Shown: positions 1 through 64,000 of the stretch, piece after piece
How positions within the stretch are numbered: the first letter of the stretch is position 1
Layout: every line of letters starts with the position of its first letter
Virus record (IMG/VR): IMGVR_UViG_3300033273_000208
Span: 1 to 64,000 of that record
Strand: one strand, 5' to 3'
DNA length: 64,000 bases
DNA from: a virus
Program-made: the position numbers and the translations under genes
The notes under the pieces: generated by a model
Seen by the model: the letters and a program-made list of their open reading frames with translations, nothing else
What the model was told of the DNA's origin: nothing
Database searches by the model: none

Positions 1-2
1 TC

Positions 3-95
3 TATATTGAGTATGTTGTTGAGGGTGAAGGTTGTCCCTTTGATCCTAATCAGGAACCTATTCTTCCTAGAGATGCAATGCCCGAGTGGAACTAA
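3..95 (+). CDS. 3' end of a hypothetical protein (truncated by window)
   Basis: Open frame YIEYVVEGEGCPFDPNQEPILPRDAMPEWN* ending TAA 93-95, just before the halogenase start. Confidence 0.6.
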   Translation, partial: YIEYVVEGEGCPFDPNQEPILPRDAMPEWN

Positions 96-98
96 TGT

Positions 99-1652
99 AT
101 GATTCGTAATGTTGTTATTGTAGGCGGTGGATCTGCTGGTTGGATGACCGCCGCTGCCTTTGAAAGATTACTTCCCGAATACAACGTAACCCTCGTAGAA
201 TCCCCCGATGTTCCTATTGTTGGAGTCGGGGAATCTACTTTAGGGCATATAAACATGTACCTACATCTGCTTGGTTTGGAAGACCATGAGTGGATGAAAG
301 AATGCGATGCAACATACAAAGTTGGAATCAGATTCACAGATTTCTATAAGAAAGACAATACGCACTGGGATTATCCTTTTGTGGATCCTGATCCTGATGC
401 TCTCCCTGGGGGACTTGTATCTTTCTGGGCGCTTCGCAATGCTTATCCTGAGAAATACTCACACCCTAATACATTCGCCCGAATGGTGAATGGAAACACA
501 TGGTTGATGGAAGAGAATCGTATTGACGATTCAGGTATGTGGGGTGAGATGGATAAGGACTATTCGTACCACATGGATGCGATTAAGTTCGGACAATGGT
601 TGAAGAATAATGTGTGTAAGAACGTCAAGTACGTTCAAGGGCATGTTATGGATGCGGATTATGATGAGCAAGGTAACATCACACGATTGTTCCTTGATAC
701 CAATGTATTCCTAAAAGCAGATCTATTCATTGACTGCACAGGGTTTGGATCTGTGCTGCTGGAAGGATTGATGGGTGTCAAGCACAAGTCTTTCAATCAT
801 ATCCTCCCAAATAATAAGGCAACGGTCTGTCGTGTGCCACATACAGATCCAGAAACTCAGGTGCAGAACTATACAAATGGTACAGCACTTGCTAATGGAT
901 GGGTCTGGAACATTCCACTGTGGAATAGAACTGGCACAGGATATGTGTGGTGCGATAAGTATCAGAATGAGTCGGGTGCTGAGCAGGAGTTTAGATCACA
1001 TCTTGCCAATCATTTTGATAATGTTCCTGACGACTTCCGCGTCATTGATATACGCAATGGCAAGCATGAGAAAGCATGGCATAAGAATGTTGTTGCAGTT
1101 GGACTGTCCTATGGTTTCATTGAACCATTAGAATCCACGGGATTGTTGACAGTACATGAACAGATTCGTCGTTTGATTGAGACACTGCAGACCAGAGATG
1201 GTGTAGTTAGTAGCATTGAGAAGTCAATGTTTAACTGTGCTGCTGATCGTGAGATTGATGGATTTGCCACATTTGTGTCCTGGCACTATGCCTTCTCGCT
1301 ACGTCGTGACTCTGCTTACTGGAGATATGTAACCGAGGATATTGATTACAGTATGGATCATTTCCATATGAACAGTCCTGAGGACAATACATTTAGAGAA
1401 CTTACAACATACAAGTATAGAACTCATGAGTTTCCTGCATCAATGGCAGGTACATTGTATGTACTAGCGGGGAATGATTTTGCTACACTTAGAGGACAGG
1501 GGCAAACTGTTACCTACGAAAAGTTTGGTGAACCTCCCCTAGATAGACTGTCGGGAGACGTTGACAGCAAGATGTATTGTGCATTAGAATACGTCAAGAA
1601 ACTACCTACATCCTATGAGTATTTGAGGGACACCATCTATGCTGTTTCGTAA
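99..1652 (+). CDS. Flavin-dependent tryptophan halogenase family protein (PrnA/RebH-like)
   Basis: GGGSAGW FAD motif, GVGEST, ATYKVGIRF (catalytic Lys), DCTGF, GWVWNIPL (WxWxIP), FIEPLESTG; 517 aa. Confidence 0.92.
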   Translation: MIRNVVIVGGGSAGWMTAAAFERLLPEYNVTLVESPDVPIVGVGESTLGHINMYLHLLGLEDHEWMKECDATYKVGIRFTDFYKKDNTHWDYPFVDPDPDALPGGLVSFWALRNAYPEKYSHPNTFARMVNGNTWLMEENRIDDSGMWGEMDKDYSYHMDAIKFGQWLKNNVCKNVKYVQGHVMDADYDEQGNITRLFLDTNVFLKADLFIDCTGFGSVLLEGLMGVKHKSFNHILPNNKATVCRVPHTDPETQVQNYTNGTALANGWVWNIPLWNRTGTGYVWCDKYQNESGAEQEFRSHLANHFDNVPDDFRVIDIRNGKHEKAWHKNVVAVGLSYGFIEPLESTGLLTVHEQIRRLIETLQTRDGVVSSIEKSMFNCAADREIDGFATFVSWHYAFSLRRDSAYWRYVTEDIDYSMDHFHMNSPEDNTFRELTTYKYRTHEFPASMAGTLYVLAGNDFATLRGQGQTVTYEKFGEPPLDRLSGDVDSKMYCALEYVKKLPTSYEYLRDTIYAVS

Positions 1653-2361
1653 GAGAAAACCAATCAGGTTCTGGTCTACTCTCCCAGGTGTAAAAGATTG
1701 CCATCCAGTGTATCCAGCACAAAAACTGGAACGCAAGATGTCAAAGTGCCCGTTTGCTGCTATACAACAACATGCCAGCAAATGTCCCGCATTGAAACAA
1801 TGGAGTAACACGGGGTTTATTATTCCTGCTCCGTGTGACTTCGTTATCATTACAAATGGTGATGGTGTTAGTGTAGACTGGAGAGCACCCACACTACTTG
1901 ATACTGACAATGGATTTATTACGATCCACGATGATAAACAAGCAAAGGCATCTGCACCACCTCACAGTATGGATTCTGTGATCAAGGTGGGTACAACCTG
2001 GAGAGTGTGGGCACCAAAAGATATTGTGTTTATTCAGTCCCCTGTGCTATATAATGGTGAGGAGCGATTCACTGCAGCAAGTGGTATCTTTGATCCCACA
2101 AGAGTTCCACAACTCAATGCACAACTTTATTGGCATGTGTTAGAGGGTGAAACACTCATTGAGGCAGGCACACCGCTATTCCAAGTCACGCCGATTCTTC
2201 GCAAATCGCTTAGACAGTGGGACTATGTAGTCGAGGATGCTAATGAGTCTGATCGTATGTTTGAAGCAGCGATCTCATATAATATGACATCTAAGTTTGA
2301 TATAGATACACATAGCGTCCTTAAAAACAACCAAAAGATTATTGAGAACCGTCATGTCTGA
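1639..2361 (+). CDS. DUF6065-like hypothetical protein (paralog of 4009-4698)
   Basis: KCPA..W..TGFIIPAPCD and AGTPLFQV motifs shared with 4009-4698; overlaps halogenase stop. Confidence 0.55.
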   Translation: MLFRKRKPIRFWSTLPGVKDCHPVYPAQKLERKMSKCPFAAIQQHASKCPALKQWSNTGFIIPAPCDFVIITNGDGVSVDWRAPTLLDTDNGFITIHDDKQAKASAPPHSMDSVIKVGTTWRVWAPKDIVFIQSPVLYNGEERFTAASGIFDPTRVPQLNAQLYWHVLEGETLIEAGTPLFQVTPILRKSLRQWDYVVEDANESDRMFEAAISYNMTSKFDIDTHSVLKNNQKIIENRHV

Positions 2362-2740
2362 AGAACTTAAAGTATCGTCAATCGATGAACTGTGGGATAA
2401 TCTTGCACTGCAACATGCAGTCAAGATGGAACAATACCTTGTAGCAAAGGGTCAACTGGATACTACTCTCGCCAACCCTGCATCTCAGGGAAGTGGTGTA
2501 ACATTTGATGTTAGAGAGATCCAAAACCTCCGCGATGAACTTGTAAAGATTGAGGGTGCACTTGATGCTCTGAATATCATCTACACTCAGATCGAGGGTA
2601 AAGAAGCACGCACATATGTTGTTGAACCTGAGCGTCCAGCACCTAAGGTAAGAGCGAAGGGTAGGGGCAAAGAGAAGTATAAAGAACTGGAAGAATGGGC
2701 ACCTGATGTTGATGCACCGAAGGTTGATACTGGTCTCTGA
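2354..2740 (+). CDS. Hypothetical coiled-coil protein
   Basis: ORF track 2342-2740; ATG at 2354 (MSEELK) preferred; coupled to both neighbours. Confidence 0.6.
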   Translation: MSEELKVSSIDELWDNLALQHAVKMEQYLVAKGQLDTTLANPASQGSGVTFDVREIQNLRDELVKIEGALDALNIIYTQIEGKEARTYVVEPERPAPKVRAKGRGKEKYKELEEWAPDVDAPKVDTGL

Positions 2741-3399
2741 TGATAAATCAAGAGTTGTTATTTCCTACACCAGTATGGTGGCAGGACTTTGATCTAGATA
2801 CTGATAAACTAACTGAAATATGCCATCAGATTCGTGATGAATATGATGGTCAAGTTAGATCTAATGTCGGTGGATATCAGTCCACCGATTTCAATGGCGA
2901 ACATCTATTGACTGTGGATGATGAGTTGGGTAAACTTGCTCATCATCTTACAGACATGGCAACACAAATCTACGCACGATTTGAACCACAAGGTACACAT
3001 GTGGAGATGGCAAATCTGTGGATCAATATCAATCATGGCAATGATTACAACGTCACTCATACACATCCTGGTTCTGTAATCTCTGGTGCATACTATGTCA
3101 CTGCACCAGAAGACGCAGGTAAGATTGTATTTGTGAAGGATCATTCCTCTGCATTTAACTTCTCATCCGTGGGAACAATGCAAGACTTTGCTGAAGGTGA
3201 AGGTGAACCATGGTTGTGGAATCAGTTTATGTACCCACCTGTCAAGAATAGGTGTATAATGTTCCCAGCATGGTTGCCACACAAAGTTGAACGAAGTGAG
3301 ACACAATCAGAACGTATCTCTATCTCATTCAACTTTGTACCTAGACAAAACCATGATAAAATAATGTATGGCATCGTGAAGAAGATCAATGAATGTTGA
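2740..3399 (+). CDS. 2OG-Fe(II) oxygenase, TIGR02466-like
   Basis: LFPTP N-terminus, HTHPG, SGAYY, FPAWLPH.V, RISISFN. Confidence 0.88.
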   Translation: MINQELLFPTPVWWQDFDLDTDKLTEICHQIRDEYDGQVRSNVGGYQSTDFNGEHLLTVDDELGKLAHHLTDMATQIYARFEPQGTHVEMANLWININHGNDYNVTHTHPGSVISGAYYVTAPEDAGKIVFVKDHSSAFNFSSVGTMQDFAEGEGEPWLWNQFMYPPVKNRCIMFPAWLPHKVERSETQSERISISFNFVPRQNHDKIMYGIVKKINEC

Positions 3400-4018
3400 G
3401 TTTCTATTTCCCACACCAGTCTGGCATGAAGATGTAAATGTCGATACTGATGCTCTGATTGCATTCAGTGTTGATTATATGCGTACTGAAAAGATGAACG
3501 GTGGTAGTTATGAATCAATGAATCTAACTGGTGCACAGTTCAGAGACAGTAAGTGTGTTGTTGGTAGTTTTGTCAGACAGGTGGAGGATAAAGCAAACGA
3601 AGCATTCCAAGACTTTGGTCCTCTGAATACATATGCTGAGATGGATCACTTCTGGTTCATTACAGTTCCACCAGGAGATCGTATGGCATTACATACACAT
3701 CCTGGTGCTGTGTTGTCTGGTGTTGTATATTTGTATGTGCCTGAAGGTGATGCTGGTTCTATCACTATTCGTAGAGATGCAACAACATCTCACCTCTATC
3801 ATTCTCTAGGTGCATACACATCATGCAATCGTGGTGACAATCAAATCACCTGGGACTCTGTAAGTTACGCTCCTGTTGTCAACAAGATGGTGCTATTTCC
3901 TGCATGGCAACCACACTCAGTATCACAGAATAATACTGACCAGGATCGCATCTCAGTGTCTTTTAACTTCCGCGTTAAGGAAGGTGTATACCCACATACG
4001 TCAAGATTATGGCAGTAG
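3389..4018 (+). CDS. 2OG-Fe(II) oxygenase, TIGR02466-like
   Basis: LFPTP, HTHPG, SGVVY, FPAWQPHSV, RISVSFN. Confidence 0.88.
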   Translation: MNVEFLFPTPVWHEDVNVDTDALIAFSVDYMRTEKMNGGSYESMNLTGAQFRDSKCVVGSFVRQVEDKANEAFQDFGPLNTYAEMDHFWFITVPPGDRMALHTHPGAVLSGVVYLYVPEGDAGSITIRRDATTSHLYHSLGAYTSCNRGDNQITWDSVSYAPVVNKMVLFPAWQPHSVSQNNTDQDRISVSFNFRVKEGVYPHTSRLWQ

Positions 4019-4698
4019 ATATTTACTATACATCTGTGATTCCCAAGAGGGACGAAGACTATCAGATCCCTACATTTGCTGAGGACTATGAAGTTCCACC
4101 TACACCAGCATACAATGATGGGATAAAGTCTCATGACCACATGTATTGTCCTGCCCACAAAGAGTGGTGTAAGAATAGATGGACATTTTACATGCCATTT
4201 GATCTACACTTCAGGTGCGACAGTGAGCATCGCATGATAGGATCAGATACACATGGAGATAAACTACAAGATCTGATTTCGATTGGTCCTAACTGGTGGG
4301 ATGATGAACTGCCAGAGATAGAAATCACATACAACACATTGTTTTGGACTAATACAAAGAATGTGTGGTTAGAGTATACTGGTCATCCCACAGTTGCACA
4401 GCATGGATTCAGTGTGGTGCCTGGCACATTTCCTATGTCATCATGGATGAGATCATTGCCTATTGGTGTCATTCCACATCGTATTGATGACGGTATCTAT
4501 ATCAAACGTGGTACACCCATCTTTCATGTTAAGTTTGTGCGAGGTAAAGATACATTCAAACTCACTAGAAAGACACCACCACCTGATAAGATAGTGCAAA
4601 TCAAACAGGATCAAGAACTCAAACACTGGGCACCATTTAAGTCCTGGGATCTAATCATGAAGAGGGAATCTAAATGTCCATTTCGTATCCGTTTCTGA
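4009..4698 (+). CDS. DUF6065-like hypothetical protein (paralog of 1639-2361)
   Basis: YCPA..W...WTFYMPFD, VVPG.FP.S.W.R, RGTPIFHV, C-terminal KCPF. Confidence 0.55.
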   Translation: MAVDIYYTSVIPKRDEDYQIPTFAEDYEVPPTPAYNDGIKSHDHMYCPAHKEWCKNRWTFYMPFDLHFRCDSEHRMIGSDTHGDKLQDLISIGPNWWDDELPEIEITYNTLFWTNTKNVWLEYTGHPTVAQHGFSVVPGTFPMSSWMRSLPIGVIPHRIDDGIYIKRGTPIFHVKFVRGKDTFKLTRKTPPPDKIVQIKQDQELKHWAPFKSWDLIMKRESKCPFRIRF

Positions 4699-5366
4699 AC
4701 CGTGAGCATTACGTCTGTGGTGACACACCGTTGTTATTCAAGGGTGTATGTGATGCACCTATACTCTATGTGGACTGGGAAGATGTTGAGCACTGCTTAA
4801 ACAATCCCTGGGAGTATAACATTGAGATTCTTGACAGCAATAACATCAAAGTTCCTATGCCCACTGTTCCTCACCCGTGGCATGGTAACTGGCATCCAGA
4901 CAAGAAAGTTATCATGGATCTTGTCAATGATAACCACACATTTGTGATTGCTAAGTATGGTCATCATAATGTTCATGTTAATGCATTGCTGCGTAGGATT
5001 GAGGATGCATTTGATGTAGCATGTGATGCACACATTTATGGTGCATTAGGTGGTGCAAGTTCATTCAAGATTCATTGGGATCAACCAGCAAACTTCATCA
5101 TGCAAATACATGGTGAGACACATTGGACAGTATATAATGAACGGTGTAGTACACTTGTCAAATATACTGGATTCCCCTATAATCCTAGTGAGGATGAAGT
5201 AACACCTGCAATCGATACGGTACTACAACCTGGAGACATGTTGTATATACCATCACGTTGTTATCATTGTGCTTGTCCTGATCAAGAACGACTGTCCCTA
5301 AGTATTCCTTGTTGGCATGATCCTGAGAACAAACCAGACAGAAATCAATACACACTTGATCTCTGA
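4674..5366 (+). CDS. JmjC/cupin-4 (ROX-like) 2OG oxygenase
   Basis: FKIHWD (HxD), FIMQIHGETHW, LQPGDMLYIPSRCYH. Confidence 0.85.
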   Translation: MSISYPFLNREHYVCGDTPLLFKGVCDAPILYVDWEDVEHCLNNPWEYNIEILDSNNIKVPMPTVPHPWHGNWHPDKKVIMDLVNDNHTFVIAKYGHHNVHVNALLRRIEDAFDVACDAHIYGALGGASSFKIHWDQPANFIMQIHGETHWTVYNERCSTLVKYTGFPYNPSEDEVTPAIDTVLQPGDMLYIPSRCYHCACPDQERLSLSIPCWHDPENKPDRNQYTLDL

Positions 5367-5853
5367 TGTAGCAACAAAAGAGATTGAACGTATAGTTACT
5401 GCTCCTGAGTTTCCCTGGTTTTATATACCTGATGCCACGGATCTTGTGCCTTCTGGTGGTGGTGCATTCATGCATCTATTGAAGATGGACTATGAGGTAC
5501 GATCACCATATTATGATCTATTTCATCTAGAGATCTGTAACTTTGCAAATCTCTATGGATATAGTCATGAGGATATATACCGTGCACGATTGGGTTTATT
5601 GTATCCCACCAAGAAGAAACATAACAAACCACATGTAGACTTCACTGATCCACATGATGTGATGTTGTGGTATATAACCAGTAACGATAAAGCACCCACA
5701 TTATTCTTCAATGACAGACTTGAAGAGATTCATCGTGTAGAATGTAGGCAGGGTCGTGTTGTGCATTTCCCTGGACATATGCTACACGCTTCAACACCAC
5801 CCAAGGATGGTATTCGTGTCGTTCTAAATGTAAATCTGAAGAGGTCAGTATGA
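5317..5853 (+). CDS. 2OG-Fe(II) oxygenase superfamily protein
   Basis: FPWFY, PHVD (HxD), GRVVHFPG..LHAS.P, RVVLNVN. Confidence 0.75.
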   Translation: MILRTNQTEINTHLISDVATKEIERIVTAPEFPWFYIPDATDLVPSGGGAFMHLLKMDYEVRSPYYDLFHLEICNFANLYGYSHEDIYRARLGLLYPTKKKHNKPHVDFTDPHDVMLWYITSNDKAPTLFFNDRLEEIHRVECRQGRVVHFPGHMLHASTPPKDGIRVVLNVNLKRSV

Positions 5854-6359
5854 TTACACAATGGTTTGATAGATCTAAGGGCGAGTGGCATTCACACCGC
5901 AGATATTTGTATGGTGAGAGTGCAGAACTCATGACCAGTGAACTACTCGTTGGTGACCTGAATGATGTTGAGAAAGCAGTCATTCCAGAAGATCTCAACA
6001 GTGACTATTATGTAAAGTTTGGATGGCAAACTGTTAAATATAGTTCAGGTGAACCTGCTTCATCTGGTGAGATGCTTGTCGGAATCAATAGTAAGGATGG
6101 GAAGATGTATCGCTCTCAAGGATACATGACCTCCAATCCCACCATGACTGATGTAACTATGATTGATGAGGATACTATCCTCTTTGATACGGAGTATGGA
6201 AAACAAAGATTTCGTGAAGAGATTCGACTCCTACACAATGACTCGGTAAGATTACGACAGACGATTGGTTTCAAGGGCAACCGTGTGACTATCGTCGGTC
6301 AATACTACGAAACTCGTAAGGAGAACGAGACCGATGTTCCTCAAGTCAGCACCACTTAG
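5850..6359 (+). CDS. Phycobiliprotein (bilin) lyase, CpcS/CpeS/CpcV family
   Basis: WF..S.GEWHSHRRY, YRSQGY....P, TEY...FREEIRL, RLRQTI match the S/U/V-type lyase beta-barrel pattern; closest by eye to the CpcV-like branch. Confidence 0.8.
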   Translation: MITQWFDRSKGEWHSHRRYLYGESAELMTSELLVGDLNDVEKAVIPEDLNSDYYVKFGWQTVKYSSGEPASSGEMLVGINSKDGKMYRSQGYMTSNPTMTDVTMIDEDTILFDTEYGKQRFREEIRLLHNDSVRLRQTIGFKGNRVTIVGQYYETRKENETDVPQVSTT

Positions 6360-6501
6360 CAAAGAGGCGAAAGGATTGCTCAAGAGAGCAATGTTATTGT
6401 TACTCTCTGACCTCTATAAGAGGCAGGGAGACATCAGTCCCAGACAACGTGATACAATACATGAGATTGTTACTACATTACATCTTGAACCCGAAGCATG
6501 A
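6334..6501 (+). CDS. Small hypothetical protein (55 aa)
   Basis: MFLKSAPLSKEAK...LEPEA*; fills the gap, ATGA-coupled to 6498. Confidence 0.55.
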   Translation: MFLKSAPLSKEAKGLLKRAMLLLLSDLYKRQGDISPRQRDTIHEIVTTLHLEPEA

Positions 6502-7106
6502 CTGTTTTCCCTATATTCTCCACACCTGTTTATGTTGACACCTATGATATTCCACAAGATGAAATAGATCTAATCAAACAGGAAGAATATAAGGATTATC
6601 CAAAGCGTGCAGATGGTATGCAGTCAGTGGATACACAACTCCTCAAGAGGTATCCGCGTCTGCATCACATCTGTCTGGGTCATATTGCCCACTATGCTCA
6701 CAATGTCCTCGCTATTGATGATCGAGTGACATGTGAGATTGTGTGTTCATGGGTCAACAAACACCGTCCTGGTGAGAGAGCAAACAGGCATGGACATACC
6801 AATAGTATGTTCACAGGTTGCCTGTATCTTGACGTGCCCGATGATAGTGGTAACATCATCTTTGAAGCATCATATAATCATGCCACATGGAACACAGGTA
6901 CACTCGAACCAGCAACATGGGAGGATAACATACTCAACTCACGCATCTGGCAGATTGTACCTGAGCGTGGCATGATTGTATGCTTCCCTGCACATGTAGA
7001 CCACTACACAGGATACAATGAGTCTACACAAGATAGATACTCATTAGGATTCAATGTAATGATGAAAGGTGACTTTAGTGCACCTACACGAGATTTGGTG
7101 TTATGA
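6498..7106 (+). CDS. 2OG-Fe(II) oxygenase, TIGR02466-like
   Basis: IFSTP, SWVN, HGHTNS, FPAHVDH, RYSLGFN. Confidence 0.88.
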   Translation: MTVFPIFSTPVYVDTYDIPQDEIDLIKQEEYKDYPKRADGMQSVDTQLLKRYPRLHHICLGHIAHYAHNVLAIDDRVTCEIVCSWVNKHRPGERANRHGHTNSMFTGCLYLDVPDDSGNIIFEASYNHATWNTGTLEPATWEDNILNSRIWQIVPERGMIVCFPAHVDHYTGYNESTQDRYSLGFNVMMKGDFSAPTRDLVL

Positions 7107-7735
7107 ACTTAGGTGAATACGATAGATCAGTCTTTCCACTGTTTAACAATCCACTCTATGTGTCTCGCAATGCTCCACTGTCTGCAGAGATAGTGGAATA
7201 TGTTGTTAATCAGGAGTATTATTCTGACCCACAAGAGAAGAATGGTGAGAATACTTCCAACCAAAGACTATTAGATGGATGCCCAGAGTTAAAGGCATTG
7301 GTTGAGAGACATCTGAATCACTATTTGTATAACATACTGTGCTTTGATAGGAAATATGTAGCACGTCATCATTGTTCGTGGGCAACTAGACACAAGACAG
7401 GTCATTCTGCTCACAAACATACACATTGCAACTCAATGTATAGTGGTGTGATATACATAAAAACGCCACCTAAATGTGGGGATATATTGTTTCACGCTGA
7501 TTGCAATCGTGACACATATACAACACCAGCAATGAGACCTGATATTGTTGAGCACAATATCTACAACTCAGCGTGTTGGTCTATACCTGCTGAAGAGGCA
7601 TTGATATTACTGTTTCCATCAACTGTGGAGCATAGTGTTGAACCCAACCGAAGTCTGTCGGATCGGTATAGTGTTGCGTTCAACTATTGGTTGCATGGAC
7701 AGTACGGCGACTGTACCAATAGGTTGACTATATGA
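7103..7735 (+). CDS. 2OG-Fe(II) oxygenase, TIGR02466-like
   Basis: LFNNP, HTHCNS, SGVIY, FPSTVEHSV, RYSVAFN. Confidence 0.88.
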   Translation: MNLGEYDRSVFPLFNNPLYVSRNAPLSAEIVEYVVNQEYYSDPQEKNGENTSNQRLLDGCPELKALVERHLNHYLYNILCFDRKYVARHHCSWATRHKTGHSAHKHTHCNSMYSGVIYIKTPPKCGDILFHADCNRDTYTTPAMRPDIVEHNIYNSACWSIPAEEALILLFPSTVEHSVEPNRSLSDRYSVAFNYWLHGQYGDCTNRLTI

Positions 7736-8067
7736 CGACACCTCTGCTAATCTCAGAGTCAGTTCCACTGGAGATCAGGAACATCATGAAGTCATTGGAG
7801 ATTGGATCACCTATCCGATATGATGGAATGGAAGGACATGTGTGCTTCGTTTGTGATTCCTACATTTCTATGTGCTTCCGTGAGTATGAACATGGTGACA
7901 AATCTGCTCGACATCCAACAACCAAGTGTTGTGTACTTATCTTTCAAGAGTTCTGGGATGAGATCGAGATTGACGACACCCACTTCTATAATAAGAAGGC
8001 ATACAATGGACTGATCCATGAACATCCTGGCAACGATATGCTACCCGAAGGAGAGCGCCCCAAATGA
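7732..8067 (+). CDS. Hypothetical Cys-rich protein
   Basis: 111-aa ORF with ATGA coupling at both ends. Confidence 0.6.
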   Translation: MTTPLLISESVPLEIRNIMKSLEIGSPIRYDGMEGHVCFVCDSYISMCFREYEHGDKSARHPTTKCCVLIFQEFWDEIEIDDTHFYNKKAYNGLIHEHPGNDMLPEGERPK

Positions 8068-8115
8068 ATACCAAAAAAGACCCACAAAAATCAACCAACA
8101 ATCTCCCCTCTGTTT

Positions 8116-8292
8116 ATGACATCAAACGCGAAGAAATACAACGTTATTTGGAAGAGACAGAAGAAGAAAGGGCATACTTCGACAGTTACAGCGACGTTCC
8201 TGACGCTAGTTGATGCTATTGAGTGGGAAAAGCACCTCAAGAAGAGTGGCGTGACAGTTTGCGAAGTGCACCCCGTTTTCACCGACTGGTGA
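8116..8292 (+). CDS. Small basic hypothetical protein (58 aa)
   Basis: MTSNAKKYNVIWKRQKKKGHTSTVTATF...W*; overlaps another short ORF 8064-8213. Confidence 0.5.
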   Translation: MTSNAKKYNVIWKRQKKKGHTSTVTATFLTLVDAIEWEKHLKKSGVTVCEVHPVFTDW

Positions 8293-8308
8293 GGTGTGGT
8301 AGTATATT
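8251..8308 (+). promoter_or_regulatory. Early promoter repeat 1
   Basis: GTGACA..GTGCAC; -10 TATATT begins 52 nt after the GTGACA start; upstream of helicase. Confidence 0.7.
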
Positions 8309-8332
8309 ATTTCTGTTGAGCGATCCACATAC

Positions 8333-9571
8333 ATGACCGTTGTTCTTCGTCCTCACCAAGATCGTGCCCTTGCAGCAATGCAAGTCAACGATAAAGGTCA
8401 AGTCATTGTTCCTACTGGCGGTGGCAAGACTTTCATTATGATTCAGGATGCACTGCGTCAACTGCAGCAATCTTCCACGATTGTTGTTGTTGCTCCTCGC
8501 ATTCTGCTTGCTACTCAACTGTGTGATGAGTTCATGCAGTTTGTTGACAGCAAGTATGTGCATGTATGTCATGCTCACAGTGGTGAAACTCATTACTTTC
8601 ACTCTACCAAGAGCAGCAAGATTGCTCTCTTCAACAACACCGCTCGTGCTGCAGGTGAGTCCTGCATTATCTTCACCACCTATCATTCGCTGGGTCGTGT
8701 AGTTGATGCAGGCATCAATATCAGTGCAGTGTACTTTGACGAGGCACACAATAGTGTTGCTAAGTCTTTCTTCGCCAGCACCTTTGCCATCTCTGATGTT
8801 GCAGAGCGTTGCTACTTCTTCACTGCTACTCCTCGCATCTCGCACAAGCATGAGCGTGGAATGCACAATCGTGAGGTGTATGGTACTGTTATCGAGAATG
8901 TTTCTGCTTCGGAACTGATTGCTAACGGTAGCATCATTCCCCCTCAGATTGTGCCATTCAACACGGATAACTCTCGCAACAAGGTCAACGCTCACGTTGT
9001 TGACAGTAACACTGTGCAGGATATCATCGACAATCTCGATGAGACTGCTGCTGCTAAAGTGTTGGTTGCAGTGCCATCCAGTCGTGTGCTAGGTAACATG
9101 ATCGGTCAGACTGATCTACTCCAACAACTCAAGGATCGTGGTTACCATGTTCTCCACGTCACCAGCAAGTTCGGTGCCTATGTAGACGACAAGAAAGTCA
9201 ATCGTGAGGTGTTCTTTGACACTCTCACCGCCTGGGGTGCAGATCCCACCAAGAAGTTTGTTATCTTCCACTATTCTATTCTGTCGGAAGGTATCAACGT
9301 TCCTGGTCTCACCCATTGCATTCTTCTGCGTAATCTCAACGTTGTTGAGATGGCACAGACAATCGGTCGTGTTATTCGTCTACATAAAGACGACGCTGCT
9401 GCTATTCGCAGCGGTGAACTCACCCCTGGTAAGTTTGACTTTTATAGGAAACCTTTCGGTTATGTGACTGTCCCTGTGCATCGCACATACGGTAAGCAAG
9501 TGACCAAGCGACTGCAGAATGTAGTTGATGCTATCTTCGTGAAAGGCATTCCTCCTCTGTCCCTCGTCTAA
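8333..9571 (+). CDS. SF2 DEAD/DEAH-box helicase (ResIII-like)
   Basis: PTGGGKT Walker A, YFDEAHN, FTAT, EGINVP, QTIGRVIR. Confidence 0.92.
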   Translation: MTVVLRPHQDRALAAMQVNDKGQVIVPTGGGKTFIMIQDALRQLQQSSTIVVVAPRILLATQLCDEFMQFVDSKYVHVCHAHSGETHYFHSTKSSKIALFNNTARAAGESCIIFTTYHSLGRVVDAGINISAVYFDEAHNSVAKSFFASTFAISDVAERCYFFTATPRISHKHERGMHNREVYGTVIENVSASELIANGSIIPPQIVPFNTDNSRNKVNAHVVDSNTVQDIIDNLDETAAAKVLVAVPSSRVLGNMIGQTDLLQQLKDRGYHVLHVTSKFGAYVDDKKVNREVFFDTLTAWGADPTKKFVIFHYSILSEGINVPGLTHCILLRNLNVVEMAQTIGRVIRLHKDDAAAIRSGELTPGKFDFYRKPFGYVTVPVHRTYGKQVTKRLQNVVDAIFVKGIPPLSLV

Positions 9572-9576
9572 ATCTA

Positions 9577-10068
9577 ATGCTTTACGATCAACCACCTGCA
9601 CCTGTATATCAGTGCGTTCAGTGTACTCCTGCCGAGCAGAAAACTCTAGCGTTTCTGCAAGATCGGGGTATTGTGAACAAGAATGCTCTCGCTACTGTGA
9701 TGGGTAACATCAAACAGGAGAGCAACTTTAACCCTCTCGTTTGTGAGGGTGGGGCAAACACTGGTTATCAGCGTTGCACTCGTGGAGGATTTGGTCTCAT
9801 TCAGTGGACTACGGAAGCAAGATACCTGGGTCTGGGTCGTTTCTGCAGGAAGAATAGTTGCAACGTCAACTCTCTTGAGGGACAACTGCGGTACATGTGG
9901 AATGAACAACAGTTCCAAACTCTCATTCCTAAGTTAAAGACACCAGGCAAAACCATCCCACAATATATGAATGACTCATGGTATTGGTTAGGGTGGGGTA
10001 TCCATGGCAATCGTACCCACTATGCATATCAATACCATCGAAAGATGGAACTGAAATATGTAATGTGA
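9577..10068 (+). CDS. Phage tail lysozyme family (Phage_lysozyme2) protein
   Basis: GNIKQESNF (catalytic Glu), GFGLIQWT, GQLRYM..E. Confidence 0.8.
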   Translation: MLYDQPPAPVYQCVQCTPAEQKTLAFLQDRGIVNKNALATVMGNIKQESNFNPLVCEGGANTGYQRCTRGGFGLIQWTTEARYLGLGRFCRKNSCNVNSLEGQLRYMWNEQQFQTLIPKLKTPGKTIPQYMNDSWYWLGWGIHGNRTHYAYQYHRKMELKYVM

Positions 10069-10124
10069 CAATCCAATAACCTTCACACGGGGCAGCGTTG
10101 CTGCCCCGTTTCTGTGTGTATAAT
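10065..10124 (+). promoter_or_regulatory. Early promoter repeat 2 with internal hairpin
   Basis: GTGACA at 10065; 10-bp stem ACGGGGCAGC/GCTGCCCCGT 10087-10109; TATAAT 10119-10124. Confidence 0.7.
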
Positions 10125-10149
10125 GAAGAGGTCCAAACGACACAAGACA

Positions 10150-10665
10150 ATGGCAGGCGGCATTCAGAAAGGCATGGTTGCTACTGATGCACATGCACGC
10201 AAACTTGACAACCAATGTAAAGTCCTCAAAGAGGAGATTGCAGACGTTTTGCAATACACTGGTGTGACATTACAGAAAAAACTGAAGAAGAATCAAATCC
10301 CTGGTGGTAAGGGTGCTTGCGAACCTGATGGTGGCGCATGGTTCTACAAAGGCAAACTGATTGCAGTGTTTGAAGGTAAGAAACAGCAGGACGCTGGTAA
10401 TGCTATCGAACGCTGGTTCAAGAACAACTACATCTGCCGCAAGATTAACCCTGATGTGTCATACGTCACCTTTGCAATCGGTGATGGTGCATACTCTGAT
10501 GGTGTGATCGGTAAGGCACTCAACGTTGCACATCTTGATGGGTTTGATACATATAATGCTGGTGGCAACTCTTGCTTCTTTAACACTCAAGGTTTTACAA
10601 AAGAAGAGATCCGTGCTATCATGATTAAAGTCCTTGCAGAGCGTATTCAGAATGAGGATAGTTGA
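10150..10665 (+). CDS. EcoRI-like PD-(D/E)xK restriction endonuclease homolog
   Basis: EPDGG...FEGK catalytic motif and AGNAIERWFKN, matching EcoRI KPDGG...AEAK...AGNAIERSHKN; ATG 10150 lies downstream of promoter repeat 2. Confidence 0.82.
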   Translation: MAGGIQKGMVATDAHARKLDNQCKVLKEEIADVLQYTGVTLQKKLKKNQIPGGKGACEPDGGAWFYKGKLIAVFEGKKQQDAGNAIERWFKNNYICRKINPDVSYVTFAIGDGAYSDGVIGKALNVAHLDGFDTYNAGGNSCFFNTQGFTKEEIRAIMIKVLAERIQNEDS

Positions 10666-11221
10666 CAACTACTTTCCACAATGGATGGTGGATAAGAATG
10701 CAGAAGAGTTCCAACTTATACCCGTAACTTATACCAACTCACCCTACGGTCAGTATGAAGTGAGTCGGTTCTTTGGTCAGTTACTTATCGATGAGGAGCG
10801 ATGGATTGCACCTATCGCCCCTCATTGGTTTGTGGACTATTTGCATATGTGTGTATGCAATGATCTCTTGTTGGACTATAAAATCCAAAAACTTGATCGC
10901 TGCCTGCTGAACGTGCAAACACCTGGGCAGAACGCCCAAAGTCACACGGATTGGGATGTTCTAAAGGAAAGCGACAGAATCAGTGGTCTGTATTACATCA
11001 GAGGCGATGGTGACACTCTATTTGTTAATGAACAGGGTGATACTATGAGTGTTGAGTGCAAACCAGGGCGATTAGTGCTGTTTGACAGTACAATATGGCA
11101 TGAGGGTTGTCCTCCTGTGAGTGAACCTATTCGATACACTCTCGGGTATGTCTGGAAGTGTGCCAGTCCACTCTCTGTCCACGATCCCCAGGATTTGTGC
11201 AACCCTGTGCCTATACTATGA
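10652..11221 (+). CDS. 2OG-Fe(II) oxygenase superfamily protein
   Basis: RIVDNYF, HTD (HxD), GDTLF, PGRLVLFDS.IWH.G.PP, RYTL. Confidence 0.8.
   Translation: MRIVDNYFPQWMVDKNAEEFQLIPVTYTNSPYGQYEVSRFFGQLLIDEERWIAPIAPHWFVDYLHMCVCNDLLLDYKIQKLDRCLLNVQTPGQNAQSHTDWDVLKESDRISGLYYIRGDGDTLFVNEQGDTMSVECKPGRLVLFDSTIWHEGCPPVSEPIRYTLGYVWKCASPLSVHDPQDLCNPVPIL
11160..11217 (+). promoter_or_regulatory. Early promoter repeat 3 (inside 3' end of oxygenase gene)
   Basis: GTGCCA..TGTCCAC; -10 TATACT at +52. Confidence 0.7.
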
Positions 11222-11243
11222 GGGTACCAAACAAGGACACCAA

Positions 11244-11426
11244 ATGTACGGAATCCGCCCCGCTCGTTACACCATCGAGGAACTGGTTGCACAGTCCCGC
11301 AATACTATCCGCAACGTGGAAAGTGTCACTCAACCCCAACCGATCGTGTGGTGCTCAACTAACGGTCGCTATGTTGTGAACCCTGAGTTTGCACAGTGGA
11401 AGAACGGTAAGTTCCAAGAAGTGTGA
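11244..11426 (+). CDS. Small hypothetical protein (60 aa)
   Basis: MYGIRPARY..., AAGGA RBS, downstream of promoter repeat 3. Confidence 0.6.
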   Translation: MYGIRPARYTIEELVAQSRNTIRNVESVTQPQPIVWCSTNGRYVVNPEFAQWKNGKFQEV

Positions 11427-11433
11427 TAGAATA

Positions 11434-11483
11434 TGGGGAAATCATTAAGAATGTCCTGATTTCCCCACTTTCATGCTTAAATA
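11434..11483 (+). promoter_or_regulatory. Inverted repeat followed by late-promoter-like TAAATA
   Basis: TGGGGAAATCA (11434-11444) / TGATTTCCCCA (11457-11467), then CTTAAATA. Confidence 0.45.
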
Positions 11484-11505
11484 CTATTAACTTCGCAAGA
11501 TAAGC

Positions 11506-11697
11506 ATGGATTGGAGCAGCACCACAAAACAACAGAAACGTAAGGATGCATTTCACATCTTTTACGAAAGTGTGTTGAAACCCGATCATGAACTCCGTCA
11601 GGATGCTCATGAACAACAATGTTATCATGAGTTGTTAGAATGGAGGGGCGAAATCATCGCTTATCTCGATAAGCGTCGCAACGAAGAGTTTAACTAA
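11506..11697 (+). CDS. Hypothetical protein
   Basis: 63-aa ORF, TAATG coupling. Confidence 0.65.
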   Translation: MDWSSTTKQQKRKDAFHIFYESVLKPDHELRQDAHEQQCYHELLEWRGEIIAYLDKRRNEEFN

Positions 11698-11930
11698 TGA
11701 CCCAACACTTTACATGCACATCCACTGAACCATATGATCGCCATTGGTATAAAGTATGGTGCAAAGATAACACATGTAAAGTGTTTCAATCATATGATGA
11801 AGTCTTGACCGTTTATTGGAACTTTCACCAACACATTTCTCATGTCGAAGTCATTGACCCCAGACCAGAATCCGAAGGAGGATTTGCAACTAACACCCGA
11901 AGACGACGGTCTAAGGGTAAGCGAAAATGA
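11697..11930 (+). CDS. Hypothetical protein
   Basis: 77-aa ORF (FTCTS.EPYDRH.Y), basic tail. Confidence 0.6.
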   Translation: MTQHFTCTSTEPYDRHWYKVWCKDNTCKVFQSYDEVLTVYWNFHQHISHVEVIDPRPESEGGFATNTRRRRSKGKRK

Positions 11931-12096
11931 AGATGGAACTTTACAAATAGAGTGGGATCCTAATGATGCACGTTGGTCTATGTTCAATGACTTCACTGAG
12001 CAAGACTTCATCGACATGGTTACATCCTATTGCAAGACAGTTCTAGATGAACATGGTGTAGATTATTCTGACATCATTGAGGAAGATGAACTGTGA
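11842..12096 (+). CDS. Acidic hypothetical protein
   Basis: 84-aa ORF (NEDGTLQIEWDPND.RW); overlaps previous ORF by 89 nt. Confidence 0.6.
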   Translation: MSKSLTPDQNPKEDLQLTPEDDGLRVSENEDGTLQIEWDPNDARWSMFNDFTEQDFIDMVTSYCKTVLDEHGVDYSDIIEEDEL

Positions 12097-12263
12097 TCAC
12101 AGCATACATTGCATCTCTCACATTTGCATTAGGTGGAGCACTTGGTTTTAAGGTAGGTGTATTCCTTGGATGGAAATGGGGTGCAGATGATGAACGTTAT
12201 GTTGCATCCAAACTTAGACAACAAGCAGCACACGAGTTAGTTATCAAAGACCCATGGCAATAG
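12093..12263 (+). CDS. Small membrane protein
   Basis: GTG start, MITAYIASLTFALGGALGFKVGVFLGW hydrophobic helix; GTGA coupling. Confidence 0.55.
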   Translation: MITAYIASLTFALGGALGFKVGVFLGWKWGADDERYVASKLRQQAAHELVIKDPWQ

Positions 12264-12469
12264 TAGTAAGACAGAAACGTCCAGTTGAACAAACATGGGA
12301 CTTTGATGATATTGACAGTGCTAAAGAGTTCGCTTACAATCAATACCACGAGAAAAGAGAACTGGTCACCGTGGAGATTGATGGTGCTATTGTGTGCCTA
12401 TTCAGTGATCCAGATCCAAATCTATCAAACGCTGACTCACACCTAGACTACAGGAATCAAACACTATGA
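12254..12469 (+). CDS. Hypothetical protein
   Basis: 71-aa coupled ORF. Confidence 0.55.
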   Translation: MAIVVRQKRPVEQTWDFDDIDSAKEFAYNQYHEKRELVTVEIDGAIVCLFSDPDPNLSNADSHLDYRNQTL

Positions 12470-12711
12470 CACCCCGCCGCCTCACAATCCGCCAACTCAA
12501 CATCATTCTAGATTCACTCGCATCGTATCATCTAGAGGTTGAATCCTTTGACAATGATGAACTGGTTTCAGAAGTGTGGGATACGATTGATCTCATCGGT
12601 AACTATCGTGAGTGGATGATGCATCAATCGATCACGGATAACAGTGACATTGATGTACCTTACGATGAGATCACTAAGTTCTTCGAGGTGGGTGAGATTG
12701 GTGCACCATAA
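12466..12711 (+). CDS. Acidic hypothetical protein
   Basis: 81-aa ORF, ATGA coupling. Confidence 0.6.
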   Translation: MTPRRLTIRQLNIILDSLASYHLEVESFDNDELVSEVWDTIDLIGNYREWMMHQSITDNSDIDVPYDEITKFFEVGEIGAP

Positions 12712-12744
12712 TATCTATTTGCCCCATCGACCCTCTATGCCCCC

Positions 12745-12802
12745 GTGACAGTCGGCAAAGCGGTCTACAGGCGCTTGTGGACGCCTCTCAGGCGTGTATT
12801 AT
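12745..12802 (+). promoter_or_regulatory. Early promoter repeat 4
   Basis: GTGACA..GTCTAC; -10 TATTAT at +52. Confidence 0.7.
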
Positions 12803-12826
12803 TAAAGAGTCAAAGGAACGCACCTC

Positions 12827-13099
12827 ATGCAACTTTCCAACTCCGTCTGCATCGTTGACTTCTTCCCCGAGGCATTTATTGCCGAGGCATGTGAAGAAAA
12901 GGGTGTAAAGACTGTCGTCAAGCGTTTTATCAAGCGTGTGACTTTCCCTTCTGATTATGGCAAAGCACAGCAATCTTGGTCTGTTGTTACTGCTCTCACC
13001 TTCTCCAATGAGGTCGCTGAGCGTATTGCTAACGGCGCTGTGGTTACTGGTTTCAACACTGAAAAGTGCCCTGACTCCTATACTCCTTGCTTCTGCTGA
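12827..13099 (+). CDS. Hypothetical early protein
   Basis: 90-aa ORF with AAGGA RBS after promoter repeat 4. Confidence 0.7.
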   Translation: MQLSNSVCIVDFFPEAFIAEACEEKGVKTVVKRFIKRVTFPSDYGKAQQSWSVVTALTFSNEVAERIANGAVVTGFNTEKCPDSYTPCFC

Positions 13100-13101
13100 T
13101 C

Positions 13102-13359
13102 ATGTTCCCCATTTATATCCAGCAACCCCCATCTGTGGGGTTCGCTGTTGATGAGATTCCCGTTGAGATTGTTCAGTATTGTGCTGACTTTACTCAACTC
13201 AATCCCTACGATCAATACAACAAAATGGAGCAAGATCTCCGTTTAGTTGACTGTTACTGGATGCATCTTGGTTATTATGGAACTCCTGCAAACATTATGG
13301 AAGAAGTTCGACGCGAACATTTCCGCACTCGTCCACCTCTACGTCCTGTCTTTGATTGA
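13102..13359 (+). CDS. Hypothetical protein
   Basis: ORF track 13087-13359; ATG 13102 (MFPIY) preferred. Confidence 0.55.
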   Translation: MFPIYIQQPPSVGFAVDEIPVEIVQYCADFTQLNPYDQYNKMEQDLRLVDCYWMHLGYYGTPANIMEEVRREHFRTRPPLRPVFD

Positions 13360-13484
13360 TGCCTGACACTTACACTTTCACTGGTGATGCTGTTACCTTC
13401 CTTGGTTTGGTTGGTGTTACTTCGGCGTTTATCATTGTTGTTACTGCTTTCCGTCGTTTCTTCAACTCTCCTTACAACAAGTGA
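13359..13484 (+). CDS. Small membrane peptide (41 aa)
   Basis: MPDTYTFTGDAVTFLGLVGVTSAFIIVVTAFRRFFNSPYNK*; coupled on both sides. Confidence 0.6.
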   Translation: MPDTYTFTGDAVTFLGLVGVTSAFIIVVTAFRRFFNSPYNK

Positions 13485-13693
13485 GCACTACAGTTTCTAA
13501 AGTCTTCAACGCGATTGATTTCACTGATAGTGAAGCAAACTGCTTGCTTCATTTCTTACAACAAGCACAAGAATGTGGGTATCCTAGTGCTAACGAACCC
13601 TACTACCCCACGATTAACACAATCCTGAACAAATACTACACCGAACTCAACAACCAAGAGCAAAACTGCACGTTTCGTGAGTATGACTACTGA
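13481..13693 (+). CDS. Hypothetical protein
   Basis: 70-aa ORF, GTGA coupling. Confidence 0.55.
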   Translation: MSTTVSKVFNAIDFTDSEANCLLHFLQQAQECGYPSANEPYYPTINTILNKYYTELNNQEQNCTFREYDY

Positions 13694-13901
13694 ATACACT
13701 AGAGAACAACTTATCGATGCATTATGTGCAGAGTGGGATTATCTCTGCCATGATGATTTCGATCCTGATGTAGATCCCACGACAGAAGAGTATCGTGAAG
13801 ATCTCAACAACTATACTCTCGAACAGTTAATCGCAGAAACGAATACTGACGAGGATGGTTACACTCTCACCGAATACATGGAGAACTATGGATGTAGTTA
13901 A
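13683..13901 (+). CDS. Highly acidic hypothetical protein
   Basis: MTTEYTREQLIDALCAEWDYLCHDD...; ORF track 13677-13901. Confidence 0.65.
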   Translation: MTTEYTREQLIDALCAEWDYLCHDDFDPDVDPTTEEYREDLNNYTLEQLIAETNTDEDGYTLTEYMENYGCS

Positions 13902-13974
13902 TGCTTCACTGATTGCAACTGGTTTGTTGACTCTTGGTGGTCTAATCCTGTTTTTCAAAGTAATCTATCGGTAG
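13888..13974 (+). CDS. Possible membrane micropeptide (28 aa)
   Basis: MDVVNASLIATGLLTLGGLILFFKVIYR*, GGAG RBS. Confidence 0.4.
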   Translation: MDVVNASLIATGLLTLGGLILFFKVIYR

Positions 13975-13980
13975 GGTAGT

Positions 13981-14039
13981 GTGCCAGTTGGTCAAACCGT
14001 CCACCATCGCTTGATTTCCGCACCAATCGGTGCAATACT
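13981..14039 (+). promoter_or_regulatory. Early promoter repeat 5
   Basis: GTGCCAGTTGG..AAACCGTCCAC, TTGATT-N17-AATACT. Confidence 0.75.
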
Positions 14040-14063
14040 ATGAGAGTTAAAGAAAGCAACGCA

Positions 14064-14333
14064 ATGCAACTCCTCCCAAACGCAGTCACGACCGCAACCT
14101 ATCGTCGTGAGACCCGTTTTTTCTTCGATGATGATACCTCTGCGAGCGAGTTCAAGACCATCAAGAAACTGACCTCTTTTCCTGATTCTGGTGATGTCCG
14201 CCGCCGCACTTTGCGTGAGTGGCAGGAAATGAACCCCTCCATCGTTCGTATCACTTTCAAGGACACTCCTGTCCTGGTTGATAACACTCCCGACGAGATT
14301 ACCCGTTTCAAAGTAGCAAACCTCTCCCGATGA
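14064..14333 (+). CDS. Hypothetical early protein
   Basis: MQLLPNAV...; ORF track 14040-14333. Confidence 0.6.
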   Translation: MQLLPNAVTTATYRRETRFFFDDDTSASEFKTIKKLTSFPDSGDVRRRTLREWQEMNPSIVRITFKDTPVLVDNTPDEITRFKVANLSR

Positions 14334-14470
14334 TTACACAACAAGACCGTGAGTTTGTTGACTTTTTGTTTAGCAAACTCACGAAGCATGTTGACACCGA
14401 CATGATAGATTTGCAGGATGATGATACCTGCTGTGACCATCTTAACTTTCAACAACTCGAACTCTTCTGA
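14330..14470 (+). CDS. Small acidic protein ending in QQLELF (46 aa)
   Basis: MITQQDREFVDFLFSKLTKHVDTDMIDLQDDDTCCDHLNFQQLELF*; ATGA coupling. Confidence 0.6.
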   Translation: MITQQDREFVDFLFSKLTKHVDTDMIDLQDDDTCCDHLNFQQLELF

Positions 14471-14491
14471 ACACTCTTAACTAACACTCTC

Positions 14492-14752
14492 ATGCTTAAG
14501 AAAGTCTCCGAGTCTAAACAAACACCTTCACCAGTTATTGTCAACAAAGGAAAGCATGGATACAACTGCTGGGTGTATGTAAGCACGATTCAGAAGAATC
14601 AAAACACTTACCATAAGTATAAAGTTGCCAACAAGTTTGGCAAGAAGTTTGTATCTAAAAAGGATGCACTTATGTACGGTTGGGCAACAATCAACGGACA
14701 CGATGTTTCAACCTATGATGTACCAATGCGACACAAACCAGTCGCTCGCTGA
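14492..14752 (+). CDS. Basic hypothetical protein
   Basis: 86-aa Lys-rich ORF. Confidence 0.55.
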   Translation: MLKKVSESKQTPSPVIVNKGKHGYNCWVYVSTIQKNQNTYHKYKVANKFGKKFVSKKDALMYGWATINGHDVSTYDVPMRHKPVAR

Positions 14753-14756
14753 CGGT

Positions 14757-14829
14757 GTGACAGTTCCTCAGGTGGTTTCTCGGTTTTGTATCACCACGAA
14801 CTACCTGGGTCTGGCATCTCGTGTATCTT
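14757..14829 (+). promoter_or_regulatory. Early promoter repeat 6 (longer spacing)
   Basis: GTGACAGTT; -10 region TCGTGTATCTTAGA identical to repeat 7. Confidence 0.6.
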
Positions 14830-14835
14830 AGAAAC

Positions 14836-15084
14836 ATGGAAAACAACCAAACCGACATGACCATCACTCCCGCATTCATCGATGCTCTCGATAGCGTGCA
14901 GGCGTTCTGTCTTGACATGAACCCCGACATCGATATGGCATACGATTACGTCTGCGAGCAGGCAGGAATCGACTCCTTTGTTTGCAACAATGCTGCATGG
15001 GATATGTTCTACGATGTGTGGGAAAAGATCATGGATGACAACAATGTCCCTGATCATGTTCGTGCTGGTGACTATCGCTACTGA
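14836..15084 (+). CDS. Acidic hypothetical protein
   Basis: ORF track 14821-15084; ATG 14836 or 14857. Confidence 0.6.
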   Translation: MENNQTDMTITPAFIDALDSVQAFCLDMNPDIDMAYDYVCEQAGIDSFVCNNAAWDMFYDVWEKIMDDNNVPDHVRAGDYRY

Positions 15085-15121
15085 TTCACGACTTTCTCAC
15101 ACTAACCCCACTCAAATCATC

Positions 15122-15319
15122 ATGAATCGTTACTGCATCGAAGTTGACCGCATTGAACGTGATGGCAGCATTTTCCACCTCGTTCAATATAGGGAACTGA
15201 AACCCACTAAATCACTCTGGGCACACAAACTGCAGTTGGAAAAACTCACTAATCGCATTGCTGAGGAACTCAAATACTATCAAGTTCCTTACAAACGCTA
15301 TAGCGTGAGCATGGCGTAA
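15122..15319 (+). CDS. Hypothetical protein
   Basis: MNRYCIEVDRIE...; ORF track 14978-15319. Confidence 0.55.
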   Translation: MNRYCIEVDRIERDGSIFHLVQYRELKPTKSLWAHKLQLEKLTNRIAEELKYYQVPYKRYSVSMA

Positions 15320-15537
15320 TGCCTCCCAAATACGACGCAAACTGGTTCACTAACTACAACAAAACAATGGCAACTTACAACCCCTACGTTGATACCCTCG
15401 TCGAGATGGGTTACGATCGCACTGACTGCCAGATGGCAGGTCGTGATGCTACCTATCCTCGTACGATTCACGGTCGTGTTTTTAACACCAAAGAAGAGTA
15501 CGATGAGGCACTCGCTGACTTTATCAACGGTCTCTGA
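15319..15537 (+). CDS. Hypothetical protein
   Basis: 72-aa ORF, TAATG coupling; start may be 15367. Confidence 0.55.
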   Translation: MPPKYDANWFTNYNKTMATYNPYVDTLVEMGYDRTDCQMAGRDATYPRTIHGRVFNTKEEYDEALADFINGL

Positions 15538-15545
15538 TTAACATC

Positions 15546-15707
15546 ATGCGAATCATTCTTGCTTCAGTAGTTGTAATCTTTGGCAGCATGATTGGTCTTG
15601 CTGCTATCAACTCAGTCTCTCAAATGCAGGACGCTAAGATGACACGATTCTGCAAACAAATCCCCGTAGGCGCATCCTACGATGAAATGTGCGCTAAGTA
15701 TCGTTAA
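15546..15707 (+). CDS. Small membrane-anchored or secreted protein (53 aa)
   Basis: MRIILASVVVIFGSMIGLAAINS... with a Cys pair. Confidence 0.55.
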   Translation: MRIILASVVVIFGSMIGLAAINSVSQMQDAKMTRFCKQIPVGASYDEMCAKYR

Positions 15708-15747
15708 TCACGCGCAACACTAACTAACAACAATCACACACACAATC

Positions 15748-15969
15748 ATGGACCGCTCTGAAATCCAACGCCAATATGTTGACTGCATCGTTGATGGCAT
15801 GGACCTTGACGATTGCTTGGCACTGTTAAAAGATTGCCTCAATGCTGACCTGGAAGTGTATAGTGACAAGGAACTGATTGAAGAGGTTAATCAATACTAT
15901 CCTCACCTGATTGAAGAGGATAGTGAAGAGAATAGTGAGGAACCAAGCGAAGCGACGGGTTGGCAGTGA
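15748..15969 (+). CDS. Highly acidic hypothetical protein
   Basis: 73-aa Asp/Glu-rich ORF. Confidence 0.65.
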   Translation: MDRSEIQRQYVDCIVDGMDLDDCLALLKDCLNADLEVYSDKELIEEVNQYYPHLIEEDSEENSEEPSEATGWQ

Positions 15970-16023
15970 CAGTTGGACAAACCGTCCACTATCACCGCAC
16001 AGACCCCTAAGATCGTGTATCTT
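15966..16023 (+). promoter_or_regulatory. Early promoter repeat 7
   Basis: GTGACAGTTGG..AAACCGTCCAC; -10 TATCTT at +52. Confidence 0.75.
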
Positions 16024-16140
16024 AGAGAAGTGGAGGGGAACAGGACACCCGATCATCACTCCTAGCGAGTCAGTTGGCAACTCTACTGCTGATGATAAAC
16101 TCCACTTTTTCCTAACACTTTTCACCTCTCTTTTCTCATC

Positions 16141-16473
16141 ATGCGTAAAATCGAGCAGGCAATGAACACCGCCATCGCTAACAACGACAACTGGCAATCT
16201 GGCAATACTTCTGTTCACTTTAACGAGGAAGAAAACCTCTCCGTTGTGCGTCTGCACGGCAACAAGATTGCCGAGATCGGTGAGGGTTTCATCCGCCTCT
16301 TTGACGGCGGTTGGCAATCCAACACCACCAAATCTCGTCTGAATGCTATTCTCTCTGAGCACGGAGAATGTGGTGATAAAGTATTCGCAAAGGACTTCGA
16401 TTGGTTCCTGCAAATGAATACTGCCCAAGGTCTTTCTGTTGTTCCTTTCTTCTCTTCGATGCGCCTGGGTTGA
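16141..16473 (+). CDS. Phage hypothetical protein
   Basis: 110 aa, VRLHGNKIA / DGGWQSNTTKSRLNA. Confidence 0.75.
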   Translation: MRKIEQAMNTAIANNDNWQSGNTSVHFNEEENLSVVRLHGNKIAEIGEGFIRLFDGGWQSNTTKSRLNAILSEHGECGDKVFAKDFDWFLQMNTAQGLSVVPFFSSMRLG

Positions 16474-16658
16474 TGTTGAAAGCACTCAACAAATCTCGTT
16501 CCGCTAACTACTATGCGAATCAAGTGAAAGTATTGCTTTTGATTGTAATCGGCGTCCTTATCTATCACTCACAGGACGCCCGATTCTTTATCTCTGACCG
16601 CCTTCAGGATGCATCAGAGTTTATTCGTCCCGAACCCAATCTTCAGTTTCGTTATTGA
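16473..16658 (+). CDS. Small membrane protein
   Basis: MLKALNKS...VKVLLLIVIGVLIY; TGATG coupling. Confidence 0.5.
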   Translation: MLKALNKSRSANYYANQVKVLLLIVIGVLIYHSQDARFFISDRLQDASEFIRPEPNLQFRY

Positions 16659-16660
16659 TC

Positions 16661-17074
16661 ATGCTTGAGACTCTGACTAACACTCCCATCAACACATTGA
16701 TCTGCTGTTTGTGTGAAGCACTGGACCAACATTATCGTCTTTACACTGTAAAATCCTTCCGCCGTCGTGTTTCCTCAGGCAACGATGATACGGGGTATTT
16801 CCAACGTCAACTGGATGCAATCCGCAATGATCAGTATGATTGGAACATTTCTTTCGATGTAGAGGAAGGACGCAAGTATGCTAAGATTATAATGACTCAG
16901 AGCGGATCACGTTCTGTTCATGCTTTCATAGATATGAAGACGGGTGACGTATATAAACCCGCATCCTTTTCTAAACCTGCCAAAGGTGTACGTTACAACC
17001 TGTTTGACAAGAACTCCCGTGAAGAGTGTTATCGTCGAGCAGATTGGGCAGGTGATTATCTCTATCTTCGCTGA
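16661..17074 (+). CDS. Phage hypothetical protein
   Basis: GRKYAKI...SVHAFID.KTGDVYKPAS...PAKGVRYNL; ORF track 16655-17074. Confidence 0.75.
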   Translation: MLETLTNTPINTLICCLCEALDQHYRLYTVKSFRRRVSSGNDDTGYFQRQLDAIRNDQYDWNISFDVEEGRKYAKIIMTQSGSRSVHAFIDMKTGDVYKPASFSKPAKGVRYNLFDKNSREECYRRADWAGDYLYLR

Positions 17075-17077
17075 TTC

Positions 17078-17722
17078 ATGACTAATCCACTCTCCGACAA
17101 TCTCACTGAAGAGGTATTACATAAGAACCAAACATTTGCCTGTTTTCCACAAGCAATCTCCGCATTTGATGTTCCCGATCATTCAAACATCAAACAACAA
17201 ATCCTCTCTTGGATGAGAACAAAGGAACTCGTTCCTGAACACTCAAGGAGAATGATTTCCCACAATGTTGTTACTGTAGGCAATGACAATGAACTGCTCA
17301 ATGAGAATCCTAATCTCAAAGAAATCTTCCTCAATCTTGTCAACAAACACAATGAAGATGCATGGGCATATTCATCAAGATTTGACATACAAGAATCCTA
17401 CTTAGAGGTAGCATCCCAAGGTGCAATCTATGCTCCTCATGAACATTCAAACGCCCTCTATTCTGCCACCTATTTTCTCAACTTTGATAAGAAATCTCAT
17501 TCCCCACTCAAGTTCAGACGACACATTGTTTCATCTCATTTCCCTGTATTGCAGATCGAATGTAGTACACAAACAGCATTCAATCAACCCGATTGCTATG
17601 TACCACATGAAGAAGGAACATTGTTAATCTATCCACCTAATCTGACTCATGGATATGAATCAAATCTAGCAGACAATCGTATCACTTTCTCATTCAATGT
17701 TGTCCCGATAGGAGTGAACTAA
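17078..17722 (+). CDS. 2OG-Fe(II) oxygenase, TIGR02466-like
   Basis: CFPQAI, PHEHSNA, SATYF, YPPNLTHG, RITFSFN. Confidence 0.85.
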   Translation: MTNPLSDNLTEEVLHKNQTFACFPQAISAFDVPDHSNIKQQILSWMRTKELVPEHSRRMISHNVVTVGNDNELLNENPNLKEIFLNLVNKHNEDAWAYSSRFDIQESYLEVASQGAIYAPHEHSNALYSATYFLNFDKKSHSPLKFRRHIVSSHFPVLQIECSTQTAFNQPDCYVPHEEGTLLIYPPNLTHGYESNLADNRITFSFNVVPIGVN

Positions 17723-17733
17723 GAGACGCGCAG

Positions 17734-17768
17734 TTTTCCACAACTTTTTCCACATATCCTGTGGAAAA
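17734..17768. repeat. Cluster of three TTTTCCACA (DnaA-box type) 9-mers
   Basis: TTTTCCACA 17734-17742 and 17746-17754, inverted TGTGGAAAA 17760-17768; further copies 17143-17151 and 18079-18087. Confidence 0.75.
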
Positions 17769-17915
17769 CTGTGTATTTTAGAAATGCTTCAAAAAACATA
17801 CATTAGTGCTCTATAGTTCGTGTTAATGTGTGTGGTTATTGTTGCCTCGGACTGTAACACATTGACAGCGAGTTGGCAACACTCCCAGGACATTTCTGAA
17901 ACCCTCACAAACCCC

Positions 17916-17944
17916 TTGACAATACTCAAAAAATCATACATAAT
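17916..17944 (+). promoter_or_regulatory. Sigma70-type promoter
   Basis: TTGACA-N17-CATAAT upstream of ATG 17983. Confidence 0.75.
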
Positions 17945-17982
17945 AGCAGAGTCCTTCACTAACACTTTCATTCACTAATCTC

Positions 17983-18162
17983 ATGGGTCGTACGTACAAG
18001 AAGAACGACATTCACAACACTCGCCGTCCCAAATCTATTCGAGAGAAGCGTAACTGGGGCAACAAAGATAGGCGAGAGTTTTCCACAGATTCCACCGATA
18101 CATATTCGGATAAGTATCGCAAACACTTCACCACTTCTGATGACTATTACGAGGCAGATTGA
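17983..18162 (+). CDS. Small basic hypothetical protein (59 aa)
   Basis: MGRTYKKNDIHNTRRPKSIREKR...*. Confidence 0.6.
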   Translation: MGRTYKKNDIHNTRRPKSIREKRNWGNKDRREFSTDSTDTYSDKYRKHFTTSDDYYEAD

Positions 18163-18293
18163 TGGATGATTTCGATGCACAAGACTGGATTGATTACATG
18201 CTCTCCGATGATGATGAGATCACCGAAGATATCGATCTCGATGATGCTATGATGCCCGAGTTTGCCCATGATTGCCGAGGAGATTGGAGTTGA
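18162..18293 (+). CDS. Very acidic peptide (43 aa)
   Basis: MDDFDAQDWIDYMLSDDDEITEDIDLDDAMMPEFAHDCRGDWS*; TGATG coupling. Confidence 0.55.
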   Translation: MDDFDAQDWIDYMLSDDDEITEDIDLDDAMMPEFAHDCRGDWS

Positions 18294-18463
18294 AAACTAT
18301 CACTCTCAACACTAATCCTTCAGTGGATATTCTAATCTGGGAAGACCGCCGTAAACACTTCTGGCGATACGATTACGATGGTTGTCCTAAGTTTGGTCCA
18401 TTTCGTTCTTATGACTTAGCATTGCAAGATGCACTCTTTTACAGTAAACAATCCAATGCCTGA
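18290..18463 (+). CDS. Hypothetical protein
   Basis: ORF track 18272-18463; TTG 18290 with upstream GGAG. Confidence 0.5.
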   Translation: MKTITLNTNPSVDILIWEDRRKHFWRYDYDGCPKFGPFRSYDLALQDALFYSKQSNA

Positions 18464-18650
18464 AAAGTATCAACTATTGCTAGATCTTTACGACGCAGGA
18501 TCACTACCACCCGATGAACAGGTAGAGTTAGCACAGTTCCTGATTGATACGGGTTTGAGTGAGGAACTCGTACAGTACCAGAGATTCACTGACTACATGA
18601 TTGCAGAGGGTTTCTGTTATGATGTGAGTCTCGGTGAGTATCACATGTGA
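18456..18650 (+). CDS. Acidic hypothetical protein
   Basis: MPEKYQLLLDLYDAG...; ORF track 18429-18650. Confidence 0.6.
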   Translation: MPEKYQLLLDLYDAGSLPPDEQVELAQFLIDTGLSEELVQYQRFTDYMIAEGFCYDVSLGEYHM

Positions 18651-18990
18651 GTCACAGTTAGTATAACATAGGGGATGCAATCGTGTCCCCATTTCGCTAT
18701 ATTAAAAAGTACCTATTCGCTAACCTACAAAAGTATAGGATCGCCCTAGTGTTATCTCTCTCTAAAAATATTTCCAGGGGTTCTGAGACCCCCCAGACCC
18801 TCGCTACGACCCCCCGTGAGGAATGGTCGTATATCTTTCTATGCCTAAAAGAGATTGCAAATATCTTTCTACAAAATATTTTTCTCAGTGGTAAAAAGTT
18901 TCTCAGACCTGTGCGTGCTGACGTATACGTTTGGTTATATCACAAACACTGAGAAATCTATATACTGTTATACAAACTCAGGAGTATCAG

Positions 18991-19158
18991 ATGAGTAAGA
19001 GATATGTCTTAGAGGTCCAGGAAGGGGACGATGGTGAAGTATTTGTACAGTTACCTGATGAACTCCTAGAAGAGGCAGGATGGCGTGAAGGAGATACCTT
19101 AGAATACTCTGAGGACATCGATGGTACAATAATGCTCAAGAAGGTTGATGAGGAATGA
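18991..19158 (+). CDS. AbrB/MazE/SpoVT-like DNA-binding domain protein
   Basis: GEVFVQLPDELLEEAGWREGDTLEY...GTIMLKK; AGGAG RBS. Confidence 0.75.
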   Translation: MSKRYVLEVQEGDDGEVFVQLPDELLEEAGWREGDTLEYSEDIDGTIMLKKVDEE

Positions 19159-19202
19159 CTCTCGAAAACCGCGAAACCAAAAACCGCGTTTAACCCAACA
19201 TT

Positions 19203-19424
19203 ATGGACAACTTGAACGAAAACTTTAAGAACATTGCTGAAGCATTTAATCATACAAATGCTCGCTTACAGTTACTAGAGGAGGCGGTCTCCAAAATGCC
19301 ACCGCCAGGTCCAGCAATGATTCAGTACAAACCTCCTGGGTCGGAAGAGTATAAAAACCTAAAACAAGTCTTCGATGATCTCTATGACAGGATAAATACA
19401 ATCGAGACAGTTCTTGGTATTTAA
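19203..19424 (+). CDS. Hypothetical coiled-coil protein
   Basis: 73-aa ORF coupled to 19424. Confidence 0.65.
   Translation: MDNLNENFKNIAEAFNHTNARLQLLEEAVSKMPPPGPAMIQYKPPGSEEYKNLKQVFDDLYDRINTIETVLGI
19391..19398 (+). promoter_or_regulatory. T4-type late promoter (variant)
   Basis: GATAAATA upstream of 19424; consensus TATAAATA. Confidence 0.55.
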
Positions 19425-22400
19425 TGCCTGCCTATATTATTGAGACGGGAAGATCTTATCGTAATCCAATCGAGTCTAAAGACTTTGAGAAGCGTTGGAA
19501 TAGCGATGAGTATGAAGGCGTGCCTGATGGGTATCAGATCAAGTTCCTGGGTGCAGGTCCTGGGTCGTTACCCTTAGGCAAAGACAATGTGCACTACATT
19601 GGTGATGAAGAAGAAGTCTGCACCAACTGTGATAGTGATAGAAGAGAAGTATACAGACACTATCGCGGTACAGGTGGCAATGGATTTGATCATACCTATA
19701 CCATAGAGAACCGTATCCGTAAGGAGGATATGGCAGGTGAACGTGGTAAAGGTAAGGTAGCAAAGAAATATAACGCAGAACCTCGTTCTAACAGACCTGT
19801 GTTCTACGTATTGGAGTCTGCCTCTTCAGGTGGTACTCAGTTTTATCGTCATTACAACAACGATATCAACAATACAAAAATCTCGTCCAACAACTCTGAG
19901 GGTAGTGGATGGGAAAATACGGGCACTCTAGGGTACATACACACCACAGAGGCGGGTGCTGCTACTCATGGGGCAGACTATACCCCTCTGTATCATTATT
20001 ATGCAGGTGCACCGAAGTATGATGACTTCTATACTATCAATCCTGCAGGTGAAGTAAACCTCTCAGGCGGTCCTATACCCCCCAAGGAGGCGAGAAAGGG
20101 GGAGTATGTATACCAAGGCATCATCGGTTATGTATATACTGGTGGTTTTGGGTCACAGAAATCAAAGCAAGTTGTTGATATTGGTCTGATTGGACCGACT
20201 GGACAGTGTGTAGACAAGTCTGGTTGGTATCAATGGGCAGAGCCATGGTCATATTTCAGGTATAGATGGGGTAGACGAGGCGATACTGACTCCAGATTTG
20301 AGGGACCACCCAATATGAACGGGTGGGGAGACGCAGATTACGTCGAAGTTGCCGATCCAGAAGCAAACTTTGAGTGGGCATACGGTCTAAACGGCGCAAT
20401 CAAGGGTGCCGTTCCTCGATATCTGGGATTTGAGGACATGTACGACTCCCAGTTTGTCTATTATTTGTACGATACGTCGTATCCGTGGAACGGTCCTATC
20501 TTTGGAATCCAATATACACTGTCAGATGCGGGGTGTTGCCCTAACTCAACGTGTTCAGATGGACAAGATAGATCATATCCTTGCTGTATTCGCACCTATT
20601 CTTACCATTCTCACTTCTATCAGATCCGTCAGGACTCCTGGGAGACGACAAAATCAACTTTGACGCTCTCCGATATGTCCACACAGGGCGTAAATGAGTC
20701 GTTCTGGACAGTTGGCACGGATTCTAGACGCATTTTCTTCCGTTATACTAGCACAACTGGCGCATTTAGGCGTGGTGAATCGGTAAATGGGTGGACAATC
20801 ACGTCTGTTCGTTACTTTGGTGACGAAAATAAGGCGGGTTTTATGGATTTGGGTGAGACAGATGCGGAATCTGGTAACGGAAACCCCTTTACATACAACC
20901 AACAGATCACTTCTGCCGATGGAGGCACCGCAGTTGTGCTTGCTGGGTACGGTATTGGCGACAAATGTGCGTTCTTTGGCGTATATGAGTTCCCCAAGAA
21001 GATCACTTACTTCCAAGTTGAGATCGATCCTAACGCATTAGTCGCATCTAGGACGCTTGATGAGGCAAAACTGGAGGCAGTGATCAATGAAGCGGGTGAA
21101 CTAGCGCAAGTTAAGATCGTAAATGGTGGTTATGGATATCGTTTTGAGGATACTACCATCTCAGTTTCGTCTCCTGGCATCATGGAGGACTTCTCTCCTG
21201 GCGATTATGCGTCAGAAATGATGAATCAGACGCCTTTGGACAACAATCTGAGTAATGCAAAGGTTGCTGGTTACCCACAAGAGACAAATCAGGACTACGA
21301 TATGCAGATGCATAACGCAATCCAGAAAACTTCCAACACCTTAGCGCAGTCTGACGAAAAAACTGCAGGTAAAGCAGTCTACAATCGCGGCAAAACCGTC
21401 CTCCAGAAGCAAGCAAAGGTCATTGTAGAGGAGATGGACGCAAATGGAAGCATTCTCCGCGTTGCAATCACTGATCCTGGGTCGGGATACTCCCCAGATT
21501 TCCCTCCTTTGGTCGCAGTTGTGATTCCAGAGAAGGTATCACGTGGATTTGAAGGTCAAGATACCTCTGGATTTGACCCTGTGAACTCAGGTGCACTCAA
21601 AAATGTCAAGGATCTGGTCGGAAACGACGGTGGATTCGACTTAGAGAGCGTATTGAGCGAAGGTTTTAGCAAAATCGAAGAAGGATTGAGCGTAGAAATA
21701 CCTCAAGGTTACATGAAAGTGACCGATGTGCACAAATCTGACAAGACTGTGCTCTGCCAAGACCTTCCTGCGACTTGTTTAGACCTCGTTATGCCTGGTG
21801 TGGTGTCTGATGCACTTCCAACAGAGGAATCTTTCAGGGAAGTACGCAAAGTTTCGGATGGAATCAACGATTATTTGAATGGTCCCTTCTCTCAAGCACG
21901 ACAAGCAGCGCAGGAATCGGACCAAAGGTCTGCGGCACTGTCTGGTGTCTATGGTTGGAACGGTGGAAAGGCGTGTATTGAGATCCCCCAACCCAAAACT
22001 TACGCTGTAAGTCGTTTCTTTGACATGCCTTGCTCCTACAGGGGCACTTCTAACCCACTCAGTCCACTGGAAGACCCCAAACCTGTGGCATTTGGGTGGG
22101 TTGTACACAAATATTGTGCCTCTGAGGCAGAAGATGCCACATTCAAGGTTTCAATGCGGTTAGAGGGGCATACAGTGGGGTCTCAGGGGCAAGATTTTAT
22201 GGACTTCCTGCGAGATAAAATGCCTGCAGCGAAGTTGACACCCACTAGAAAGGTTTCTGGACTCGCAAAGACCCATCCTTGCTTCCGTGGAGGCATTCAG
22301 GGACGCTGTTACCGAGATCCCAATGGTCCTGGTTACGTTTTTGTGCCCATTGGACTGGATGAGAACACATTTGACTACAACAGATCGAGTTTTACTGAGT

Positions 22401-22951
22401 TTGAGCAGTTCCAACTTTGGTTGCATGACAATATTGCGACTTATACACCCAACTTCTTGGTCGGACCTTGGACTTGGAGTTTTACAAACGAAGATCCAGA
22501 AACGGGCGAGGAAACAACAGAAGAGTTTAGCGATTCCACCACCATTACTGCGATTGCAGCAGAACCTTGGGTGAATGGTGCGCCGCCAAACGAATGTTGG
22601 GATACTTATGTGCGTGGTGTTACTGCCTCAGATGGTCCTTTGGACGTTTTCTGCGGATGGGACGCCAACGGACAACCTATTGCGGGTACTACATATGATC
22701 AAGTACCCGAACTCATGAGTGTCTGTGCGGCTCTTGAGAATGTCAACGATGTTTCTATTGCAGTACAACCAGGCAGAATGCAGGGTGGTAACCCAAGTAT
22801 GGTCTTAGGACCATATGTCGGTCAGATGAAAGTACGGAACTACCTAACAGGTGCGACCATTGTTTATTCCAAGGCAGTTCAGTATTTGAGCAATCCATAC
22901 TTCAGTGAATGTGACGTTGACATCCAAAGCGTTATTGGAGCTGGATTCTAA
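19424..22951 (+). CDS. Virion structural protein (baseplate/tail associated)
   Basis: 1175 aa; N-terminal aromatic repeats (VYRHY..DHTYT; LYHYY..DDFYT), GGYGY/PGSGY units, start of late module. Confidence 0.65.
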   Translation: MPAYIIETGRSYRNPIESKDFEKRWNSDEYEGVPDGYQIKFLGAGPGSLPLGKDNVHYIGDEEEVCTNCDSDRREVYRHYRGTGGNGFDHTYTIENRIRKEDMAGERGKGKVAKKYNAEPRSNRPVFYVLESASSGGTQFYRHYNNDINNTKISSNNSEGSGWENTGTLGYIHTTEAGAATHGADYTPLYHYYAGAPKYDDFYTINPAGEVNLSGGPIPPKEARKGEYVYQGIIGYVYTGGFGSQKSKQVVDIGLIGPTGQCVDKSGWYQWAEPWSYFRYRWGRRGDTDSRFEGPPNMNGWGDADYVEVADPEANFEWAYGLNGAIKGAVPRYLGFEDMYDSQFVYYLYDTSYPWNGPIFGIQYTLSDAGCCPNSTCSDGQDRSYPCCIRTYSYHSHFYQIRQDSWETTKSTLTLSDMSTQGVNESFWTVGTDSRRIFFRYTSTTGAFRRGESVNGWTITSVRYFGDENKAGFMDLGETDAESGNGNPFTYNQQITSADGGTAVVLAGYGIGDKCAFFGVYEFPKKITYFQVEIDPNALVASRTLDEAKLEAVINEAGELAQVKIVNGGYGYRFEDTTISVSSPGIMEDFSPGDYASEMMNQTPLDNNLSNAKVAGYPQETNQDYDMQMHNAIQKTSNTLAQSDEKTAGKAVYNRGKTVLQKQAKVIVEEMDANGSILRVAITDPGSGYSPDFPPLVAVVIPEKVSRGFEGQDTSGFDPVNSGALKNVKDLVGNDGGFDLESVLSEGFSKIEEGLSVEIPQGYMKVTDVHKSDKTVLCQDLPATCLDLVMPGVVSDALPTEESFREVRKVSDGINDYLNGPFSQARQAAQESDQRSAALSGVYGWNGGKACIEIPQPKTYAVSRFFDMPCSYRGTSNPLSPLEDPKPVAFGWVVHKYCASEAEDATFKVSMRLEGHTVGSQGQDFMDFLRDKMPAAKLTPTRKVSGLAKTHPCFRGGIQGRCYRDPNGPGYVFVPIGLDENTFDYNRSSFTEFEQFQLWLHDNIATYTPNFLVGPWTWSFTNEDPETGEETTEEFSDSTTITAIAAEPWVNGAPPNECWDTYVRGVTASDGPLDVFCGWDANGQPIAGTTYDQVPELMSVCAALENVNDVSIAVQPGRMQGGNPSMVLGPYVGQMKVRNYLTGATIVYSKAVQYLSNPYFSECDVDIQSVIGAGF

Positions 22952-23484
22952 TGGCATATGGATTTCTAAAACCTGTCGCAGCGCATAATGCACTGCCTTG
23001 TAGTGGTCACGGTCTCTGTTTGCCACCCACCATTCACTCGGTTCAGTGGTGTGGCACTCCGCCGATCCCATATACAATCAAAGTCAAAGACTTTACTTGT
23101 TGGTGGCCACCATATCCATTGGTACCACTAACTGCTCTCAATCCACTGAGGGCAATGGTGCTTGTGCACTTTCTCCCGATCTATTTGTTGGGGGATACGT
23201 TCATTCCCCATTTCAGTACATGCACAAACATTGTTATATACTTATGCCCATGTGGAAACTCCATTTGTCCTAAACCAACACCTTTTGCTTGTTCAATCCT
23301 GACGATTGAGGATGCAGGTGGTATAGGACACCCAAGAGTTCTATTCACAACAACACTGACTGTGTTTGCATTGAAACTGCCAGTTGGCAGAATGCTCGAT
23401 CCCCTCGGAATCGGATTCCCTGGGTGGTCATATCCTTGCAGTTCTGTTGTTGCATGGGGATCTGCTACGGTCTGGTCGTCCTGA
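22951..23484 (+). CDS. PAAR-like spike tip protein (T4 gp5.4-like), Cys/His-rich
   Basis: CSGHG, HFSTC, GHPR, PVGRMLDPL, CSSVVAWGSATV; lies just upstream of gp25. Confidence 0.65.
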   Translation: MAYGFLKPVAAHNALPCSGHGLCLPPTIHSVQWCGTPPIPYTIKVKDFTCWWPPYPLVPLTALNPLRAMVLVHFLPIYLLGDTFIPHFSTCTNIVIYLCPCGNSICPKPTPFACSILTIEDAGGIGHPRVLFTTTLTVFALKLPVGRMLDPLGIGFPGWSYPCSSVVAWGSATVWSS

Positions 23485-23523
23485 TCGTGCTATAATATTC
23501 AAGTCCACTACACGACACACACT

Positions 23524-23673
23524 ATGCCTGCTAAAGCGAAAGTTGGTTCTTCTCGGGTTGTTTTCGAGTCGGGTCCTCCGAAGCGGACTCGTCAAGGTCG
23601 CAGTTCAAACACGAAACTGTCTGCCACCTCTCGTAATGGCGCTAAGAAGCGTTATCGGGGTCAAGGTAAGTAA
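23524..23673 (+). CDS. Small basic protein (KRYRGQGK C-terminus)
   Basis: MPAKAKVG...KRTRQG...KKRYRGQGK*; preceded by extended -10 TGCTATAAT at 23488-23496. Confidence 0.7.
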   Translation: MPAKAKVGSSRVVFESGPPKRTRQGRSSNTKLSATSRNGAKKRYRGQGK

Positions 23674-23867
23674 TGAGTAAAGTTAAAACTACACCCCAGT
23701 TGGTTGATGAGGCTAACTGGGGTCTTTTTCGGGCAACTATGAATCTGCCCGCCGCGGCCGAGCATTGTGGAATGTCACAGAGAGAAATGAAAATGACTTT
23801 CCGTGAGTTCCTTAAATACCATCATGAAGACTATGAGCATGTAACTCAACTGTTCTTCAACATTTAA
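23673..23867 (+). CDS. Small hypothetical protein, possible HTH
   Basis: MNLPAAAEHCGMSQREMK; TAATG coupling. Confidence 0.6.
   Translation: MSKVKTTPQLVDEANWGLFRATMNLPAAAEHCGMSQREMKMTFREFLKYHHEDYEHVTQLFFNI
23693..23729 (+). terminator. Putative intrinsic terminator
   Basis: ACCCCAGTTGGTT/GGCTAACTGGGGT stem followed by CTTTTT. Confidence 0.5.
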
Positions 23868-23917
23868 TCATAAAGGTCTCTCCCAAAGAGAGACCAAATA
23901 TGCACTGGGATTGGGGA

Positions 23918-23956
23918 GATAAATAACTTTGAGCGATAGCAACCGCTTAAAAAGTT
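23918..23956 (+). promoter_or_regulatory. Late promoter plus structured leader
   Basis: GATAAATA then AACTTT-GAGCG-ATAGCAAC-CGCTT-AA-AAAGTT; upstream hairpin GGTCTCTC/GAGAGACC 23875-23895. Confidence 0.5.
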
Positions 23957-23982
23957 CTGTTGATCCTTAAGCAAGAGAAACA

Positions 23983-24175
23983 GATGGCTAACAATCCGAT
24001 ACCTGACCATGTGCCTAGCATCATGGAGCAACAGTTTGGCACAAGGGTACTAATCACTGACCCAAAAGCTGATAAATATCTGAAGTTAGCACACAAAAAC
24101 GATCCGCCCAACGATCGTCTTTCAAAATGGTGTGGTGGTAAAAATGGGTTCGATGATTACGTTGAACGTCTCTAA
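23983..24175 (+). CDS. Hypothetical protein
   Basis: MANNPIPDH...; coupled to gp25. Confidence 0.65.
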
Positions 24176-24588
24176 TGCCCGCTTATAGATTTAGATCTGA
24201 AAAGTTCCTTAGTAGAGGGTACAAAGACCTTGCAGTTTCTTTCAAGGCAAATCCCAATACTAAGGATTTTAGTGTGGTTAAAAATGAGAACGCAATCAAA
24301 CAGTCCATCAGAAACCTGATGCTTACTGCGTTTGGTGAGCGTCCTTTCCAACCTGGGATTGGTTCTAGAATCAAAGGTCTTCTCTTTGAACCATTTGATG
24401 TGTTCTTGGCAGAAGAAATGAAGACAGAGATTAGAAACACTGTTGAAAGACTGGAACCAAGGGTCGAACTTCAGAATGTATTCATCCGCGAAAACCCCGA
24501 TGCTGGGGAACTCAATGTGACTATTGAATATATCATTATTGGTCAAACAATAACCCAAACTGTAGATTTCCTCCTAGAGGTCGCATAA
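24175..24588 (+). CDS. gp25: Baseplate wedge subunit / sheath initiator gp25
   Basis: AIKQSIRNL, GERPFQP.IGS, LEPRV. Confidence 0.93.
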   Translation: MPAYRFRSEKFLSRGYKDLAVSFKANPNTKDFSVVKNENAIKQSIRNLMLTAFGERPFQPGIGSRIKGLLFEPFDVFLAEEMKTEIRNTVERLEPRVELQNVFIRENPDAGELNVTIEYIIIGQTITQTVDFLLEVA

Positions 24589-24589
24589 C

Positions 24590-26659
24590 ATGCCAGCCGT
24601 ACCCTCTCAACTTACATCCCTTGATTTCTTTGAGATCAAGGAATCAATCAAGTCATATCTGAGAACTCGTGATGAGTTCAGCGATTATGATTTTGAGGGG
24701 TCGTCTGCCTCTTATCTGATTGATATCTTAGCATACAACACGTACTACTCTGCGTTCAATGCCAACATGGCGCTGAACGAGACTTTCCTTGAGTCGGCAA
24801 CTGTTAGAGATAACATTGTTCGTGTTGCTAAGCAACTTAACTACACCCCCAGATCGATCAAAGCAGCTAGAGCTTGTGTTCGTATCAACGTTCAAACCTC
24901 TGCTATTGGTTCTTCTACAAACTTCCCCGAAACCGTTACCCTTAGAAAGGGTGATGTGTTCGTTTCTAGAAACCTGACCGATACTTTCATCTTTGCGGTT
25001 AGGAGTGATGTTCAAGTTTCGGTAGATCCGCAAACTGGACTTGCTGAGTTTAGCAAAATCATCTTCTACCAAGGAAACCTACTCAACTTTGAGTATACCG
25101 TTGATGATACTAAAGATCAGGACTTCATCGTTCCTTCGGAGAACGTTGATACTGAACTCATCAGAGTCTTTGTACGTCCTAACGTACAGTCTCAAGAAAC
25201 TGACGAGTATTCCCCTGTTGGAAACGCTGTGAACCTCGACGGAGGAAGTCGTGTGTACTTCCTTGAGGAAGCAGATGACCTCAGATATAAGATTATCTTT
25301 GGAGATGGCGTCCTGGGGCGTAAACTGCTCAATGGTGAGGTTATTAACATTGAGTATATCCGCACTGCGGGTCCAGAAGCAAACGGTTGTACTGATTTTG
25401 CCTTTACTGGTCTGATTGTTGACTCTGAGGGTCGTCCTATTCCTCCTCAGAACATTATCATCACAACTATTGATGCTGCAACTGACGCTGAGGTCCGTGA
25501 ATCGCCTCTGAGCATCAAGTTCAATGCTCCTAGATCGTTTGCGACACAAAACCGTGCCGTAACCGAGTCTGACTATGAGTTCATCACCAAAAAGATCTAT
25601 CCCCAAGCGGCATCGGTCACTGCATATGGTGGTGAGAAGTTAAATCCGCCGATTTACGGAAAAGTGTACATCGCTATCCGTTCTAAGTCGGGTACAAGAC
25701 TGAATGCAACGACAAAAGCACAGATTAAGAACAATCTGCTTCCATATGCAATGGCGTCAATCGAGCCTGTCATTACAGACCCGACTTCGTTCTTCGTTGT
25801 TCCCAAATCTTGGGTATATTACGATGGAAACTGCGCTGTGAAGAGTTCTGCAGAACTGAAGACCGATCTTCTCCGCAGTATTGACAAATATAACGCTGCT
25901 GGCCAATCAAATCGCTTTGGTGGTCGTATTGAAGGTTCAAAATACAGCTCTATGCTGGATGCGACCAATCCCTGCATCTCTGGTAGCGTTACTCAACTCT
26001 CTTTGGGTCAAAATCTGGAAAACTTCACTTTCGGTACCGTATTTACCGAGTGTCTGGATTTTGGTAACCCCATTCATAACCCCAATGACCTGACAGGCAA
26101 TGATGGCGATGGTAATCAGTGTGCACCTGTCTTCTCATCCGTAAAATCGGGCGTATTCTACGCTACAGGATATACAGCAGATCTTGTAGACCTGATTGCT
26201 GGTGGAATCAGCACCACTCAGGTTGCGAATACAATCGTTAGTGTGGATCAAGAAACTCTCGTCCCCGTAAACATCAGGGACGATGGTAGAGGGTCATTGA
26301 TGCTCGTTACGACCAGAAACGAGAAAGAACTCATTTTGAATAGTAACGTTGGTACTGTGGATTATTCCTCAGGTATCGTCTGTGTTGGACCCATTGCTAT
26401 TGCAGGTACACCAGACGATACAGAACGCCTTCCTGTGTCGGTTAACCCCTATTCGTCTTCTATCGTCATTCCCCCTGGTGTGGATCCTGCAATCTTCAAT
26501 CCTGGTGTTTTCCCCATTGATTACAACACCAATAATAACGTGACATCGCCCTTCGATCCTAACAACTTCGACTCCTGGAACTACGGAACGACCGACATAA
26601 ATATCATTGATTATCCCACGGATACGTTTGTGTATCCTGAGTTCGAGTCTTGTTTCTAA
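24590..26659 (+). CDS. gp6: Baseplate wedge subunit gp6
   Basis: LDFFEIK, DYDFEGS, LAYNTYY, ETFLESA, QNRAVT..DY, YGKVYI. Confidence 0.93.
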   Translation: MPAVPSQLTSLDFFEIKESIKSYLRTRDEFSDYDFEGSSASYLIDILAYNTYYSAFNANMALNETFLESATVRDNIVRVAKQLNYTPRSIKAARACVRINVQTSAIGSSTNFPETVTLRKGDVFVSRNLTDTFIFAVRSDVQVSVDPQTGLAEFSKIIFYQGNLLNFEYTVDDTKDQDFIVPSENVDTELIRVFVRPNVQSQETDEYSPVGNAVNLDGGSRVYFLEEADDLRYKIIFGDGVLGRKLLNGEVINIEYIRTAGPEANGCTDFAFTGLIVDSEGRPIPPQNIIITTIDAATDAEVRESPLSIKFNAPRSFATQNRAVTESDYEFITKKIYPQAASVTAYGGEKLNPPIYGKVYIAIRSKSGTRLNATTKAQIKNNLLPYAMASIEPVITDPTSFFVVPKSWVYYDGNCAVKSSAELKTDLLRSIDKYNAAGQSNRFGGRIEGSKYSSMLDATNPCISGSVTQLSLGQNLENFTFGTVFTECLDFGNPIHNPNDLTGNDGDGNQCAPVFSSVKSGVFYATGYTADLVDLIAGGISTTQVANTIVSVDQETLVPVNIRDDGRGSLMLVTTRNEKELILNSNVGTVDYSSGIVCVGPIAIAGTPDDTERLPVSVNPYSSSIVIPPGVDPAIFNPGVFPIDYNTNNNVTSPFDPNNFDSWNYGTTDINIIDYPTDTFVYPEFESCF

Positions 26660-26664
26660 GATAA

Positions 26665-29600
26665 ATGCAAAAGAACATCAACGTATCTGACAGAGTTGCT
26701 TATCAGGTACCTGATTTTATCAGGGAAGAAGATCAGCAGTTCGTAGACTTCCTGTTTGAATACTACAAGTCACAGGAAAAGACAGGCAGGCCCTTTGACA
26801 TCCTCAATAACGTCAATCTCTACCTGGACGTTGATTCTTATTCTCAGAGAACCCTCTCTGCAGGCACCACACTGCTCAAGGACATCGGTTTCGTTGAAGA
26901 CCTCATTGAGGTTGAGTCGATTGATGGATTTATCGAAAAGGATGGCAGCATCCTGATCGATAATGAAGTCATCTACTACGAATCGCTGACTAGAGGTCCT
27001 GATGCGATTCTGACCCCTGGCATTTCGATCGAAGAGTTCAAGAAGAAAGAACAACTCCTGGAATCTCCGTTCCAATACTTTGATGGCGTCCAAAACACCT
27101 TTGATCTACGATTCCTTGGTGAACCGATTCAACCCGTCTCGGCAGATCACCTCATTGTGCGTGTTTATGGCGTAGCACAGATTCCTGGTGAAGACTATTT
27201 CGTTGAAGGCGACACTATTCGCTTTGCAACACCCCCTAGAGAAAAACTCGGCACCGATGACCCGAACACAACCTCCATTATCTACATGGTGGGTTTTGCG
27301 GACATCAATATCGACACTCTGGACGAAAATCCAATCCAAGATGGTTCTAAGACCCATCCGCTTCGCTTTGGTACTCAGTTCTATACTCCAGTATCAGAAG
27401 TTGGTCTGATCGTCAACAGAAATGGTGTCTTCCAGCAACCATTTGTTGATTATGTGATCTATCAGACTACTGCTGATGGCACATACATTGAGTTCCGTGG
27501 TTTGCAACTGTCTGCCAGCGAAAGACTGACGATTCGTTCGATTGAGTACATTTCTCCCGCTGTTGGATCGGGGGCTCAGATCGTTTCTAGTGTCAATGAA
27601 GACGGTCTTCTGATCGACCTCCTGGTTAAAGAGGGTGGTAGTGGTTATCGCCTTGAGTTTGCACCCAAAGTAACCATTACTCCGTCTGACCTTGGTGGTG
27701 TCGGTGCAACTGCACGTAGTTTGATCGGTGGTGCTAAAAATATTAACTTGATCGGTGGTGGTCAGGGATATACCTCATATAACCCCCCTCTGATTGAGAT
27801 TGCTCCCCCTACAAACCCCTATGGCACTCAAGCAACAGCAGAACTGGTTGTTGATGATGAAACTGGTCAGGTAAGTTCCCTCAAGATCACTAACTCTGGT
27901 TCTGGTTACGACTTCATCCCCGCAGTTAGTTTTAAGAACCCCAGTGGTGCTGCGATTACCGATCCTGAGATTGACAGTGAGGGTCGTCTGGTAACCGACA
28001 GCATTAGTGTGACTAATGGTGGTCTTGGTTATTCCAATCCCCCTCTGGTACATATTGACCAGGCTCCTGTAGGTGGCATTGATGCCCAAGCAGTCGCTGT
28101 TTTGAACCCTGAGGGCATTGTGGTCCAAGTTGTGATCACAAACCGTGGTAGAGGGTATACCAATGCCCCCAGAGCACGTATTATTCAACCCGTTGGTGCA
28201 CAAGTCCTTGGTGTGACTGTTGCATCTGGTTCAGTTACTGACATTGAACTGCTGACTGGTGGTAGAGGTTACGTTGACCCCCCATCTGTCTATATTGTCG
28301 ATGATCGTAAGGACTCTGCTGGTCTCCCCATCGGCGGTACTGGTGCAACTGCTGTTGCAACCATCTTTAACGGTGAAATCACAGATATCAGCATTACCAA
28401 CTTTGGTGAGGGGTATGATCCCGCATTCCCACCGAAAATCTACATTGCAGAACCTCAAGCGGCTAGAGCATCTGTAGATATCGGTTTTGATGAGGTTACT
28501 GGATTTGAAATCAACACACCTGGCTCTGGGTACAAACCCTCTGCTCTGGTGGGCTGTGTGCGTGGCACCAGCGGAACCATCTCCTACGATAATGTAGGAA
28601 ACCAAATCTTTGCAACCGAATCTCAACTCAAACTCAGCAATCATATTGCTGGTGCTGAAGTTGTCTCTCTCGACACACTTTTCTTACGTCAGATCTTTGA
28701 TAAGATTCGCCGTCAGTACCTGCCGACCATTCGACTGGATTATACCAAGGTAAATCCCGTTCAGGTCATCAAACGTATCCGTGACTTCTATGTATCTAAG
28801 GGTACTAAGACTGCAACTCAGTTCCTGTTCAAAGTTCTGTTTGGTGAAGAGGTTGATGTCTACTATCCCCGCGATGAGGTCATTTCTCCTTCTGCTGCAA
28901 GTTGGGTTGTTGATACCATCCTTCGTGCAACCCTTATTGAGGGTAACCCAGACGATCTGATCGATGGTGAGATCGTTCAACTCGTAGATGAAGTCGATAC
29001 TAACGTTACTGCTGCTTCTGCATTGATTGAGAACGTTATCTCGATTATTAAAGGCACTGACACCATTTACGAACTGGCAATCTCTGAAGAAACCCTTCAG
29101 GGCAAGTTTATCATCCCATATAAGACAAAACTGGTTGAGTTTCTGAGCAAGACTGATCAGATCATCACTGTGGACTCCACAATCGGATGGCCTGCAAGAA
29201 ACGGTACAATCCGAATCAATGATGAGGAAGTTGTTCAGTATAAAGAGCGTTCACTGAACCAGTTCATCGAATGTACTCGTTCTAAGAACGGTGTGGTTGA
29301 AGATTGGGATCCTGGCACTATTATCTATTCTGATATCTACGTTTACGTCAACTATGGCACTGATCAGCAGTGCAAACTGCGTATTCTGGGTATTGCTGAA
29401 GCAGGAAGTACAACTCTCGACGATACTGGTTCTTACTACCTCGAAGGCGATAAACTGACCGTTGCATCTCTTGGTGCTACCGATCAGGACGAAAAACTGT
29501 CCTCTTGGTTGTACAACGTCAAAAAACTGATTTCGGTTGAGTCTGCAACTCCTGGTGGTCAGAATAATCAGACTGCAACCATCGTAACAAGCAATCCTCA

Positions 29601-32600
29601 TGGTTTGCTGGTGGAAGATAACGTGACAGTCTATGGTGCAAACCCAACTGTCTATAACGGCACTTTCCAAGTCACAGCACGTCTTGATGAGTATACATTC
29701 TCCTATCAGATGCTTGCTCCTACGGATATTATTCCTCAGGGCAACATTCTGCTGTCGGTTGACCTAAACCGTGGTAAGTCCGACGTTACTGCGATCAATA
29801 CTGCGATCACACCGTTTACCAGTAATATCCAAAACTCGTTCTTCAATGCACAGTATGTTTATGCTGCTGCAACGGGTCTTCCCAACTACAAAGTTGGTCC
29901 GTTTATTGGCACTGCACTGATTCCTGGTAACCAACGCAAACTCTTGCGTTTCCCCAGAAAGGCAACAACGGTCTCCAAGCGTGAAACTGTAAGACCCAAC
30001 ACTGCCGTTGGTGCATGGGTCAATGGTGTTTCTGTATGGTCCTATAAGTCCTCTGAGTTCCTGCGCTATGGTCCCCTGACAAGCATTGACATCACTAATG
30101 GTGGTCAAGGGTATGACGCTGGCAATAAACCACAACTGGAGATTTCTGGTGGTGGTGGATCTGGTGCAACTGCAGAAGTTACCGTTAATGGTTCCCTGTT
30201 CTCCATTGAGGTCACTGACGGTGGTACTGGATATAAGACACAACCTCTGGTGTCGGTTGTTGGTGGCGATGGCATTGGTGCTACAGCACAAGCCGTTATC
30301 ACTGGTGGTCGTGTAAGTCGTGTTCTGGTCGAACAACCTGGAACTGGATATACATCCCAACCCCTGATCTCTATTACTGGTGGTGGCGGTAGTGGTGCTA
30401 CAGCAACTGCAAGTGTCCGTGGTCCTATTTCTGCAGTAACTCTGACCAATGCTGGTTCTGGTTACACAGAACTTCCCACTATTAACCTAAACTCTGGTTC
30501 TGGTGCTCTTGCACAACCAATCGTTATCAATGGTCGTATTGTCTCTATTGCTATCATCAACTCTGGTAGTGGTTACACAACTGCACCCAACATTGTGATT
30601 AACGGCGATGGTTTTGGTGCTATCGCAAAAGCAGTCATTGGAACTATCGGTGAAGATAAGGGTAAGGTCATTAGTGTCCAGATCCTGAACAAGGGCATTA
30701 ACTATACTCAGGGCAATACAACAATCCGTTTGGAGGCAGTTGGTGAGTTTGCAACGTTCAAACCCAATGTTTTCCAATGGACCAAGAACCTGCATTATGA
30801 TCTTGCAGACAAGTATGACTTTGCAAGAGGTTATGTCTTCACAGGTTACAATAACCAGTTCGGTGGCGAATATGCACACCTCGTTGACCCGAAAGAACTG
30901 CGCTATGTAGTTGGTGACAACGTATTCCTGGATCCTGCAACAAATACATTCCAAGAACAGACTGCTAACAACGAGCACTCTCCGATTCTTGGTTGGGCAT
31001 ACGATGGTAACCCCATCTATGGACCATATGGTTATATCGACCCCACAGACCAGAATAGTGGTCTGAGAAGACTCCGTTCTTCTTATCAGTTGAAGTCTTC
31101 ACTGGTCTACGAGGTAGACTCCAACCCCAATCCCACTCGTGGCGATGGTCCTCCGCTGAGTGAGTATCCTGCTGGTACATTCGTTGATGACTACGAGTAT
31201 GCATTCCAGTTGGGTGATCTGGACCCCTACAACGGTCGTTTCTGTAAGACCCCCGAGTATCCTGACGGCACTTATGCATATTTCGTCACTATTGACGAAT
31301 CTGATGCGGGTCAAGCAGTATTCCCATATATCATTGGTCCTGAGTTCTATTCTCAACCAGATACCTGGAATATGAGTCAGGATGCGACTCAGGATAATAT
31401 TCCTTCCGATGTTGTCCGTTTCCGCGATCCGTTTACCGAAGTTGACATTGATGTTGATCGTCAACCCAACAGAGAACCAGATATCCTGACTACAGAACTT
31501 GAGGCATATCCTCTGATCTTGGAAATCCAAGATACTAACGGTGATGGCATCATTGACTCTAATGAGCAGTTAGAAACTATCGAACTCTCTGAAGAATCAA
31601 CTCTACAAATCTATGATTACTTCCCAACTGTTTCTGACGAGTCTAGAGTTGATATTGAAGTCGAAACTATTACTAAGTTTGAATCCGCACAGATTGACGG
31701 ATTCGTTATCGAAAATCCTGGTGTTTCTTATCAGGTAGATGACGTTATCTTCTTCAATAATGAGGGATCTGGTGGTTTTGGTGCTTCTGCAGCGGTTTCT
31801 GCTGTTGAAGGTCTCAGCATCCTCGGATATCAGAAGATCATTGAAGATGATGTGGTATACGGTAAGATTACCACTGATGGTAACCACGAACTGTATGTTG
31901 GTGATGAGGTAATCGTTACATCTACAGTTATCCCCGACAATACCAATAAAACCTACTATACCAAGGTTGTTTCTGGTATTGAGGATATTGTCATTGATCA
32001 AGAGGGAGTTGGTTACAACGAATCGATTCCTCCCACATATGAACTGATCACGACTTCTGGTCAGGATGCAGTATTTAATCTGAACGTTACTCAGACTGGT
32101 CAGATTACAGAGGCTCAGATCAGCATTATCAACTCTGGTAATCAGTATGATCCTGAGAATCCTCCACAAGTACGTGTCTCCCACCCACAAATCTTCAAGA
32201 AGACTCGCTACTATGCTGGTGAATACAGAGAAACCACTCAGAGTGAGGAAACTCTTGGTGTATTCAATGTCAACCACTCACTGACAAATGCTCTTCGTTA
32301 TACCTATGTCTGTGGTTCCATCACTAAGTCAGATGGCACAACCGCTGCATGGATTGCTAAGTTTAACGATGTTGGCGATCTGATTTGGGATCGTACACTC
32401 GAAACCATCGATGGTATCACCAAGACTGCTAGATTCAAGCAGATGTACCTCGATGAGCGTGCAGAGAATGACATTATCTATGTTGTTGGTGAAACTGAGT
32501 ACGATAATGCAAACAATCGTCCCGACATCCTACTCGTTAAGTATGAGTCGGCATTTGACAATGCAAACCAACCCGAAGGTCAAGTAAGATACCAGAAGGA

Positions 32601-35600
32601 GATTTCTGGTGTGTCTGGTACTACTCGTCGTGACTATGCGATGGGTATCACCCTTGGCGAAGAAGAAAGAGTATACATCTGCGGTTATACCGACACCAAC
32701 TCACCCGACCCCGATGATATGTGGGTCATTCAGATGAATGAAGAAGGTGAGATGAGAGAGAAGCGTAAGTTCTCTTCTTCGGATGATGATGAGCGTATGC
32801 ACCAGATCAAGTATCTGGGTGATGCAAGATATCTGTTTGTCGGCATGAATATGTCCGACTATTACATGATTATTGGTGAGTTCTTCTTCGATGGTAATAA
32901 CATCGAACTTTCCTATGCTAAGAACATCAATATCTCTGGTGGTAGACCCCAGAATCCTCGTTTCACGATTGACAACTATAATGATGTATATCTGACATTT
33001 GATATCTTTAACAATGCCATCCAGAAGAACTCTGCTGTTGGTATTGCCAAGTTTGCTTATGATCAGATCAATGCTAATGAACCCACCTGGGATTGGTATA
33101 AAATCCTTGCACCTAGCACAGAGTTTGTTTCTATCACCAATGCAGACATCAATATTGATATTTTTGGTAATGTGACCCTGGTCACTGACACCAAACTTAC
33201 CGAAAACACCAGAAAAGTTGGTGCTCACTATATTAAGTTTGATGGTGAGATTCTTAAGCAATCTACTATCGAAGATGTTGACACAGTTGGTGTTCAGGCA
33301 ACAACCCACACTGTTGATGATTCGGGAGACCTGATCATCTTTGGTCAGAAGCAAAAGTCCGATCAAGCGGCATCTTACCGTTTTGATGGTTCTGAGGGTA
33401 GTGGCGGATTTATTTCTGCTATTACTAACATTACTGGCACTGCCGCAACTCGTGGTGCTGGTGTTGGTACTCTTGGTTCTATTTCTGCGGCAGATCAAAT
33501 CAGAGCAACCAATATCGGCACTCTGACTACTGCAACTGCTGTCAACGTTCTCCGTGCTGGTAAGATCTCAACCGTTGGTGGATTTAGTGCTGCTGATGTT
33601 CGACGTGCAGGTACCGTCCTTGATCTGGAGAACTTCAGTGCTGCTGATGCCCGTCGTGGTGGTGCAGTTAATGGTGTAACCAACATCTCCGCTGCAGATC
33701 CGAAGCGTGGTGGTGTTATTGCATCTGTAAACAATATTGGTGCTGCAGATCAAGCAAGAGGTGGTCGAATCACCTTGATGGCAAATATCTCTGCTGCAGA
33801 CCCCATCCGTGGTGGTAATATCCTCGGTGTTGGTAATGTTAGTGCTTCCGATCCTTCCAGAACTGCTGGAACATATCAGGCTGTTACCTATACAACATCT
33901 GGTAGTGGTGTTAATGCCGTCTTTGATATTACAGTCAATGCTGCAGGTGCAGCAATCATTACAGTTGTAAATGGTGGTATTTCGTTTGCAATCAACGAAA
34001 CAATCACTGTTGCTGACGCTCAGTTGGGCGGTGGTGGTGCACCTGATGTGACATTCCAAGTCAATGCTATTGGTGGTTTTAACTACACAAATGTTCCTGT
34101 AACCAGTACAGATGTAAACAGCACTGGTTCTGGTGCCACTGTGGATGTTGGTGTTTCTTCCACTGGTGATGTTTCCTTGACAGTCAACCAAGGTGGTATT
34201 GGATACTATAACGGTGAGACTCTGACCATTTCCGATTCGGATATCGGTGCCTCTGGTGCAGCGAACCCAACGTTTGATGTATCTGGTCTTGGTGGATTCT
34301 CTTATACCAACGTTGCTAGCACAAACAATGGTGTTGGTGTTAATGCAACCTTTAACGTAACTATTGATGGCACGGGTGCGGCAATCGTTGTACAGGTCAA
34401 TCAGGGTGGTCTTGCATATGCTGCAGGCGACACAGTAACCATTTCAGATTCTCTGCTTGGCAATAATGGTGCAGCAAACCTGACCTTTGATGTTGAAACG
34501 ATTACTGCTCCTGCAACATATACAAACGTTGCTGCCACTTCGACAAGTGGCATCGGTACAAATGCAACGTTCTCCGTCACTATCGATGCTAACGGTGCCG
34601 CATCTATCGTATCTGGCACTCCTGCTGGTCTGTCTTATGCGGTCGGTGACACCATTACGATTGCAGACACATCTCTGGGCAATAGTGGTGCTGCTGACCT
34701 CACATTTGAGGTAGCAACCATCAAAGCACCCCCTCTGTATAGCAACGTTGCTACAACATCTAATGGTGCTGGTTCTGGTCTGACTCTGCAGGTCACTATC
34801 AATGCAGATGGTTCTGTAGCATTCTTGAACGTCACCGATCCTGGTAATGGATATGTGGTTGGTGATACCATCACTATCCAAGATGCAGATGTTGGTGGTA
34901 CTGGTGCTCCAAATATTACTGCAGATGTTGAGTCTGTTGGTGGTGGTGCAATCTATACCGTAAGCAACTTTACGAGCACTGGTTCTGGTACTGGTGCCAC
35001 ATTCAACGTCACTGTTGACAGTAGTGGTGCTATTTCTCAGGTAAATATCATTAACAGTGGTAATGGATTCGTTGCTAACGAGACCGTGACTGTTCCCGAT
35101 AGTGAACTGGGTAACAACGGCGGTGCAGACTTCACATTCAATGTGACTGCAACTAACGGCATTACTTATAGTGGTATCTCCACGTGGACATCCAGCAATA
35201 ATGCATATGGTGGTGGTACTGGTGCAGTATTCAACATTGAGTTGGATAACCTGGGTAACTTTACAGCACTGACACCAATCAGCCGTGGTGCAAACTTTGT
35301 TCTTAACGACACAATCACCATCCCAGATTCTCAGTTGGGTAACACTGGGGCACCTGATGTAGTCCTGAGTGTGGCGTCCATTGAGGGTCATACTTACAAT
35401 AATATTTCTGCCACCACAAGTGGAACTGGCGAACTCGCAACCTTCAATGTTGTCGTTGATGGCAATGGTCTGGCAACACCTACTGTTAATGACCCTGGTA
35501 GAGAATATCAAACTGGTGATACATTCACCATTACCGATGCTCAACTTGGCAACTTTGGTGGTGCTAATCTGACCTTTGAGGTCACCGTACTTCAAGGTAT

Positions 35601-38600
35601 TGTCTATAGCAACATCAGTGCTTCTGAAGGCAGTGGCGTTAATGCATCTATCGACGTTAACGTTGATGCTAGCGGTGCTGTTACTATCAATATGAATAAG
35701 ACGGGTCGTGGATATCTGATTAGCGACACTCTGAGAGTAACTGATGCACAACTGGGTGGATATGGATATGCCGACATCACGTTTGATGTTCAAACAACCA
35801 TTAACGTCTTTGATGAGACAAAACTGAACCGTGGTACTCCCCAATACTACAATGCAACCGATGCAACCATTGATACGGTTAACTATAAGTGGGGAACTGG
35901 TTCTACTGCACTAACTGCAGCAAACCACTATGGTATTACAGGTTTCGACCTGAATACATCCGAGTGGACCCTGCAAGGTTGGTTCCGTATTGATAGTGCA
36001 ACTCAAGCACTGAACAACTCTCAACCCACATTCTTCGAGACTCATCCTAATGATGGCAGCAACCCTTCCAATACGCTGAGACTGTATGTTGATGGTGATA
36101 GTGGTAGTGCAGACTATGGAAAACTGAAACTGGTCCATGAAGGAACCACTGACGTTGCGGTATCCGTTTCTGCTACTGTTTGGGCAACATTTGCTGGTGG
36201 CGCATGGGTTCATGTTGCACTGTCTAAGACTCAGCCCACATTGGGTGCATATGACTATGCAGCATACATCAACGGTCAACAGTTGGGTCTGTGGTCTGGT
36301 AGTACGGATGATATTGGTGTTGATGAAGTATACGTTGGTGGTATCAAAGTTCCAACAACATATACAACACTTATCGGTAACATCGATGACTTTGTGATCG
36401 ATGATGATAGTCAGTATTCTGGTGCTTCTTTCACTTTGCCTGATGCTGCTATTCCGATTAGAACAACAAACACTGGTGTATCGATCTATAAGATCGATAG
36501 ACAGCATGATCGTCGTGGAACATTTGCAGTAACTGATCTGCCGAACTCCACATCGGTTGCATTCCTCGCAGAATCTAACTGGTCATATAACACCCAGACT
36601 CAACCTGCAATGACTAACTGGGAGATTGGTCCTGGTGGTCTGCAGATTCTTGACTATGCTGAGGTTACCAGTCAGTTGACTACAGGCATCTATACATTTG
36701 ACTACGATTCCGTTCTGTACGGTTCTAAGACTTCTACCGTTCCTTCTCCTGGTGGAAAGAGACTTGTACTGTCTCCTGTCGTAACACCAAAGTATTATAT
36801 CAAGGATGCGACATATCAGAAGATTGATAGTGTCCAACAACTGACCTTTAATCAGGATGTCCGCTTTACTAAGGGGCAAATCCTGCAACAGTACAACGAG
36901 CAGGGCACTACCCAGCGTTACGGCACTATTGTTGAAGTTCCAGAGGGAACTATTGAGAATCCTGGTCTGGGCACAACCTACAAGATTGGTAACATCTTCC
37001 CTGCTGCAGCAACATTTAATACCACTGATAAAATCAGAAGCACCAGTGCAACTGATGCAGGTCTGAACGTTATTACTGGCATTACATTCACAGTTGCTCG
37101 TGATTTTGCTGAATGGGAACAGGCGGCATCTTACATTGCTGGTGATCAGGTTTACTCTCAGGGTAATATTTACACAGCAACCACCAATGGCACCGCTGGT
37201 ACTAATGAACCAGTCCACACAACTGGCAATGCTAGCGATGGTGGTGTTTCTTGGGACTTCACAGTTTCTGCCAACACTCCCCTTGAAGTAGATCTGTCGA
37301 ATACCCCATATCCTACACCTAAGGATCCTATCTGGACAAAACTGAAGATCTATGACATCGGTGATGTTGTCTACTACGGCAGAAACAAGTATACCGCAAC
37401 TGCTGCTGGTCGTTCTTCTCAGAATCCTCCCACCCACACTACAGGCACTGCAACAGACGGTACTGTAACTTGGCAATATACTTCGACATATGATCCTCTG
37501 AGTGATTATGCAACCTTCAAAGAGTTTGATGCTGGTGAAAACTGGTATTCTCTCACGGTTAATAAAATCTACAGCGATTCCAACTTCATTGCTAATGACA
37601 ACCTTAGCATTGGTGGTTCGGTAACTGTCAATCCTAAAGAGGATGCACCCACTATCCTTCAAATCAATGGTATCGGTAGTGTCAAAGAGATCTCTCTCAT
37701 TGCAGTTCTCGACAAGACAATCCTCGTTGATACGCAGGAAAGAACTGATCTTGTTTACTGTGTCGCAAATAGTGCACACAAATACTCCGCAAATGACATC
37801 CTGTTTACAGAAGGATTCAGCACAAGCGAGTTTAATGGTTCGTTCTTCGTCAGAGAAGTCTTCTCTTCTAGAGAGTTTACTTTCCAAGTTCGTGAAACAC
37901 CTGCAGCAGAACCAGCATTCCTGCAGAACAGCATTGCTCGTGTAAACATTTACACTAAGCACCCAACTCTGCTTCTGATCAGGAACCACAACTACCTCTT
38001 TGATATGAGTGACAGCAGTAACCTTGGTTACTATCTGTCATTCTCTCAAGATAACGAGTTCAAACTGGAATACTCCTTCAATAATATTGAACGTCAGGGA
38101 ACTCCTGGTGTGTTTGACGGTACCAATGCACCATTCGTTAAACTCAAAGTTGACGGTCAAGTTACTAATATCTCTTATTACTTCGACCCCTCCAGAACTG
38201 GTGCAAACTCCCCTGTGGGTGATAAGTCCTTCATTGATGTTAAGAAGACACCGTTTGACGGCAGATATACCGTCAGCAAAGTTCTTTCTCAGACTGAGTT
38301 CCAGTTCCCACTGCTATTTGAACCTGAAAACAATAATGCCGAAATCGGTAGTGATGATCAGGGCAATCCATATTCCGTTTACTCCACAACATCCAAGAGA
38401 GCAATCGGTCCTATTGCAGACATCAAACTGATTTCTGCTGGTGGTTTCTATCAGAGACTGCCCATCATTTCCGATATTGCATCTTTCCGTCAGATTGAGC
38501 GTGTTGAGATTATCTCTGGTGGTTCTGAGTATGCTATCGGTACATATGATCAGGTGCCCATTAACGGTGACGGTGAAGGCGGTCTCTGCCGCATCGAAGT

Positions 38601-41600
38601 TGCAGTTGATGAAGAAATCGGTTCTGGCACTATCGTTAGCGTAACCGTTACCGATCCTGGTAAGGGATATACAACTGCAAGCATCGACGTTGATGGAATC
38701 CAAGGTATTCTTGGTCCCACGCTGACTGGTTCGGGTGCTGATTTGGATGTCATCATTCCTGATGAGGGATCTGGTGCATCGGTCTTCCTGACTGGTAAGA
38801 ATATTGGTAAGATCAAGAAACTCAAGAACAATGAGTTTGGTTATGGTTACTCCCACGACTACACTCTGAAACCTGAGATCACCTTCCCGATCAACCTGCA
38901 ACTCTTCAATACCTCGATTCTGTCGCAGATCACCATCACCGATCCTGGTGCTGGATACACCTCTGCTCCTGCGGTGATCATTTCTGGTGGCGGTGGTGTT
39001 GGTGCCGAGGCAGTTGCAGTCGTTAAGAACAACCGTCTGAGTGAGATCCAGATCAAGAATCCTGGTGCTGGTTACTCTTCAGAACCCAGCGTAACTCTGA
39101 AGTCTGAGTTCAACTACGTTGTCAACCTTGACTTGAACTACCTACAGTTCAACTTCCCTCATGGCATTACTAATGGTGCTGCTATTCAGTTCCGTGCCGA
39201 TGATGTTGGTACTACTGTTGGCGAACTGCCGAAGCCCAGTTCTGCTGGTTTGACCAGTTTGGTGGTGGGTCAAACCTACTATGCGATTGCTGGAGAATCC
39301 AACTCTCTGGAAGGTGACCAACTCCGCTTTGCACTGACTCCTGCCGACGCCGAGTCTGGTAACTTTATTACATTCCTGACTCAGGGTGCTGGTCGCCAAG
39401 TCCTGCTTACCGAGGTCTTCGGTGGTAAAGCAGAGGCAGTGGTTGAAACATCCAGATTCCTGGAAGGTGAGAAAGTCTATCAAGGCGATTCTGAAGAAAC
39501 CGCAACCGTTTTTGCATATGTTTCTGAGAATAATGGTTGGCAGCTTGGTCCCAAGATTCTGAAACTTATCAATGCTACTGGCACATTTGTGGTCGGTGAG
39601 CGTGTAAATGGTTCTGTGTCTCGTGCATCTGGTGTTATCGATAACGTTTCCCTTGCTAAGGGCGTCCTGAACATCGACTCTCTGACACAAACTCCTGGTA
39701 GATTCATCGATGACGTTGGTAAACCTTCCGAAATCGTTCAGAAGATTCAAGACTCCTTCTTCTACCAGAACTTCTCTTACGTCATTAAGTCCACGATTCC
39801 CATCAACCGTTGGCGTGAGCAAATCCTGGAGAATAACCACCCGACTGGTTTCAACATGTTCGGTCAGCTTCAACTGGCTGGTGGTAAGGATATCTCTGGT
39901 CGTAAGGTTGGTACTGAGTTCATCAAGCAGGTGAACATCAATGAGTACGCCAATGTCAACCAAATCACATCCTTCGGTGCTGCTCAACCGATCTACACAG
40001 ACTTCAACAATACTGAGGTTCTGTTCCGTAAGAAGCGTTTGACCAACTCTGAGGAAATCCTCACCTCCATCGTTAAGAAACTGGACGATATTGCCGATCA
40101 GTTTGATGGCATTCAAACAGCATTCAATCTTACGGTTGAGGGTGAACAGGTCATCGTTAAGAACAACCAGTTGTTGATCACCCTGAACGGTATCATTCAG
40201 GCACCTGTCGATGCTTACGATATTGTTGGTGGTCAGATCGTCTTCAAGGAAGCACCGAAGGCACCTTCTAAGGTTGTCTATCGTGATGTGGGTCTTGAGT
40301 TCCTGACTATAACTCGTCTGAACCTGACAGATGTTTCTGGCATCTATCCCGAGATTGGATATCAGATCTCTGGTGCTTCTAGCGATGCTTACGCAACTGT
40401 AGTCGCATCTGGTACGAATACAATCGATGTGGTTGATATTACAGGTGGTCCTTTCCAGAACAACGAAAGAATCGACGTTTCTGCTCTTGGATTCAGTGCA
40501 CTGATTGGTTCACAGGAAGTCCTCACACAGTCCACACTGTATGAGTTTGATGAAACTCTGGTTTGCACCAACCGCAACCGTGGCAACCCGACTGCTCAGG
40601 TTAACGCGATCAACTTGGATGAAAACGGCGATGCCAGCAGTGCAATCGTTGTAAGCAAGACAACTGGTACTGCTAAGTATGAGACTGGCGTCTTTGACTT
40701 CCGTCTGCAGGATATCATCTACTCCACTCGCTCCAACTTGGCGGCACGTATCACATTCCTGGCACCTTACAGAGATCCCGTCACTGACGATGTTGTTGGC
40801 GAACAGATCCTGACTGCTGGTTCTTCGTTCTATGGTCTGCTGTTTGAGCGTATTGTTAGCACCAGCTATCCGAACATCCTGTTGGATGATATTTCTAAGT
40901 CCACCATCACACCTACCGAACTCTTTGACAACGAAGAGCGTATCAACTCGTTCTTCCTTGACTTTGAAGAAGTTCGTTCCACTGAGGTAACTTATACCGA
41001 TCTTAGTAGTGGAGTCTTTAGTAATGGCGATGATATCCGTAACATTAAGGTCTTCTATAACAACCCCATTTACGGTGCTGCATATGGAACTGCTGCACCA
41101 CGTTATTACGATGCTAGAAATCGCATTTCTGCATCCAAAGATGAAATCATTGACTTTGCAACTGCAGAGATTGCAGTTGAGCATGAAGACTTCTACTATC
41201 CTGGTCAACCTCAAACCGACTCCCGTTCTAGATTCCGTGACGGTTATCGTCTGATCATCAAGAACAAGGATTGGATTGTTGCCAAGACTTATGAGGATAT
41301 GATCCTCCAGTATCCTTCTCTGGTGGTTCCGAATAGTGATAAGTGTAAGCGTGACTTGGGACATTTTGTTGATGCAGTTGCATACGACACCTATGCAGGT
41401 GGTAACAAGTATGCTCGCAAGTTTATCCAGATGTACTTCACAGGTCAGGGTCTTGGTTATATCAACCAGCAACTTGCAGAAACCACTTGGGCATATGGTC
41501 GTGCAGCAACCTACATGAAGGATGCTATCACTAACCAACTGTCTGGTACTGAGACTATTGATTCTGTGTTATACACCAAGTATCAAGATCTTACAGTTAC

Positions 41601-44600
41601 CGAAGGTGGCGCTACCTATGGTGCACCTGGCACTGTCTCCAACACCGATACTGGTGCTTGTGCAGATGTTCAATCGGCAGTTGATACTTTGGCAACAGCG
41701 ATCACTGAGACGCTGCTTGGTAACCAAGACTTCGACGACATTGACGCCGAAGAACCCACATATAATACTACCGAAGAAAAATGCCGTCGTGACGTTGGTT
41801 ACTTCGTTGATGGTCTTGCGTCTGACGTTGGTCAGGGTGGCAACCTGGGTGTTGTTACCTGGGCACGTTTCTACTTCGAGAATGGAACTTTCATCAGCAA
41901 CGGTGTTGCTGGCGAAGAAGCAGAAACAATCACCGCTCTGAACAAAGCACGCGATCTTGCTAAAAGAGCAATCAACAACCTTCTGTATGAAAAGGATTTG
42001 ACAATCCTGTATGATCCTGCATCTTACGGTGGTTCTGCTCCTGGTCATGACTATGATGCAAACTACGCTTCTGGTACTAACCAAGATGCAAGCAACTGTG
42101 CGGACGTTCAGTCCACCATTGACACTCTGACTACGATTGCTACAACTGCAATCAACAACCAGACACTTGCAAATATCAACGCTCTGTCCTCCATCGATGA
42201 TGGTTCCTTCAGAGATGGTGAGACTATTCGTGTTATCAAGGTTGCATATAAGAACAAGTCCACAGGTCTGTTTAACAGATTGGATTCTGTTCGCGGTGTC
42301 ACCTCTGGTGCAACCATGACCCTGGAGGGTGTTAACTCTGGTCTTAAGTGGTTGTTTGCTTCCAGTGCAGGTGTCAATGGAACGTTCCAAGACGATGAGT
42401 ACATCACCAACTCCACCATCACCAACCCTGGTGCTGCACAAGTTACTCAGAGTGTTCTGAATGTCAAGTCCGACTTGGCAAACAGCACTAAGTCTCTGAA
42501 GTTTGTTGCAAACTCCTGGCTGAAGAAGGCAGAGTCCTACGATGTAGACTTCGGAACTGGCGATTTCACTCTGGAAGGATGGTTCTACCCCACTGGCATT
42601 GTTGGTCAGCAAACCCTCTTTGACTTCCGTCGTACAGCGACTGAGGGTCTCATGATTGAGATGAACAACGACACTCTCCGTGTTTATAGCGGTTCAGGTA
42701 CTGTCGTTATCATTTCCAATGCGGTCTTTACTGCTAACACCTGGCACCACGTTGCAGTCGTCAGAACATCTGGCGTGATGCTCGCATTCGTGGATGGTGT
42801 TCAAGCAGGTGGTAGTGCTACCAATAGCGATGACTTCGGATGGGGTCCTTGCTACATCGGTTCCGACTTGAATGGATCTAATGGTTTCATCGGTAATGCC
42901 GATCAGGTCGCAGTCTACAAGGGATATGCCAAGTTTACTTCGGCATTCACTGCACCCACTAGCAATGACTGGGATGATGAGAGAATCGTTCTTGGTCTGA
43001 ATGCTGAACAACCCTTCATCGTTTCTACTGCTGAGGTTTATGCTCAGTTCAGTGGTCAGACAGTATCGTCTGCAACTGCTAAGAGAATCGACTACGCCGA
43101 TAAGCGTGTAATCGTTGAGGACATTGATCTGGGTCGTGACTCCCATCGTGATGCGGCAGATCTTATCCTCAAGAACGATAAGTGGATCTCTGAGGTTGCT
43201 GTCGGTCGCATGAAGGCGAAGTATTCTGACTTCGTGTTGCCTGGTGATGATCCCGCAACCAACATATATCAAGGCACCTACTATTGCCTCCGCGACACCG
43301 AAGAGTACATCCTCGACGCTATCGTTAAGGATCTCAAGTATGGTGGTGATTACTATACAACCGTCGCGGCCAAGGGTTACCTGGAGAAAGATGGCAGTCT
43401 GGACTTCATCGGCAAAGAACTTCTGCAATCCCTGTACGCATGGGAGCAAGCAGGTGAACTCTGCAAGTACGTTGTTTCGACAACTGACACAGATCTGACC
43501 GATGCATACACTGAAAGACTCCGCATTCCTCTGACTGGTTCTGCTGCAACGCAGGCAGTTCTGGATAACATCGACGCTCTGACTCAGAACATTCTGAACA
43601 TCCTTGCACCTACTGGCGACCGCTTCCGCGACGCTGGCGATGCTCTGTGGTTGAACAGAACTTACATTGCTGAGGAAGTTGTTGGTTACATTGAGAACAA
43701 GTGGGAAGTTACCATCAATGGTACCTACTACGACAAACTGCAGATCCCTGGTGGTAACAACGGTCAGGTCTGCATCCGCGACATCAAGGAGTACATCATT
43801 CCTGCAATCATTGCTGACCTGCTCACAGGTGGTAATGCAGCAGTCAACGAAGTCATCGACTTCTACCTGAATGGTGAGCAAGATATCCTTCACGTCAGCG
43901 AAGAACTGCTGCCGATGCTGGATGCAATCTCCTACACCAAGTATCTGTCCACCAAGGCAATCAACCAACTGCTTGTTCAGTTCGGTCAAGCACCTGATCC
44001 TGCTCAGGGTTCTACAAACTACGACGATTACTACATCGCTCAGTACACTCAGGCAGTTCCCTACATCGATCACACGGTAACCGTGGATCCTCAGGGTTAT
44101 GACGCCAACCGCGCTGATAACAACCTGCTGATTGATGCAGCAGACATGATTGAAAGGAACAAGAAGCAGATTGCTTCTGAGGCAGTCATGAGAATGAATG
44201 ACCTCGCTAAGTTCCAAGATCTACAAATCCCTGGCGGTCAGCAGAACTGTATCGATGATGTGGTTGGTTTCATTGAGGCACTTGTCCACGACATTCGTCT
44301 GGGTGGCAACAGCAAGGTTTTTGATGCTGCTGAACTGTACATCGAACCTGAGAACAACTCCCTCCGTCACATTGAGAGTGAAGCAGAAGCATCCATCTAC
44401 GCATACAAGATGGCGAGAGACATCTGTGTTCTCGCAATGCGTAACGGATTCGGACGCGATAACATCTATGGCTATGGGTCTGGTGAGGAAAATGATCCTA
44501 GCGTTGAGTCTTACGATCAGAACCCACAATCCTCTCGCATCATTGATGCTGCAAACATCCTCGACAGAAATATCCGTTTCATTGCTGAGGAAGCAGTTTA

Positions 44601-47600
44601 TCGTACAACGATCCAGTATCCTTCCCTCACCATCCCTGGTGGCAACATCAACTGTGTCCACGACATTGCAGACACCCTGAATGCAATGGTCTTCAACATG
44701 AAGTACGGTGGCAACAACATGGTTTATGACGCTGCTGAGTTCTACGTGGGTACCTCTGGTCTCCAGCACGTTGCATCTCAGTCTGCTGAGTCTGTCTACG
44801 CATTCAACCAGGCACGCGACATTGCGATTCAGGTTATGCGTGCAGTGCCCGTTATCAACACTGGTAACGAGGTTCATGGGTTTGAGCAGAAGTATTATGA
44901 CGAGCTCGACTACGAACCCTACAAGTCCAAAACCCGCGACTATGTGACTCTGGATGAGGCTGCTCTGACTGGTGGCACTACTGCAAACCGCTCTCGTGCT
45001 GCTGACGCATACAACCTGATCTACAACAACGCTCGCTGGATTGCAGAAGGCACCGTCAATACCTTCGTGGCATCTAATAGTTGGACAATCCCTAACGGCA
45101 CCGAATCCTGTATCGATGATACTGAGCGTATCCTGAAAGGTGTTGCATATCACGTTGCTTACGGTGGTAACTCCTATGTCTGGGATTATGCAAACGAGTA
45201 TGTCCAAAATGGACACATCGGTTCTCCCCAGAACGGTTGGACGCAGGCGATCTTCAACTACATCAACAGCAATATCCTGCCCGATGTTATCCGCAACATC
45301 CAACCCACTGCAGCAAGTTCCTGGAACGCTGCAGGTCACACGGATCTTCAGCAATACAGAGATCTCACGATCACTACTGACGTGACCCAACCCGCATGTC
45401 CTACTGAGGTTGCTGCTGCTACAACGCTGCTGTCGATCGTTACCGATGCTGTGGTGAATGGCAACATGAACCACGCAGCTCGTACCGTTCCTCCTGGCGG
45501 TGGTGCATGTGCAAACGTTGAGTCTACAATCACAGATCTGTTTGCAATCGTCACCGATACAATCAACAACTACACCAGTCTGGGTGGCGTTCCTCGCACA
45601 CTGCCTAGCATCTGGCCTCTGAAGTACACCGCAGATTCTGCTGAGCGTGATCTCACCGTCACCTACGACAGTGCTGCTACTTCCTGGGGTACCACTTGCC
45701 AGAATGTTGAAACAACCATCAACGGTCTGTTTGATATCGTTCTGCAAACCATCACAGACGCAAGTGCTGCATCGCCCAGTAACTACCTGGATAGTATCTC
45801 TAGAACACTGCCCACAAACGGATTCACCAACACTCTGTATCAGCAATATACCTGCTACAACGTGATTGATGCTGCATGGACTCTGTTCGATCTGATGCTG
45901 GATAGTCTGGGTTCTGGTTCCTACTCAAACCGCCTGACTGCAGAGTTCATTCGTAAGAATGATCACGCGATTACTGCTCGTGCTGTGGCAGCAACCTTGG
46001 CACAGTATCCTTCGGGCGATATCCCCGATCAGGCATATGCACAGGATGTTCTTGAAGCATGTATCTACGATATTGCAACTAACGGCAACGCAGGTGCATT
46101 CAAACTCGCAAATGAATGGTTCGATGGTGAAGGTAACTTCATCGCTTACCCAGATATTCAGAGAATCCGCCTCCTGTACTGCATGAACAAGGTTCGTGAG
46201 TATGCGAAGGATGTGATGTTCAACTTCAATGATATTGATTGGTCTTTGTACGATGTTTGGAGTCCTGAGCAAGTTCAGGGTTATACTCCTCGCCTGGAAT
46301 GGGATCAGGAGAGCACCGAGTTCAATATGGATTCCTCGTTCAACTGCCTGGAGTTTGCTATCGAGCGTGGCACATTCCCCTCTGACAACGTGGTCACATT
46401 CGTTGCTTCCACGGACGCTCAGAACCTCACCAACTCCTATAACGAAGGACAAGACTACAACACAGACCCCGCTCTGGTTCTTCTCACTCCGACAATCGAA
46501 GTTGGTTGGGAGCGCGAAGAAAATCGCGTACGCATCAACCGTACCAACTTCTTCCGCCGTGGCGATGTTCTGAAATATGTCCTCGCTTCTGCAACTTCCC
46601 TGGACGGTGCGAACGATCAAGATTACTACTACGTTCTCAACGCAGAACCGCAGTGGTTTGAGATCTCTCGTATGTCGAAGCACGATGCTCGCTTCCGCGA
46701 CTTCACTTTCGATCTTAACAACACAGGTAACCAGCAGTTCTTCACTGCTCGTCGTGCAGGTGTTACTCGCGTTGCCAACGATTATGGAACACGCGATATC
46801 CAGACCCCCATCTCTGCTGGATTCAACATCGCAGACGTGCTCGTGGGCACGACAACTGGTGCTTCCGCCGAAGTATCGTCTACCTTTATCAATAACGCAA
46901 AGATTGTTAAGACCTTCAAATACTATGGTCTTGAAACGATGTCTGAGACTACCTTCATCGACGGCGAACAAGTTGTCGTGCAGGGTGCCGTCACAAACAA
47001 CGGTTATGTCATGCAGCACGTCATTCCTGACGAGTTTGACAACGGTTGGATCAAACTTGAAACACTCCAAGGCACAATCTCTCAGGGAGATACCATTGAG
47101 GGCATCACATCTGGTGCAACTGCGGTTGTAACTGCAGTTGAGGAAGATCGCCTGCTTCTCAATGCCAAGACTGGTATCTTTAGTCAGGGTGACTGGTTGT
47201 TCAAGAAAGATACCGCAACCGAAGCATATATTGATGTCTTCAATGACAAGCGTGGTGTTCTTACCGCAACTGACGGTGGTCGCATCACTATGGACGTTGA
47301 AACAATCAATAGTTCCTGGGAAACTGGCGATGTAATCTACGGTTCCATCACAGACAAGTATCTTGATCTGGTTGGTATTGATGACCAGGGACAAGCAATC
47401 TCCGTGAACACCTACGTGCACGGTCAGAAAATCTACAAACTGTCCCTCTCTAGCGTCTCACGCGATACGGGTTACACGGGCGACTTTGTTTCTGGTGATA
47501 CCGTATATCTGCTGCAAGGCACAACCGTTGCGGTACCTGGCATTACAGCAACTGTATCCCAGTGGGATTATCGCCCCGAGGATGGTGTAAATGATCTTTA

Positions 47601-49236
47601 TCTCACCTCACCCGTACAGACGGGTGGTGGAAACGTCCCCGTGAGTACATTTGGTGCAGGTGGTTACAACGTTGGTAAGTTTGAGAACCTCAACAACTTC
47701 CCGCTGATCTTTGCATCTGGCACCTTCGTCGAAACCTCCTATTCCGCTTACGGCAAGATCGCTAAGATCGATCAAACGGGCACAACCGCTCGCTGCTGGT
47801 TGGAAGAAGTTGAAGGCGACTTCCTCACCAACATGACCATCACGTCCGATAATGGTTGGCAGGCAGGTGTCGCACTTGCGAAAGATTTGATTGGTCGTGT
47901 TGATCGCTACTTCCGTGGTTTCGACGGTTCTCAAACAACCTTCAAACTCACCATTGCTAACGGCGAACAATACCTGCCCGACCCCGCAGGTCACATGCTG
48001 ATTTTCGTGAACGGCATCCTGCAACCCCCTGGCGCATCTGCATCGTACACCGCGTCTTCTGACGAGATTACGTTCACAGAGGCACCTGAAGTTGGATCTG
48101 AGTTCATCGGTTACTACATCGGTAAACTCCGTCAACTGGATGATATCAGCTTCGAGTTTGACTCGCTCCGCTCCTCGTTCAACCTCAAGTACCAGGGTGG
48201 TTTCTACTCCCTGACCCTGACTGAAGGTGTTTCTTCCAACACCATTCTGCCTGAGAACAACATCATCGTTTCCCTCAACGGCATCATTCAGGAACCTGGA
48301 GTTGGTTATGAGATCGTTGGTTCTCGCATTATCTTCTCTGAGATTCCTCGCTCAGGCACGACCTTTGTAGCATTCAGCTACATTGGTTCTGACGCGGACG
48401 TTATTGCTGCAACCGTCGTTCCCCCGATTGAATCGGGTGATCAACTATTCATCGAAGGTGAAGACGAGGCAGAACCCCGTGAGGTCGCTCTGATCGAATC
48501 CTCCAACTCGCTGGTTACCTTCGAGTACACAGGTACAGTCAAGGGTCGTAACGCTTCCGCTCTGGCGAACATTCGCCAAGGTACGCTCTCCGCAGCAATC
48601 ATCACCAACCCTGGTAACGGTTATACCACACGCCCGAATGTGGACGTGATTTCCTCCAGTGGTTTTGACGGTCGCGTACGTGCACAAATGGGTGTCGCAA
48701 GCATCCAAGTTAAGACTCCTGGTGTTGGTTATGCACTGCCCGTGGTTAGCGTTCTGACAACGGTTGCCGATGACTTCACATCGCCTCAGGGACCTCCGAT
48801 TAACGGTGGTTTTGATGTCTACGCAGGCGAAGCGATCGATGCTACTACTGGCGAAGTTATCACCATTGAGGCAGGTGCAATCCAGATCACACGCCAACCT
48901 CTGAACATCACAGTCAACCAAGGTCAGACTGCAGTGTTCAACGTGATCGCAGTGTTCAACGCTGCTGATGGCGATCCCATGGGCGTGACCGAAGGTCTGA
49001 ACTATCAGTGGCAGAAGAAGAACTACGGCGAAACTAACTGGAACAACATCATCGGTGCAAACCAGGCAACATACACAACCAGCAGCACCATTCAAGGTGA
49101 TGATGGTGATGAGTATAGAGTTGCAATCACATACGCAGGTGCAACACCTGTCTACTCCAACTCCTCTGTCCTCACGGTACAGACGGGCGCTACTGTGATC
49201 GCCAACTTCGATCCCTCGTCTATTTTCGCACAATAA
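26665..49236 (+). CDS. gp7: Giant baseplate wedge initiator gp7-like multidomain protein (7523 aa)
   Basis: PDFIRE..FL..YY N-terminus, IKRIRDFY.SKGT...LF..LFGE, IQDSFFYQNFSYVI...HPTG; lies between gp6 and gp8; also GSGY repeats, YHYH-like, propeller, LamG, CBM-like, helical and Ig-like domains. Confidence 0.85.
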   Translation: MQKNINVSDRVAYQVPDFIREEDQQFVDFLFEYYKSQEKTGRPFDILNNVNLYLDVDSYSQRTLSAGTTLLKDIGFVEDLIEVESIDGFIEKDGSILIDNEVIYYESLTRGPDAILTPGISIEEFKKKEQLLESPFQYFDGVQNTFDLRFLGEPIQPVSADHLIVRVYGVAQIPGEDYFVEGDTIRFATPPREKLGTDDPNTTSIIYMVGFADINIDTLDENPIQDGSKTHPLRFGTQFYTPVSEVGLIVNRNGVFQQPFVDYVIYQTTADGTYIEFRGLQLSASERLTIRSIEYISPAVGSGAQIVSSVNEDGLLIDLLVKEGGSGYRLEFAPKVTITPSDLGGVGATARSLIGGAKNINLIGGGQGYTSYNPPLIEIAPPTNPYGTQATAELVVDDETGQVSSLKITNSGSGYDFIPAVSFKNPSGAAITDPEIDSEGRLVTDSISVTNGGLGYSNPPLVHIDQAPVGGIDAQAVAVLNPEGIVVQVVITNRGRGYTNAPRARIIQPVGAQVLGVTVASGSVTDIELLTGGRGYVDPPSVYIVDDRKDSAGLPIGGTGATAVATIFNGEITDISITNFGEGYDPAFPPKIYIAEPQAARASVDIGFDEVTGFEINTPGSGYKPSALVGCVRGTSGTISYDNVGNQIFATESQLKLSNHIAGAEVVSLDTLFLRQIFDKIRRQYLPTIRLDYTKVNPVQVIKRIRDFYVSKGTKTATQFLFKVLFGEEVDVYYPRDEVISPSAASWVVDTILRATLIEGNPDDLIDGEIVQLVDEVDTNVTAASALIENVISIIKGTDTIYELAISEETLQGKFIIPYKTKLVEFLSKTDQIITVDSTIGWPARNGTIRINDEEVVQYKERSLNQFIECTRSKNGVVEDWDPGTIIYSDIYVYVNYGTDQQCKLRILGIAEAGSTTLDDTGSYYLEGDKLTVASLGATDQDEKLSSWLYNVKKLISVESATPGGQNNQTATIVTSNPHGLLVEDNVTVYGANPTVYNGTFQVTARLDEYTFSYQMLAPTDIIPQGNILLSVDLNRGKSDVTAINTAITPFTSNIQNSFFNAQYVYAAATGLPNYKVGPFIGTALIPGNQRKLLRFPRKATTVSKRETVRPNTAVGAWVNGVSVWSYKSSEFLRYGPLTSIDITNGGQGYDAGNKPQLEISGGGGSGATAEVTVNGSLFSIEVTDGGTGYKTQPLVSVVGGDGIGATAQAVITGGRVSRVLVEQPGTGYTSQPLISITGGGGSGATATASVRGPISAVTLTNAGSGYTELPTINLNSGSGALAQPIVINGRIVSIAIINSGSGYTTAPNIVINGDGFGAIAKAVIGTIGEDKGKVISVQILNKGINYTQGNTTIRLEAVGEFATFKPNVFQWTKNLHYDLADKYDFARGYVFTGYNNQFGGEYAHLVDPKELRYVVGDNVFLDPATNTFQEQTANNEHSPILGWAYDGNPIYGPYGYIDPTDQNSGLRRLRSSYQLKSSLVYEVDSNPNPTRGDGPPLSEYPAGTFVDDYEYAFQLGDLDPYNGRFCKTPEYPDGTYAYFVTIDESDAGQAVFPYIIGPEFYSQPDTWNMSQDATQDNIPSDVVRFRDPFTEVDIDVDRQPNREPDILTTELEAYPLILEIQDTNGDGIIDSNEQLETIELSEESTLQIYDYFPTVSDESRVDIEVETITKFESAQIDGFVIENPGVSYQVDDVIFFNNEGSGGFGASAAVSAVEGLSILGYQKIIEDDVVYGKITTDGNHELYVGDEVIVTSTVIPDNTNKTYYTKVVSGIEDIVIDQEGVGYNESIPPTYELITTSGQDAVFNLNVTQTGQITEAQISIINSGNQYDPENPPQVRVSHPQIFKKTRYYAGEYRETTQSEETLGVFNVNHSLTNALRYTYVCGSITKSDGTTAAWIAKFNDVGDLIWDRTLETIDGITKTARFKQMYLDERAENDIIYVVGETEYDNANNRPDILLVKYESAFDNANQPEGQVRYQKEISGVSGTTRRDYAMGITLGEEERVYICGYTDTNSPDPDDMWVIQMNEEGEMREKRKFSSSDDDERMHQIKYLGDARYLFVGMNMSDYYMIIGEFFFDGNNIELSYAKNINISGGRPQNPRFTIDNYNDVYLTFDIFNNAIQKNSAVGIAKFAYDQINANEPTWDWYKILAPSTEFVSITNADINIDIFGNVTLVTDTKLTENTRKVGAHYIKFDGEILKQSTIEDVDTVGVQATTHTVDDSGDLIIFGQKQKSDQAASYRFDGSEGSGGFISAITNITGTAATRGAGVGTLGSISAADQIRATNIGTLTTATAVNVLRAGKISTVGGFSAADVRRAGTVLDLENFSAADARRGGAVNGVTNISAADPKRGGVIASVNNIGAADQARGGRITLMANISAADPIRGGNILGVGNVSASDPSRTAGTYQAVTYTTSGSGVNAVFDITVNAAGAAIITVVNGGISFAINETITVADAQLGGGGAPDVTFQVNAIGGFNYTNVPVTSTDVNSTGSGATVDVGVSSTGDVSLTVNQGGIGYYNGETLTISDSDIGASGAANPTFDVSGLGGFSYTNVASTNNGVGVNATFNVTIDGTGAAIVVQVNQGGLAYAAGDTVTISDSLLGNNGAANLTFDVETITAPATYTNVAATSTSGIGTNATFSVTIDANGAASIVSGTPAGLSYAVGDTITIADTSLGNSGAADLTFEVATIKAPPLYSNVATTSNGAGSGLTLQVTINADGSVAFLNVTDPGNGYVVGDTITIQDADVGGTGAPNITADVESVGGGAIYTVSNFTSTGSGTGATFNVTVDSSGAISQVNIINSGNGFVANETVTVPDSELGNNGGADFTFNVTATNGITYSGISTWTSSNNAYGGGTGAVFNIELDNLGNFTALTPISRGANFVLNDTITIPDSQLGNTGAPDVVLSVASIEGHTYNNISATTSGTGELATFNVVVDGNGLATPTVNDPGREYQTGDTFTITDAQLGNFGGANLTFEVTVLQGIVYSNISASEGSGVNASIDVNVDASGAVTINMNKTGRGYLISDTLRVTDAQLGGYGYADITFDVQTTINVFDETKLNRGTPQYYNATDATIDTVNYKWGTGSTALTAANHYGITGFDLNTSEWTLQGWFRIDSATQALNNSQPTFFETHPNDGSNPSNTLRLYVDGDSGSADYGKLKLVHEGTTDVAVSVSATVWATFAGGAWVHVALSKTQPTLGAYDYAAYINGQQLGLWSGSTDDIGVDEVYVGGIKVPTTYTTLIGNIDDFVIDDDSQYSGASFTLPDAAIPIRTTNTGVSIYKIDRQHDRRGTFAVTDLPNSTSVAFLAESNWSYNTQTQPAMTNWEIGPGGLQILDYAEVTSQLTTGIYTFDYDSVLYGSKTSTVPSPGGKRLVLSPVVTPKYYIKDATYQKIDSVQQLTFNQDVRFTKGQILQQYNEQGTTQRYGTIVEVPEGTIENPGLGTTYKIGNIFPAAATFNTTDKIRSTSATDAGLNVITGITFTVARDFAEWEQAASYIAGDQVYSQGNIYTATTNGTAGTNEPVHTTGNASDGGVSWDFTVSANTPLEVDLSNTPYPTPKDPIWTKLKIYDIGDVVYYGRNKYTATAAGRSSQNPPTHTTGTATDGTVTWQYTSTYDPLSDYATFKEFDAGENWYSLTVNKIYSDSNFIANDNLSIGGSVTVNPKEDAPTILQINGIGSVKEISLIAVLDKTILVDTQERTDLVYCVANSAHKYSANDILFTEGFSTSEFNGSFFVREVFSSREFTFQVRETPAAEPAFLQNSIARVNIYTKHPTLLLIRNHNYLFDMSDSSNLGYYLSFSQDNEFKLEYSFNNIERQGTPGVFDGTNAPFVKLKVDGQVTNISYYFDPSRTGANSPVGDKSFIDVKKTPFDGRYTVSKVLSQTEFQFPLLFEPENNNAEIGSDDQGNPYSVYSTTSKRAIGPIADIKLISAGGFYQRLPIISDIASFRQIERVEIISGGSEYAIGTYDQVPINGDGEGGLCRIEVAVDEEIGSGTIVSVTVTDPGKGYTTASIDVDGIQGILGPTLTGSGADLDVIIPDEGSGASVFLTGKNIGKIKKLKNNEFGYGYSHDYTLKPEITFPINLQLFNTSILSQITITDPGAGYTSAPAVIISGGGGVGAEAVAVVKNNRLSEIQIKNPGAGYSSEPSVTLKSEFNYVVNLDLNYLQFNFPHGITNGAAIQFRADDVGTTVGELPKPSSAGLTSLVVGQTYYAIAGESNSLEGDQLRFALTPADAESGNFITFLTQGAGRQVLLTEVFGGKAEAVVETSRFLEGEKVYQGDSEETATVFAYVSENNGWQLGPKILKLINATGTFVVGERVNGSVSRASGVIDNVSLAKGVLNIDSLTQTPGRFIDDVGKPSEIVQKIQDSFFYQNFSYVIKSTIPINRWREQILENNHPTGFNMFGQLQLAGGKDISGRKVGTEFIKQVNINEYANVNQITSFGAAQPIYTDFNNTEVLFRKKRLTNSEEILTSIVKKLDDIADQFDGIQTAFNLTVEGEQVIVKNNQLLITLNGIIQAPVDAYDIVGGQIVFKEAPKAPSKVVYRDVGLEFLTITRLNLTDVSGIYPEIGYQISGASSDAYATVVASGTNTIDVVDITGGPFQNNERIDVSALGFSALIGSQEVLTQSTLYEFDETLVCTNRNRGNPTAQVNAINLDENGDASSAIVVSKTTGTAKYETGVFDFRLQDIIYSTRSNLAARITFLAPYRDPVTDDVVGEQILTAGSSFYGLLFERIVSTSYPNILLDDISKSTITPTELFDNEERINSFFLDFEEVRSTEVTYTDLSSGVFSNGDDIRNIKVFYNNPIYGAAYGTAAPRYYDARNRISASKDEIIDFATAEIAVEHEDFYYPGQPQTDSRSRFRDGYRLIIKNKDWIVAKTYEDMILQYPSLVVPNSDKCKRDLGHFVDAVAYDTYAGGNKYARKFIQMYFTGQGLGYINQQLAETTWAYGRAATYMKDAITNQLSGTETIDSVLYTKYQDLTVTEGGATYGAPGTVSNTDTGACADVQSAVDTLATAITETLLGNQDFDDIDAEEPTYNTTEEKCRRDVGYFVDGLASDVGQGGNLGVVTWARFYFENGTFISNGVAGEEAETITALNKARDLAKRAINNLLYEKDLTILYDPASYGGSAPGHDYDANYASGTNQDASNCADVQSTIDTLTTIATTAINNQTLANINALSSIDDGSFRDGETIRVIKVAYKNKSTGLFNRLDSVRGVTSGATMTLEGVNSGLKWLFASSAGVNGTFQDDEYITNSTITNPGAAQVTQSVLNVKSDLANSTKSLKFVANSWLKKAESYDVDFGTGDFTLEGWFYPTGIVGQQTLFDFRRTATEGLMIEMNNDTLRVYSGSGTVVIISNAVFTANTWHHVAVVRTSGVMLAFVDGVQAGGSATNSDDFGWGPCYIGSDLNGSNGFIGNADQVAVYKGYAKFTSAFTAPTSNDWDDERIVLGLNAEQPFIVSTAEVYAQFSGQTVSSATAKRIDYADKRVIVEDIDLGRDSHRDAADLILKNDKWISEVAVGRMKAKYSDFVLPGDDPATNIYQGTYYCLRDTEEYILDAIVKDLKYGGDYYTTVAAKGYLEKDGSLDFIGKELLQSLYAWEQAGELCKYVVSTTDTDLTDAYTERLRIPLTGSAATQAVLDNIDALTQNILNILAPTGDRFRDAGDALWLNRTYIAEEVVGYIENKWEVTINGTYYDKLQIPGGNNGQVCIRDIKEYIIPAIIADLLTGGNAAVNEVIDFYLNGEQDILHVSEELLPMLDAISYTKYLSTKAINQLLVQFGQAPDPAQGSTNYDDYYIAQYTQAVPYIDHTVTVDPQGYDANRADNNLLIDAADMIERNKKQIASEAVMRMNDLAKFQDLQIPGGQQNCIDDVVGFIEALVHDIRLGGNSKVFDAAELYIEPENNSLRHIESEAEASIYAYKMARDICVLAMRNGFGRDNIYGYGSGEENDPSVESYDQNPQSSRIIDAANILDRNIRFIAEEAVYRTTIQYPSLTIPGGNINCVHDIADTLNAMVFNMKYGGNNMVYDAAEFYVGTSGLQHVASQSAESVYAFNQARDIAIQVMRAVPVINTGNEVHGFEQKYYDELDYEPYKSKTRDYVTLDEAALTGGTTANRSRAADAYNLIYNNARWIAEGTVNTFVASNSWTIPNGTESCIDDTERILKGVAYHVAYGGNSYVWDYANEYVQNGHIGSPQNGWTQAIFNYINSNILPDVIRNIQPTAASSWNAAGHTDLQQYRDLTITTDVTQPACPTEVAAATTLLSIVTDAVVNGNMNHAARTVPPGGGACANVESTITDLFAIVTDTINNYTSLGGVPRTLPSIWPLKYTADSAERDLTVTYDSAATSWGTTCQNVETTINGLFDIVLQTITDASAASPSNYLDSISRTLPTNGFTNTLYQQYTCYNVIDAAWTLFDLMLDSLGSGSYSNRLTAEFIRKNDHAITARAVAATLAQYPSGDIPDQAYAQDVLEACIYDIATNGNAGAFKLANEWFDGEGNFIAYPDIQRIRLLYCMNKVREYAKDVMFNFNDIDWSLYDVWSPEQVQGYTPRLEWDQESTEFNMDSSFNCLEFAIERGTFPSDNVVTFVASTDAQNLTNSYNEGQDYNTDPALVLLTPTIEVGWEREENRVRINRTNFFRRGDVLKYVLASATSLDGANDQDYYYVLNAEPQWFEISRMSKHDARFRDFTFDLNNTGNQQFFTARRAGVTRVANDYGTRDIQTPISAGFNIADVLVGTTTGASAEVSSTFINNAKIVKTFKYYGLETMSETTFIDGEQVVVQGAVTNNGYVMQHVIPDEFDNGWIKLETLQGTISQGDTIEGITSGATAVVTAVEEDRLLLNAKTGIFSQGDWLFKKDTATEAYIDVFNDKRGVLTATDGGRITMDVETINSSWETGDVIYGSITDKYLDLVGIDDQGQAISVNTYVHGQKIYKLSLSSVSRDTGYTGDFVSGDTVYLLQGTTVAVPGITATVSQWDYRPEDGVNDLYLTSPVQTGGGNVPVSTFGAGGYNVGKFENLNNFPLIFASGTFVETSYSAYGKIAKIDQTGTTARCWLEEVEGDFLTNMTITSDNGWQAGVALAKDLIGRVDRYFRGFDGSQTTFKLTIANGEQYLPDPAGHMLIFVNGILQPPGASASYTASSDEITFTEAPEVGSEFIGYYIGKLRQLDDISFEFDSLRSSFNLKYQGGFYSLTLTEGVSSNTILPENNIIVSLNGIIQEPGVGYEIVGSRIIFSEIPRSGTTFVAFSYIGSDADVIAATVVPPIESGDQLFIEGEDEAEPREVALIESSNSLVTFEYTGTVKGRNASALANIRQGTLSAAIITNPGNGYTTRPNVDVISSSGFDGRVRAQMGVASIQVKTPGVGYALPVVSVLTTVADDFTSPQGPPINGGFDVYAGEAIDATTGEVITIEAGAIQITRQPLNITVNQGQTAVFNVIAVFNAADGDPMGVTEGLNYQWQKKNYGETNWNNIIGANQATYTTSSTIQGDDGDEYRVAITYAGATPVYSNSSVLTVQTGATVIANFDPSSIFAQ
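33403..33861 (+). repeat. Nine tandem 17-aa repeats (..ISAAD..R) in gp7
   Basis: 459 nt = 9 x 51 nt, e.g. GGAVNGVTNISAADPKR, GGVIASVNNIGAADQAR. Confidence 0.9.
33862..35802 (+). repeat. Nine tandem ~72-aa beta-rich repeats in gp7
   Basis: Consensus Y.NV..T..G.G..ATF.V..D..G...G..Y..GDT.TI.D..LG..G...LTF.V. Confidence 0.9.
41101..46230 (+). repeat. About 8 helical phycobiliprotein-like repeat domains in gp7
   Basis: Repeated DA...I..N...I..EA, IPGG(N), Cx[RDH]D, GGN and C..V...I..LF motifs. Confidence 0.7.
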
Positions 49237-49249
49237 ATAGTCAAAAACG

Positions 49250-50845
49250 ATGACAGCAACTGCTGAGTACAATCCATCAACTAACATTCTGACAGTTACG
49301 GGGGACGGGTTGCCAACCCCCGTGTCTTACGGAACGTTCCCTAATGCAAACAACCCAAACACTGTTACTGAACAGGCGTTTGAGCATGACTTCTTTTTTA
49401 GAGGTGGTACATTTGGCATTGCTAGAACGTTTGATGATAATACTTGGTCGAAAGAAGGATACGTTATTACTATCCCACTATCACCAGATGACAATGCACT
49501 TTTGAGTTCAGACCCCCTTTCTGGAACCATTCGTCCTGGAGACAACTTACTGTTTGTATTCAGTGATGGAAGAAAGCAAAAGTTTGTCTATCAAGGTACA
49601 ACATTTACTTCTACTCCTGGTAACTGCTGGAGAAGTACAGACACAACCCTCGATCTGATTGTTGCCGATTCGTCTTATGGCGATACTGGAACATACACAT
49701 ATTATGACCAGAGAGACGGCAGAACGCCGACTCCCCTGGGCATCATTGGCATATCCTCAAATGGTGTTGCTCTATTCAATCCTAGTGCTGGTGCTGGTGG
49801 AAACCCACCGCCAGGATTCAACTGGAACGCACACTATGAGTTATCGCCTGTAGATTTTGGTGATGATGAGTGTGGTGGACACCCCGAAAACACAGGACAA
49901 TATCACTATCATGATAGTCATTTCTTGGACTGTTGGAAGGAAGGTTCCATCATGTCAACATACAATGATTATTATGGTCTGACTCAGTACAACGGGAACA
50001 ATCTTAGACACCCAGATGGTCACTCTAAGATGGTCGGTATCGCTTTTGATGGATTCCCTGTATATGGTCCATATGCATATACAGATCCCTGGGATAATGA
50101 ATCTGAGATTACGTATATGACTTCATCGTACGATCTCAAGCCTATCGAACCCGATGGTAGACCTACCTATGGCAGCACCCTCCAGAACCCCCCTGCAGGG
50201 TCATTTATACAGGACTGGGAGTACAACGAAGGGCAGGGTTCACTTGACTATCATAACGGGCGTTTCTGCCTCACTCCAGAATATCCTGACGGCACATATG
50301 CATACTTCCTGACAGTTGATGAAACAGGAGATGCACAGTTCCCATACATGGTGGGTCTGACATCCAGACAGTCTCTTGATCAACCAGCAAACAATGGTGC
50401 TGCTGCACCCCCCGATCCTGGTTCTGGTGGTGAAGGTGGTGGCGGTGTTGCACCCACTCTACAGATCAATACACAACCCCAGAACGTCACACTCAACAGC
50501 GGACAGGTTGCAACATTCTCTGTTTCTGCAACTATCCTCCCCGAGAATGGACCCAAGTCTTATCAGTGGTTCAGATCTACTGACGGTGGTTTCTCATACT
50601 CCACTCTCAATGGTGCAACGTCCTCGTCCTACACCTTCACTGCACTGTCTTATATGACAGGGTATAAGTTCAAAGTAGAGATTAGTGGACCTATTGGTGC
50701 CCCCGCACCTGCACAAAACTCTCCACTGACTTCAGATGTTGCAACTCTAACCGTAACAGGGGTGGGTGGTTCAACTGGTGATACTCAGTTTGATTCTACT
50801 GCGACAACGTTCGACAGCACATCTACCCGTTTCGATCAAACCTAA
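49250..50845 (+). CDS. YHYH-domain virion protein with C-terminal Ig-like domain
   Basis: GIIGISSNGV, DECGGH, GQYHYH, GIAFDGFPVYGP, TPEYPDGTYAY; Ig QPQNVT..YQWFRS; AATAAATA upstream. Confidence 0.85.
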   Translation: MTATAEYNPSTNILTVTGDGLPTPVSYGTFPNANNPNTVTEQAFEHDFFFRGGTFGIARTFDDNTWSKEGYVITIPLSPDDNALLSSDPLSGTIRPGDNLLFVFSDGRKQKFVYQGTTFTSTPGNCWRSTDTTLDLIVADSSYGDTGTYTYYDQRDGRTPTPLGIIGISSNGVALFNPSAGAGGNPPPGFNWNAHYELSPVDFGDDECGGHPENTGQYHYHDSHFLDCWKEGSIMSTYNDYYGLTQYNGNNLRHPDGHSKMVGIAFDGFPVYGPYAYTDPWDNESEITYMTSSYDLKPIEPDGRPTYGSTLQNPPAGSFIQDWEYNEGQGSLDYHNGRFCLTPEYPDGTYAYFLTVDETGDAQFPYMVGLTSRQSLDQPANNGAAAPPDPGSGGEGGGGVAPTLQINTQPQNVTLNSGQVATFSVSATILPENGPKSYQWFRSTDGGFSYSTLNGATSSSYTFTALSYMTGYKFKVEISGPIGAPAPAQNSPLTSDVATLTVTGVGGSTGDTQFDSTATTFDSTSTRFDQT

Positions 50846-50870
50846 ATAGCACTATAAAAGTCCGAGAACT

Positions 50871-52379
50871 ATGTCTAAGCAGAATATTGGTATTGGTTCT
50901 GCCGCTAATGACGGTACTGGCGACACCCTACGAGATGGTGCCGTCAAACTCAATAACGTCATCGACGAACTGTATGATCGACTTGGTAATGGTACCGATA
51001 TTTTGATCAATATCGGTGCTGGTATCACAGACGGTCAAGTTCTTCGTTTTAGAACCGACCCACAATCAGAGTTTTATGGGGATCACCTGGATACCCTGAC
51101 AGCAGATCTTGATGTCAGTGGGTATAACATCATCTCCAATAGCAACGGCAATATCACGCTCAAGCCAAGTGGCGTTGGTGATATTAACTTCTGGGGTGGT
51201 AACAGTGGCACACCATATACCTATATTGATGGTGCAGATGGATACCTGAAGTGGTATGCACCTTACAGTGAGTTGACAGACCTACCCAACGCTACCAACC
51301 ACCATGGCATGTTTGCTCATGTTCATGACACAGGTAAGGGATACTTCGCACACTCCTCTTCTTGGATTGAACTGGTTGACGTAACCAGCAGTATTGGTGA
51401 CTTGGCTGACGTTGACATGACTGTCGGTGGTGGTCCCTCCAATGGTCAAATCTTGAAGTGGAACTCCACAACTTCTAAGTTTGAACCTGCAAACGACGCT
51501 ACCTCTGAGGGTGGTGGAGGAGGTACCACTCAGAACCTATGGGAAACATTTAATGCTGACACTGGCACCACAACTGCTAGTGCTGCACAGGATGTACTGA
51601 CAATCACTGGTGGTACAAACATTTCAACGTCTATCTCTGGTGATACTCTCACTATTGATATGACTGGTGCTCTGGGTGATCCAGATCAAAACCTGTTCAG
51701 TGTGATCGGTTCGGATAGTGGTAACAAGACTGCTACTACAACCACATCCCAAATCAACCTTATTGGCGGCACAGGTATTTCGACAGCGATTTCTGGCGAC
51801 GACCTGACAATCACTAACGATTCCCCCAATATCACCCAGAACCTGTATGAAACCATCAGTGGTGATACTGGAAGTCAAACTGCATCTGCTGCAACTGCTG
51901 AGGTAACTTTCACTGGTGGTACAGGGATTGCCACCGTAGTCACTGGTGATGGTACTAGCACAACGGTTACTATTAACAACACTGCTGCTGCTCTGCCCTC
52001 TGTTGCCGAAGGTCAGTCGATTGTCGGTACAGGGACAGACACATATAGTGCATATGCATCTCCCGTTCTTTCTTGGAGCGTGAGTGCAAATGGAAGCACA
52101 GCATATAGATTTGATGGTCCTGGTCTGAGCAATACTACAGACAACCCAACAATCTATGTCTATAGAGGTTTCACATACAGATTCAACAATACCACTGGTA
52201 CAGGACATCCGTTTGAAATCCGTGTTGGATCTGGTGGTGCTGCAGTAACAGACGGTGTATCTGGATCTACAACTGGCGTTCTGGTGTACACAGTTCCTAT
52301 GTCTGTGTCAGCAGGTACGACTTATGTGTATCAGTGCACCATCCACGGTGGGATGGTTGGAAACATTGTAGTGGTCTGA
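50871..52379 (+). CDS. Tail fibre/baseplate protein with T4 gp9/gp10-like N-terminus and C-terminal cupredoxin-like domain
   Basis: KQNIGIGSAANDGTGDTLRDG..KLN; three QNL..T..GGT.I.T repeats; GHPF...YQCTIHGGM. Confidence 0.75.
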   Translation: MSKQNIGIGSAANDGTGDTLRDGAVKLNNVIDELYDRLGNGTDILINIGAGITDGQVLRFRTDPQSEFYGDHLDTLTADLDVSGYNIISNSNGNITLKPSGVGDINFWGGNSGTPYTYIDGADGYLKWYAPYSELTDLPNATNHHGMFAHVHDTGKGYFAHSSSWIELVDVTSSIGDLADVDMTVGGGPSNGQILKWNSTTSKFEPANDATSEGGGGGTTQNLWETFNADTGTTTASAAQDVLTITGGTNISTSISGDTLTIDMTGALGDPDQNLFSVIGSDSGNKTATTTTSQINLIGGTGISTAISGDDLTITNDSPNITQNLYETISGDTGSQTASAATAEVTFTGGTGIATVVTGDGTSTTVTINNTAAALPSVAEGQSIVGTGTDTYSAYASPVLSWSVSANGSTAYRFDGPGLSNTTDNPTIYVYRGFTYRFNNTTGTGHPFEIRVGSGGAAVTDGVSGSTTGVLVYTVPMSVSAGTTYVYQCTIHGGMVGNIVVV

Positions 52380-52382
52380 TAA

Positions 52383-54242
52383 ATGGCAAGAACAGTCCCA
52401 GGAAGCGGCGCTCAAATATCTCCAATATTCAACAGTACCTACGGTGTTCGTGAGGTATATGTGGTTGATGGTGGATCTGGATATGATGCCAATGATCCGC
52501 CACAACTTACTATTGGTAACTGTGGCACACCTCTTCGTGATGCTGTTTTAAGACCTATTATCAATACTGCAGGTGAGATTCAGGCAGTAGAAGTTCTTGA
52601 TCCTGGTGAAGGATATAGTCCACTCCGTCTTGTAATCGATAGTACAGATGCTGGTGCTGCAGGTGCTAACGGTCAAGTCTTTTTGAACGAAACTGGTGGT
52701 ATTGACTACATCCAGTTGACCAGAAATGGTGATAACTATTTCGGTGGCACTACCGCATCGATTGTCGGCGGTGGTGGTGCTGGTGCTGAGTTGGTACCTG
52801 TTACTGGTTTTGTGACTGGTTTATCTCTGGAAAATGTCGGTCGCAACTATACCAGAGACGACATTGCTCTCGTGATCGCTGGCGGTGGTGGTGAAGGTGC
52901 AACAGGCATCTGTGAGGTAAACGAGTTTGGTCAGGTTGAGAACATCAACATCAGTAACCCTGGTGAGTTCTTCGAGACTCCTCCCATCATTCAGTTGATT
53001 GGTGGTGGTGGATCTGGTGCAACTGCTGAAGCAGTTGTCAATCTCGGTAGGATTGAACAAATCAACATCACAAACCCTGGCGATGGATATACTTCTGCCC
53101 CTCAGGTTATCTTCACAAGAAATACGAACCTTGTCAGAACTGCAAGAAATAGACAGTCTCTGAACTCAGTCCTGTATAACATTACTGGTCTTACTTCAGA
53201 CGTTGGTGTTTCGGACACCACAATCAACGTTGAAACCACTGCAGCATTCCCTGGTTCAGGAAAGGCACAGATTGGTAAAGAGATCTTCCGTTATACATCT
53301 AAGACTGCCACTCAGTTCAGGGGCATTACAAGAGGTATTAACTTCAAGTATGACCAGAAAGTTATTCTGGATGCTTTGCAGAATGACCCCAACACTGGAA
53401 TAACTGGATATCAGTTTGCCATCAACGATCGAGTTCGTCGTGTTCAAGAATCGGCAGATAACAAGATCGCTATTGTTTATGACTGGAGACCCGAAACCAG
53501 AGAACTGTATCTGGTGTTTGAGGTTGACGAACTGGCATTCATTGATGCTGGTAAATCTCAGGCAGAGACAAAGATTATCACATTTATTGCTGGTGTTGCT
53601 GGTTCTTCTGGAACTGGTGTGGAACCTCACGTAATCCTGGATTCTCCTGGTGATGAGATTGTTCTGTTTACATCTCCACTTTCAGTTAGACCCGACAGTA
53701 AGTTTGAAGATGATGATGAACTAGAGGGTGCAGGTGATGGCATCATCGATATCATCAATACAGGCACTGACTTTGAATATGAAGTCAGTCTTGATGGCGG
53801 TATTGCTTCATCTAAATATGGTATTGAGGAAACTGTTGGTGGACAGAATACCACACTTCTCCAGATTGGTGATCGTGTGTATGACGGTAGTCAATCACCT
53901 CTAGTTGCAACAGTTCAAGGTGCAGGTGCACTTGGAGACGGCGAATCTCACTCCGCCGACATCAGAATGATCATCAAAGATTGGAATGGCATCACACAGT
54001 TCTTGGTTGGTGAAACCATTCTCTCTTCAGTTTCTGGTGTTAGTGCAACTCTAGATTCTGTGGATTATTCGCCCACAGGATATGGCACAGGATATGTGCA
54101 ACTCAATCTATCCGCCCCCGTCAATAATGGTACGAACTATAAGTTCGATCCAACTGATGCTATTTCTGGTGGTAGCACAAGTGCGTCGGGTAATCTCTGG
54201 GAGGTCTATTACGATTACCTCCTGAGGAACGAACCAGAATAA
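52383..54242 (+). CDS. Virion structural protein (baseplate associated)
   Basis: 619 aa with GSGY/PGEGY repeats, upstream of gp8. Confidence 0.7.
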   Translation: MARTVPGSGAQISPIFNSTYGVREVYVVDGGSGYDANDPPQLTIGNCGTPLRDAVLRPIINTAGEIQAVEVLDPGEGYSPLRLVIDSTDAGAAGANGQVFLNETGGIDYIQLTRNGDNYFGGTTASIVGGGGAGAELVPVTGFVTGLSLENVGRNYTRDDIALVIAGGGGEGATGICEVNEFGQVENINISNPGEFFETPPIIQLIGGGGSGATAEAVVNLGRIEQINITNPGDGYTSAPQVIFTRNTNLVRTARNRQSLNSVLYNITGLTSDVGVSDTTINVETTAAFPGSGKAQIGKEIFRYTSKTATQFRGITRGINFKYDQKVILDALQNDPNTGITGYQFAINDRVRRVQESADNKIAIVYDWRPETRELYLVFEVDELAFIDAGKSQAETKIITFIAGVAGSSGTGVEPHVILDSPGDEIVLFTSPLSVRPDSKFEDDDELEGAGDGIIDIINTGTDFEYEVSLDGGIASSKYGIEETVGGQNTTLLQIGDRVYDGSQSPLVATVQGAGALGDGESHSADIRMIIKDWNGITQFLVGETILSSVSGVSATLDSVDYSPTGYGTGYVQLNLSAPVNNGTNYKFDPTDAISGGSTSASGNLWEVYYDYLLRNEPE

Positions 54243-54244
54243 CC

Positions 54245-54252
54245 TATAAATA
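54245..54252 (+). promoter_or_regulatory. T4 late promoter
   Basis: Perfect TATAAATA upstream of gp8. Confidence 0.85.
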
Positions 54253-54274
54253 AAGGGAAGGGTAAAACAGCATA

Positions 54275-55810
54275 ATGGCGTTACTTACTGACCAGTTTAG
54301 GATTTTTACTGCCAACAAGTTCATCAAGGCATTGGAGGGTCCAGATCCCATCCAATCTGACATTGATGCTGGGGCAAGTAGAGACCGTCTGTACGTTTTC
54401 ATTGGTCGTCCACAATCGTGGGACAATGAAAATAATCCACCGACACCTATTGACTCTTTCCAAGAGTTCTCAGATGTCTTTGATGATATGATTTCGCTTA
54501 AGCGTGTGCTTGCGAATGATGTCATTCAAGTTATCCGTCGTGTGGACTGGACACCTCCCGAACAAACCACTGGTGGTTTGGGTTATGTCTATGACATGTA
54601 TCGTCATGACTATAGTTCTACCAAGACGGCATCGTCTGGTGCTACCAAACTGTATGACGCTGACTTCTACGTGGTCAACTCCTCGTATCAGGTCTATAAG
54701 TGCATCTACAACGGAACATCCCCTTCTGATCCGAACGGTAAGCCCTCGACTGTTGAACCGACTGGTACTTCCACATCTGTTATCACTACCTCCGACGGTT
54801 ATCGCTGGAAGTATATGTATACCATCCCTGTGGGACAGGTGCTGAAGTTCTTCTCTGGCGAATATATGCCAGTGTTGAGTGACGTTGCTGTGCAGTCTGA
54901 TGCTATCGGTGGAGAAATCGACACTGTTGTTATTCAGGCATCTGGTGCTGGTTACAACAACGGCACCTATGAAAACGTTCCCATTAAGGGTGACGGTACT
55001 GGTGGTCGTGTATCACTGGTTGTTGATGGTGGTAAGGTCGTTTCTGCAACCGTGACCTCTGGTGGTTCTGGTTACACATTCGGTAAAGTCATCATCGACG
55101 AAGTGAACGGTATTGGTGCTGGCGCTGGTGCAGGTGCAACTATCGACGTTATTATCCCCCCTGTTGGCGGTCACGGTGCTGTACCCCCCGTCGAACTGGG
55201 TGGTTTCCGAGTAATGATCAACACAAAGTTCACCTACGCTGAAGGTAGCGGTGACTTCCCGACCGATAACGACTATCGTCGTATTGGTCTGGTGATCAAC
55301 CCCAAGAGATTCGGTACCGCTGAACTGGTATCCGACCTCACCTTGTCTGGAACGTATGCATCCATCTTCCCCGCATCGTTTACAGGTCAGTTCCAAACTG
55401 ATGAAATCATCACACAATCCCGTACCGTTGGTGGTCAGCAAGTGACTGCTCGTGGACGAGTCATCTCCTGGAACTCCACAACCAAAGTTTTGAAGTATTA
55501 CCAGAACAGAGTTGACGGTGTGTTCCCTGAAATCACAGGTAACCTCGTTGAGTTTGAAGGTGGTAACGCAATCGTTGGTGCTACATCTGGTACCTCTGGT
55601 GACCCAGATATTAACTTCCCGATTGTCGCAGGTGCATCAACTCGTGTTATCAACAACACAGAATATGACCTGGGTATGTCATTCACAAACGGATATGCAT
55701 CTCCTGAGATCGAACCGAACTCTGGCGATGTCATCTACATAGATAACAGGAGCGCGATTTCTCGTGCTGGTGACCAAATCGAAGATATCAAAATCGTAAT
55801 CGAGTTCTAA
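54275..55810 (+). CDS. gp8: Baseplate wedge subunit gp8
   Basis: LYVFIGRPQSW, VIRRVDW, YDMY, VYKCIYN, DGYRWKYMY, SGDVIYIDNR..I.R...Q.EDIKIVIEF. Confidence 0.93.
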   Translation: MALLTDQFRIFTANKFIKALEGPDPIQSDIDAGASRDRLYVFIGRPQSWDNENNPPTPIDSFQEFSDVFDDMISLKRVLANDVIQVIRRVDWTPPEQTTGGLGYVYDMYRHDYSSTKTASSGATKLYDADFYVVNSSYQVYKCIYNGTSPSDPNGKPSTVEPTGTSTSVITTSDGYRWKYMYTIPVGQVLKFFSGEYMPVLSDVAVQSDAIGGEIDTVVIQASGAGYNNGTYENVPIKGDGTGGRVSLVVDGGKVVSATVTSGGSGYTFGKVIIDEVNGIGAGAGAGATIDVIIPPVGGHGAVPPVELGGFRVMINTKFTYAEGSGDFPTDNDYRRIGLVINPKRFGTAELVSDLTLSGTYASIFPASFTGQFQTDEIITQSRTVGGQQVTARGRVISWNSTTKVLKYYQNRVDGVFPEITGNLVEFEGGNAIVGATSGTSGDPDINFPIVAGASTRVINNTEYDLGMSFTNGYASPEIEPNSGDVIYIDNRSAISRAGDQIEDIKIVIEF

Positions 55811-55811
55811 A

Positions 55812-58800
55812 ATGCCCCAGAATACTAATCTGAACATTAGTCCTTATTTTGACGACTTCGATAAGGACAAAAACTTTTACAGAGTTCTCTTTAGACCAGG
55901 ATTCCCCATCCAGGCTAGGGAACTTACCTCGATGCAGACTATTCTGCAGAACCAAATCGAGTCCATGGGTCAACACTTCTTCAAAGAAGGTGCCATGGTC
56001 ATTCCTGGTCAGATTGGTTACGACCTGAATGTTAAAGCAGTTATCCTGCAACAAAACTTTCTGGGGGTTGATGTTGAGAACTACCGTGAGCAACTGCACG
56101 GACAACTGATTACTGGCGTTACATCTGGTGTTAAGGCAAAGGTTCTGTACTCTATTCCTGCTACAGAATCCGATAGAGGATATATCACACTGTACGTTAA
56201 GTATGTTGACTCTGGCGATACCGTTTCGGCAGAAAATGTCAAAGAGTTTATCGATAACGAACAACTCTACGCTGAGAACGAGATTACCTTTGGATCAACC
56301 CTGATTGAGGTTTCTTCTCCGTTTGCACAACTTTTGCCTGCTGAGTCAACTGCAACGGGTTCTGTTGCATACATCAATGCTGGTGTGTATTTCATCAGAG
56401 GTTACTTTGTAGACGTGGAGTCTGCATACCTTCTGCTGGATCAATACACCAACAACCCTTCTTATCGTGTTGGTCTTGAGGTCAGTGAGTCGATTATCAC
56501 CCCTGAGGATGATCCCTCACTGAACGACAATGCTGCTGGTTCTTCTAACTATTCTGCCCCTGGTGGACATAGATTCCGCATTAGAACTACCCTCACTAAG
56601 AAAGCAATCAATGATGATACTGATAAGAACTTCATTGAACTGCTGAGAATCAACAACAGTAAGGTTGAGCAGGTCGTTAATAAGACTGCATATTCCGAAC
56701 TGGAGCGTTCTCTTGCACGCCGTACGTTTGAAGAGAGTGGCGACTACGTTGTAGATACGTTTGACGTTACTGCCCGTGAGCACCTTGATGATTTCTTCAA
56801 CAACGGTGTTTACAGAACTGGAGAAGTTTCCCCCGATGGCGTTTCTGCTTCTGATGAGTACCTTGCTGTTGAGGTTGGTCCTGGTAGAGCATATGTTAGA
56901 GGTTATAGAACCGAGTTCTTGACTTCTCAGTATGCTTCTGTTCCCAAACCCAGAACATTCAAAACCAGAGAGAACGGTATTATTTCGTTTGAACTCGGCA
57001 ACTTTGTCGAAGTTTACGACGTTTATGGCAATCCACAAATCAGTGGTGACGGTGTTAACGATGCATATCAGATCATCGAACTCCGTGACAACTGGATGAT
57101 CGCACCTAACGACACAACCGATTATTCCACTTACACTGGTTCTTCCCAGGGTAACATGATCGGTAAGGCTCGTGTCGTCCAGATGAAGTATGTGAAGACT
57201 GATACCACACTCGGTACAGACTTCCACAACCTCTACATGATGGACATTCAAATGTTCACGGTGATGAACTTCAAGGCAAACGTCGTTCTGCAAGCAGGCG
57301 ATGTTATTGAAGGTCGTACATCTGGTGCTAGAGCATATGTCTATGAAGGTGCAACAACGGGTCAGAACCGTAAGTATGTGACACTCTATCAGGTGTCTGG
57401 CACATTTACAAATGGTGAGGTCGTCACAAGAGACGGTCGTGTCGTGGGTGAGATTGATGCTGTGTTCGGTTATCAGTTCCAAGACACCAGATCCATGGTT
57501 GGTAGAAACCAGGGTTCGGCAATCGTTTTTGGTTGTAACGTCAGCCTGAAGGATCAGTATGCAATCGACTGCTATAACGTTGATGTTGATCAGACCACTA
57601 ACCAACTCCTTTATGGTTATGGTTCCAACTTTGGTACAGAACTCCGCCCTGGTGAAGTTCTCCGTGTAACTGGTACATCCCTGAAGGGCGAAAACACTCT
57701 CCGCATTAAGAGAGTTGACCCAACAGCGATTGATGCTACAGAAGCAAACTCTGCAACTTCCGTCTCAAACTACATCTTTGACTATGCCAATCAAACGGCA
57801 ATCCTCGATACGACTCTGACTAAGGGTACCATTCCTGATGGCGAATATGCTCAGGGTGTGGTCATTCGTATGAGACCGTATCTGCAGATGAAGTCATATC
57901 AGAACGGTGAACTCAGCATTGACTTGCCATATCGTTCGATGCGTTCTCTGGAAGACGAATCGTTCTTCGTCTATAGATCGTTTGTTAATAAGGTTGTAAG
58001 TAACGGTGATATCACTATCACTCTCCCCGAGTCTGAGGCATTCGGTTCACTGGATGAAGGTGACTTCACTCTTACGGTTGCTGCTCAATCTGGTTCTTCC
58101 TATACAGTTGGACAGAACCTCGATCTGGAAACAGAAAATGATGCACAGAATCTGACAGTTAGTTTTGGTGCTGAGAGACAGTCCATTACTGTTCAAGGTC
58201 TGACAGGTGTTACTTCGGTTCACCTGAATGCACTGGTCTCAAAAAATACCGTCTCCAGAAAGATCAAGACTGCATCTAAGATGCGTGTCCTGAAAGTTAT
58301 TAAGACGAATCAGCAGAACGATACTCTGAAGTTTGGTCTTGCTTACGGTAACCTGTACGGTACTCGTATTGAAGACCGTGAGATCTCGATGGGTCTGAAC
58401 GATGTCTATAAGATTCATGCTGTATATGAGTCTGAGACTGATCAAGATGCACAGATTCCATATGTTGTTCTTGACTCAGCAACCTTCTTTGATGTTGGTT
58501 CTGTTGTTGTCGGTCGTACCTCTGGTGCTAGAGCACGAGTCGTATCGTTTGTCAACTCCACCCTCCGTCTCTATAACGTATCTCTGAATAACGTTCCGTT
58601 CGTTCCTGGTGAGATTATCGACGGTTTTGACGATGATGGCATTGCACTGACTGCACTGATTGATGACGCTGATGGATCTGTCGTCCTTGGTGCTAGAAAC
58701 ATTACATCATCGTTCACTCTGGATCCTCAGCAAGGTTCACACTTTACTGATGTTTCCAAACTGATTCGTGAACCCAACATCACTGCTCCTACAAGGAAAC

Positions 58801-61800
58801 TGATCATTATCTTTGATTACTTCCTGCATGAGCAGACTGGTGATTATTTCTCTGCACAATCTTACACAGGTATTCCTTTCAAGGAAATCCCTAACTACAA
58901 ACTTGACGGTAGTATCAACTTCCTGGTTGACCAGATTGACTTCCGTCCTGCAGTTGGTGAGCAAGCAGAAGGTTCGGGTACGGTAGGCAACCCCTACTAT
59001 GTGAACTGTACCTCTCTTGACTTCGACTCCCGTGTATTCTCTACGCAGAACAATGCTGCTGGTGGATCCACAATCTTCGATATCATGCGTGTAGAGACAG
59101 CATTCCGTGCTGACTACTCCTGGTATCAACCCAGACTTGACCACATCTATCTGGGTCACAATAACGAAATCATCGTTGCTCAGGGTAAACCTGGGGATGA
59201 TCTTCTTCCTCCCGACAAGGTTGAGAATGCCATGTTGCTTGCAACTATGGAACTCAAACCATATGTCTACAATCCTGAGCGTGACGTAATCATCAGCCCT
59301 GAGCAGATTCGTCGCTTCACGATGAAGGACATTGGTGACCTTGAGGCACGTCTTGCACAAGTTGAATACTACACCTCCCTGTCTCTGCTTGAAGTTCAGG
59401 CAGACAACACCAAGTCCTACGATGCTAACGGTCTTGATAGATTCAAGAACGGTTATGTTGTGGATGACTTCACCGATCATACAGTTGGTGATGTTCTGAG
59501 TCCTGACTACAAGTGCTCCTTGGACTTCAGAGAAGGTATTCTCCGTCCGTCTCACTACACAACTAACGTTGCTCTTGAGTGGAACGAGACTTCCTCTAGC
59601 AGTATTGTCAAGCACGAAGCAAACGTTCTGACACTTCCATACACCGAGGAAGTTATCGTTGAGCAACCATATGCTTCCCGTCAAGAGAACGTTAACCCGT
59701 TCAACGTGTTTACATTCATTGGTCGTATCGACCTCCTGCCGTCTTCTGACGACTGGATCGACACCAAGCGTCTGCCTGCAAGAGTTGAGAACGTCGAAGG
59801 TGACTTCTCTGCAGTTGCTAGAGACCTGAACATCGACCAGAACGGTTTCGCTCCTATTCAGTGGGGTTCTTGGCAGACCAACTGGACTGGTGAAACACTA
59901 CAATCCAGAAACAGATTCCTGTCTAGATCTGGTAGATATGGTGTTGGTCGTCAGTTGGGTCGTGCTGGTCACGGTCAGCGTCGTCAAGGTCTCTTCTACC
60001 TGCACGAACGTCGTACCTATCGTGTTGTTAATAACCAGACACGTCAAGGTGTGAGAACTCGTGTTGTTCCTCGTGTTGATCGCAAGTCTCTGGGTGACAG
60101 CATTCTGTCTCAGACAGCAATCCCCTGGATTCGTTCCAGAAACGTGGGTTACAAGGTTTCTCGTATGAAACCCAATACTCGTTTCTATGCATTCTTCGAC
60201 AACGTGAATGTAAACAACTACATGATGCCTAAGATCATCGAGTTGGTGAAGAACTCTTCTGCAGACCCCAATACAAACGAAACACCGTTTGTTGTTGGTG
60301 AGACTGTTGTTGGTTCTACATCTGGTTGCCGTTTGAAAGTTGCTAACCCGAATGATGGTGGTCAGTTCAACCCCTATACTGGCACATCCTCCCCGCTGCC
60401 CGAGTCTTATGCATCGCAGACAGATATCCTAAACATTGACGTTACTGCTCTGGCAGAAACCAAGAACCCTGATTACTACGGCAACATTGCTGTCGGTGAG
60501 GTCCTTGTCGGTCAAACCTCTGGTGCTCGTGCTGTCGTCAAGGATCGTCGTCTGATCTCCAACAACGTTGGTGAGATTGCTGGTACTCTGTTTATTCCAA
60601 ACCCAAACGAGGATGCAAACCCCCGTTTCGCAACAGGTACTCGTACTTTCCGTTTTACAACGAATGCCGATAACAGCAAACTGCCAGGCACCGTTGACTC
60701 TTCTGCTGAAACAACTTACGAAGCAAGAGGTGTTCTGAACACTGTCCAAGAAAACATCCTAGCAGTTCGTAACGCTGAGATTGTTCGTGACACGGTTTCG
60801 AGTACAAGAAACGTTATCTCTACAAGAACAGAGACACGTCAGATTGGTTGGTATGACCCTCTGGCACAATCCTTCATCCTCGACGAAGAAGGTGGTATGT
60901 TCCTGAACTCGGTTGACATCTTCTTTGCAACCAAGGACGCGAACATTCCCATCTCTATGCAGATTCGTACCATGGAGAATGGTTATCCGACTGGCGTTAT
61001 TTTGCCGTTCTCGGATATCACACTCAATCCCTCCCAGGTAGAAACATCTGAGAACGCTGCTATTGCAACCAAGTTCACATTCCGCGCACCTGTTTACATC
61101 AAGCAGTCCACAGAATACTGTTTTGTTCTGCTGTCCGACTCCAACGAATACAAGGTTTGGATCTCCAGAATGGGTGACGTTGATGTCTCTGGTACAAGAA
61201 CGATCTCTGAGCAACCGTATGCTGGTGTTCTGTTCAAGTCTCAGAACGCATCTACCTGGACCGCCGACCAGTATGAAGACCTGAAGTTCCGCATCAACCG
61301 CTGCATCTTCGGTCCTACATCTGGTACTGCAGTCTTCAATAACTGCACTCTGGGTAAGGGTAATGGTGGTGTTCACAATCTCGTTGAGAACCCGATCCAA
61401 ACTCTCAAACCCAAACAGATTATTGATCTTCCTGTCGGATTTGCTGAGTCGTTCACCGTTGGTGCTCGTTTGATTCAGGATCCCTCCAATGCAGCAGGTA
61501 CCATTGTCGAATATGACACCACTGGTTCTATTCCAAGACTGACCCTTAATGATCTTGAAGGCACAATCGCAACTGGTTTCCTCCAGCAAGGTGGCGGTAT
61601 CTTCAACGTGTTCAAGTCCTCTCAGTCACTGGTAACCATCACAACATCTGTGGTTCAGAACGGTGCATTCCAAGCAGGTCAAGTCATTACTAATGGTGGT
61701 GATGCTGAAGCAACCGTGGTTTCTTTCGACGAAAACACAGGGATTATTGAAGCAAACTTCTGTAAGGGTACCTTCACTGATGCTGACACAATCAGCAATA

Positions 61801-63167
61801 CTGCCAGTGTAACTGCAACGATTGTTGCATCAGGTGTTGTCTATAGTGGCGACTCTCGTTCTGGATATCCTACTGCTTCACCCACTTACGACTCTGACGA
61901 GAAGGAAGTGCTGGTATATCACAAGAACCACGGTATGCACGAACGTAGCAACAACATCACTGTTGAAGGCATCGTTTCCGAAGTTGGTGGTACAACTCTG
62001 ACATCTACTCTTGCTGCTGATGCAACAAACATCGCAGTACAGGATGCTCTGTCATTCCACATCATCATCAACAACAAAGACGTTGGTACTACCAACCCTG
62101 GTTATATCAAGATCGGTGATGAGATCATTGCATATAGTGCAATCTCTTCAACTGGTCAAACCATCACTGTTGCTCCTTCTGGTCGTGGTGCTGATGGCAC
62201 TGCTGCCGTTGAGCACCCCGCAGGATCTGTAGTTGAGTGCTACAACCTGGATGGTATTCCTCTGATCGAACTGAACAAAACACACGAACAGATCTCCTGC
62301 CCATGGTTGGATACTTACATGCTGCACACCACAAGTGTTGCAAGCAACGGTATCCGTGGCGGTGGTAAGAATGTCTTTGCATCTCAGAACGTACAGTTCG
62401 AGACCATCACCCCGACATTGAAGGTTATGAACCTTCCAGAAACTGCTGTTCGTGCCTTGGTAAATACTACTACGGCGACTTCGATCGGTGATGGTTCAAC
62501 TAACATCGACCAAGCATCGTTCATCAACACTGGTGACTATGAAGAGATTGTTCTCAACGAACTGAACCAGTTTGCAACTCCCAGAATGATTGCTTCTCAA
62601 ATCAATGAGAACAACAAAATGGAAGGTAGCAAGTCTCTGACGATGCAAGTTCAACTCAGCACACAAAACACAAATCTGTCACCTGTTGTTGACCTTGACC
62701 GCTGCTCTTTGATCACTACATCCAATCGTATCAACTATTGGCCAGGTGGTTCTGCTGTTATTCCTTCTCAGGCAAACATTGATAGAACTGCTGACACCTC
62801 TACCGATCCTGTTGGTGATCAAAATGACGCTGTGTATCTCACCCGTCTCGCAAGACTCACAAACGAATCTCGTTCTTTGAAACTTCAGTTCCAGATTACA
62901 AGATCTGATGAGTCGTACATCTATCCTTATTACAAGGTGTTCACTTTCGGTTCTTCTACTAGACCTGAAGAAGTGGATTGGATTCCGTTCCCGACAACAA
63001 TCGAGTACGACGACACCCCATCCGAAGAACTCCTCTGGAAGGATTATGAATATGAAGTCAACGGATTGAACTTCAACGCTTTCCAAATCAAGTTGGTGAT
63101 GAAGTCGAAGAACCAAGCACGAGTACCGCTCATCGCGGACATGAGAGCAATCGCACTCGCTACTTAA
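55812..63167 (+). CDS. Large tail/virion structural protein, VrlC / DUF4815-like (2451 aa)
   Basis: PYFDDFD..KNFYRVLFRPG..QARELT..Q, APGGHR, LARRTFEESGDY, RFKNG.VVDDF, DPLAQSF, SQN..TW...Q.EDLKF. Confidence 0.85.
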   Translation: MPQNTNLNISPYFDDFDKDKNFYRVLFRPGFPIQARELTSMQTILQNQIESMGQHFFKEGAMVIPGQIGYDLNVKAVILQQNFLGVDVENYREQLHGQLITGVTSGVKAKVLYSIPATESDRGYITLYVKYVDSGDTVSAENVKEFIDNEQLYAENEITFGSTLIEVSSPFAQLLPAESTATGSVAYINAGVYFIRGYFVDVESAYLLLDQYTNNPSYRVGLEVSESIITPEDDPSLNDNAAGSSNYSAPGGHRFRIRTTLTKKAINDDTDKNFIELLRINNSKVEQVVNKTAYSELERSLARRTFEESGDYVVDTFDVTAREHLDDFFNNGVYRTGEVSPDGVSASDEYLAVEVGPGRAYVRGYRTEFLTSQYASVPKPRTFKTRENGIISFELGNFVEVYDVYGNPQISGDGVNDAYQIIELRDNWMIAPNDTTDYSTYTGSSQGNMIGKARVVQMKYVKTDTTLGTDFHNLYMMDIQMFTVMNFKANVVLQAGDVIEGRTSGARAYVYEGATTGQNRKYVTLYQVSGTFTNGEVVTRDGRVVGEIDAVFGYQFQDTRSMVGRNQGSAIVFGCNVSLKDQYAIDCYNVDVDQTTNQLLYGYGSNFGTELRPGEVLRVTGTSLKGENTLRIKRVDPTAIDATEANSATSVSNYIFDYANQTAILDTTLTKGTIPDGEYAQGVVIRMRPYLQMKSYQNGELSIDLPYRSMRSLEDESFFVYRSFVNKVVSNGDITITLPESEAFGSLDEGDFTLTVAAQSGSSYTVGQNLDLETENDAQNLTVSFGAERQSITVQGLTGVTSVHLNALVSKNTVSRKIKTASKMRVLKVIKTNQQNDTLKFGLAYGNLYGTRIEDREISMGLNDVYKIHAVYESETDQDAQIPYVVLDSATFFDVGSVVVGRTSGARARVVSFVNSTLRLYNVSLNNVPFVPGEIIDGFDDDGIALTALIDDADGSVVLGARNITSSFTLDPQQGSHFTDVSKLIREPNITAPTRKLIIIFDYFLHEQTGDYFSAQSYTGIPFKEIPNYKLDGSINFLVDQIDFRPAVGEQAEGSGTVGNPYYVNCTSLDFDSRVFSTQNNAAGGSTIFDIMRVETAFRADYSWYQPRLDHIYLGHNNEIIVAQGKPGDDLLPPDKVENAMLLATMELKPYVYNPERDVIISPEQIRRFTMKDIGDLEARLAQVEYYTSLSLLEVQADNTKSYDANGLDRFKNGYVVDDFTDHTVGDVLSPDYKCSLDFREGILRPSHYTTNVALEWNETSSSSIVKHEANVLTLPYTEEVIVEQPYASRQENVNPFNVFTFIGRIDLLPSSDDWIDTKRLPARVENVEGDFSAVARDLNIDQNGFAPIQWGSWQTNWTGETLQSRNRFLSRSGRYGVGRQLGRAGHGQRRQGLFYLHERRTYRVVNNQTRQGVRTRVVPRVDRKSLGDSILSQTAIPWIRSRNVGYKVSRMKPNTRFYAFFDNVNVNNYMMPKIIELVKNSSADPNTNETPFVVGETVVGSTSGCRLKVANPNDGGQFNPYTGTSSPLPESYASQTDILNIDVTALAETKNPDYYGNIAVGEVLVGQTSGARAVVKDRRLISNNVGEIAGTLFIPNPNEDANPRFATGTRTFRFTTNADNSKLPGTVDSSAETTYEARGVLNTVQENILAVRNAEIVRDTVSSTRNVISTRTETRQIGWYDPLAQSFILDEEGGMFLNSVDIFFATKDANIPISMQIRTMENGYPTGVILPFSDITLNPSQVETSENAAIATKFTFRAPVYIKQSTEYCFVLLSDSNEYKVWISRMGDVDVSGTRTISEQPYAGVLFKSQNASTWTADQYEDLKFRINRCIFGPTSGTAVFNNCTLGKGNGGVHNLVENPIQTLKPKQIIDLPVGFAESFTVGARLIQDPSNAAGTIVEYDTTGSIPRLTLNDLEGTIATGFLQQGGGIFNVFKSSQSLVTITTSVVQNGAFQAGQVITNGGDAEATVVSFDENTGIIEANFCKGTFTDADTISNTASVTATIVASGVVYSGDSRSGYPTASPTYDSDEKEVLVYHKNHGMHERSNNITVEGIVSEVGGTTLTSTLAADATNIAVQDALSFHIIINNKDVGTTNPGYIKIGDEIIAYSAISSTGQTITVAPSGRGADGTAAVEHPAGSVVECYNLDGIPLIELNKTHEQISCPWLDTYMLHTTSVASNGIRGGGKNVFASQNVQFETITPTLKVMNLPETAVRALVNTTTATSIGDGSTNIDQASFINTGDYEEIVLNELNQFATPRMIASQINENNKMEGSKSLTMQVQLSTQNTNLSPVVDLDRCSLITTSNRINYWPGGSAVIPSQANIDRTADTSTDPVGDQNDAVYLTRLARLTNESRSLKLQFQITRSDESYIYPYYKVFTFGSSTRPEEVDWIPFPTTIEYDDTPSEELLWKDYEYEVNGLNFNAFQIKLVMKSKNQARVPLIADMRAIALAT

Positions 63168-63230
63168 TACTTAAAGCTATATCTGTTCTTCTGAACCCTT
63201 ACAGTGTTATTCTAATCAGATTATTAGATT

Positions 63231-63491
63231 ATGTCAAGTCTTGATCCATATGAAGAAGGATATATTCCCGTTGAAGGTAGAGACAACCTTTTTCGGGATC
63301 CTTACTCAAAAGCGATTGTCAATACAGACAAATCGGAGTACGCTAAATACATGGATGCTGTAAAGCGCCGAGAGTCTCAAACAAACAAAGTTGACTCTTT
63401 ACAAAAGGAGGTTTCTGATCTAAAATCAGACATCCAGTATATGAAAACCTTACTAATGAAACTTGCAAAGGAGGACAACGATGCCCGCTGA
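63231..63491 (+). CDS. Hypothetical protein
   Basis: VEG..NLFRD..S.AIVNTD..EY..Y plus C-terminal coiled coil. Confidence 0.75.
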   Translation: MSSLDPYEEGYIPVEGRDNLFRDPYSKAIVNTDKSEYAKYMDAVKRRESQTNKVDSLQKEVSDLKSDIQYMKTLLMKLAKEDNDAR

Positions 63492-63687
63492 AGTGACCGA
63501 AACTATGGAACAGAGTGAACTGCTCGCTAACTTTCGTGAACGTTACACCAAACTTCTCGAAACAAACAAAGAACTTACTCAGCAAATCAAGAATAATGAG
63601 GCACAAGCACTGAAACTGCTTGGAGCAATCGAAACCCTAGAGTATTTGGGACAAGAAAGTGAAACCGCTGAAACCCCCGAAGAATGA
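63481..63687 (+). CDS. Small coiled-coil protein
   Basis: MPAEVTE...LKLLGAIETLEYL; GGAGG RBS. Confidence 0.7.
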   Translation: MPAEVTETMEQSELLANFRERYTKLLETNKELTQQIKNNEAQALKLLGAIETLEYLGQESETAETPEE

Positions 63688-63692
63688 TACAG

Positions 63693-63716
63693 AGAGTCCT
63701 TCGGGACTCTTTTTTT
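63693..63716 (+). terminator. Intrinsic terminator with cUUCGg tetraloop
   Basis: AGAGTCC-TTCG-GGACTCT-TTTTTT. Confidence 0.9.
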
Positions 63717-63720
63717 CTGG

Positions 63721-63728
63721 CATAAATA
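63721..63728 (+). promoter_or_regulatory. T4-type late promoter (variant)
   Basis: CATAAATA upstream of 63769. Confidence 0.6.
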
Positions 63729-63768
63729 ACTAGAAGGCAAGGTACCGCTGGCACTATCTTAATAAGCA

Positions 63769-64000
63769 ATGGCAAATAGAATCCAACTAAGACGTGACGG
63801 TGCTCAGCAGTGGGCAAACGTCAACCCAATCCTCGCTCAGGGTGAACTCGGAATCGAGATCGACACTTCGCGTATTAAGATTGGTGATGGTGTTACACCC
63901 TGGAACTCGTTGAAATATGAGCGACCAATCGAGACTGAATCGAACACTGCAAATACGCTCGTCAAGCGTGATGCTGACGGTAACTTCTCTGCAGGTGCGA
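63769..64000 (+). CDS. Tail fibre protein, N-terminus (truncated by window)
   Basis: MANRIQLRRD...W...NPILAQGELGIE.DT...KIGDG.T.WNSL.Y fibre N-terminal domain. Confidence 0.85.
   Translation, partial: MANRIQLRRDGAQQWANVNPILAQGELGIEIDTSRIKIGDGVTPWNSLKYERPIETESNTANTLVKRDADGNFSAGA

Follow-up and report, generated by a model that had tools for sequence, protein, structure and literature searches.

An AATT-free T4-like cyanomyovirus and its candidate AATT-specific, EcoRI-fold nuclease without a linked methylase

Background

Why should a phage genome hold not a single copy of a four-base word that chance would place in it a few hundred times, and if a nuclease drove the word out, is it most plausibly that of a host or the phage's own? 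These questions are raised by IMGVR_UViG_3300033273_000208:1-64000, a stretch of 64,000 nucleotides (the whole of which is referred to here as the window) from a contig of 73,883 bp, G000, that runs on past it. An initial annotation, made by eye, had noted that AATT appeared to be completely absent, and took this as the mark of very strong selection exerted by a nuclease specific for AATT.

We report exact word counts for this DNA and its relatives, together with a structural and comparative analysis of a small gene, R, at 10150-10665. On this evidence we propose, with a probability of roughly 0.7, that a solitary, methylase-less nuclease of EcoRI fold encoded by the phage explains the purge of AATT.

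Results

Source and composition of the window

The source of the window is a T4-like marine cyanomyovirus; the genes identified on G000 include gp6, gp8, gp9/10, gp25, a neck protein, gp15, 2OG-Fe(II) oxygenases and a Trp halogenase. A megablast search with 8 kb against a collection of cultured phages gave no DNA match. The nearest comparison is a sister contig of 111.9 kb, G001, which differs from G000 at 8,513 of 64,894 aligned bases (13%). As a whole, the window is described as follows.

1-64000, no strand: AATT-free and CCGG-free stretch of a T4-like cyanomyovirus (counts against expectation, gene content)

Exact 4-mer counting with Markov expectations, the check that the initial annotation had proposed, gives no AATT in the window against 351 copies predicted by base composition and 207 by a second-order Markov model, in keeping with the few hundred that had been estimated. 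The count is also zero in the full contig (402 expected from composition, 233 from the Markov model) and in G001, which together make up 186 kb without the word, and in four further metagenome contigs, six independent contigs in all. TTAA, TATA, ATAT and GATC are indeed common, with 130, 212, 314 and 365 copies in the window. When synonymous codons were shuffled across 68 kb of plus-strand ORFs (n = 200), 281 ± 12 copies of AATT were expected, with a minimum of 247, and none is observed, so that the word falls far under composition, Markov and codon-aware expectations alike, as site avoidance implies.

The means of avoidance can be read at the codon junctions, where the dodging of AATT seen by eye proves to be an exact rule. 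Asn before a T-initial codon is written AAC 186 times and AAT never (724:567 in other places), Ile after an A-ending codon is ATT in 0 of 202 cases (48% in other places), and Lys, Glu and Gln before a TT- codon are G-ending in a ratio of 183:0 (1391:1384 in other places); the 571 at-risk junctions thus hold no exception. The removal of AATT is done entirely via context-dependent synonymous codon choice. The individual examples first noted are also present in the sequence, namely the end of the gp8 ORF (KIVIEF, aaa atc gta atc gag ttc) and the interrupted A/T tracts at ~18764, ~18873 and ~18893.

Avoidance is not a relic. Between G000 and G001 about 128 gains of AATT would be expected from 3,801 one-step near-sites and none is found, whereas comparable 4-mers have 68-182 lineage-specific sites each, and ATAT, AATA and AAAT turn over freely. 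Selection against AATT is still active and has been held over 13% divergence. A non-selective cause, be it mutation bias, a DNA-structure constraint on a word that resembles an A-tract, or an artefact of assembly or library, gained no evidence in its favour and has virtually no probability left, being refuted by the zero counts in two 13%-diverged contigs and four further metagenome contigs, by the turnover of similar words, by the dependence of avoidance on codon context and by the normal AATT content of relatives at 77% gp6 identity. The specific suspicion of a Tsp509I/MspI/CviJI shotgun-cloning artefact was rejected on the codon-context pattern and the six independent metagenome contigs.

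The locus around R

The gene at 10150-10665 lies in a variable island whose features are listed below; the anchors were defined by comparison with G005, the nearest relative that lacks R.

8333-9571, plus strand: helicase (ResIII/DEAD), left anchor of the variable island holding R (domain match, comparison with G005)
9577-10068, plus strand: phage tail lysozyme-like gene, missing like R from the G005 interval (domain match)
10087-10109, plus strand: terminator-like hairpin with a stem of 10 pairs (8 G-C) and a T-rich run after it, in the gap that separates R from the lysozyme gene
10119-10124, plus strand: TATAAT, a hexamer resembling a -10 box, 26 nt ahead of the start codon ATG at 10150 (direct reading)
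10150-10665, plus strand: R, gene for a putative 171-aa miniaturised EcoRI-fold nuclease, without a linked methylase (AF2 model, fold match, motifs)
10634-11221, plus strand: 2OG-Fe(II) oxygenase gene, right anchor of the island (domain match, comparison with G005)

In G005 the helicase directly abuts the oxygenase homologue, with neither lysozyme gene nor R in between; in the window, the oxygenase gene sits where relatives have a methylase downstream of R. An alternative in-frame start for R exists at 10123, and the TATAAT hexamer is a possible promoter of its own. In three metatranscriptome runs the contigs span helicase and lysozyme genes and stop at 10026-10077, with 10118-10521 left uncovered at a likeness of at least 90%; their ends are a weak hint in favour of a terminator at the hairpin. 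R is covered by DNA contigs from a seawater run of 2023.

R is predicted to be a small EcoRI-fold nuclease

An AF2 model of R (pLDDT 81.5) returned EcoRI chains at ranks 1-5 in Foldseek (E 2e-5, probability 1.0), and alignment to EcoRI with VIA-align gave a Z of 13.7 with an rmsd of 2.9 over 150 of 171 residues, the next match reaching a Z of 8.7; the predicted fold is accordingly that of EcoRI. The catalytic PD...ExK motif (P59-D60 and E75-G-K77) is invariant in 22 homologues of R and occurs in the EcoRI order. Invariant too are Q79, G83, N84, A85, E87 and R88, and I86 is conserved in at least 90%, so that R has both a Gln after ExK and a GNAIER segment whose EcoRI counterpart is GNAIER at residues 140-145. 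In EcoRI, contacts to the inner AATT are made by Asn141, Ala142 and Arg145 of this segment, and MluCI, which cuts AATT, has been placed in one group with EcoRI and MunI (PMC4081073).

Searches from sequence alone were less telling. With R as query, Pfam gave no match and the curated threshold of the EcoRI family (PF02963) is not reached, that family appearing below threshold in 4 of the 22 homologues (best E 0.011); phmmer and profile searches of the PDB sequences found no EcoRI match, and NCBIfam left R unclassified, its results being empty or sub-threshold. The link to EcoRI therefore rests on fold and motifs. A profile search widened the family to 279 clusters, mostly of 160-230 aa, and among ten longer members compared with Pfam one had a sub-threshold EcoRI match (E 7e-4, 19.2 bits, the cut-off being 22).

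R probably acts as a homodimer. The predicted dimer is symmetric, formed through the GNAIER helix, and scores an ipSAE of 0.62 (best control 0.00), a mark that 20 out of 30 homodimers of solved structure attained, as did 1 of 23 monomers, although this score may reflect memory of, or likeness to, the solved EcoRI. At least 94% of contacts are common between runs, with pLDDT of at least 75. R is intact in both the G000 and G001 lineages with a dN/dS of 0.09, close to the 0.088 of the helicase; it is under strong purifying selection and is a functional gene. We infer from these features that R is a likely candidate for an AATT-specific type IIP endonuclease that is expressed and catalytically active, its putative specificity resting on motif conservation and on the correlation described below.

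A linked methylase in relatives, missing here

Outside the G000 lineage, all homologues of R on contigs long enough to tell are accompanied by a methylase of the Dam family (PF02086, TIGR00571), either immediately downstream or at a distance of one ORF. None of PF02086, PF01555, PF00145, PF13651, PF02384 and PF05869 was found in G000, G001 and G002 (a union of ~118 kb, ~66% of the genome), and tblastn with the relatives' methylase gave neither match nor remnant in G000. The relatives thus have the linked cognate methyltransferase of a type II R-M system, which the G000 lineage lacks. In the nuclease tree the methylase-less clade is nested inside clades with both genes (R+M; support 98/91). A second methylase-linked ORF family (~290 aa) has weak fold matches only, to HhaI (Z 4.6) and MspI (Z 3.5).

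AATT depletion follows the gene

Comparison with relatives lacking the 10150-10665 gene, another check that had been suggested, shows that depletion follows its presence. The median Markov observed/expected ratio (O/E) for AATT is 0.39 in 37 R loci and 0.91 in 57 gp6-chosen relatives without R (p = 1e-15), a contrast that may in part be an effect of clade or genome region, since the R loci are also poorer in RGCY than the gp6-chosen loci. G005 has a normal content of 117 copies per 20 kb. AATT is the sole word that is both undepleted (0.91) in R-less relatives and depleted in R carriers; three RGCY words drop relatively more with R, yet these are already depleted in relatives without it. Depletion extends to each of the ten NAATTN contexts (0.13-0.43), and such uniformity indicates a 4-bp target. 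The R gene does not always bring strong depletion, as the O/E of R+M relatives extends up to 0.86.

These data bear on whether the EcoRI-fold protein might be no AATT endonuclease at all, acting in nicking, repair or homing or with another specificity, while the purge merely co-varies with the cassette. R is ~100 residues shorter than EcoRI and below the Pfam threshold, and its loci are unusually RGCY-poor, as such an account would allow. We nevertheless consider it highly improbable: the catalytic and AATT-reading residues are invariant, the linked methylase of the relatives marks out an R-M pair, the depletion is uniform across contexts, AATT alone changes from undepleted to depleted with the gene, and RGCY is depleted in R-less relatives as well.

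Phage or host nuclease

The purge of AATT might also be ordinary escape from natural hosts whose R-M system, of the MluCI/Tsp509I type, is specific for AATT. The R+M of relatives would then be a captured copy with the methylase serving in anti-restriction, for which a phage-carried methylase is a classic device, and R in the window would be a passenger or have some other role. Host-type pressure is clearly strong in this phage: CCGG has 0 copies in the window (expected, E0, 172), AGCT 13, GGCC 8 and AGCC plus GGCT 29, and RGCY and at least 12 hexamer palindromes, for example AGTACT, TTCGAA and GACGTC, are purged in the G000 phage. No phage nuclease matching CCGG, RGCY or the hexamer palindromes was found. 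Strong purging thus takes place here with no self-encoded enzyme in evidence, and for these words it presumably came about through host systems.

For AATT, the cultured phages of one host point elsewhere. S-RIM2, which has R+M and infects WH7803, holds 60 copies of AATT against 369 expected, while S-PM2 and S-RSM4, which infect the same host and are without R, hold 474 against 457 and 239 against 346 (Markov 263); these same-host controls speak against WH7803 having an AATT enzyme. Moreover, AATT depletion is found in cassette loci and in none of the gp6-chosen relatives; a methylase-protected phage ought to need less depletion, not more; and R is under strong purifying selection in a genome whose sampled ~66% holds no methylase, so that, if it is active, AATT avoidance is forced by R alone. 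A pattern scan of limited sensitivity over 185,579 prokaryote genomes gave one weak 46-residue relative of R, in a Bacteroidota MAG. A host AATT system is therefore the weaker rival and, in our judgement, unlikely; the acting nuclease is most likely the phage's own. That an AATT-specific nuclease has exerted very strong selection, as first proposed, gains support from the absolute synonymous purge, its upkeep, the gene association and the EcoRI fold, the specificity itself being a deduction.

Discussion

Under the proposed explanation, ancestors of this phage would have borne an R-M pair, made up of the nuclease and, linked to it, an N6-adenine methylase of the Dam family. Pressure from its own nuclease would have removed AATT stepwise by synonymous changes until, with all sites gone, the methylase became dispensable and was lost; with the methylase lost, the absence of sites would be the phage's only protection from its own nuclease. 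As a probable homodimer that cuts at AATT, the enzyme would cleave whatever DNA in the infected cell contains the word, presumably the host chromosome or co-infecting phages, while the phage genome offers nothing to cut and each new AATT would be removed by selection.

If R cuts AATT, the virus is protected from its own restriction enzyme purely by the erasure of several hundred sites, and intermediate stages, with R+M and partial depletion, are still alive in relatives such as S-RIM2. Cyanomyoviruses are without denA, denB and ndd, and their route of host-DNA degradation is an open point (PMC2984593). A solitary EcoRI-derived AATT cutter could, without a methylase, break up the host chromosome as a source of nucleotides, or destroy phages that co-infect the cell, and it could be the 'as yet un-described' route. 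More broadly, marine T4-like cyanophages may tell self from non-self DNA by sequence content, via a solitary 4-bp nuclease and a word-free genome, a conjecture to which we give somewhat less than even odds. If R does cut AATT, this would suggest, in a form that can be tested, how cyanomyoviruses manage to attack the DNA of hosts or rivals with none of the hmC, denA and denB machinery of T4 (PMC2984593); it would show too how an R-M system may turn into a weapon that needs no methylase, and would warn against reading k-mer avoidance in phages simply as a record of host defence. The very small (171 aa) and probably 4-bp-specific EcoRI-fold enzyme might then serve as a reagent or as a minimal model of AATT recognition. 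We found no description of this phenomenon in the literature on cyanophage restriction, palindrome avoidance, host-DNA degradation, and solitary or phage-encoded restriction endonucleases.

Restriction-site avoidance is familiar from virulent dsDNA phages; examples are Staphylococcus phage K, described as lacking GATC, and Bacillus phages described as lacking GGCC. The present case is alike in that a short palindrome has been lost synonymously under probable selection by a sequence-specific nuclease, and differs in that the best candidate nuclease is phage-encoded rather than the host's and that the purge is total for an A/T-only 4-bp word expected ~400 times per 74 kb.

The predicted PD-(D/E)XK alpha-class fold of R is common to R.EcoRI (G^AATTC; PDB 1ERI, 2OXV), MunI (C^AATTG) and MluCI (^AATT). 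With EcoRI it shares the PD...ExK...Q catalytic strand, an identical GNAIER and, as predicted, a symmetric dimer formed via the recognition helices. It differs in length (171 against 277 aa), in having only 5 residues between ExKxQ and GNAIER, in its Pfam score below threshold, in a putative target of bare 4-bp AATT, and in being phage-borne and, in the G000 lineage, methylase-less.

A solitary restriction endonuclease in a site-free genome is known in R.PacI of Pseudomonas alcaligenes (Ershova et al. 2012, PMC3488263). Both are R genes without a cognate methylase in a site-free carrier (here without a methylase in the sampled 66% of the genome and with zero AATT in 73.9 and 111.9 kb), and the lack of recognition sites in the carrier makes such a gene tolerable. 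The 8-bp AT-only site of PacI is missing almost by chance from a GC-rich genome, whereas here a 4-bp site has been erased several hundred times and kept erased, and the carrier is a lytic virus.

Chlorovirus-encoded R-M systems, reportedly the subject of work by Agarkova et al. in 2006, degrade host DNA while the viral DNA is methylated. Here too a lytic virus of a phototroph would have a type II nuclease of 4-bp specificity, and relatives with R+M, S-RIM2 for one, match the chloroviruses in gene layout; chloroviruses, however, protect themselves by methylation and the present phage would do so by site absence, and host DNA is a presumed target of the cyanophage nuclease. With denA/denB and the hmC-protected DNA of T4 there is a possible functional analogy, in that non-self DNA is destroyed and the phage's own DNA is immune; the proteins are unrelated, and self would here be marked by sequence content, not base modification.

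Absence of AATT and codon context

Exact counting bears out the claim of the initial annotation, made from reading by eye, that the tetranucleotide AATT is absent from the window. The count is 0, where base composition predicts 351 copies and a second-order Markov model 207, and it remains 0 when the contig is taken in full (73,883 bp, the window making up its initial 64 kb), where the same two models predict 402 and 233 copies. The words named for comparison are indeed common, and the sequences quoted proved correct on direct re-reading. The plus-strand ORFs likewise contain no AATT, against 281 ± 12 copies, and never fewer than 247, in 200 shuffles of synonymous codons over 68 kb.

AATT is avoided by synonymous choices alone, made according to the neighbouring codon. 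Before a codon beginning with T, asparagine is encoded 186 times by AAC and never by AAT (724:567 at other positions); after a codon ending in A, none of 202 isoleucine codons is ATT, compared with 48% elsewhere; and lysine, glutamate and glutamine codons preceding TT end in G in all cases (183:0), where other positions are split 50:50. Because AATT is never forced by any amino-acid sequence, its purge costs nothing at the protein level.

The contig, an IMG/VR viral record with an estimated completeness of 41%, derives from a T4-like marine cyanomyovirus: its ORFs encode baseplate and neck components of T4 type (gp25, gp6, gp8, gp9/10, a neck protein and gp15), and Synechococcus and Prochlorococcus myoviruses are its best phage matches. 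The lineage also occurs in seawater sequencing runs. Genes for modifying enzymes are densely clustered. Two further ORFs are of giant size, located where S-RIM2 and S-PM2 have similar, shorter virion structural proteins.

Modifying-enzyme genes and giant ORFs (window positions)
99-7735, 10634-11221 and 17078-17722: tryptophan halogenase, JmjC/cupin protein, CpeS-like bilin lyase and seven 2OG-Fe(II) oxygenase-type ORFs, one of them weakly matched
26665-49236: ORF of 7,523 aa, at the gp7 position, after gp6
55812-63167: ORF of 2,451 aa, DUF4815

Persistence of the purge

Among relatives chosen through gp6, the boundary between AATT-free and normal genomes is sharp. AATT is likewise missing from the six contigs whose gp6 is at least 95% identical, but is at normal levels in the next clade (77% identity) and in every relative beyond it, with observed/expected ratios (O/E) of 0.63-1.5. 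The sister contig G001 (111,864 bp; 0 copies, 599 expected) aligns with the window's contig at 86.9% identity across 64.9 kb, with 8,513 mismatches. Between these two, each of the other A/T-rich 4-mers has gained or lost 68-156 sites; AATT has gained none, against about 128 expected at the median rate, although 3,801 positions lie one substitution away. The agent of selection has therefore been at work throughout, and the purge is not a relic.

An EcoRI-like nuclease candidate

Gene and upstream features (window positions)
10150-10665, plus strand: candidate nuclease gene, here termed R, 171 aa
10087-10109: strong terminator-like hairpin; a TATAAT hexamer lies between it and R

Sequence searches of the R protein alone did not reveal a likeness to EcoRI. 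The best structural match to its AlphaFold model (pLDDT 81.5, built on 22 homologues) is clearly EcoRI, whose chains occupy ranks 1-5 in Foldseek (E 2e-5); VIA-align superposes 150 of the 171 residues (Z 13.7, rmsd 2.9 Å), the next match having a Z of 8.7. The alignment shows complete or almost complete conservation of P59-D60, E75-x-K77, Q79 and G83-N84-A85-I86-E87-R88, the counterparts in R of three elements of EcoRI: its catalytic PD...ExK motif, its Gln115 and its segment GNAIER. Within that segment Asn141, Ala142 and Arg145 contact the inner AATT, and the AATT-cutter MluCI is classed together with EcoRI and MunI (PMC4081073). R is predicted to form a symmetric homodimer via the GNAIER helix, with an ipSAE of 0.62 (best control 0.00); of 30 solved homodimers 20 attained this mark, as did 1 of 23 monomers. 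Separate runs have at least 94% of their contacts in common, with a pLDDT of at least 75, though likeness to solved EcoRI may lie behind the score.

Both diverged contigs carry an intact R, whose dN/dS of 0.09 matches that of the adjacent helicase. Metatranscriptome contigs do not cover R; those over the helicase and lysozyme genes (depth ~25-30) end at 10026-10077, the hairpin lying just beyond. We infer that R is expressed, active and specific for AATT; its product is probably toxic in E. coli.

Presence of the gene and depletion of AATT

Homologues of R are numerous, with more than 250 at E ≤ 0.001 in a protein collection clustered at 90% identity (64-96% identical to R among 120 matches listed), and a profile search yields 279 clusters at 50% identity. 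Cultured carriers are many S-RIM2 isolates and S-CREM2, in which the gene is annotated 'restriction endonuclease EcoRI'. The comparison with relatives lacking the gene, proposed in the initial annotation, gives normal AATT there: the median Markov O/E is 0.91 in 57 gp6-chosen relatives and 0.39 in the R-bearing set, comprising 35 IMG/VR loci outside the window's lineage, S-RIM2 and S-CREM2 (p = 1e-15). AATT is the sole word depleted in R-bearing loci yet undepleted in relatives without R. Depletion extends to all ten NAATTN contexts (0.13-0.43), and this uniformity points to a 4-bp target. A search for R in relatives with normal AATT, covering eight long records including a complete one, detected the positive controls but no R. 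Together, the zero gains, the association of R with AATT depletion and the EcoRI-like model of R support the earlier suggestion of selection by an AATT-specific nuclease.

The cultured phages also bear on an alternative, that the purge is due to an AATT system of the host. S-RIM2, S-PM2 and S-RSM4 share the host strain WH7803; S-RIM2, which carries R, has 60 copies of AATT where 369 are expected, but S-PM2 (474/457) and S-RSM4 (239/346), both without R, are normal, so that host AATT restriction does not explain the depletion of S-RIM2. We consider a host system an improbable cause, and retain it because many other words are purged in this phage for which no phage nuclease has been identified.

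Other purged words

The purged 4-mers differ by lineage. CCGG is absent from the window, the contig (201 expected) and G001, from almost every relative chosen by gp6 to identities as low as 33%, and from S-PM2, S-RSM4 and S-RIM2; we identified no phage gene that accounts for this. Three cyanomyovirus loci with the AATT cassette (L093, L105, L120) have normal CCGG. The words AGCT, GGCC, AGCC and GGCT (RGCY) are reduced to 58 sites in the contig, none in the first 20 kb and all past 20.2 kb (20241 onward), where the late structural module lies. GGCC accounts for eight of these, and in four cases a Trp-Pro junction makes it unavoidable. Both 13%-diverged contigs also lack at least 12 hexamer palindromes, each with a Markov expectation of 2-19. 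Elsewhere, TTAA is absent from locus L047 (83 expected) and GCGC from several low-GC clades (L013-L022, L030-L041).

Words absent from the contig and its relatives
CCGG: window 1-64000; locus L001; G001 (L123-L128); L002-L065 (nearly all); L119, L121, L122
Hexamers, contig and G001: AGTACT, TTCGAA, GACGTC, ATTAAT, GTCGAC, GCATGC, CTCGAG, TTTAAA, ACGCGT, AGCGCT, GGCGCC, ACTAGT

Probable loss of the methyltransferase

Outside the window's lineage, wherever the contig is long enough, R homologues are followed downstream, after a few bases or one intervening ORF, by a Dam-family N6-adenine methyltransferase (PF02086, TIGR00571); in these relatives the two constitute a phage-borne R-M pair. In S-RIM2 the nuclease is SWTG_00030 and the methylase SWTG_00032. 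Neither this methyltransferase nor any of five other DNA methylase families was found in the window's contig, G001 and the further contig G002 of the same lineage, whose union of ~118 kb covers ~66% of the genome. A tree of the nuclease places the clade without the methylase within clades that have both genes (support 98/91). Some lineages with both are close to AATT-free (observed/expected 3/78, 0/40 and 6/89), suggesting that loss of AATT sites preceded loss of the methylase.

In G005, the nearest relative without R (117 AATT per 20 kb), a helicase gene adjoins an oxygenase gene; the window's phage has lysozyme and R at this junction, and S-RIM2 has its R-M pair upstream of the helicase. Given these differing positions, R sits in a variable island. 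At other viral loci (L139, L141, L144, L147, L148, L155-L158, L160-L163, L170) the partner of the same methylase is not the mini EcoRI-like gene but an unrelated ORF of ~290 aa that contains a D...ExK motif. AATT is depleted at these loci too (1/126 in L160). A fold search with this ORF found only weak similarity, to HhaI (Z 4.6) and to MspI (Z 3.5).

Proposed mechanism and comparison with known systems

On the sequence comparisons and models described, the driver of the AATT purge is likely a solitary nuclease encoded by the phage itself. An ancestor would have carried both genes, and imperfect protection of fast-replicating phage DNA would have selected against AATT; with zero sites left, the methylase would have become dispensable and been lost, and the retained nuclease would cut only non-self DNA, that is, the host chromosome or competing phages. 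The purge is a form of the known avoidance of restriction sites, the new element being a self-encoded solitary nuclease as the likely driver, and in the literature searched we found no published description of a phage-encoded, methylase-less nuclease together with a purge of its own site. Chloroviruses carry R-M systems, which resemble the stage with both genes in the cyanophage relatives. The T4 genes denA, denB and ndd are missing in cyanomyoviruses, which have been proposed to degrade host DNA by a route not yet described (PMC2984593). For a lone restriction enzyme that a genome tolerates by having none of its sites, the closest precedent is PacI (PMC3488263), which differs in that its site is 8 bp long and its carrier is a bacterium.

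What the first reader, a model, noticed from the sequence alone, without database searches (positions are those of the whole stretch)
5850..6359. Phage S-type (CpcS/CpcV-like) bilin lyase placed among modifying enzymes rather than photosynthesis genes
Seen: a lyase-like ORF coupled within the halogenase/oxygenase operon, with no photosynthesis genes nearby in this window. Established: S-type lyases attach bilins at Cys84-equivalent sites and T-type lyases at Cys155-equivalent sites; the lyase commonly reported from cyanophages is CpeT. Inference: its substrate may be the CxRD sites in the phage's own gp7 domains rather than host antenna proteins, and a cpeT elsewhere in the genome would serve the second Cys.
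Basis: partly seen in the sequence, partly recalled or inferred. Interest (0 to 1): 0.8.

Follow-up and report, generated by a model that had tools for sequence, protein, structure and literature searches.

The report
Cyanophage S-type bilin lyase gene
This uncultured marine cyanophage carries a real pigment-attaching enzyme (an S-type bilin lyase) of a kind already known from a few other cyanophages. Across genomes this enzyme does not travel with the pigment-protein-like modules in the virus's giant baseplate protein, so the idea that it colours the virus particle stays possible but unsupported.

Summary
The ORF at 5850-6359 is a real S-type (CpcS/CpeS-family) bilin lyase homologue. It scores 54 bits against Pfam CpeS (cut-off 23.3). 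Its model (pLDDT 93) is closest to the solved S-type lyases 4TQ2 and 3BDR, and the bilin-pocket residues are kept.

It nests inside the phage-only clade published as 'cpcV' (S-CBWM1, T4-like cluster C, S-CRES1-3), so phage S-type lyases are not new. What is new here:
- The backbone is a T4-like cyanophage related to S-WAM1, S-SZBM1 and P-TIM40.
- cpeT is found in close relatives of this phage (its site lies off this contig).
- The gene sits in a halogenase/2OG-oxygenase/JmjC island that follows tail-fibre genes. That position is conserved in a second lineage whose lyase is 54% identical.

The gp7-like protein does carry eight phycobiliprotein-like repeats with a Cys84-type C-x-R-D site. However, all 8 isolate phages with an S-type lyase lack such repeats, and all 19 isolates with repeats lack an S-type lyase. 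The repeats instead track cpeT (17 of 19 against 0 of 11).

The most likely acceptor is host phycobiliprotein; the phage's own baseplate repeats remain a minority possibility. This scan reached the same conclusion earlier on other DNA (e1-6032526).

The parts
5850..6359 (+). S-type (CpcS/CpeS-family, phage 'CpcV-like' clade) bilin lyase homologue, 169 aa (P0001)
   Evidence: Pfam PF09367 at 54.4 bits. AF2 model pLDDT 93.4. Foldseek top hits are 4TQ2 (TM 0.78) and 3BDR. A profile of the clade matches 4TQ2 at E 1.9e-7 and 3BDR at 2.1e-5. Nested in the phage clade on the tree.
5317..5853 (+). Upstream ORF, 2OG-oxygenase-like, whose stop overlaps the lyase start (ATGA)
   Evidence: phrog_274 at E 9.5e-30 and phrog_81 at 7.6e-7. 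Weak Pfam 2OG-FeII_Oxy_3 match. Overlap read directly.
6334..6501 (+). Small 55-aa ORF overlapping the lyase 3' end; it keeps the same position beside the lyase in a distant lineage
   Evidence: phrog_712. It follows the lyase directly in L033 too, at 51% identity.
99..1652 (+). Flavin-dependent (Trp-type) halogenase, first gene of the island in this contig
   Evidence: Pfam PF04820 at E 1.2e-100. Homologues occur at the same place, just after tail-fibre genes, in S-WAM1 and S-SZBM1.
2740..4018 (+). Two 2OG-Fe(II) oxygenase genes (2740-3399 and 3389-4018)
   Evidence: PF13759 at E 2.8e-22 and 2.1e-19.
4674..5366 (+). JmjC/cupin oxygenase
   Evidence: PF08007 at E 2.8e-21. Syntenic in L033. Annotated as a cupin in S-SZBM1.
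6498..8067 (+). Two more 2OG-Fe(II) oxygenases (6498-7106 and 7103-7735) and a conserved 111-aa ORF that closes the island
   Evidence: PF13759. phrog_81 and phrog_8681. Syntenic in L033.
41209..46242 (+).
   Evidence: Pfam Phycobilisome PF00502 at 62 bits over the C-terminal half. C-x-[R/D/H/Y]-D at aa 4894, 5040, 5541, 5703, 5862, 5997, 6149 and 6466. Repeat 1 aligns to alpha-phycocyanin 2VJR residues 41-156 with Cys on Cys84. A low-confidence model still gives only phycobiliproteins as top Foldseek hits.

Best explanation
The ORF encodes a functional S-type bilin lyase of the phage-specific 'CpcV-like' clade, acquired as an auxiliary metabolic gene.

Shown:
- It has the 10-stranded lipocalin-like barrel with an N-terminal helix that solved S-type lyases have.
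- It keeps counterparts of the GtCPES residues needed for bilin binding.
- It is translationally coupled to its neighbours in a conserved halogenase/2OG-oxygenase/JmjC island that runs on from tail-fibre genes.

Inferred:
- It binds a host-made bilin (PCB or PEB; no bilin-synthesis gene was found in the lineage's contigs) inside the barrel.
- It presents that bilin for thioether formation at a Cys82/84-type site.
- The most probable acceptor is the host's phycobiliprotein, as must be the case for its clade relatives in phages that have no phycobiliprotein-like protein of their own.
- Its place in the oxygenase island probably reflects insertion into a variable accessory island rather than a shared pathway.
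For: Identity:
- Pfam CpeS at 54 bits.
- Model pLDDT 93.4 with helix 2-9 plus ten strands.
- Best structural matches are 4TQ2 and 3BDR, and the clade profile matches the same two.
- Alignment to 4TQ2 places GtCPES R18, W69, E136, R146 and R148 opposite P0001 R17, W59, E123/E124, R134 and R136. All of these are invariant across 34 clade members. The roles of the GtCPES residues come from bioRxiv 10.1101/2020.03.31.018853.

Clade:
- P0001 pairs with P0004 (support 100/98). The pair is nested among sequences that include S-CBWM1 and cluster C phages, while a cellular CpcS sits on a very long branch.
- The only three matches in 185,579 species genomes were MAG contigs.

Acceptor:
- Eight complete phages with clade members (S-CBWM1, S-CRES1, S-CRES3, S-CREM2, S-N03, S-B68, S-H34, MA01) have no phycobiliprotein-like repeat. 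The distant positive controls Syn9 and P-HM1 scored E 1e-26 and 1e-22 in the same search.
- The literature reads these genes as host-directed auxiliary metabolic genes (PMC10665884).

Island:
- S-WAM1 and S-SZBM1 have the same island without a lyase.
- In other phages the lyase sits among unrelated small genes.
Against: - No biochemical activity has been shown for any phage S-type lyase, and none can be tested here.
- The GtCPES 'lid' Trp75, needed for transfer, aligns to Tyr64 here. It lies in a loop that most short clade members lack, so transfer competence is uncertain.
- The lyase position inside the island is conserved between two lineages that have diverged to 35-54% protein identity. 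That is more than a casual insertion would predict.
- This is the only known setting where an S-type lyase and Cys84-type acceptor-like sites are encoded by one phage.
Confidence: 0.55

Rival explanations
1. Self-directed lyase. The enzyme attaches bilin to the Cys84-type C-x-R-D sites of the phage's own gp7 phycobiliprotein-like repeats during virion assembly, with cpeT serving a second site, so that the baseplate is pigmented.
For: - The repeats are true phycobiliprotein homologues, with Cys, Arg and Asp aligned on alpha-84, 86 and 87.
- The Cys is kept in about 40 of 45 full repeats across 12 phages.
- S-type lyases serve this class of site (established knowledge).
- The lyase lies in an uninterrupted same-strand run that starts with tail-fibre genes.
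- cpeT is present in the lineage.
- Bilin genes of phages that infect hosts without phycobilisomes, and phage cpeT itself, are called unexplained in PMC3037559.
Against: - There is no co-occurrence: 0 of 8 S-type-lyase isolates have repeats, and 0 of 19 repeat-bearing isolates have an S-type lyase (Fisher p 2.8e-5 in the negative direction).
- The closest repeat-bearing relatives (S-WAM1, S-SZBM1, P-TIM40, P-RSM6) manage without it.
- Phage B3 keeps C-x-R-D in 5 repeats with no phage lyase at all.
- The enzyme is nested in a clade whose other hosts have no such acceptor.
- No bilin binding by the repeats has been shown.
Confidence: 0.25
2. Bilin carrier rather than lyase. The protein binds and holds free bilin, buffering or delivering it to host lyases or sequestering it, without catalysing transfer itself.
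For: - The binding residues are kept, but the transfer-critical Trp75 equivalent is Tyr here and is deleted in most of the clade.
- From my own memory of Gasper et al. 2017 (JBC 292:3089, not held in the library): phage CpeT of P-HM1 forms a stable PEB complex that did not transfer to host CpeB.
Against: This rests on one uncertain loop alignment and on an analogy with a different lyase type. Strong conservation of 29 positions is equally compatible with catalysis.
Confidence: 0.15
3. Non-bilin ligand-binding barrel recruited to the halogenase/oxygenase island, for example to hold a substrate or product of those enzymes.
For: The synteny with halogenase, JmjC and 2OG oxygenases is conserved. 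The fold family also binds haem and fatty acids: nitrobindins and FABP-like proteins appear among the Foldseek hits.
Against: The bilin-pocket residues are invariant. Clade members elsewhere have no such neighbours. The island exists without the lyase in S-WAM1 and S-SZBM1.
Confidence: 0.05

Closest known systems
Phage 'CpcV' / S-type phycobiliprotein lyases of S-CBWM1, T4-like cluster C cyanophages (S-CREM2, S-N03, S-B68, S-H34) and siphoviruses S-CRES1-3
   Same: Same phage-only clade, with 33-40% identity and the same invariant motifs: WFxRxxGxWxSxRRY, REEIR, RLRQT and GQYxE.
   Different: - It is a longer form (169 aa against 137-155 aa) that keeps the helix/loop segment between strands 2 and 3 found in cellular lyases.
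- Its Pfam score is higher (54 bits against 13-40 bits).
- It sits in a different phage backbone, one that also has cpeT, psbA and phycobiliprotein-like baseplate repeats.
- PMC10665884 states that cpcV is found only in cluster C and S-CBWM1.
GtCPES (PDB 4TQ2) and CpcS-III/Ycf58 of Thermosynechococcus (PDB 3BDR): characterised cellular S-type lyases
   Same: Same fold (TM 0.69-0.78) and same Pfam family. Equivalents of R18, W69, E136, R146 and R148 are kept.
   Different: - Identity is only 15-19%, and the cellular CpcS lies on a very long branch.
- The Trp75 equivalent is Tyr.
- The Met67 position, which sets specificity, is Phe57.
- H21 and N22 fall in a segment that is absent here.
Phage T-type lyase CpeT (for example P-HM1 PhiCpeT)
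   Same: It is a phage-borne bilin lyase homologue with an unresolved acceptor. In this lineage it is encoded in the same genome.
   Different: It belongs to an unrelated family (PF06206) and serves a different site class (beta-155). Unlike the S-type gene, it does co-occur with the phycobiliprotein-like virion repeats (17 of 19 against 0 of 11).

Membership tests
S-type bilin lyase (Pfam CpeS PF09367; CpcS/CpeS/CpcU/CpcV clan) | Sequence matches the family profile above the curated threshold over its full length | tested here: met
   54.4 bits against a 23.3 cut-off, covering profile positions 2-169 of 170; 51.9 bits in the six-frame search.
S-type bilin lyase (Pfam CpeS PF09367; CpcS/CpeS/CpcU/CpcV clan) | Lipocalin/FABP-like 10-stranded antiparallel beta-barrel with an N-terminal helix | tested here: met
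   AF2 model pLDDT 93.4 with helix 2-9 and ten strands. Foldseek ranks 1 and 2 are 4TQ2 and 3BDR, with TM 0.78 and 0.69-0.74.
S-type bilin lyase (Pfam CpeS PF09367; CpcS/CpeS/CpcU/CpcV clan) | Conserved pocket residues equivalent to GtCPES E136, R146 and R148 (plus R18 and W69) | tested here: met
   HMMER alignments to 4TQ2 pair them with E123/E124, R134, R136, R17 and W59, all invariant in 34 clade members. An E168 equivalent (probably E154) is inferred from spacing only.
S-type bilin lyase (Pfam CpeS PF09367; CpcS/CpeS/CpcU/CpcV clan) | Lid tryptophan (GtCPES W75) required for transfer to the apoprotein | tested here: inconclusive
   It aligns to Tyr64 in a variable loop. The segment is gapped in most short clade members. 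The alignment is uncertain in this region.
S-type bilin lyase (Pfam CpeS PF09367; CpcS/CpeS/CpcU/CpcV clan) | Binds PCB or PEB and catalyses thioether formation at Cys82/84 of a phycobiliprotein | not testable with these tools
   Needs recombinant protein, a bilin and apoprotein assays.
Phage 'CpcV-like' clade | Groups with the phage sequences to the exclusion of cellular S-type lyases | tested here: met
   On the IQ-TREE tree, P0001+P0004 (100/98) lie inside a 96/97-supported group with S-CBWM1 and cluster C, and the cellular CpcS branch length is about 10. The second cellular paralogue was dropped for poor overlap, so the root rests on one outgroup.
Cellular CpcV (orthology with the cyanobacterial gene of that name) | Orthology to host cpcV | not tested
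   No labelled CpcV reference was available. [quoted passage not shown]
   For the S-type lyase: both present in 0 genomes, lyase only in 8, repeats only in 19, neither in 3, among 30 complete genomes. The two coexist only in the window's own uncultured lineage (G000, G001, G002).

The most novel reading that the evidence does not exclude
Phage bilin lyases may work on the virion, not on the host antenna. The Cys84-type C-x-R-D sites of the cyanophage-specific phycobiliprotein-like repeats in baseplate and tail-fibre proteins would be chromophorylated. Phage CpeT is the usual partner, and in this lineage a dedicated S-type lyase, co-transcribed after the tail-fibre genes, would be added. The pigmented baseplate could be the long-sought light sensor behind light-dependent adsorption of cyanomyoviruses.

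Consistent with this:
- Repeats track cpeT at 17 of 19 against 0 of 11.
- P-HM1, P-HM2 and S-PM2, which have repeats and cpeT, need light to adsorb, whereas P-SSM2, which has neither, adsorbs in the dark (PMC6628666).

Caveats: the genomes are related and were not sampled at random, the phenotype count is four phages, and no bilin binding has been shown.
Probability: 0.2. Interest if true: 0.9.

Novelty: new member of a known kind. Interest (0 to 1): 0.45.

Why it matters
By itself the gene adds a divergent, fuller-length member to a small published group of phage S-type lyases. It also shows that this auxiliary gene has moved into a mainstream T4-like cyanophage backbone that already has cpeT, which contradicts the published statement that cpcV is confined to cluster C and S-CBWM1.

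Its wider value is as a natural test case. This is the one lineage in which an S-type lyase, a T-type lyase and eight Cys84-type phycobiliprotein-like modules of a virion protein are found together. Simple co-expression assays with these three parts could settle two questions: whether cyanophage particles carry bilins, and what the unexplained phage lyase genes are for.

Tried and rejected
- Megablast of 4000-8000 against the phage records gave no match.
- NCBIfam and PHROGs gave nothing for the lyase.
The 69-kb contig that holds the P0004-like protein P0038 therefore could not be examined, and G003 ends before its gp7 region, so the second long-form lineage could not be tested for repeats.
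- The Pseudomonas, Ralstonia and Variovorax phage hits to the broad gp7 query were rejected as evidence that the repeats occur outside cyanophages. They vanish when the LamG-containing part is left out: 364 records, all cyanophages (LamG).
- The AF2 model of gp7 repeat 1, from an 8-row alignment, was poor (pLDDT 56.5). Its Foldseek hits are all phycobiliproteins, but only at E of about 1e-2, so I use it only as weak support. The second-Cys (beta-155-like) claim could not be placed structurally.
- Scans for sigma-70 promoters, terminators and the late-promoter word TATAAATA were at chance level, so the expression class is unknown.
- No RNA holder was listed for the stretch, and read laying was not run.
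- Gasper et al. 2017 is not held in the library; what I say of it is from memory.
- I had misremembered which phage needs light to adsorb. Reading PMC6628666 corrected this.

Full report
**Observation**

The window is the first 64 kb of a 73.9-kb IMG/VR viral contig that CheckV rates at about 41% complete. ORF 5850-6359 (+) encodes 169 aa (P0001). Its ATG overlaps the stop of ORF 5317-5853 as ATGA, with AGAGG 7 nt upstream. A conserved 55-aa ORF (6334-6501) overlaps its 3' end.

Pfam gives CpeS PF09367 at E 1.8e-14 and 54.4 bits, against a cut-off of 23.3, over nearly the whole profile. The same strand carries these genes with no real gaps:
- a Trp-type halogenase (99-1652);
- four PF13759 2OG-Fe(II) oxygenases (2740, 3389, 6498, 7103);
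- a JmjC protein (4674);
- several conserved unknowns.

The contig has no match to Photo_RC, CpeT, Fe_bilin_red or haem oxygenase.

**What the protein is**

An AlphaFold2 model built on 34 homologues has mean pLDDT 93.4 and shows an N-terminal helix followed by ten strands. Foldseek against the PDB ranks the S-type lyase GtCPES (4TQ2, TM 0.78) first and CpcS-III/Ycf58 (3BDR, TM 0.69-0.74) second. Nitrobindins and other lipocalin-like barrels come next. A profile of the homologues matches the same two chains at E 1.9e-7 and 2.1e-5.

In the HMMER alignments to 4TQ2 (chain numbering is paper numbering plus 15), GtCPES residues pair with P0001 residues as follows:

| GtCPES | P0001 |
|---|---|
| R18 | R17 |
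| W69 | W59 |
| E136 | E123/E124 |
| R146 | R134 |
| R148 | R136 |

All of these P0001 positions are invariant in the 34-sequence alignment. According to bioRxiv 10.1101/2020.03.31.018853:
- E136 and E168 hold the bilin.
- W75 is needed for transfer.
- Position 67 sets PEB or PCB specificity.

E154 of the invariant GQYxE motif is probably the E168 equivalent, judged by spacing only. The W75 equivalent is Tyr64, in a loop that most short clade members lack. Position 67 is Phe57. Bilin binding is therefore well supported by sequence, while transfer competence and bilin preference remain open.

**Where it belongs**

A tblastn search finds homologues in 15 phage records at no more than 40% identity. 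They are S-CBWM1 ('putative phycocyanobilin lyase CpcV'), S-CRES1/2/3 and S-CREM2 ('S-type phycobiliprotein lyase'), S-N03, S-B68, S-H34, and MA01, MA10, ME01 and MC09. The S-CREM2 paper (PMC10665884) describes this gene as cpcV. It says cpcV occurs only in T4-like cluster C phages and S-CBWM1, that clusters A and B carry only T-type lyases, and that the phage clade does not group with host cpcV.

The 5.8-billion-protein search returns 35 relatives. One is near-identical (P0003) and one is a 54%-identical 172-aa form (P0004). The rest are 137-152 aa at 32-46% identity. Only three MAG contigs in 185,579 species genomes match. One of them lies in a cyanobacterial bin that also has two ordinary cellular CpeS-family genes.

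On a maximum-likelihood tree, P0001 and P0004 pair (support 100/98) and are sister to P0005, P0006 and the MAG copy (98/93). This group lies inside a 96/97-supported group with S-CBWM1 and the cluster C phages. The cellular CpcS sits on a branch of length about 10. One cellular paralogue was dropped by the tool for poor overlap.

The window's enzyme is therefore a nested member of a known phage clade. It is a longer form that keeps the helix/loop segment between strands 2 and 3 seen in cellular lyases, and it gives the highest Pfam score among the phage copies.

**Genomic setting**

Two IMG/VR contigs carry a 96%-identical lyase with the same gene order (L006/G001 of 90 kb and L007/G002 of 112 kb). 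In L006 the halogenase is preceded, without gaps, by four same-strand ORFs. One of them has a glycine-rich domain.

The isolates S-WAM1 and S-SZBM1 have tail-fibre and structural genes directly followed by halogenase, 2OG oxygenases and a cupin, then small genes and a helicase. Neither has a lyase there.

A third contig (L033/G003, lyase 54% identical, halogenase 39%) keeps this order: halogenase, ORF1639 homologue, 2OG oxygenase, JmjC, lyase, small ORF, 2OG oxygenase, ORF7732 homologue. The position of the lyase inside this island is therefore old. In contrast, in S-CBWM1, S-CRES1/3, S-CREM2, S-N03, S-B68 and S-H34 the lyase sits among unrelated small genes.

The lineage has cpeT, in G002 about 22 kb beyond the point where the window's contig starts and also in G003. 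It also has psbA at the end of G002. Neither bilin reductase nor haem oxygenase was found in the 63% and 50% of the genome available.

**The proposed acceptor**

The 7523-aa gp7-like ORF (26665-49236) scores 62 bits against Pfam Phycobilisome over its C-terminal half (individual hits). It holds eight repeats with C-x-[R/D/H/Y]-D.

Repeat 1 aligns to Gloeobacter alpha-phycocyanin (2VJR) over residues 41-156. NSDKCKRDLGHF lies on NQAKCARDISHY, which puts the Cys on Cys84, the Arg on Arg86 and the Asp on Asp87.

A model from only eight rows was poor (pLDDT 56.5). Even so, every top Foldseek hit was a phycobiliprotein (E about 1e-2, TM 0.5-0.6).

With the LamG-containing part left out of the query, tblastn finds the repeats in 364 phage records, all of them cyanophages. 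The few Pseudomonas and Ralstonia hits of the broader query therefore most likely came from the LamG part.

Across 12 phages the Cys column is occupied by Cys in about 40 of 45 full repeats. This includes phage B3, which has no lyase gene. The acceptor-like sites are real and conserved.

**Co-occurrence test**

Profile searches of 30 complete phage genomes gave the counts below. The distant positive controls Syn9 and P-HM1 scored E 1e-26 and 1e-22.

| Gene compared with the repeats | Both | Gene only | Repeats only | Neither |
|---|---|---|---|---|
| S-type lyase | 0 | 8 | 19 | 3 |
| CpeT | 17 | 0 | 2 (B3, S-B43) | 11 |

- The eight 'S-type lyase only' phages are S-CBWM1, S-CRES1, S-CRES3, S-CREM2, S-N03, S-B68, S-H34 and MA01.
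- The three phages with neither the S-type lyase nor the repeats are P-SSM2, S-SSM7 and S-SRM01.
- For CpeT, all four phages picked on cpeT alone had the repeats.
- Fisher tests give p 2.8e-5 (negative association) for the S-type lyase and p 1.4e-6 (positive) for CpeT.
- These p-values ignore shared ancestry and my non-random choice of genomes, so they are descriptive only.

The S-type lyase and the repeats meet only in the window's own lineage (G000, G001 and G002). At the level of the lyase family, that result is what I find.

**Reading**

The most economical account is a horizontally mobile, host-directed bilin lyase gene that entered the accessory island of this T4-like lineage. I put this at about 0.55.

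The self-directed model keeps about 0.25, for four reasons:
- The island position is anciently conserved and follows the tail-fibre genes.
- The site class fits an S-type enzyme.
- This lineage alone unites all the parts.
- The role of phage cpeT and phage bilin genes is openly unresolved (PMC3037559).

A carrier-only role (0.15) and a non-bilin role (0.05) are the remaining rivals.

**A lead beyond the finding**

PMC6628666 reports that P-HM1 and P-HM2 do not adsorb in the dark and that P-SSM2 does. It also notes that the light-dependent adsorption of S-PM2 is independent of host photosynthesis, and that light-sensitive tail fibres have been suggested. In my matrix the first three phages have the repeats and cpeT, and P-SSM2 has neither. 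That is four data points, but it makes a pigmented, light-sensing baseplate a testable idea.

**Earlier notes of this scan**

Earlier notes on other genomes reached the same two conclusions: e1-6032526 for the S-type lyase, and e1-5997719 and e1-6026830 for the CpeT link. I reached them here through my own searches before reading those notes.

Noticed in passing
window 41209-46242, and 30 complete phage genomes: The phycobiliprotein-like virion repeats track the T-type lyase gene cpeT: both in 17 genomes, repeats only in 2 (B3, S-B43), cpeT only in 0, neither in 11. All four phages chosen on cpeT alone had the repeats. There is no phylogenetic correction.
   Followed up: partly
Literature (PMC6628666) set against the matrix: Phages reported to need light for adsorption (P-HM1, P-HM2, S-PM2) have the repeats and cpeT. 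P-SSM2, which adsorbs in the dark, has neither. There are only four data points.
   Followed up: partly
L008 1444-2488 (G002); S-SZBM1, S-WAM1 and P-RSM6: In this group of phages cpeT lies directly beside, and overlaps, a 2OG-Fe(II) oxygenase gene. Both lyase genes of the lineage therefore have 2OG oxygenase neighbours.
   Followed up: no
L042 (phage B3) and L043 (S-B43): These two large cyanomyoviruses have the repeats with C-x-R-D intact (5 in B3) but no phage lyase of either type. If the repeats bind bilin, host lyases or autocatalysis must suffice there.
   Followed up: partly
S-B43 MN018232.1 169606-169767: A weak CpeS-like frame (14.7 bits, below the cut-off) with an in-frame TAG. It may be a decayed S-type lyase remnant or chance.
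   Followed up: no
L016 (G004 contig C37, 14.5 kb): A 2.4-Mb cyanobacterial MAG, which has two strong CpeT genes and two cellular CpeS-family genes, also carries a phage-clade cpcV-like gene on a short contig. This could be a prophage or a binning artefact.
   Followed up: no
window 26665-49236: Besides the repeats, the gp7-like giant protein holds a YHYH domain (PF14240, aa 1400-1544, E 1e-30) and a LamG domain (PF13385, about aa 5293-5419).
   Followed up: no
L038 (S-PM2 AJ630128.1 166605-172765): The record lists 15 tRNA features inside CDS S-PM2p218, the ORF that holds phycobiliprotein-like repeats. It looks like an annotation or coordinate oddity.
   Followed up: no
window 4700-7200: Parts of this stretch (0.30-0.46 of the sampled words) are held by marine or seawater metagenome runs from 8 studies dated 2017-2025.
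   Followed up: no

Follow-up and report, generated by a model that had tools for sequence, protein, structure and literature searches.

A minimal EcoRI-like nuclease without a detected methylase in an AATT-free cyanomyovirus: probable self-protection by absence of the site

The nuclease gene and its surroundings

The window analysed here is a stretch of 64,000 nucleotides from an IMG/VR contig of 73,883 bp, which is estimated to be 41% complete. The contig belongs to an uncultured marine T4-like cyanomyovirus. Its closest isolates are S-SZBM1 and S-WAM1, whose helicase genes match its own at about 73% of nucleotides. A seawater DNA sequencing run covers the whole stretch. The subject of this study is an open reading frame on the + strand, referred to as P0001, that begins with an ATG at 10150, ends with a stop codon at 10663-10665, and encodes a protein of 171 amino acids. 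The features of the locus and their positions in the window are listed below.

8333-9571: helicase gene, a neighbour of P0001
9577-10068: phage-lysozyme-like gene, the upstream neighbour of P0001
10087-10109, + strand: intrinsic-terminator-like hairpin with 10 pairs, 8 of them G-C, a loop of 3 and a T-rich tail
10119-10124, + strand: perfect TATAAT hexamer, 26 nt 5' of the ATG, a candidate -10 element of a P0001 promoter
10150-10665, + strand: P0001, putative minimal EcoRI-fold endonuclease, from the reading frame and its translation; PHROG family phrog_2400
10324-10380, + strand: predicted catalytic PD...E-x-K motif (P59-D60, E75, K77, with Q79 corresponding to EcoRI Q115), from profile alignment and conservation
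10396-10425, + strand: segment G83-N-A-I-E-R88-W-F-K-N92, aligned with EcoRI G140-N149; the EcoRI counterpart reads the central AATT
about 10634-11221: 2OG-Fe(II) oxygenase gene, the downstream neighbour of P0001
1-64000, no strand: AATT-free background with 0 AATT, the proposed self-protection

An earlier note on this DNA had described a frame of 171 residues with the motifs PDGG...EGK and AGNAIER..KN, and the translation contains them as C-E-P-D60-G-G, E75-G-K77-K-Q79-Q and G83-N-A-I-E-R88-W-F-K-N92. Two alternative in-frame starts lie 5' of position 10150, a GTG at 10114 and an ATG at 10123. The start at 10150 is the likely one because both upstream starts overlap the TATAAT hexamer and because several homologues of P0001 open with M-A/T-G-G-I-Q. 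The same note credited the gene with an early promoter of its own. This claim holds in part: the perfect hexamer is present and follows a terminator hairpin, but a consensus scan called no full sigma-70 promoter at 10119-10124. For this reason, a separate promoter for P0001 is regarded as plausible from the sequence. The hairpin is placed to terminate the upstream unit that consists of the helicase and lysozyme-like genes.

The position of the gene appears to be variable among related phages. In S-WAM1, the nearest cultured relative, the helicase and 2OG-Fe(II) oxygenase genes are immediate neighbours, in that order, and therefore the lysozyme-like gene and the nuclease gene of the window occupy a variable cassette slot. 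Metatranscriptome contigs with at least 90% likeness span the lysozyme-like gene (with ends at about 10026 and about 10077) and the downstream oxygenase gene and leave the body of the nuclease gene uncovered, a pattern of contigs that cannot show absence or level of a transcript.

Kinship of the nuclease with EcoRI

P0001 matches phrog_2400, a family annotated as of unknown function, with an E value of 4.5e-80. As a single sequence it has no match in Pfam or NCBIfam. The Pfam EcoRI family, PF02963, gave no match to P0001 at E of 1 or below and none in the 73,883-bp contig at E of 10 or below; weak matches to it were found among relatives, in 4 of 22 sequences (best E 0.011) and in 5 of 50 (best E 0.00037). 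PF11407 (RestrictionMunI) was likewise without a match in the contig at E of 10 or below. A phmmer search of the PDB with P0001 returned chance matches alone, and a profile made from 22 close homologues did not reach EcoRI. A profile made from 50 diverse representatives of the family found EcoRI as its sole match in the PDB, with an E value of 3.4e-9. A library-wide search placed 229 clusters at 50% identity in the family, nearly all of them of 160-200 amino acids. One doubtful bacterial locus emerged from a search of bacterial genome contigs for related loci. A search with a protein language model returned a bacterial cluster of 174 amino acids annotated with a MunI domain (score 0.92), which serves as a lead only.

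The profile alignment pairs P-D60 with P-D91 of EcoRI and E75-x-K77-x-Q79 with E111-x-K113-x-Q115. It further pairs G83-N-A-I-E-R88-x-x-K91-N92 with G140-N149, and within this segment G83-R88 with G140-R145. The two proteins thus share both the PD...E-x-K-x-Q catalytic strand and the G-N-A-I-E-R-x-x-K-N recognition segment. In the 50 diverse representatives, D60, E75 and K77 are at least 90% conserved, and G83, N84 and R88 are invariant. The overall identity is about 17%. The viral protein is much shorter, at 171 amino acids as opposed to 277 in EcoRI, whose chains in the PDB measure 261-277 residues. From K77 to G83 the spacing is 5 residues, as compared with 26 from K113 to G140 in EcoRI, and EcoRI residues about 117-137, which form the inner arm, have no counterpart. 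Much of the C-terminal outer region is also missing. Both the shortened spacing and the smaller overall size had been remarked upon before any alignment was made, and both are confirmed by it.

Structure prediction leads to the same family. An AlphaFold (AF2) model of P0001 has a pLDDT of 81, and the top five Foldseek matches to it are all EcoRI (E 1.5e-5 to 2.8e-4). With VIA, the model could be superposed on EcoRI (32-268) with Z 13.1-13.7 and an rmsd of 2.7-2.8 A over 150-151 of the 171 residues; the runner-up family was SgrAI, with Z 8.1. The alpha/beta PD-(D/E)XK core of EcoRI, a type IIP enzyme that cuts G^AATTC (PDB 1ERI, 1CKQ, 2OXV; PF02963), is accordingly the closest known likeness, at Z 13.7. 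A homodimer model of P0001 scored 0.66 as against 0.00 for the best of 3 controls, a score that may show likeness rather than binding because the EcoRI dimer is a solved structure. The mark applied to this score is reached by 20 of 30 solved one-chain pairs and by 1 of 23 solved single chains. Contact agreement between the homodimer runs was at least 94%, with a partner pLDDT of at least 75. The predicted interface involves residues 84-98, the recognition helix, as it does in EcoRI.

In EcoRI, Asn141, Ala142 and Arg145 contact the central A-T pairs of AATT (PMC4081073). The arms of the enzyme make backbone contacts beyond the site, and its star activity relaxes to N/AATTN (PMC4081073). The structural premise of the earlier note, that the GNAIER segment of EcoRI reads the inner AATT, is therefore sound. 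Profile alignment and modelled fold together support the view that P0001 is a true, stripped-down EcoRI-fold nuclease. Its probable site, as far as the sequence indicates, lacks the outer G-C pair of the EcoRI site and consists of AATT alone. MluCI, Tsp509I and Sse9I are type IIP enzymes that cut ^AATT, the same tetranucleotide as is predicted for P0001. These three enzymes and MunI are bacterial and are accompanied by cognate methylases. EcoRI, MunI (C^AATTG) and MluCI have been grouped as a potential example of mosaicism (PMC4081073).

Methylases and AATT content among related phages

Two further IMG/VR contigs, of 111,864 and 89,959 bp, come from one sister phage. They are about 86% identical to the window contig, and their nuclease is 95% identical to P0001. 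Five Pfam families of DNA methyltransferases (D12, N6_N4, C5, N6_Mtase and EcoRI_methylase) were searched for in both phages. None of them is present in the 73,883-bp contig, which samples about 41% of the genome, and none in the 111,864-bp sister contig, which samples about 63%. The absence of a methyltransferase from the window, which had been noted beforehand, thus extends to the whole 74-kb contig and to 112 kb of a sister phage. A methylase in the unsampled part of the genome is possible; it would have nothing to protect there.

The situation is different in most other carriers of the nuclease gene. The carriers compared were 46 loci from IMG/VR and 39 from metagenomes, with some duplicates among them. 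Of these approximately 85 loci, roughly 70 encode a D12-class N6-adenine methylase between 10-20 bp and about 1.5 kb 3' of the nuclease gene. S-RIM2 and S-CREM2 likewise have the nuclease with a downstream D12 methylase. Among 50,697 phage genomes, 65 records contain the nuclease and 64 contain the linked methylase subfamily at E of 1e-30 or below, and these records are S-RIM2 and S-BM1 genomes. The subfamily is present in none of 70 related loci that lack the nuclease gene (0/70). The partner is of the Dam family (D12), in distinction to EcoRI, whose partner is of the M.EcoRI type.

The nearest relatives of the linked methylase are M.DpnIIA and EcoDam. In EcoDam, R124 makes contact with the guanine at the fourth pair of GATC, and with an R124A mutant methylation is faster at GATT and GATG than at GATC (PMC4417163). 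At this position every linked methylase has a glutamine, within the motif F-N-G-I-Y-Q-L-N. An unlinked D12 methylase from a relative without the nuclease gene retains the arginine. Since glutamine replaces the arginine that reads the guanine, the nuclease-methylase pair is unlikely to be specific for GATC. The word GATC is also not depleted, with an observed/expected ratio (o/e) of 1.0-1.8 in the carriers and in the window. GATC was rejected as the target.

In a quick maximum-likelihood tree built from 64 sequences of the nuclease, 53 rows are methylase-linked, and these include all of the deepest branches. The tree also contains two separate clades without a linked methylase, the window lineage (support 97) and a group termed the L027 type (support 100). 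The family is normally a restriction-modification pair with a Dam-family methylase, and the methylase-less state of the window lineage is a derived one. The gene had been described as a restriction system without a modification partner. This description fits the sampled DNA of the window lineage, which has no methylase, but not the family, in which most relatives are restriction-modification pairs.

The sampled DNA of the window lineage is devoid of AATT, as the earlier note had proposed. The window contains none, as compared with 207-351 expected under three background models. The entire 73,883-bp contig also has none, with about 402 expected, and the sister contigs of 111,864 and 89,959 bp have none against 599 and 482 expected, respectively. 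The two phages differ by about 14% in base sequence, which is sufficient for other words to have been replaced extensively. For TTAA, 70 sites are shared between the window and the sister phage, and 58 and 80 are lineage-specific; for TTAA, ATAT and TAAT, half or more of the sites have been exchanged. AATT has been gained in neither phage, although a naive estimate gives about 180 new sites.

The avoidance is visible in codon choice. The asparagine codon AAT is used in 0 of 223 cases before T and in 747 of 1691 cases before other bases. The isoleucine codon ATT is used 0 of 221 times following A, and the codons for glutamate, lysine and glutamine that precede TTx all end in G (215 to 0). Such a context-dependent rule was sought in S-WAM1 and was not found. 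These context-dependent choices mean that selection acts on the DNA word AATT itself. The nuclease is subject to selection as well. Between the two orphan phages its dN/dS is 0.09 (dS 0.30, dN 0.028), and the catalytic residues are all intact; judged by sequence comparison, the orphan nuclease is kept by purifying selection.

The AATT content of related phages follows the presence of the nuclease and of the methylase. A set of 70 related cyanomyovirus loci without the gene, located by means of the neighbouring helicase gene and about 1 Mb in all, has a median AATT o/e of 0.73 with a range of 0.39-1.08 (mononucleotide expectation). S-WAM1 has 221 AATT sites as compared with 314 expected. The 45 carriers that were analysed as having both nuclease and methylase have a median of 0.26 with a range of 0.00-0.81, and the difference from the gene-less loci has a Mann-Whitney p of 4e-16, uncorrected for relatedness. 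A gradient thus runs from 0.73 in gene-less phages through 0.26 in phages with both genes to 0 in the methylase-less window lineage. Equally strong avoidance in relatives lacking the gene, which would speak against a role of the nuclease, was looked for and is absent from the 70 loci.

The correlation of gene presence with depletion is most pronounced for this one word. When all 4-mers are contrasted between carriers and non-carriers, AATT is the most depleted (0.30 as opposed to 0.75, ratio 0.40), and the next is CTAG at 0.67. It is the sole 4-mer that reaches zero specifically in the orphan lineage of the window. All ten NAATTN classes are depleted in carriers, with ratios of 0.24-0.74, as is expected for a 4-bp site.

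A reading of the orphan nuclease and its alternatives

These observations are probably best explained by an AATT-specific type II nuclease that persists with no methylase in a phage whose protection is the lack of sites in its own DNA. P0001 would be an EcoRI-lineage restriction enzyme, type IIP-like and homodimeric, that has lost the inner arm and most of the outer parts, and it would most likely recognise the bare tetranucleotide AATT. This specificity is deduced from the word statistics and from homology. In most carrier cyanomyoviruses, the nuclease and a Dam-family N6-adenine methylase probably form a two-gene restriction-modification cassette, in which the methylase lacks the arginine used by Dam to read the G-C pair of GATC. 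In the window lineage, the methylase would have been lost and the nuclease retained under purifying selection, while selection at the DNA level would keep the phage genome wholly free of AATT. Such an enzyme would spare its own genome because that genome holds no AATT, and it could cut whatever DNA in the infected cell contains AATT. We infer both the enzymatic activity of P0001 and the timing of its expression, and the DNA under attack would be that of the host, that of a rival or co-infecting phage, or both. The fuller picture is more tentative and slightly less likely than not: a lytic cyanophage armed with a methylase-free 4-bp cutter that tells self from non-self by one missing tetranucleotide and shreds host or rival DNA early in infection.

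The second methylase-less clade does not fit an AATT-specific nuclease simply. It comprises L027, L035 and L145-L150, in which the nuclease gene is followed directly by a DUF6267 gene. No D12 methylase was found near an L027-type nuclease from -6.3 to +21.6 kb, in fragments of at most 46.6 kb. AATT is present at 0.65-1.4 of expectation, with 5-11 copies within the nuclease gene itself. The L027-type nuclease has all motifs intact and a dN/dS of 0.05-0.10. Since all contigs of this type are fragments, these genomes may encode a methylase at a distance from the nuclease gene or may carry some other DNA modification. Equally little depletion of AATT (0.73-0.85) is seen in some carriers with a linked methylase, and the L027 type would therefore fit if a methylase acts in trans.

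A DUF6267 gene is also found just 3' of the methylase in several other carriers. It was considered as a third cassette gene or a substitute protector and was rejected, as it occurs in 460 phage records compared with 65 for the nuclease. The DUF6267 protein had no match among PDB sequences. Its single-sequence fold has a pLDDT of 29.5.

The strongest of the other explanations, although an unlikely one, is that an external pressure, such as a host restriction system specific for AATT, removed the word from the genome, and that the nuclease either has nothing to do with AATT or was thereby made affordable without a methylase. The tolerance of AATT in L027-type phages, which keep the nuclease with no methylase nearby, agrees with such an external cause. 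So does the fate of two other words: in about 1 Mb of relatives, with or without the nuclease gene, the clade has erased CCGG (o/e 0.001) and nearly erased RGCY (about 0.03-0.06). A 4-mer can therefore disappear entirely for other reasons. Total loss of AATT, however, is confined to the nuclease-positive, methylase-less lineage of the window, and the gene-less relatives retain the word. The methylase-bearing carriers are intermediate, AATT is the top differentially depleted word, and P0001 retains the residues with which EcoRI reads AATT. If host pressure preceded the loss of the methylase, the outcome is the same present-day mechanism as in the explanation that we prefer.

It is less likely still that P0001 is no longer a double-strand restriction enzyme and acts instead as a nickase, as a regulator that binds DNA, as a nuclease in repair or recombination, or as a selfish nuclease for cassette homing, in which case self-protection would be unneeded. 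The gene does lie in a hypervariable cassette region, as its absence and that of the lysozyme-like gene from the S-WAM1 locus show, and the L027 type again tolerates AATT. Against this stand the conserved catalytic D/E/K, the retained recognition motif, the dN/dS of 0.09, and the symmetric dimer predicted to form via the recognition helices as in EcoRI. A harmless protein would also leave the absence of AATT from two phages that have diverged by 14% unexplained. Least probable is that the cassette is aimed at another site, such as GATC, with an unlinked methylase in the unsampled genome for protection and the AATT pattern a coincidence: the kinship of the linked methylase with two GATC enzymes and the sampling of the genome to 41-63% would allow it, but the glutamine in place of Arg124, the undepleted GATC, the lack of a D12 methylase in 112 kb of the sister phage, the EcoRI-like character of the nuclease, and the status of AATT as the one 4-mer that separates carriers from non-carriers all oppose it.

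An AATT-specific nuclease kept in a site-free genome would differ from known viral systems in its mode of self-protection. The restriction-modification enzymes of Chlorella viruses (e.g. CviAII and CviJI) and endonucleases II and IV of phage T4 can attack host DNA and exempt the viral genome. Their protection is chemical, through methylation of the sites or through hydroxymethyl-cytosine, whereas that proposed for the window phage is informational, in that the site is absent. As in the avoidance of host restriction sites by phages, a short palindrome is counter-selected throughout the genome via synonymous codons. Unlike in host-driven avoidance, the avoided word here goes with a nuclease gene of the phage itself, and the degree of depletion varies with the presence of the methylase. 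Chlorella viruses encode type II restriction enzymes together with methyltransferases, type IIP enzymes almost always have a methylase companion, and restriction enzymes are seldom found on phages (PMC4081073). In the literature searched, on AATT in cyanophages and on phage restriction enzymes and site avoidance, no account was found of a type II nuclease that a phage carries with no methylase in a site-purged genome. The enzyme itself would be a further relative of EcoRI, MunI or MluCI; what would be new is its arrangement, unaccompanied by a methylase in a genome from which its site has been removed.

If this reading is correct, it would represent a new solution to the self/non-self problem, in which a virus retains the nuclease, dispenses with the methylase, and rids its genome of the target word. 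It would provide cyanophages that have no modified bases with a mechanism to degrade host DNA or to exclude competitors. An extreme oligonucleotide bias would be explained by a cause that is encoded by the phage and not by the host. An EcoRI-lineage enzyme of 171 amino acids would also serve as a model for how a reader of 6 bp turns into a reader of 4 bp. The erasure of CCGG and RGCY may reflect more nucleases of this kind, and restriction without modification may then be a general weapon of T4-like cyanophages.

The nuclease gene and its neighbours

Gene order around the nuclease differs between the window and S-WAM1, a cultured relative. In S-WAM1 (L144:24663-26512), a helicase gene directly adjoins the gene for a 2OG-Fe(II) oxygenase. 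In the window, two genes lie between the helicase and oxygenase genes:

Window 9577-10665: a gene resembling phage-tail lysozyme (PF18013, phrog_512), then the nuclease gene, both inserted relative to S-WAM1

The homologue in S-CREM2 (L002:3290-5899), deposited under the annotation 'restriction endonuclease EcoRI', adjoins a gene annotated in the deposit as a Cas9-like virion protein, and an annotated pyrimidine-dimer glycosylase lies close by. The spacing between nuclease and methylase is polymorphic among S-RIM2 isolates (L001:6614-7669 versus KX349240). Only 18 bp separate the two genes in some isolates; in others, the gap holds an inserted phrog_2558 gene, whose 351-aa product weakly matches DUF6551.

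Nuclease carriers with and without a methylase

All of the nuclease-linked Dam-family methylases (L007:10516-11367, L001:7678-8529 and about 40 other loci) carry Q at the position of EcoDam R124, within F-N-G-I-Y-Q-L-N, and have G-T-P-[AS]-G in place of F-N-V-P-F-G. Together, these two substitutions suggest that the target of the linked methylases has been respecified, probably to AATT.

Besides the window lineage, a second methylase-less nuclease clade exists (L027:1797-3277, L035 and L145-L150), in which a DUF6267/phrog_455 gene directly follows the nuclease. This clade shows no avoidance of AATT, and its nuclease gene is itself enriched in the word, with 5-11 copies per ~534 bp. The dN/dS of this nuclease is 0.05-0.10.

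Depletion and excess of other short words

GATC is in excess in the window, with 365 occurrences against 246 expected by base composition (observed/expected ~1.5), and TGCA is likewise above expectation (1.95).

CCGG is absent from the contig, where about 200 copies are expected, and S-WAM1 has 0 of 114. Across 70 related cyanomyovirus loci that lack the nuclease gene (L065-L134, ~1 Mb), its observed/expected ratio is 0.001, and RGCY (AGCT, GGCC and GGCT/AGCC) stands at 0.03-0.06 in the same phage set. The 58 RGCY sites left in the contig all lie past position 20240; the cassette-rich region before it (window 1-20240) has none, against ~260 expected. Since CCGG and RGCY are depleted both with and without the EcoRI-like gene, this purge is clade-wide and is due to something other than the nuclease.

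What the first reader, a model, noticed from the sequence alone, without database searches (positions are those of the whole stretch)
33376..35910. Nested A9-B9 repeat stalk inserted into a LamG-like domain
Seen: exactly nine 17-aa A repeats followed by exactly nine ~72-aa B repeats. The innermost A9+B1 reads as one continuous unit resembling single domains elsewhere (gp8 IDTVVIQASGAGYNNGTYENV; gp7 IERVEIISGGSEYAIGTYDQV). The block interrupts what looks like a LamG-like domain start (YRFDGS | ...DETK...TIDTVNYKWGTGS...WTLQGWF). Inference: each domain was inserted recursively into a loop of the previous one, so A(i) completes B(10-i). The result would be an out-and-back stalk of adjustable length.
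Basis: partly seen in the sequence, partly recalled or inferred. Interest (0 to 1): 0.72.

Follow-up and report, generated by a model that had tools for sequence, protein, structure and literature searches.

The report
Nine-deep nested domain stalk in cyanophage baseplate protein
A giant baseplate protein of a marine T4-like cyanophage carries nine short strand units followed by nine small barrel domains, and comparison with relatives plus structure prediction indicate that each strand completes the mirror-image domain, giving a hairpin-like stalk whose length varies between phages.

Summary
Residues 2246-3046 of the 7523-aa gp7-like ORF (26665..49236, +) hold nine 17-aa A units, each a beta strand plus an 'SAAD..R' loop. 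Nine 69-76-aa B domains follow.

1. Counts co-vary. More than 50 other proteins carry one A directly before one B, so that pair is the canonical domain. At this place, gp7 relatives have 0+0 (S-SZBM1 and about 70 IMG/VR loci), 1+1, 5+5, 7+7 or 9+9 units. An unrelated 2075-aa protein has 9+9. No unequal pair was found.

2. Geometry requires a return path. Relatives without the block join its two flanks by about 7 residues, so the ends of the roughly 800-aa block must lie together. The 1+1 and 5+5 blocks sit in a different loop about 38 residues downstream, and there the loop piece stays with B.

3. AlphaFold2 supports the pairing. A closed three-level excerpt scored pLDDT 80.6 and pTM 0.63. One 96-residue reference barrel aligns to A7+B3, A8+B2 and A9+B1 in turn.

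Caveats: the full-length fold left the A array undocked, no coordinates were available, and function is inferred. The closest precedent is the nested SBHM array of cyanobacterial RNA polymerase Si3. The scan also noted this same stretch in an overlapping window of the same genome (e1-6078535).

The parts
26665..49236 (+). Giant gp7-like baseplate/virion structural protein, 7523 aa (P0001)
   Evidence: ORF list and translation. The N-terminus matches phrog_701 'virion structural protein' (E 6e-253) and phrog_2885 'baseplate wedge subunit'. The upstream ORF 24590..26659 matches phrog_219 'baseplate wedge subunit'. Relatives are annotated 'baseplate wedge initiator' in cyanophages S-SZBM1 and S-WAM1.
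33376..33399 (+). Upstream flank of the block: strand 'YRFDGS' plus short linker (res 2238-2245)
   Evidence: Aligns to 'YRFNN' of block-free homologs; about 7 residues later those continue with 'DTTKQ'.
33400..33867 (+). A array: nine units of 17 aa (res 2246-2401), each a beta0 strand plus an 'SAAD..RGG' loop, with Arg at 2263+17k
   Evidence: As conserved among orthologs as the B array (64% against 61% identity, no indels in the 9/9 clade). The last three strands are predicted as 5-10-residue beta strands with pLDDT about 66, 82 and 91 in the excerpt model.
33868..34074 (+). B1 (res 2402-2470), innermost domain, contiguous with A unit 9
   Evidence: B HMM 84 bits. Reference barrels align to model 37-47..121-124, which is A9+B1.
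34075..34293 (+). B2 (res 2471-2543)
   Evidence: B HMM 77 bits. Reference barrels align to model 19-25..194-198, which is A8+B2.
34294..34512 (+). B3 (res 2544-2616)
   Evidence: B HMM 93 bits. Reference barrels align to model 1-7..254-270 with 78-86 residues aligned, which is A7+B3.
34513..34731 (+). B4 (res 2617-2689)
   Evidence: B HMM 89 bits.
34732..34947 (+). B5 (res 2690-2761)
   Evidence: B HMM 89 bits.
34948..35157 (+). B6 (res 2762-2831)
   Evidence: B HMM 87 bits.
35158..35385 (+). B7 (res 2832-2907)
   Evidence: B HMM 85 bits.
35386..35595 (+). B8 (res 2908-2977)
   Evidence: B HMM 91 bits.
35596..35802 (+). B9 (res 2978-3046), outermost domain, proposed partner of A unit 1
   Evidence: B HMM 87 bits.
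35803..35934 (+). Downstream flank 'NVFDETK...KWGTGS' (res 3047-3090), which resumes the host sequence
   Evidence: Residues 3050-3116 align without gaps to residues 247-313 of the block-free homolog L015.
35935..36399 (+). ConA/LamG-like host domain core
   Evidence: Pfam PF13385 Laminin_G_3, E 3e-5, 24.6 bits (cut-off 27.6), profile positions 9-140 of 151.

Best explanation
The block is a homotypic nested ('Russian doll') array of one small beta-barrel domain, inserted into a short loop at the start of a LamG-like domain of the gp7-like baseplate protein. The canonical domain has three parts in order: an N-terminal strand (beta0), an Arg-containing 'SAAD..R' loop, and a core of about 70 aa with five strands and one short helix. 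Here only the innermost copy (A9+B1) is contiguous. The other eight cores (B2-B9) lack their own beta0 and loop, and the eight missing pieces are stacked upstream in reverse order. The chain therefore runs out from the base to the tip as the A array, one unit per domain length. It turns at A9/B1 and returns as the B array. Each A strand adds to the barrel of its mirror partner, A(i) with B(10-i), most likely beside that domain's C-terminal strand. Both chain ends thus meet again at the host loop. The result would be a stapled rod whose length is set by the number of levels: 0, 1, 5, 7 or 9 in different phages. At roughly 3 nm per level, the nine-level rod would be about 25-30 nm long. Shown here: the repeat anatomy, the canonical one-A-one-B domain, the equal counts in several lineages, the loop insertion, and the mirror pairing in a predicted model of three levels. 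Inferred: the pairing of the outer six levels; folding from tip to base as the B domains leave the ribosome; and function as a rigid, length-tunable strut or feeler on the baseplate periphery for host-surface contact or spacing.
For: 1. Canonical unit. In more than 50 proteins, one 'h.ThSAAD..RTAGTY' segment directly precedes one B domain, including whole proteins of 89-91 aa. Ordinary tandem arrays are [A-B][A-B] with a period of about 76-90 aa. In gp7 the B-B junctions ('TFDVxxIxG-xxY', period 69-76) lack the loop and strand, and eight extra copies lie upstream.

2. Equal counts.
- 9/9: the window and relatives at 62-97% identity.
- 7/7: P0013, at 40% identity.
- 5/5: P0164, P0165 and P0166.
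- 1/1: P0167.
- 0/0: S-SZBM1 and about 70 IMG/VR loci.
- 9/9: the unrelated P0017, where an HMM built from four clear units finds exactly nine.

3. Two connectivities, same parts list. In the 5/5 lineage the upstream units are 13-aa strands only, and the Arg loops ('TDQRAAGTY') stay in the B junctions. There is still one strand, one loop and one core per level. That block and the 1/1 block sit in a different loop, about 38 residues downstream.

4. Geometry. Block-free homologs join the flanks by about 7 residues, so the ends of the roughly 800-aa block must be adjacent.

5. AlphaFold2 on residues 2347-2616 (three levels, six orthologs). Mean pLDDT is 80.6 and pTM 0.63. The A strands are E4-12, E21-30 and E40-44. 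The C-terminal strands of B1-B3 are 8-9 residues long, against 3-4 in the model where A is undocked. VIA-align places EF-Tu domain 3 (about 96 aa) and other single barrels on model ranges 1-3..268-270 (80-85 aligned), 19-21..197-198 (77-82 aligned) and 37..123 (73-79 aligned). B alone gives 59-70 aligned.

6. The A array is as conserved as the B array and free of indels in the 9/9 clade.
Against: The full-length AlphaFold2 run (863 aa, six sequences) left the A array at pLDDT 24-49 with no docking. The nested pairing therefore appears only in a truncated excerpt that was chosen to be 'closed'. No coordinates, contacts or PAE were available; the pairing is read from first and last aligned residues and aligned lengths of structural alignments with low Z (3.2-4.0). 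The alignments used for folding were shallow. Similarity among A units does not mirror similarity among B units (Mantel r 0.20, p 0.24), so no trace of paired duplication history is visible. Orthology of individual repeats between the 7/7 and 9/9 forms could not be resolved. The number of independent lineages with n>1 is small (three or four), and counts in the more distant proteins were partly made by eye. P0016 has compact B-B junctions without a matching upstream strand array. No experimental data bear on function.
Confidence: 0.68

Rival explanations
1. Two independent tandem arrays. The A units form a separate linker, beta-solenoid or beta-meander. The B domains are self-sufficient beads on a string that curl back to close the loop. 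Equal copy numbers are coincidence or shared ancestry.
For: The full-length AlphaFold2 model docks no A unit (pLDDT 24-49) yet still builds nine five-stranded B domains at pLDDT 60-79. The mirror-similarity test is not significant. P0016 has some compact B-B junctions without extra strands upstream.
Against: Equal numbers occur in 1/1, 5/5, 7/7 and 9/9 gp7 forms, at two different insertion sites and with two connectivities, and in the unrelated P0017. The canonical domain needs the A segment. The excerpt model places each A strand with its mirror B and raises B confidence to 75-93. The A array is as conserved as B and indel-free.
Confidence: 0.17
2. Intermolecular strand donation. The A array of one gp7 copy completes the B domains of a neighbouring copy in an antiparallel swap, tying baseplate wedges together in the manner of donor-strand exchange in pili.
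For: This would also require equal A and B numbers. gp7-type proteins are present in six copies per baseplate in T4 (established knowledge of T4 baseplates). The monomer fold of the full block did not dock A.
Against: The block's two ends must already meet at a 7-residue loop, which the intramolecular hairpin satisfies directly. A9 is covalently continuous with B1, as in the canonical domain. The monomeric excerpt folds confidently in the nested way. No multimer prediction could be run.
Confidence: 0.1
3. The pattern is an artefact of counting degenerate low-complexity sequence, and the A 'units' are not discrete structural elements.
For: A units are short. The first and third window units are degenerate ('ITGTAATRGAG', 'ATAVNVLRAGK'). 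Counts in P0026, P0032, P0068 and P0088 were made by eye only.
Against: The 17-residue spacing is exact, with an Arg at every eighth position in all nine units. Seven of these Arg are invariant across six sequences down to 40% identity, and the other two fall in the gaps of the 7/7 form. HMM scans find nine units and no others.
Confidence: 0.03

Closest known systems
Si3 insertion of cyanobacterial RNA polymerase beta' (RpoC2): nested sandwich-barrel hybrid motifs
   Same: Both are elongated arrays of repeated small beta domains of a single fold, inserted into a loop of a host domain, so that both chain ends lie at the base. In Si3 several domains are built from distant parts of the chain (SBHM-2 to -5), and the array is 150 A long (PMC10895346). 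It is described as a six-level recursive insertion, the deepest example named in a survey of 2.7 million domains (PMC13114784).
   Different: The fold and family differ: no SBHM match was seen, and the B domain has no Pfam family. The host differs too, being a phage baseplate protein rather than a polymerase. The nesting here is deeper (nine levels) and strictly regular. The split falls after a single N-terminal strand (with or without its loop), not in mid-domain. Copy number varies between close lineages (0, 1, 5, 7, 9). Si3 is solved experimentally; this block is only predicted.
Ordinary tandem arrays of the same domain in cyanophage fibre and structural proteins (annotated 'YadA domain-containing structural protein', 'fiber', 'short tail fiber protein'; phrog_4527, phrog_6005)
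   Same: The B core and the 'SAAD..RTAGTY' lead-in are the same.
   Different: In those arrays each domain is contiguous, [A-B][A-B], with a period of about 76-90 aa, and the array is open-ended. In gp7 the lead-ins are separated from eight of the nine cores and stacked upstream.
Donor-strand complementation in chaperone-usher pili
   Same: In both, an incomplete beta domain is completed by a strand supplied from elsewhere, which gives very stable rods (established knowledge of the family).
   Different: In pili the strand comes from the next subunit. Here it would come from the same chain, in mirror order, and no chaperone is implied.
T4 gp7 baseplate wedge initiator
   Same: The gene lies directly after the gp6 homolog in a T4-like structural module, and relatives carry this annotation.
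   Different: The protein is seven times larger. Similarity to T4 gp7 itself was not tested here, and the block has no counterpart in most cyanophage homologs.

Membership tests
Recursive (nested) homotypic domain insertion, as in RNAP Si3 | The array lies inside a loop of a host domain, and the flanks are contiguous in homologs without the array. | tested here: met
   S-SZBM1 and about 70 IMG/VR gp7 homologs read '...SYRFNN-DSDIDE-DTTKQ...'. Window residues 2170-2241 and 3050-3267 align to L015 residues 168-239 and 247-456.
Recursive (nested) homotypic domain insertion, as in RNAP Si3 | N-terminal pieces are stacked first and C-terminal pieces follow, in equal numbers, with only the innermost copy contiguous. 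| tested here: met
   Nine A then nine B, with A9 continuous with B1 as in the canonical domain. Counts are 7/7, 5/5, 1/1 and 9/9 elsewhere.
Recursive (nested) homotypic domain insertion, as in RNAP Si3 | In three dimensions each N-terminal piece completes the mirror-image C-terminal piece (three inner levels). | tested here: met
   Predicted model only: pLDDT 80.6, pTM 0.63. Single-barrel targets align to model 1..269, 19..198 and 37..123, with 10-15 more residues aligned than for B alone.
Recursive (nested) homotypic domain insertion, as in RNAP Si3 | The same pairing holds for all nine levels in the intact block. | tested here: inconclusive
   In the full-length AlphaFold2 run the A array has pLDDT 24-49 and pTM is 0.28. 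No further fold jobs were available.
Sandwich-barrel hybrid motif (SBHM) fold | Structural or sequence match of the repeat to SBHM domains. | tested here: inconclusive
   No SBHM entry is among the rows listed in the two VIA-align searches, and Pfam gives nothing for A or B. Absence from a list does not exclude the fold.
Pfam PF13385 Laminin_G_3 (host domain) | Profile match above the gathering score that also covers the flank strands. | tested here: inconclusive
   E 3e-5, 24.6 bits against a cut-off of 27.6. The match starts at residue ~3091, so neither 'YRFDGS' nor 'FDETK' is inside the profile. PF13385 is on record for the whole protein, which also has a second LamG-like region.
Translation-protein beta-barrel (EF-Tu domain 3-like) | Fold match with convincing Z. 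| tested here: inconclusive
   Best Z is 4.0, rmsd 3.5 A, 80 residues aligned. These matches are used here only as rulers for topology, not as evidence of kinship.
T4-type gp7 baseplate wedge protein | Synteny after gp6 in a T4-like tail module, and a family-level sequence match. | tested here: met
   The upstream ORF matches phrog_219 'baseplate wedge subunit' (E 3e-196). The N-terminus matches phrog_701 and phrog_2885 'baseplate wedge subunit'. Direct similarity to T4 gp7 was not tested.

The most novel reading that the evidence does not exclude
This is the deepest and most regular self-nested protein architecture yet seen: nine copies of one domain, each threaded through the previous one after a single strand. 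It arose at least twice, at two insertion sites with two different split points, in one host domain of cyanophage baseplate proteins. It would fold tip-first as translation proceeds, and phages would use it as a modular ruler to set how far a baseplate appendage reaches. The same design may recur in other phage fibre proteins (P0017; possibly P0026, P0032, P0068, P0088; a mirror form in P0016) and in the helical repeats of the same protein.
Probability: 0.5. Interest if true: 0.8.

Novelty: new variant of a known kind. Interest (0 to 1): 0.7.

Why it matters
Nested insertion of a domain into a copy of itself is rare. The deepest case named in a recent survey of 2.7 million domains has six levels (RNAP Si3; PMC13114784).

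A strictly regular nine-level nest with natural 0-, 1-, 5-, 7- and 9-level variants would offer three things:
- a natural series for studying how such architectures grow;
- a model for how a chain folds when every domain but one needs a strand made hundreds of residues earlier;
- a model for how a closed, stapled rod of adjustable length can be placed in a surface loop.

For phage biology, it points to a length-variable appendage on the baseplate periphery of abundant marine cyanophages, which is a plausible determinant of host-surface interaction. For annotation, it defines an uncatalogued domain (beta0, Arg loop and core of about 70 aa) that is widespread in cyanophage structural proteins.

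Tried and rejected
- Tandem Repeats Finder on the DNA found nothing.
- Pfam on the block, on the A array alone and on B1-B2 gave only chance-level hits.
- blastn and tblastn against cultured phages found no record covering the whole block; only B-type domains in other structural proteins matched.
- The first homolog search timed out.
- Foldseek on the low-confidence full-length model gave meaningless matches, with TM about 0.05.
- A PDB sequence search with the block-free junction of S-SZBM1 found nothing relevant.
- The ESM Atlas look-up of a canonical-domain protein returned only unnamed viral clusters scoring below 0.85.
- A degenerate DNA pattern for 'KVLTIDTID' in IMG/VR hit only an unrelated ATPase-like ORF.
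- Repeat-by-repeat orthology between the 7/7 and 9/9 forms was ambiguous.
- The Mantel test for mirrored A/B similarity was not significant, whether nested (r 0.20, p 0.24) or parallel (r -0.19).
- Parallel pairing A(i)-B(i) is rejected. A9 is covalently continuous with B1, and the model ranges are mirror-ordered.


Full report
Setting. The window comes from a T4-like cyanomyovirus: its nearest database matches are Synechococcus and Prochlorococcus phages. The finding lies inside one ORF, 26665..49236 (+), of 7523 aa. The ORF directly upstream (24590..26659) matches phrog_219 'baseplate wedge subunit' (E 3e-196). The N-terminus of the giant protein matches phrog_701 'virion structural protein' and phrog_2885 'baseplate wedge subunit'. 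Relatives are annotated 'baseplate wedge initiator'. I therefore call it gp7-like. A 94%-identical protein of the same length exists in public metagenomes (P0002), so the ORF is not an assembly oddity.

Observation. The repeats are as described.
- Nine A units lie at exactly 17-residue spacing (starts 2256 + 17k), each with an Arg at its eighth position.
- An HMM made from them finds these nine and nothing else of positive score in the protein.
- Nine B units fill residues 2402-3046, with lengths of 69-76 aa.
- Each B unit scores 77-93 bits against the B HMM, while the best hit elsewhere in the protein scores 14 bits.
- The DNA shows no tandem repeat, and B units are only about 40% identical to each other. 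The array is therefore old.

What the units are. A full-library profile search with the block gave 226 hits. In more than 50 of these proteins a single B domain is immediately preceded by one A-like segment, 'h.T(V/I/F)SAAD..RTAGTY'. Among them are whole proteins of only 89-91 aa. The canonical domain therefore has three parts: an N-terminal strand (beta0), an Arg-containing loop, and a core of about 70 aa. Ordinary arrays of this domain are [A-B][A-B] with periods of about 76-90 aa. In gp7, read in the canonical phase, each A unit is one beta0 strand plus one 'SAAD..RGG' loop. The ninth runs straight into B1. The eight B-B junctions ('TFDVxxIxG-xxY') lack both strand and loop. The parts list is thus nine strands, nine loops and nine cores, but only the innermost set is contiguous. 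Neither A nor B has a Pfam family.

- 9/9: all relatives of the window clade that are complete over the block, at 62-97% identity.
- 7/7: P0013, 40% identical over the block.
- 5/5: P0164, P0165 and P0166, a more distant gp7 lineage. They have five B domains preceded by five short units such as 'GEIVTVDTLDQGI'.
- 1/1: their relative P0167 has a single canonical domain at that same place.
- 0/0: S-SZBM1 and about 70 IMG/VR homologs have none.
- 9/9: P0017, a 2075-aa protein of another kind, has nine B domains of 69-80-aa period. They are preceded by nine 'FGQAIDTI....G..' units, and an HMM built from the four clearest units finds exactly nine.
- No homolog with unequal numbers was seen.

The 5/5 lineage is especially telling. 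There the upstream units are strands only (13 aa), and the Arg loops ('TDQRAAGTY') remain in the B junctions. The chain is cut at a different point of the domain, yet one strand, one loop and one core per level are kept.

Insertion geometry. In block-free homologs the flanks are joined by about seven residues ('...SYRFNN DSDIDE DTTKQ...'). The window aligns to such a homolog without gaps on both sides of the block. The two ends of the roughly 800-aa block must therefore lie within reach of a seven-residue loop. A straight string of nine domains cannot satisfy this unless something returns along it. The A array, with one unit per domain, is that return path. The 5/5 and 1/1 blocks sit in a different loop of the same region, about 38 residues further on, between 'KIKADDALTG' and 'DWANAAIKIPG'. 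At least two insertion sites therefore carry equal-count modules. The region after the block matches Pfam Laminin_G_3 just below threshold, starting at residue ~3091. The host is LamG-like, but it is not shown that the 'YRFDGS' strand belongs to that fold.

Structure prediction. Two runs were made.

The whole block (863 aa, six sequences) folded poorly, with mean pLDDT 59.5 and pTM 0.28. The nine B domains came out as five strands plus a short helix at pLDDT 60-79. The A array scored 24-49 and was undocked. This run neither supports nor refutes pairing.

The nested model predicts that any symmetric central excerpt is a closed module, so I folded A7-A9+B1-B3 (residues 2347-2616) with six orthologs. 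This gave mean pLDDT 80.6 and pTM 0.63.
- The three A strands became beta strands (E4-12, E21-30, E40-44) with pLDDT of about 66, 82 and 91.
- The C-terminal strands of B1-B3 lengthened to 8-9 residues, from 3-4 in the undocked model.

The tool returns no coordinates, so I used structural alignment as a ruler. Against about 48,000 PDB representatives, and again against Foldseek's top 1000, single barrels of about 80-100 residues aligned to three classes of model range. These barrels were above all EF-Tu domain 3, chain residues ~298-393.
- 1-7..254-270: 78-86 residues aligned, more than the 72 residues of B3.
- 19-25..194-198: 77-82 residues aligned.
- 37-47..121-124.
- B2 or B3 alone gave only 59-70 aligned residues.

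The range starts coincide with the starts of the A strands, and the range ends coincide with the ends of the B domains. In the model, therefore, A7 packs with B3, A8 with B2 and A9 with B1, which is the mirror pairing. The Z-scores are low (at most 4.0), so these matches say nothing reliable about kinship of the fold. Among the weak matches are barrel domains of myovirus baseplate wedge proteins (Mu, phi812, P1, E217, A-1(L)) and T4 sheath domain I. That is a lead only.

Other evidence. The A array is as conserved as the B array among orthologs (64% against 61% identity) and has no indels in the 9/9 clade. That fits a structured element rather than a floppy linker. A test for shared duplication history was not significant (Mantel r 0.20, p 0.24): similarity among A units does not detectably mirror similarity among their proposed B partners. 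Repeat orthology between the 7/7 and 9/9 forms could not be resolved. How levels are added therefore remains open. It could be true insertion of a copy between strand and core, or separate duplications in both arrays with selection for equal numbers.

Mechanism. The best reading is an intramolecular, mirror-ordered strand complementation that builds a stapled, out-and-back rod from a surface loop. The tip is the only contiguous domain, and both chain ends lie at the base. Each level would add roughly the length of a 9-10-residue strand (about 3 nm), so nine levels would give about 25-30 nm; this figure is inferred, not measured. Because the A array is translated first, the domains can only complete from B1 outwards, so the rod would zip up from tip to base; this too is inferred. 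Position on a baseplate wedge protein and length variation between phages suggest a strut or feeler for host-surface contact or spacing. Function is the weakest step.

Comparison with the known. The closest precedent is the Si3 insertion in the trigger loop of cyanobacterial RNA polymerase. It has eight SBHM domains and is 150 A long, and several of its domains are built from distant chain segments (PMC10895346). A 2026 survey describes it as a six-level recursive insertion and the most complex case it names (PMC13114784). The present block shares the principle but differs in fold, host protein, depth (nine levels), regularity, split point (after one strand) and natural copy-number variation. 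I class it as a new variant of a known kind.

Verdict. Pairing of the outer six levels, the evolutionary route and the function are unproven.

Noticed in passing
P0016 residues ~1648-1905 (protein; not in the window): Three compact B domains (period 73) are followed by three stacked 13-aa strands, 'VIITVTEIVDNDQ / IIITVTEIADNDQ / IIITITSTQINS', before the next domain. This may be a mirror-image form of the same design, with C-terminal strands piled after the cores. Earlier pairs in the same protein do not fit a simple equal-count rule.
   Followed up: partly
P0026, P0032, P0088 (three B each) and P0068 (four B); proteins: By eye, short Gly-led strand units equal in number to the compact B domains lie just upstream, for example 'GQPIDQI...' and 'GQPLDNF...' in P0088. 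The boundaries are subjective and the sequence is low in complexity.
   Followed up: partly
window 41101-46230: Earlier first-reader notes (e1-6078536, e1-6078537) claim a similar body-then-closing-helix nesting in the helical Cys repeats of the same protein. I did not test this. If it is real, nesting would be a recurring design in this gp7.
   Followed up: no
window 29764-49287, minus strand: Many long antisense ORFs (up to 541 aa, for example 44221..45846 -) lie inside the gp7 gene. They are most likely a by-product of its composition and codon pattern, not genes.
   Followed up: no
P0008-P0011 (7859-7862 aa) versus the window protein (7523 aa): The 64%-identity relatives are about 340 aa longer. 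In their printed sequences I saw 'TPTGATY.P.TGDM..TIG.H.L' segments in the C-terminal helical-repeat region that I did not see in the window protein. This length variation is independent of the A/B block, which stays 9/9.
   Followed up: no
window 55812-63167 (+): A second giant ORF (2451 aa) lies downstream in the same structural module. It was not examined.
   Followed up: no
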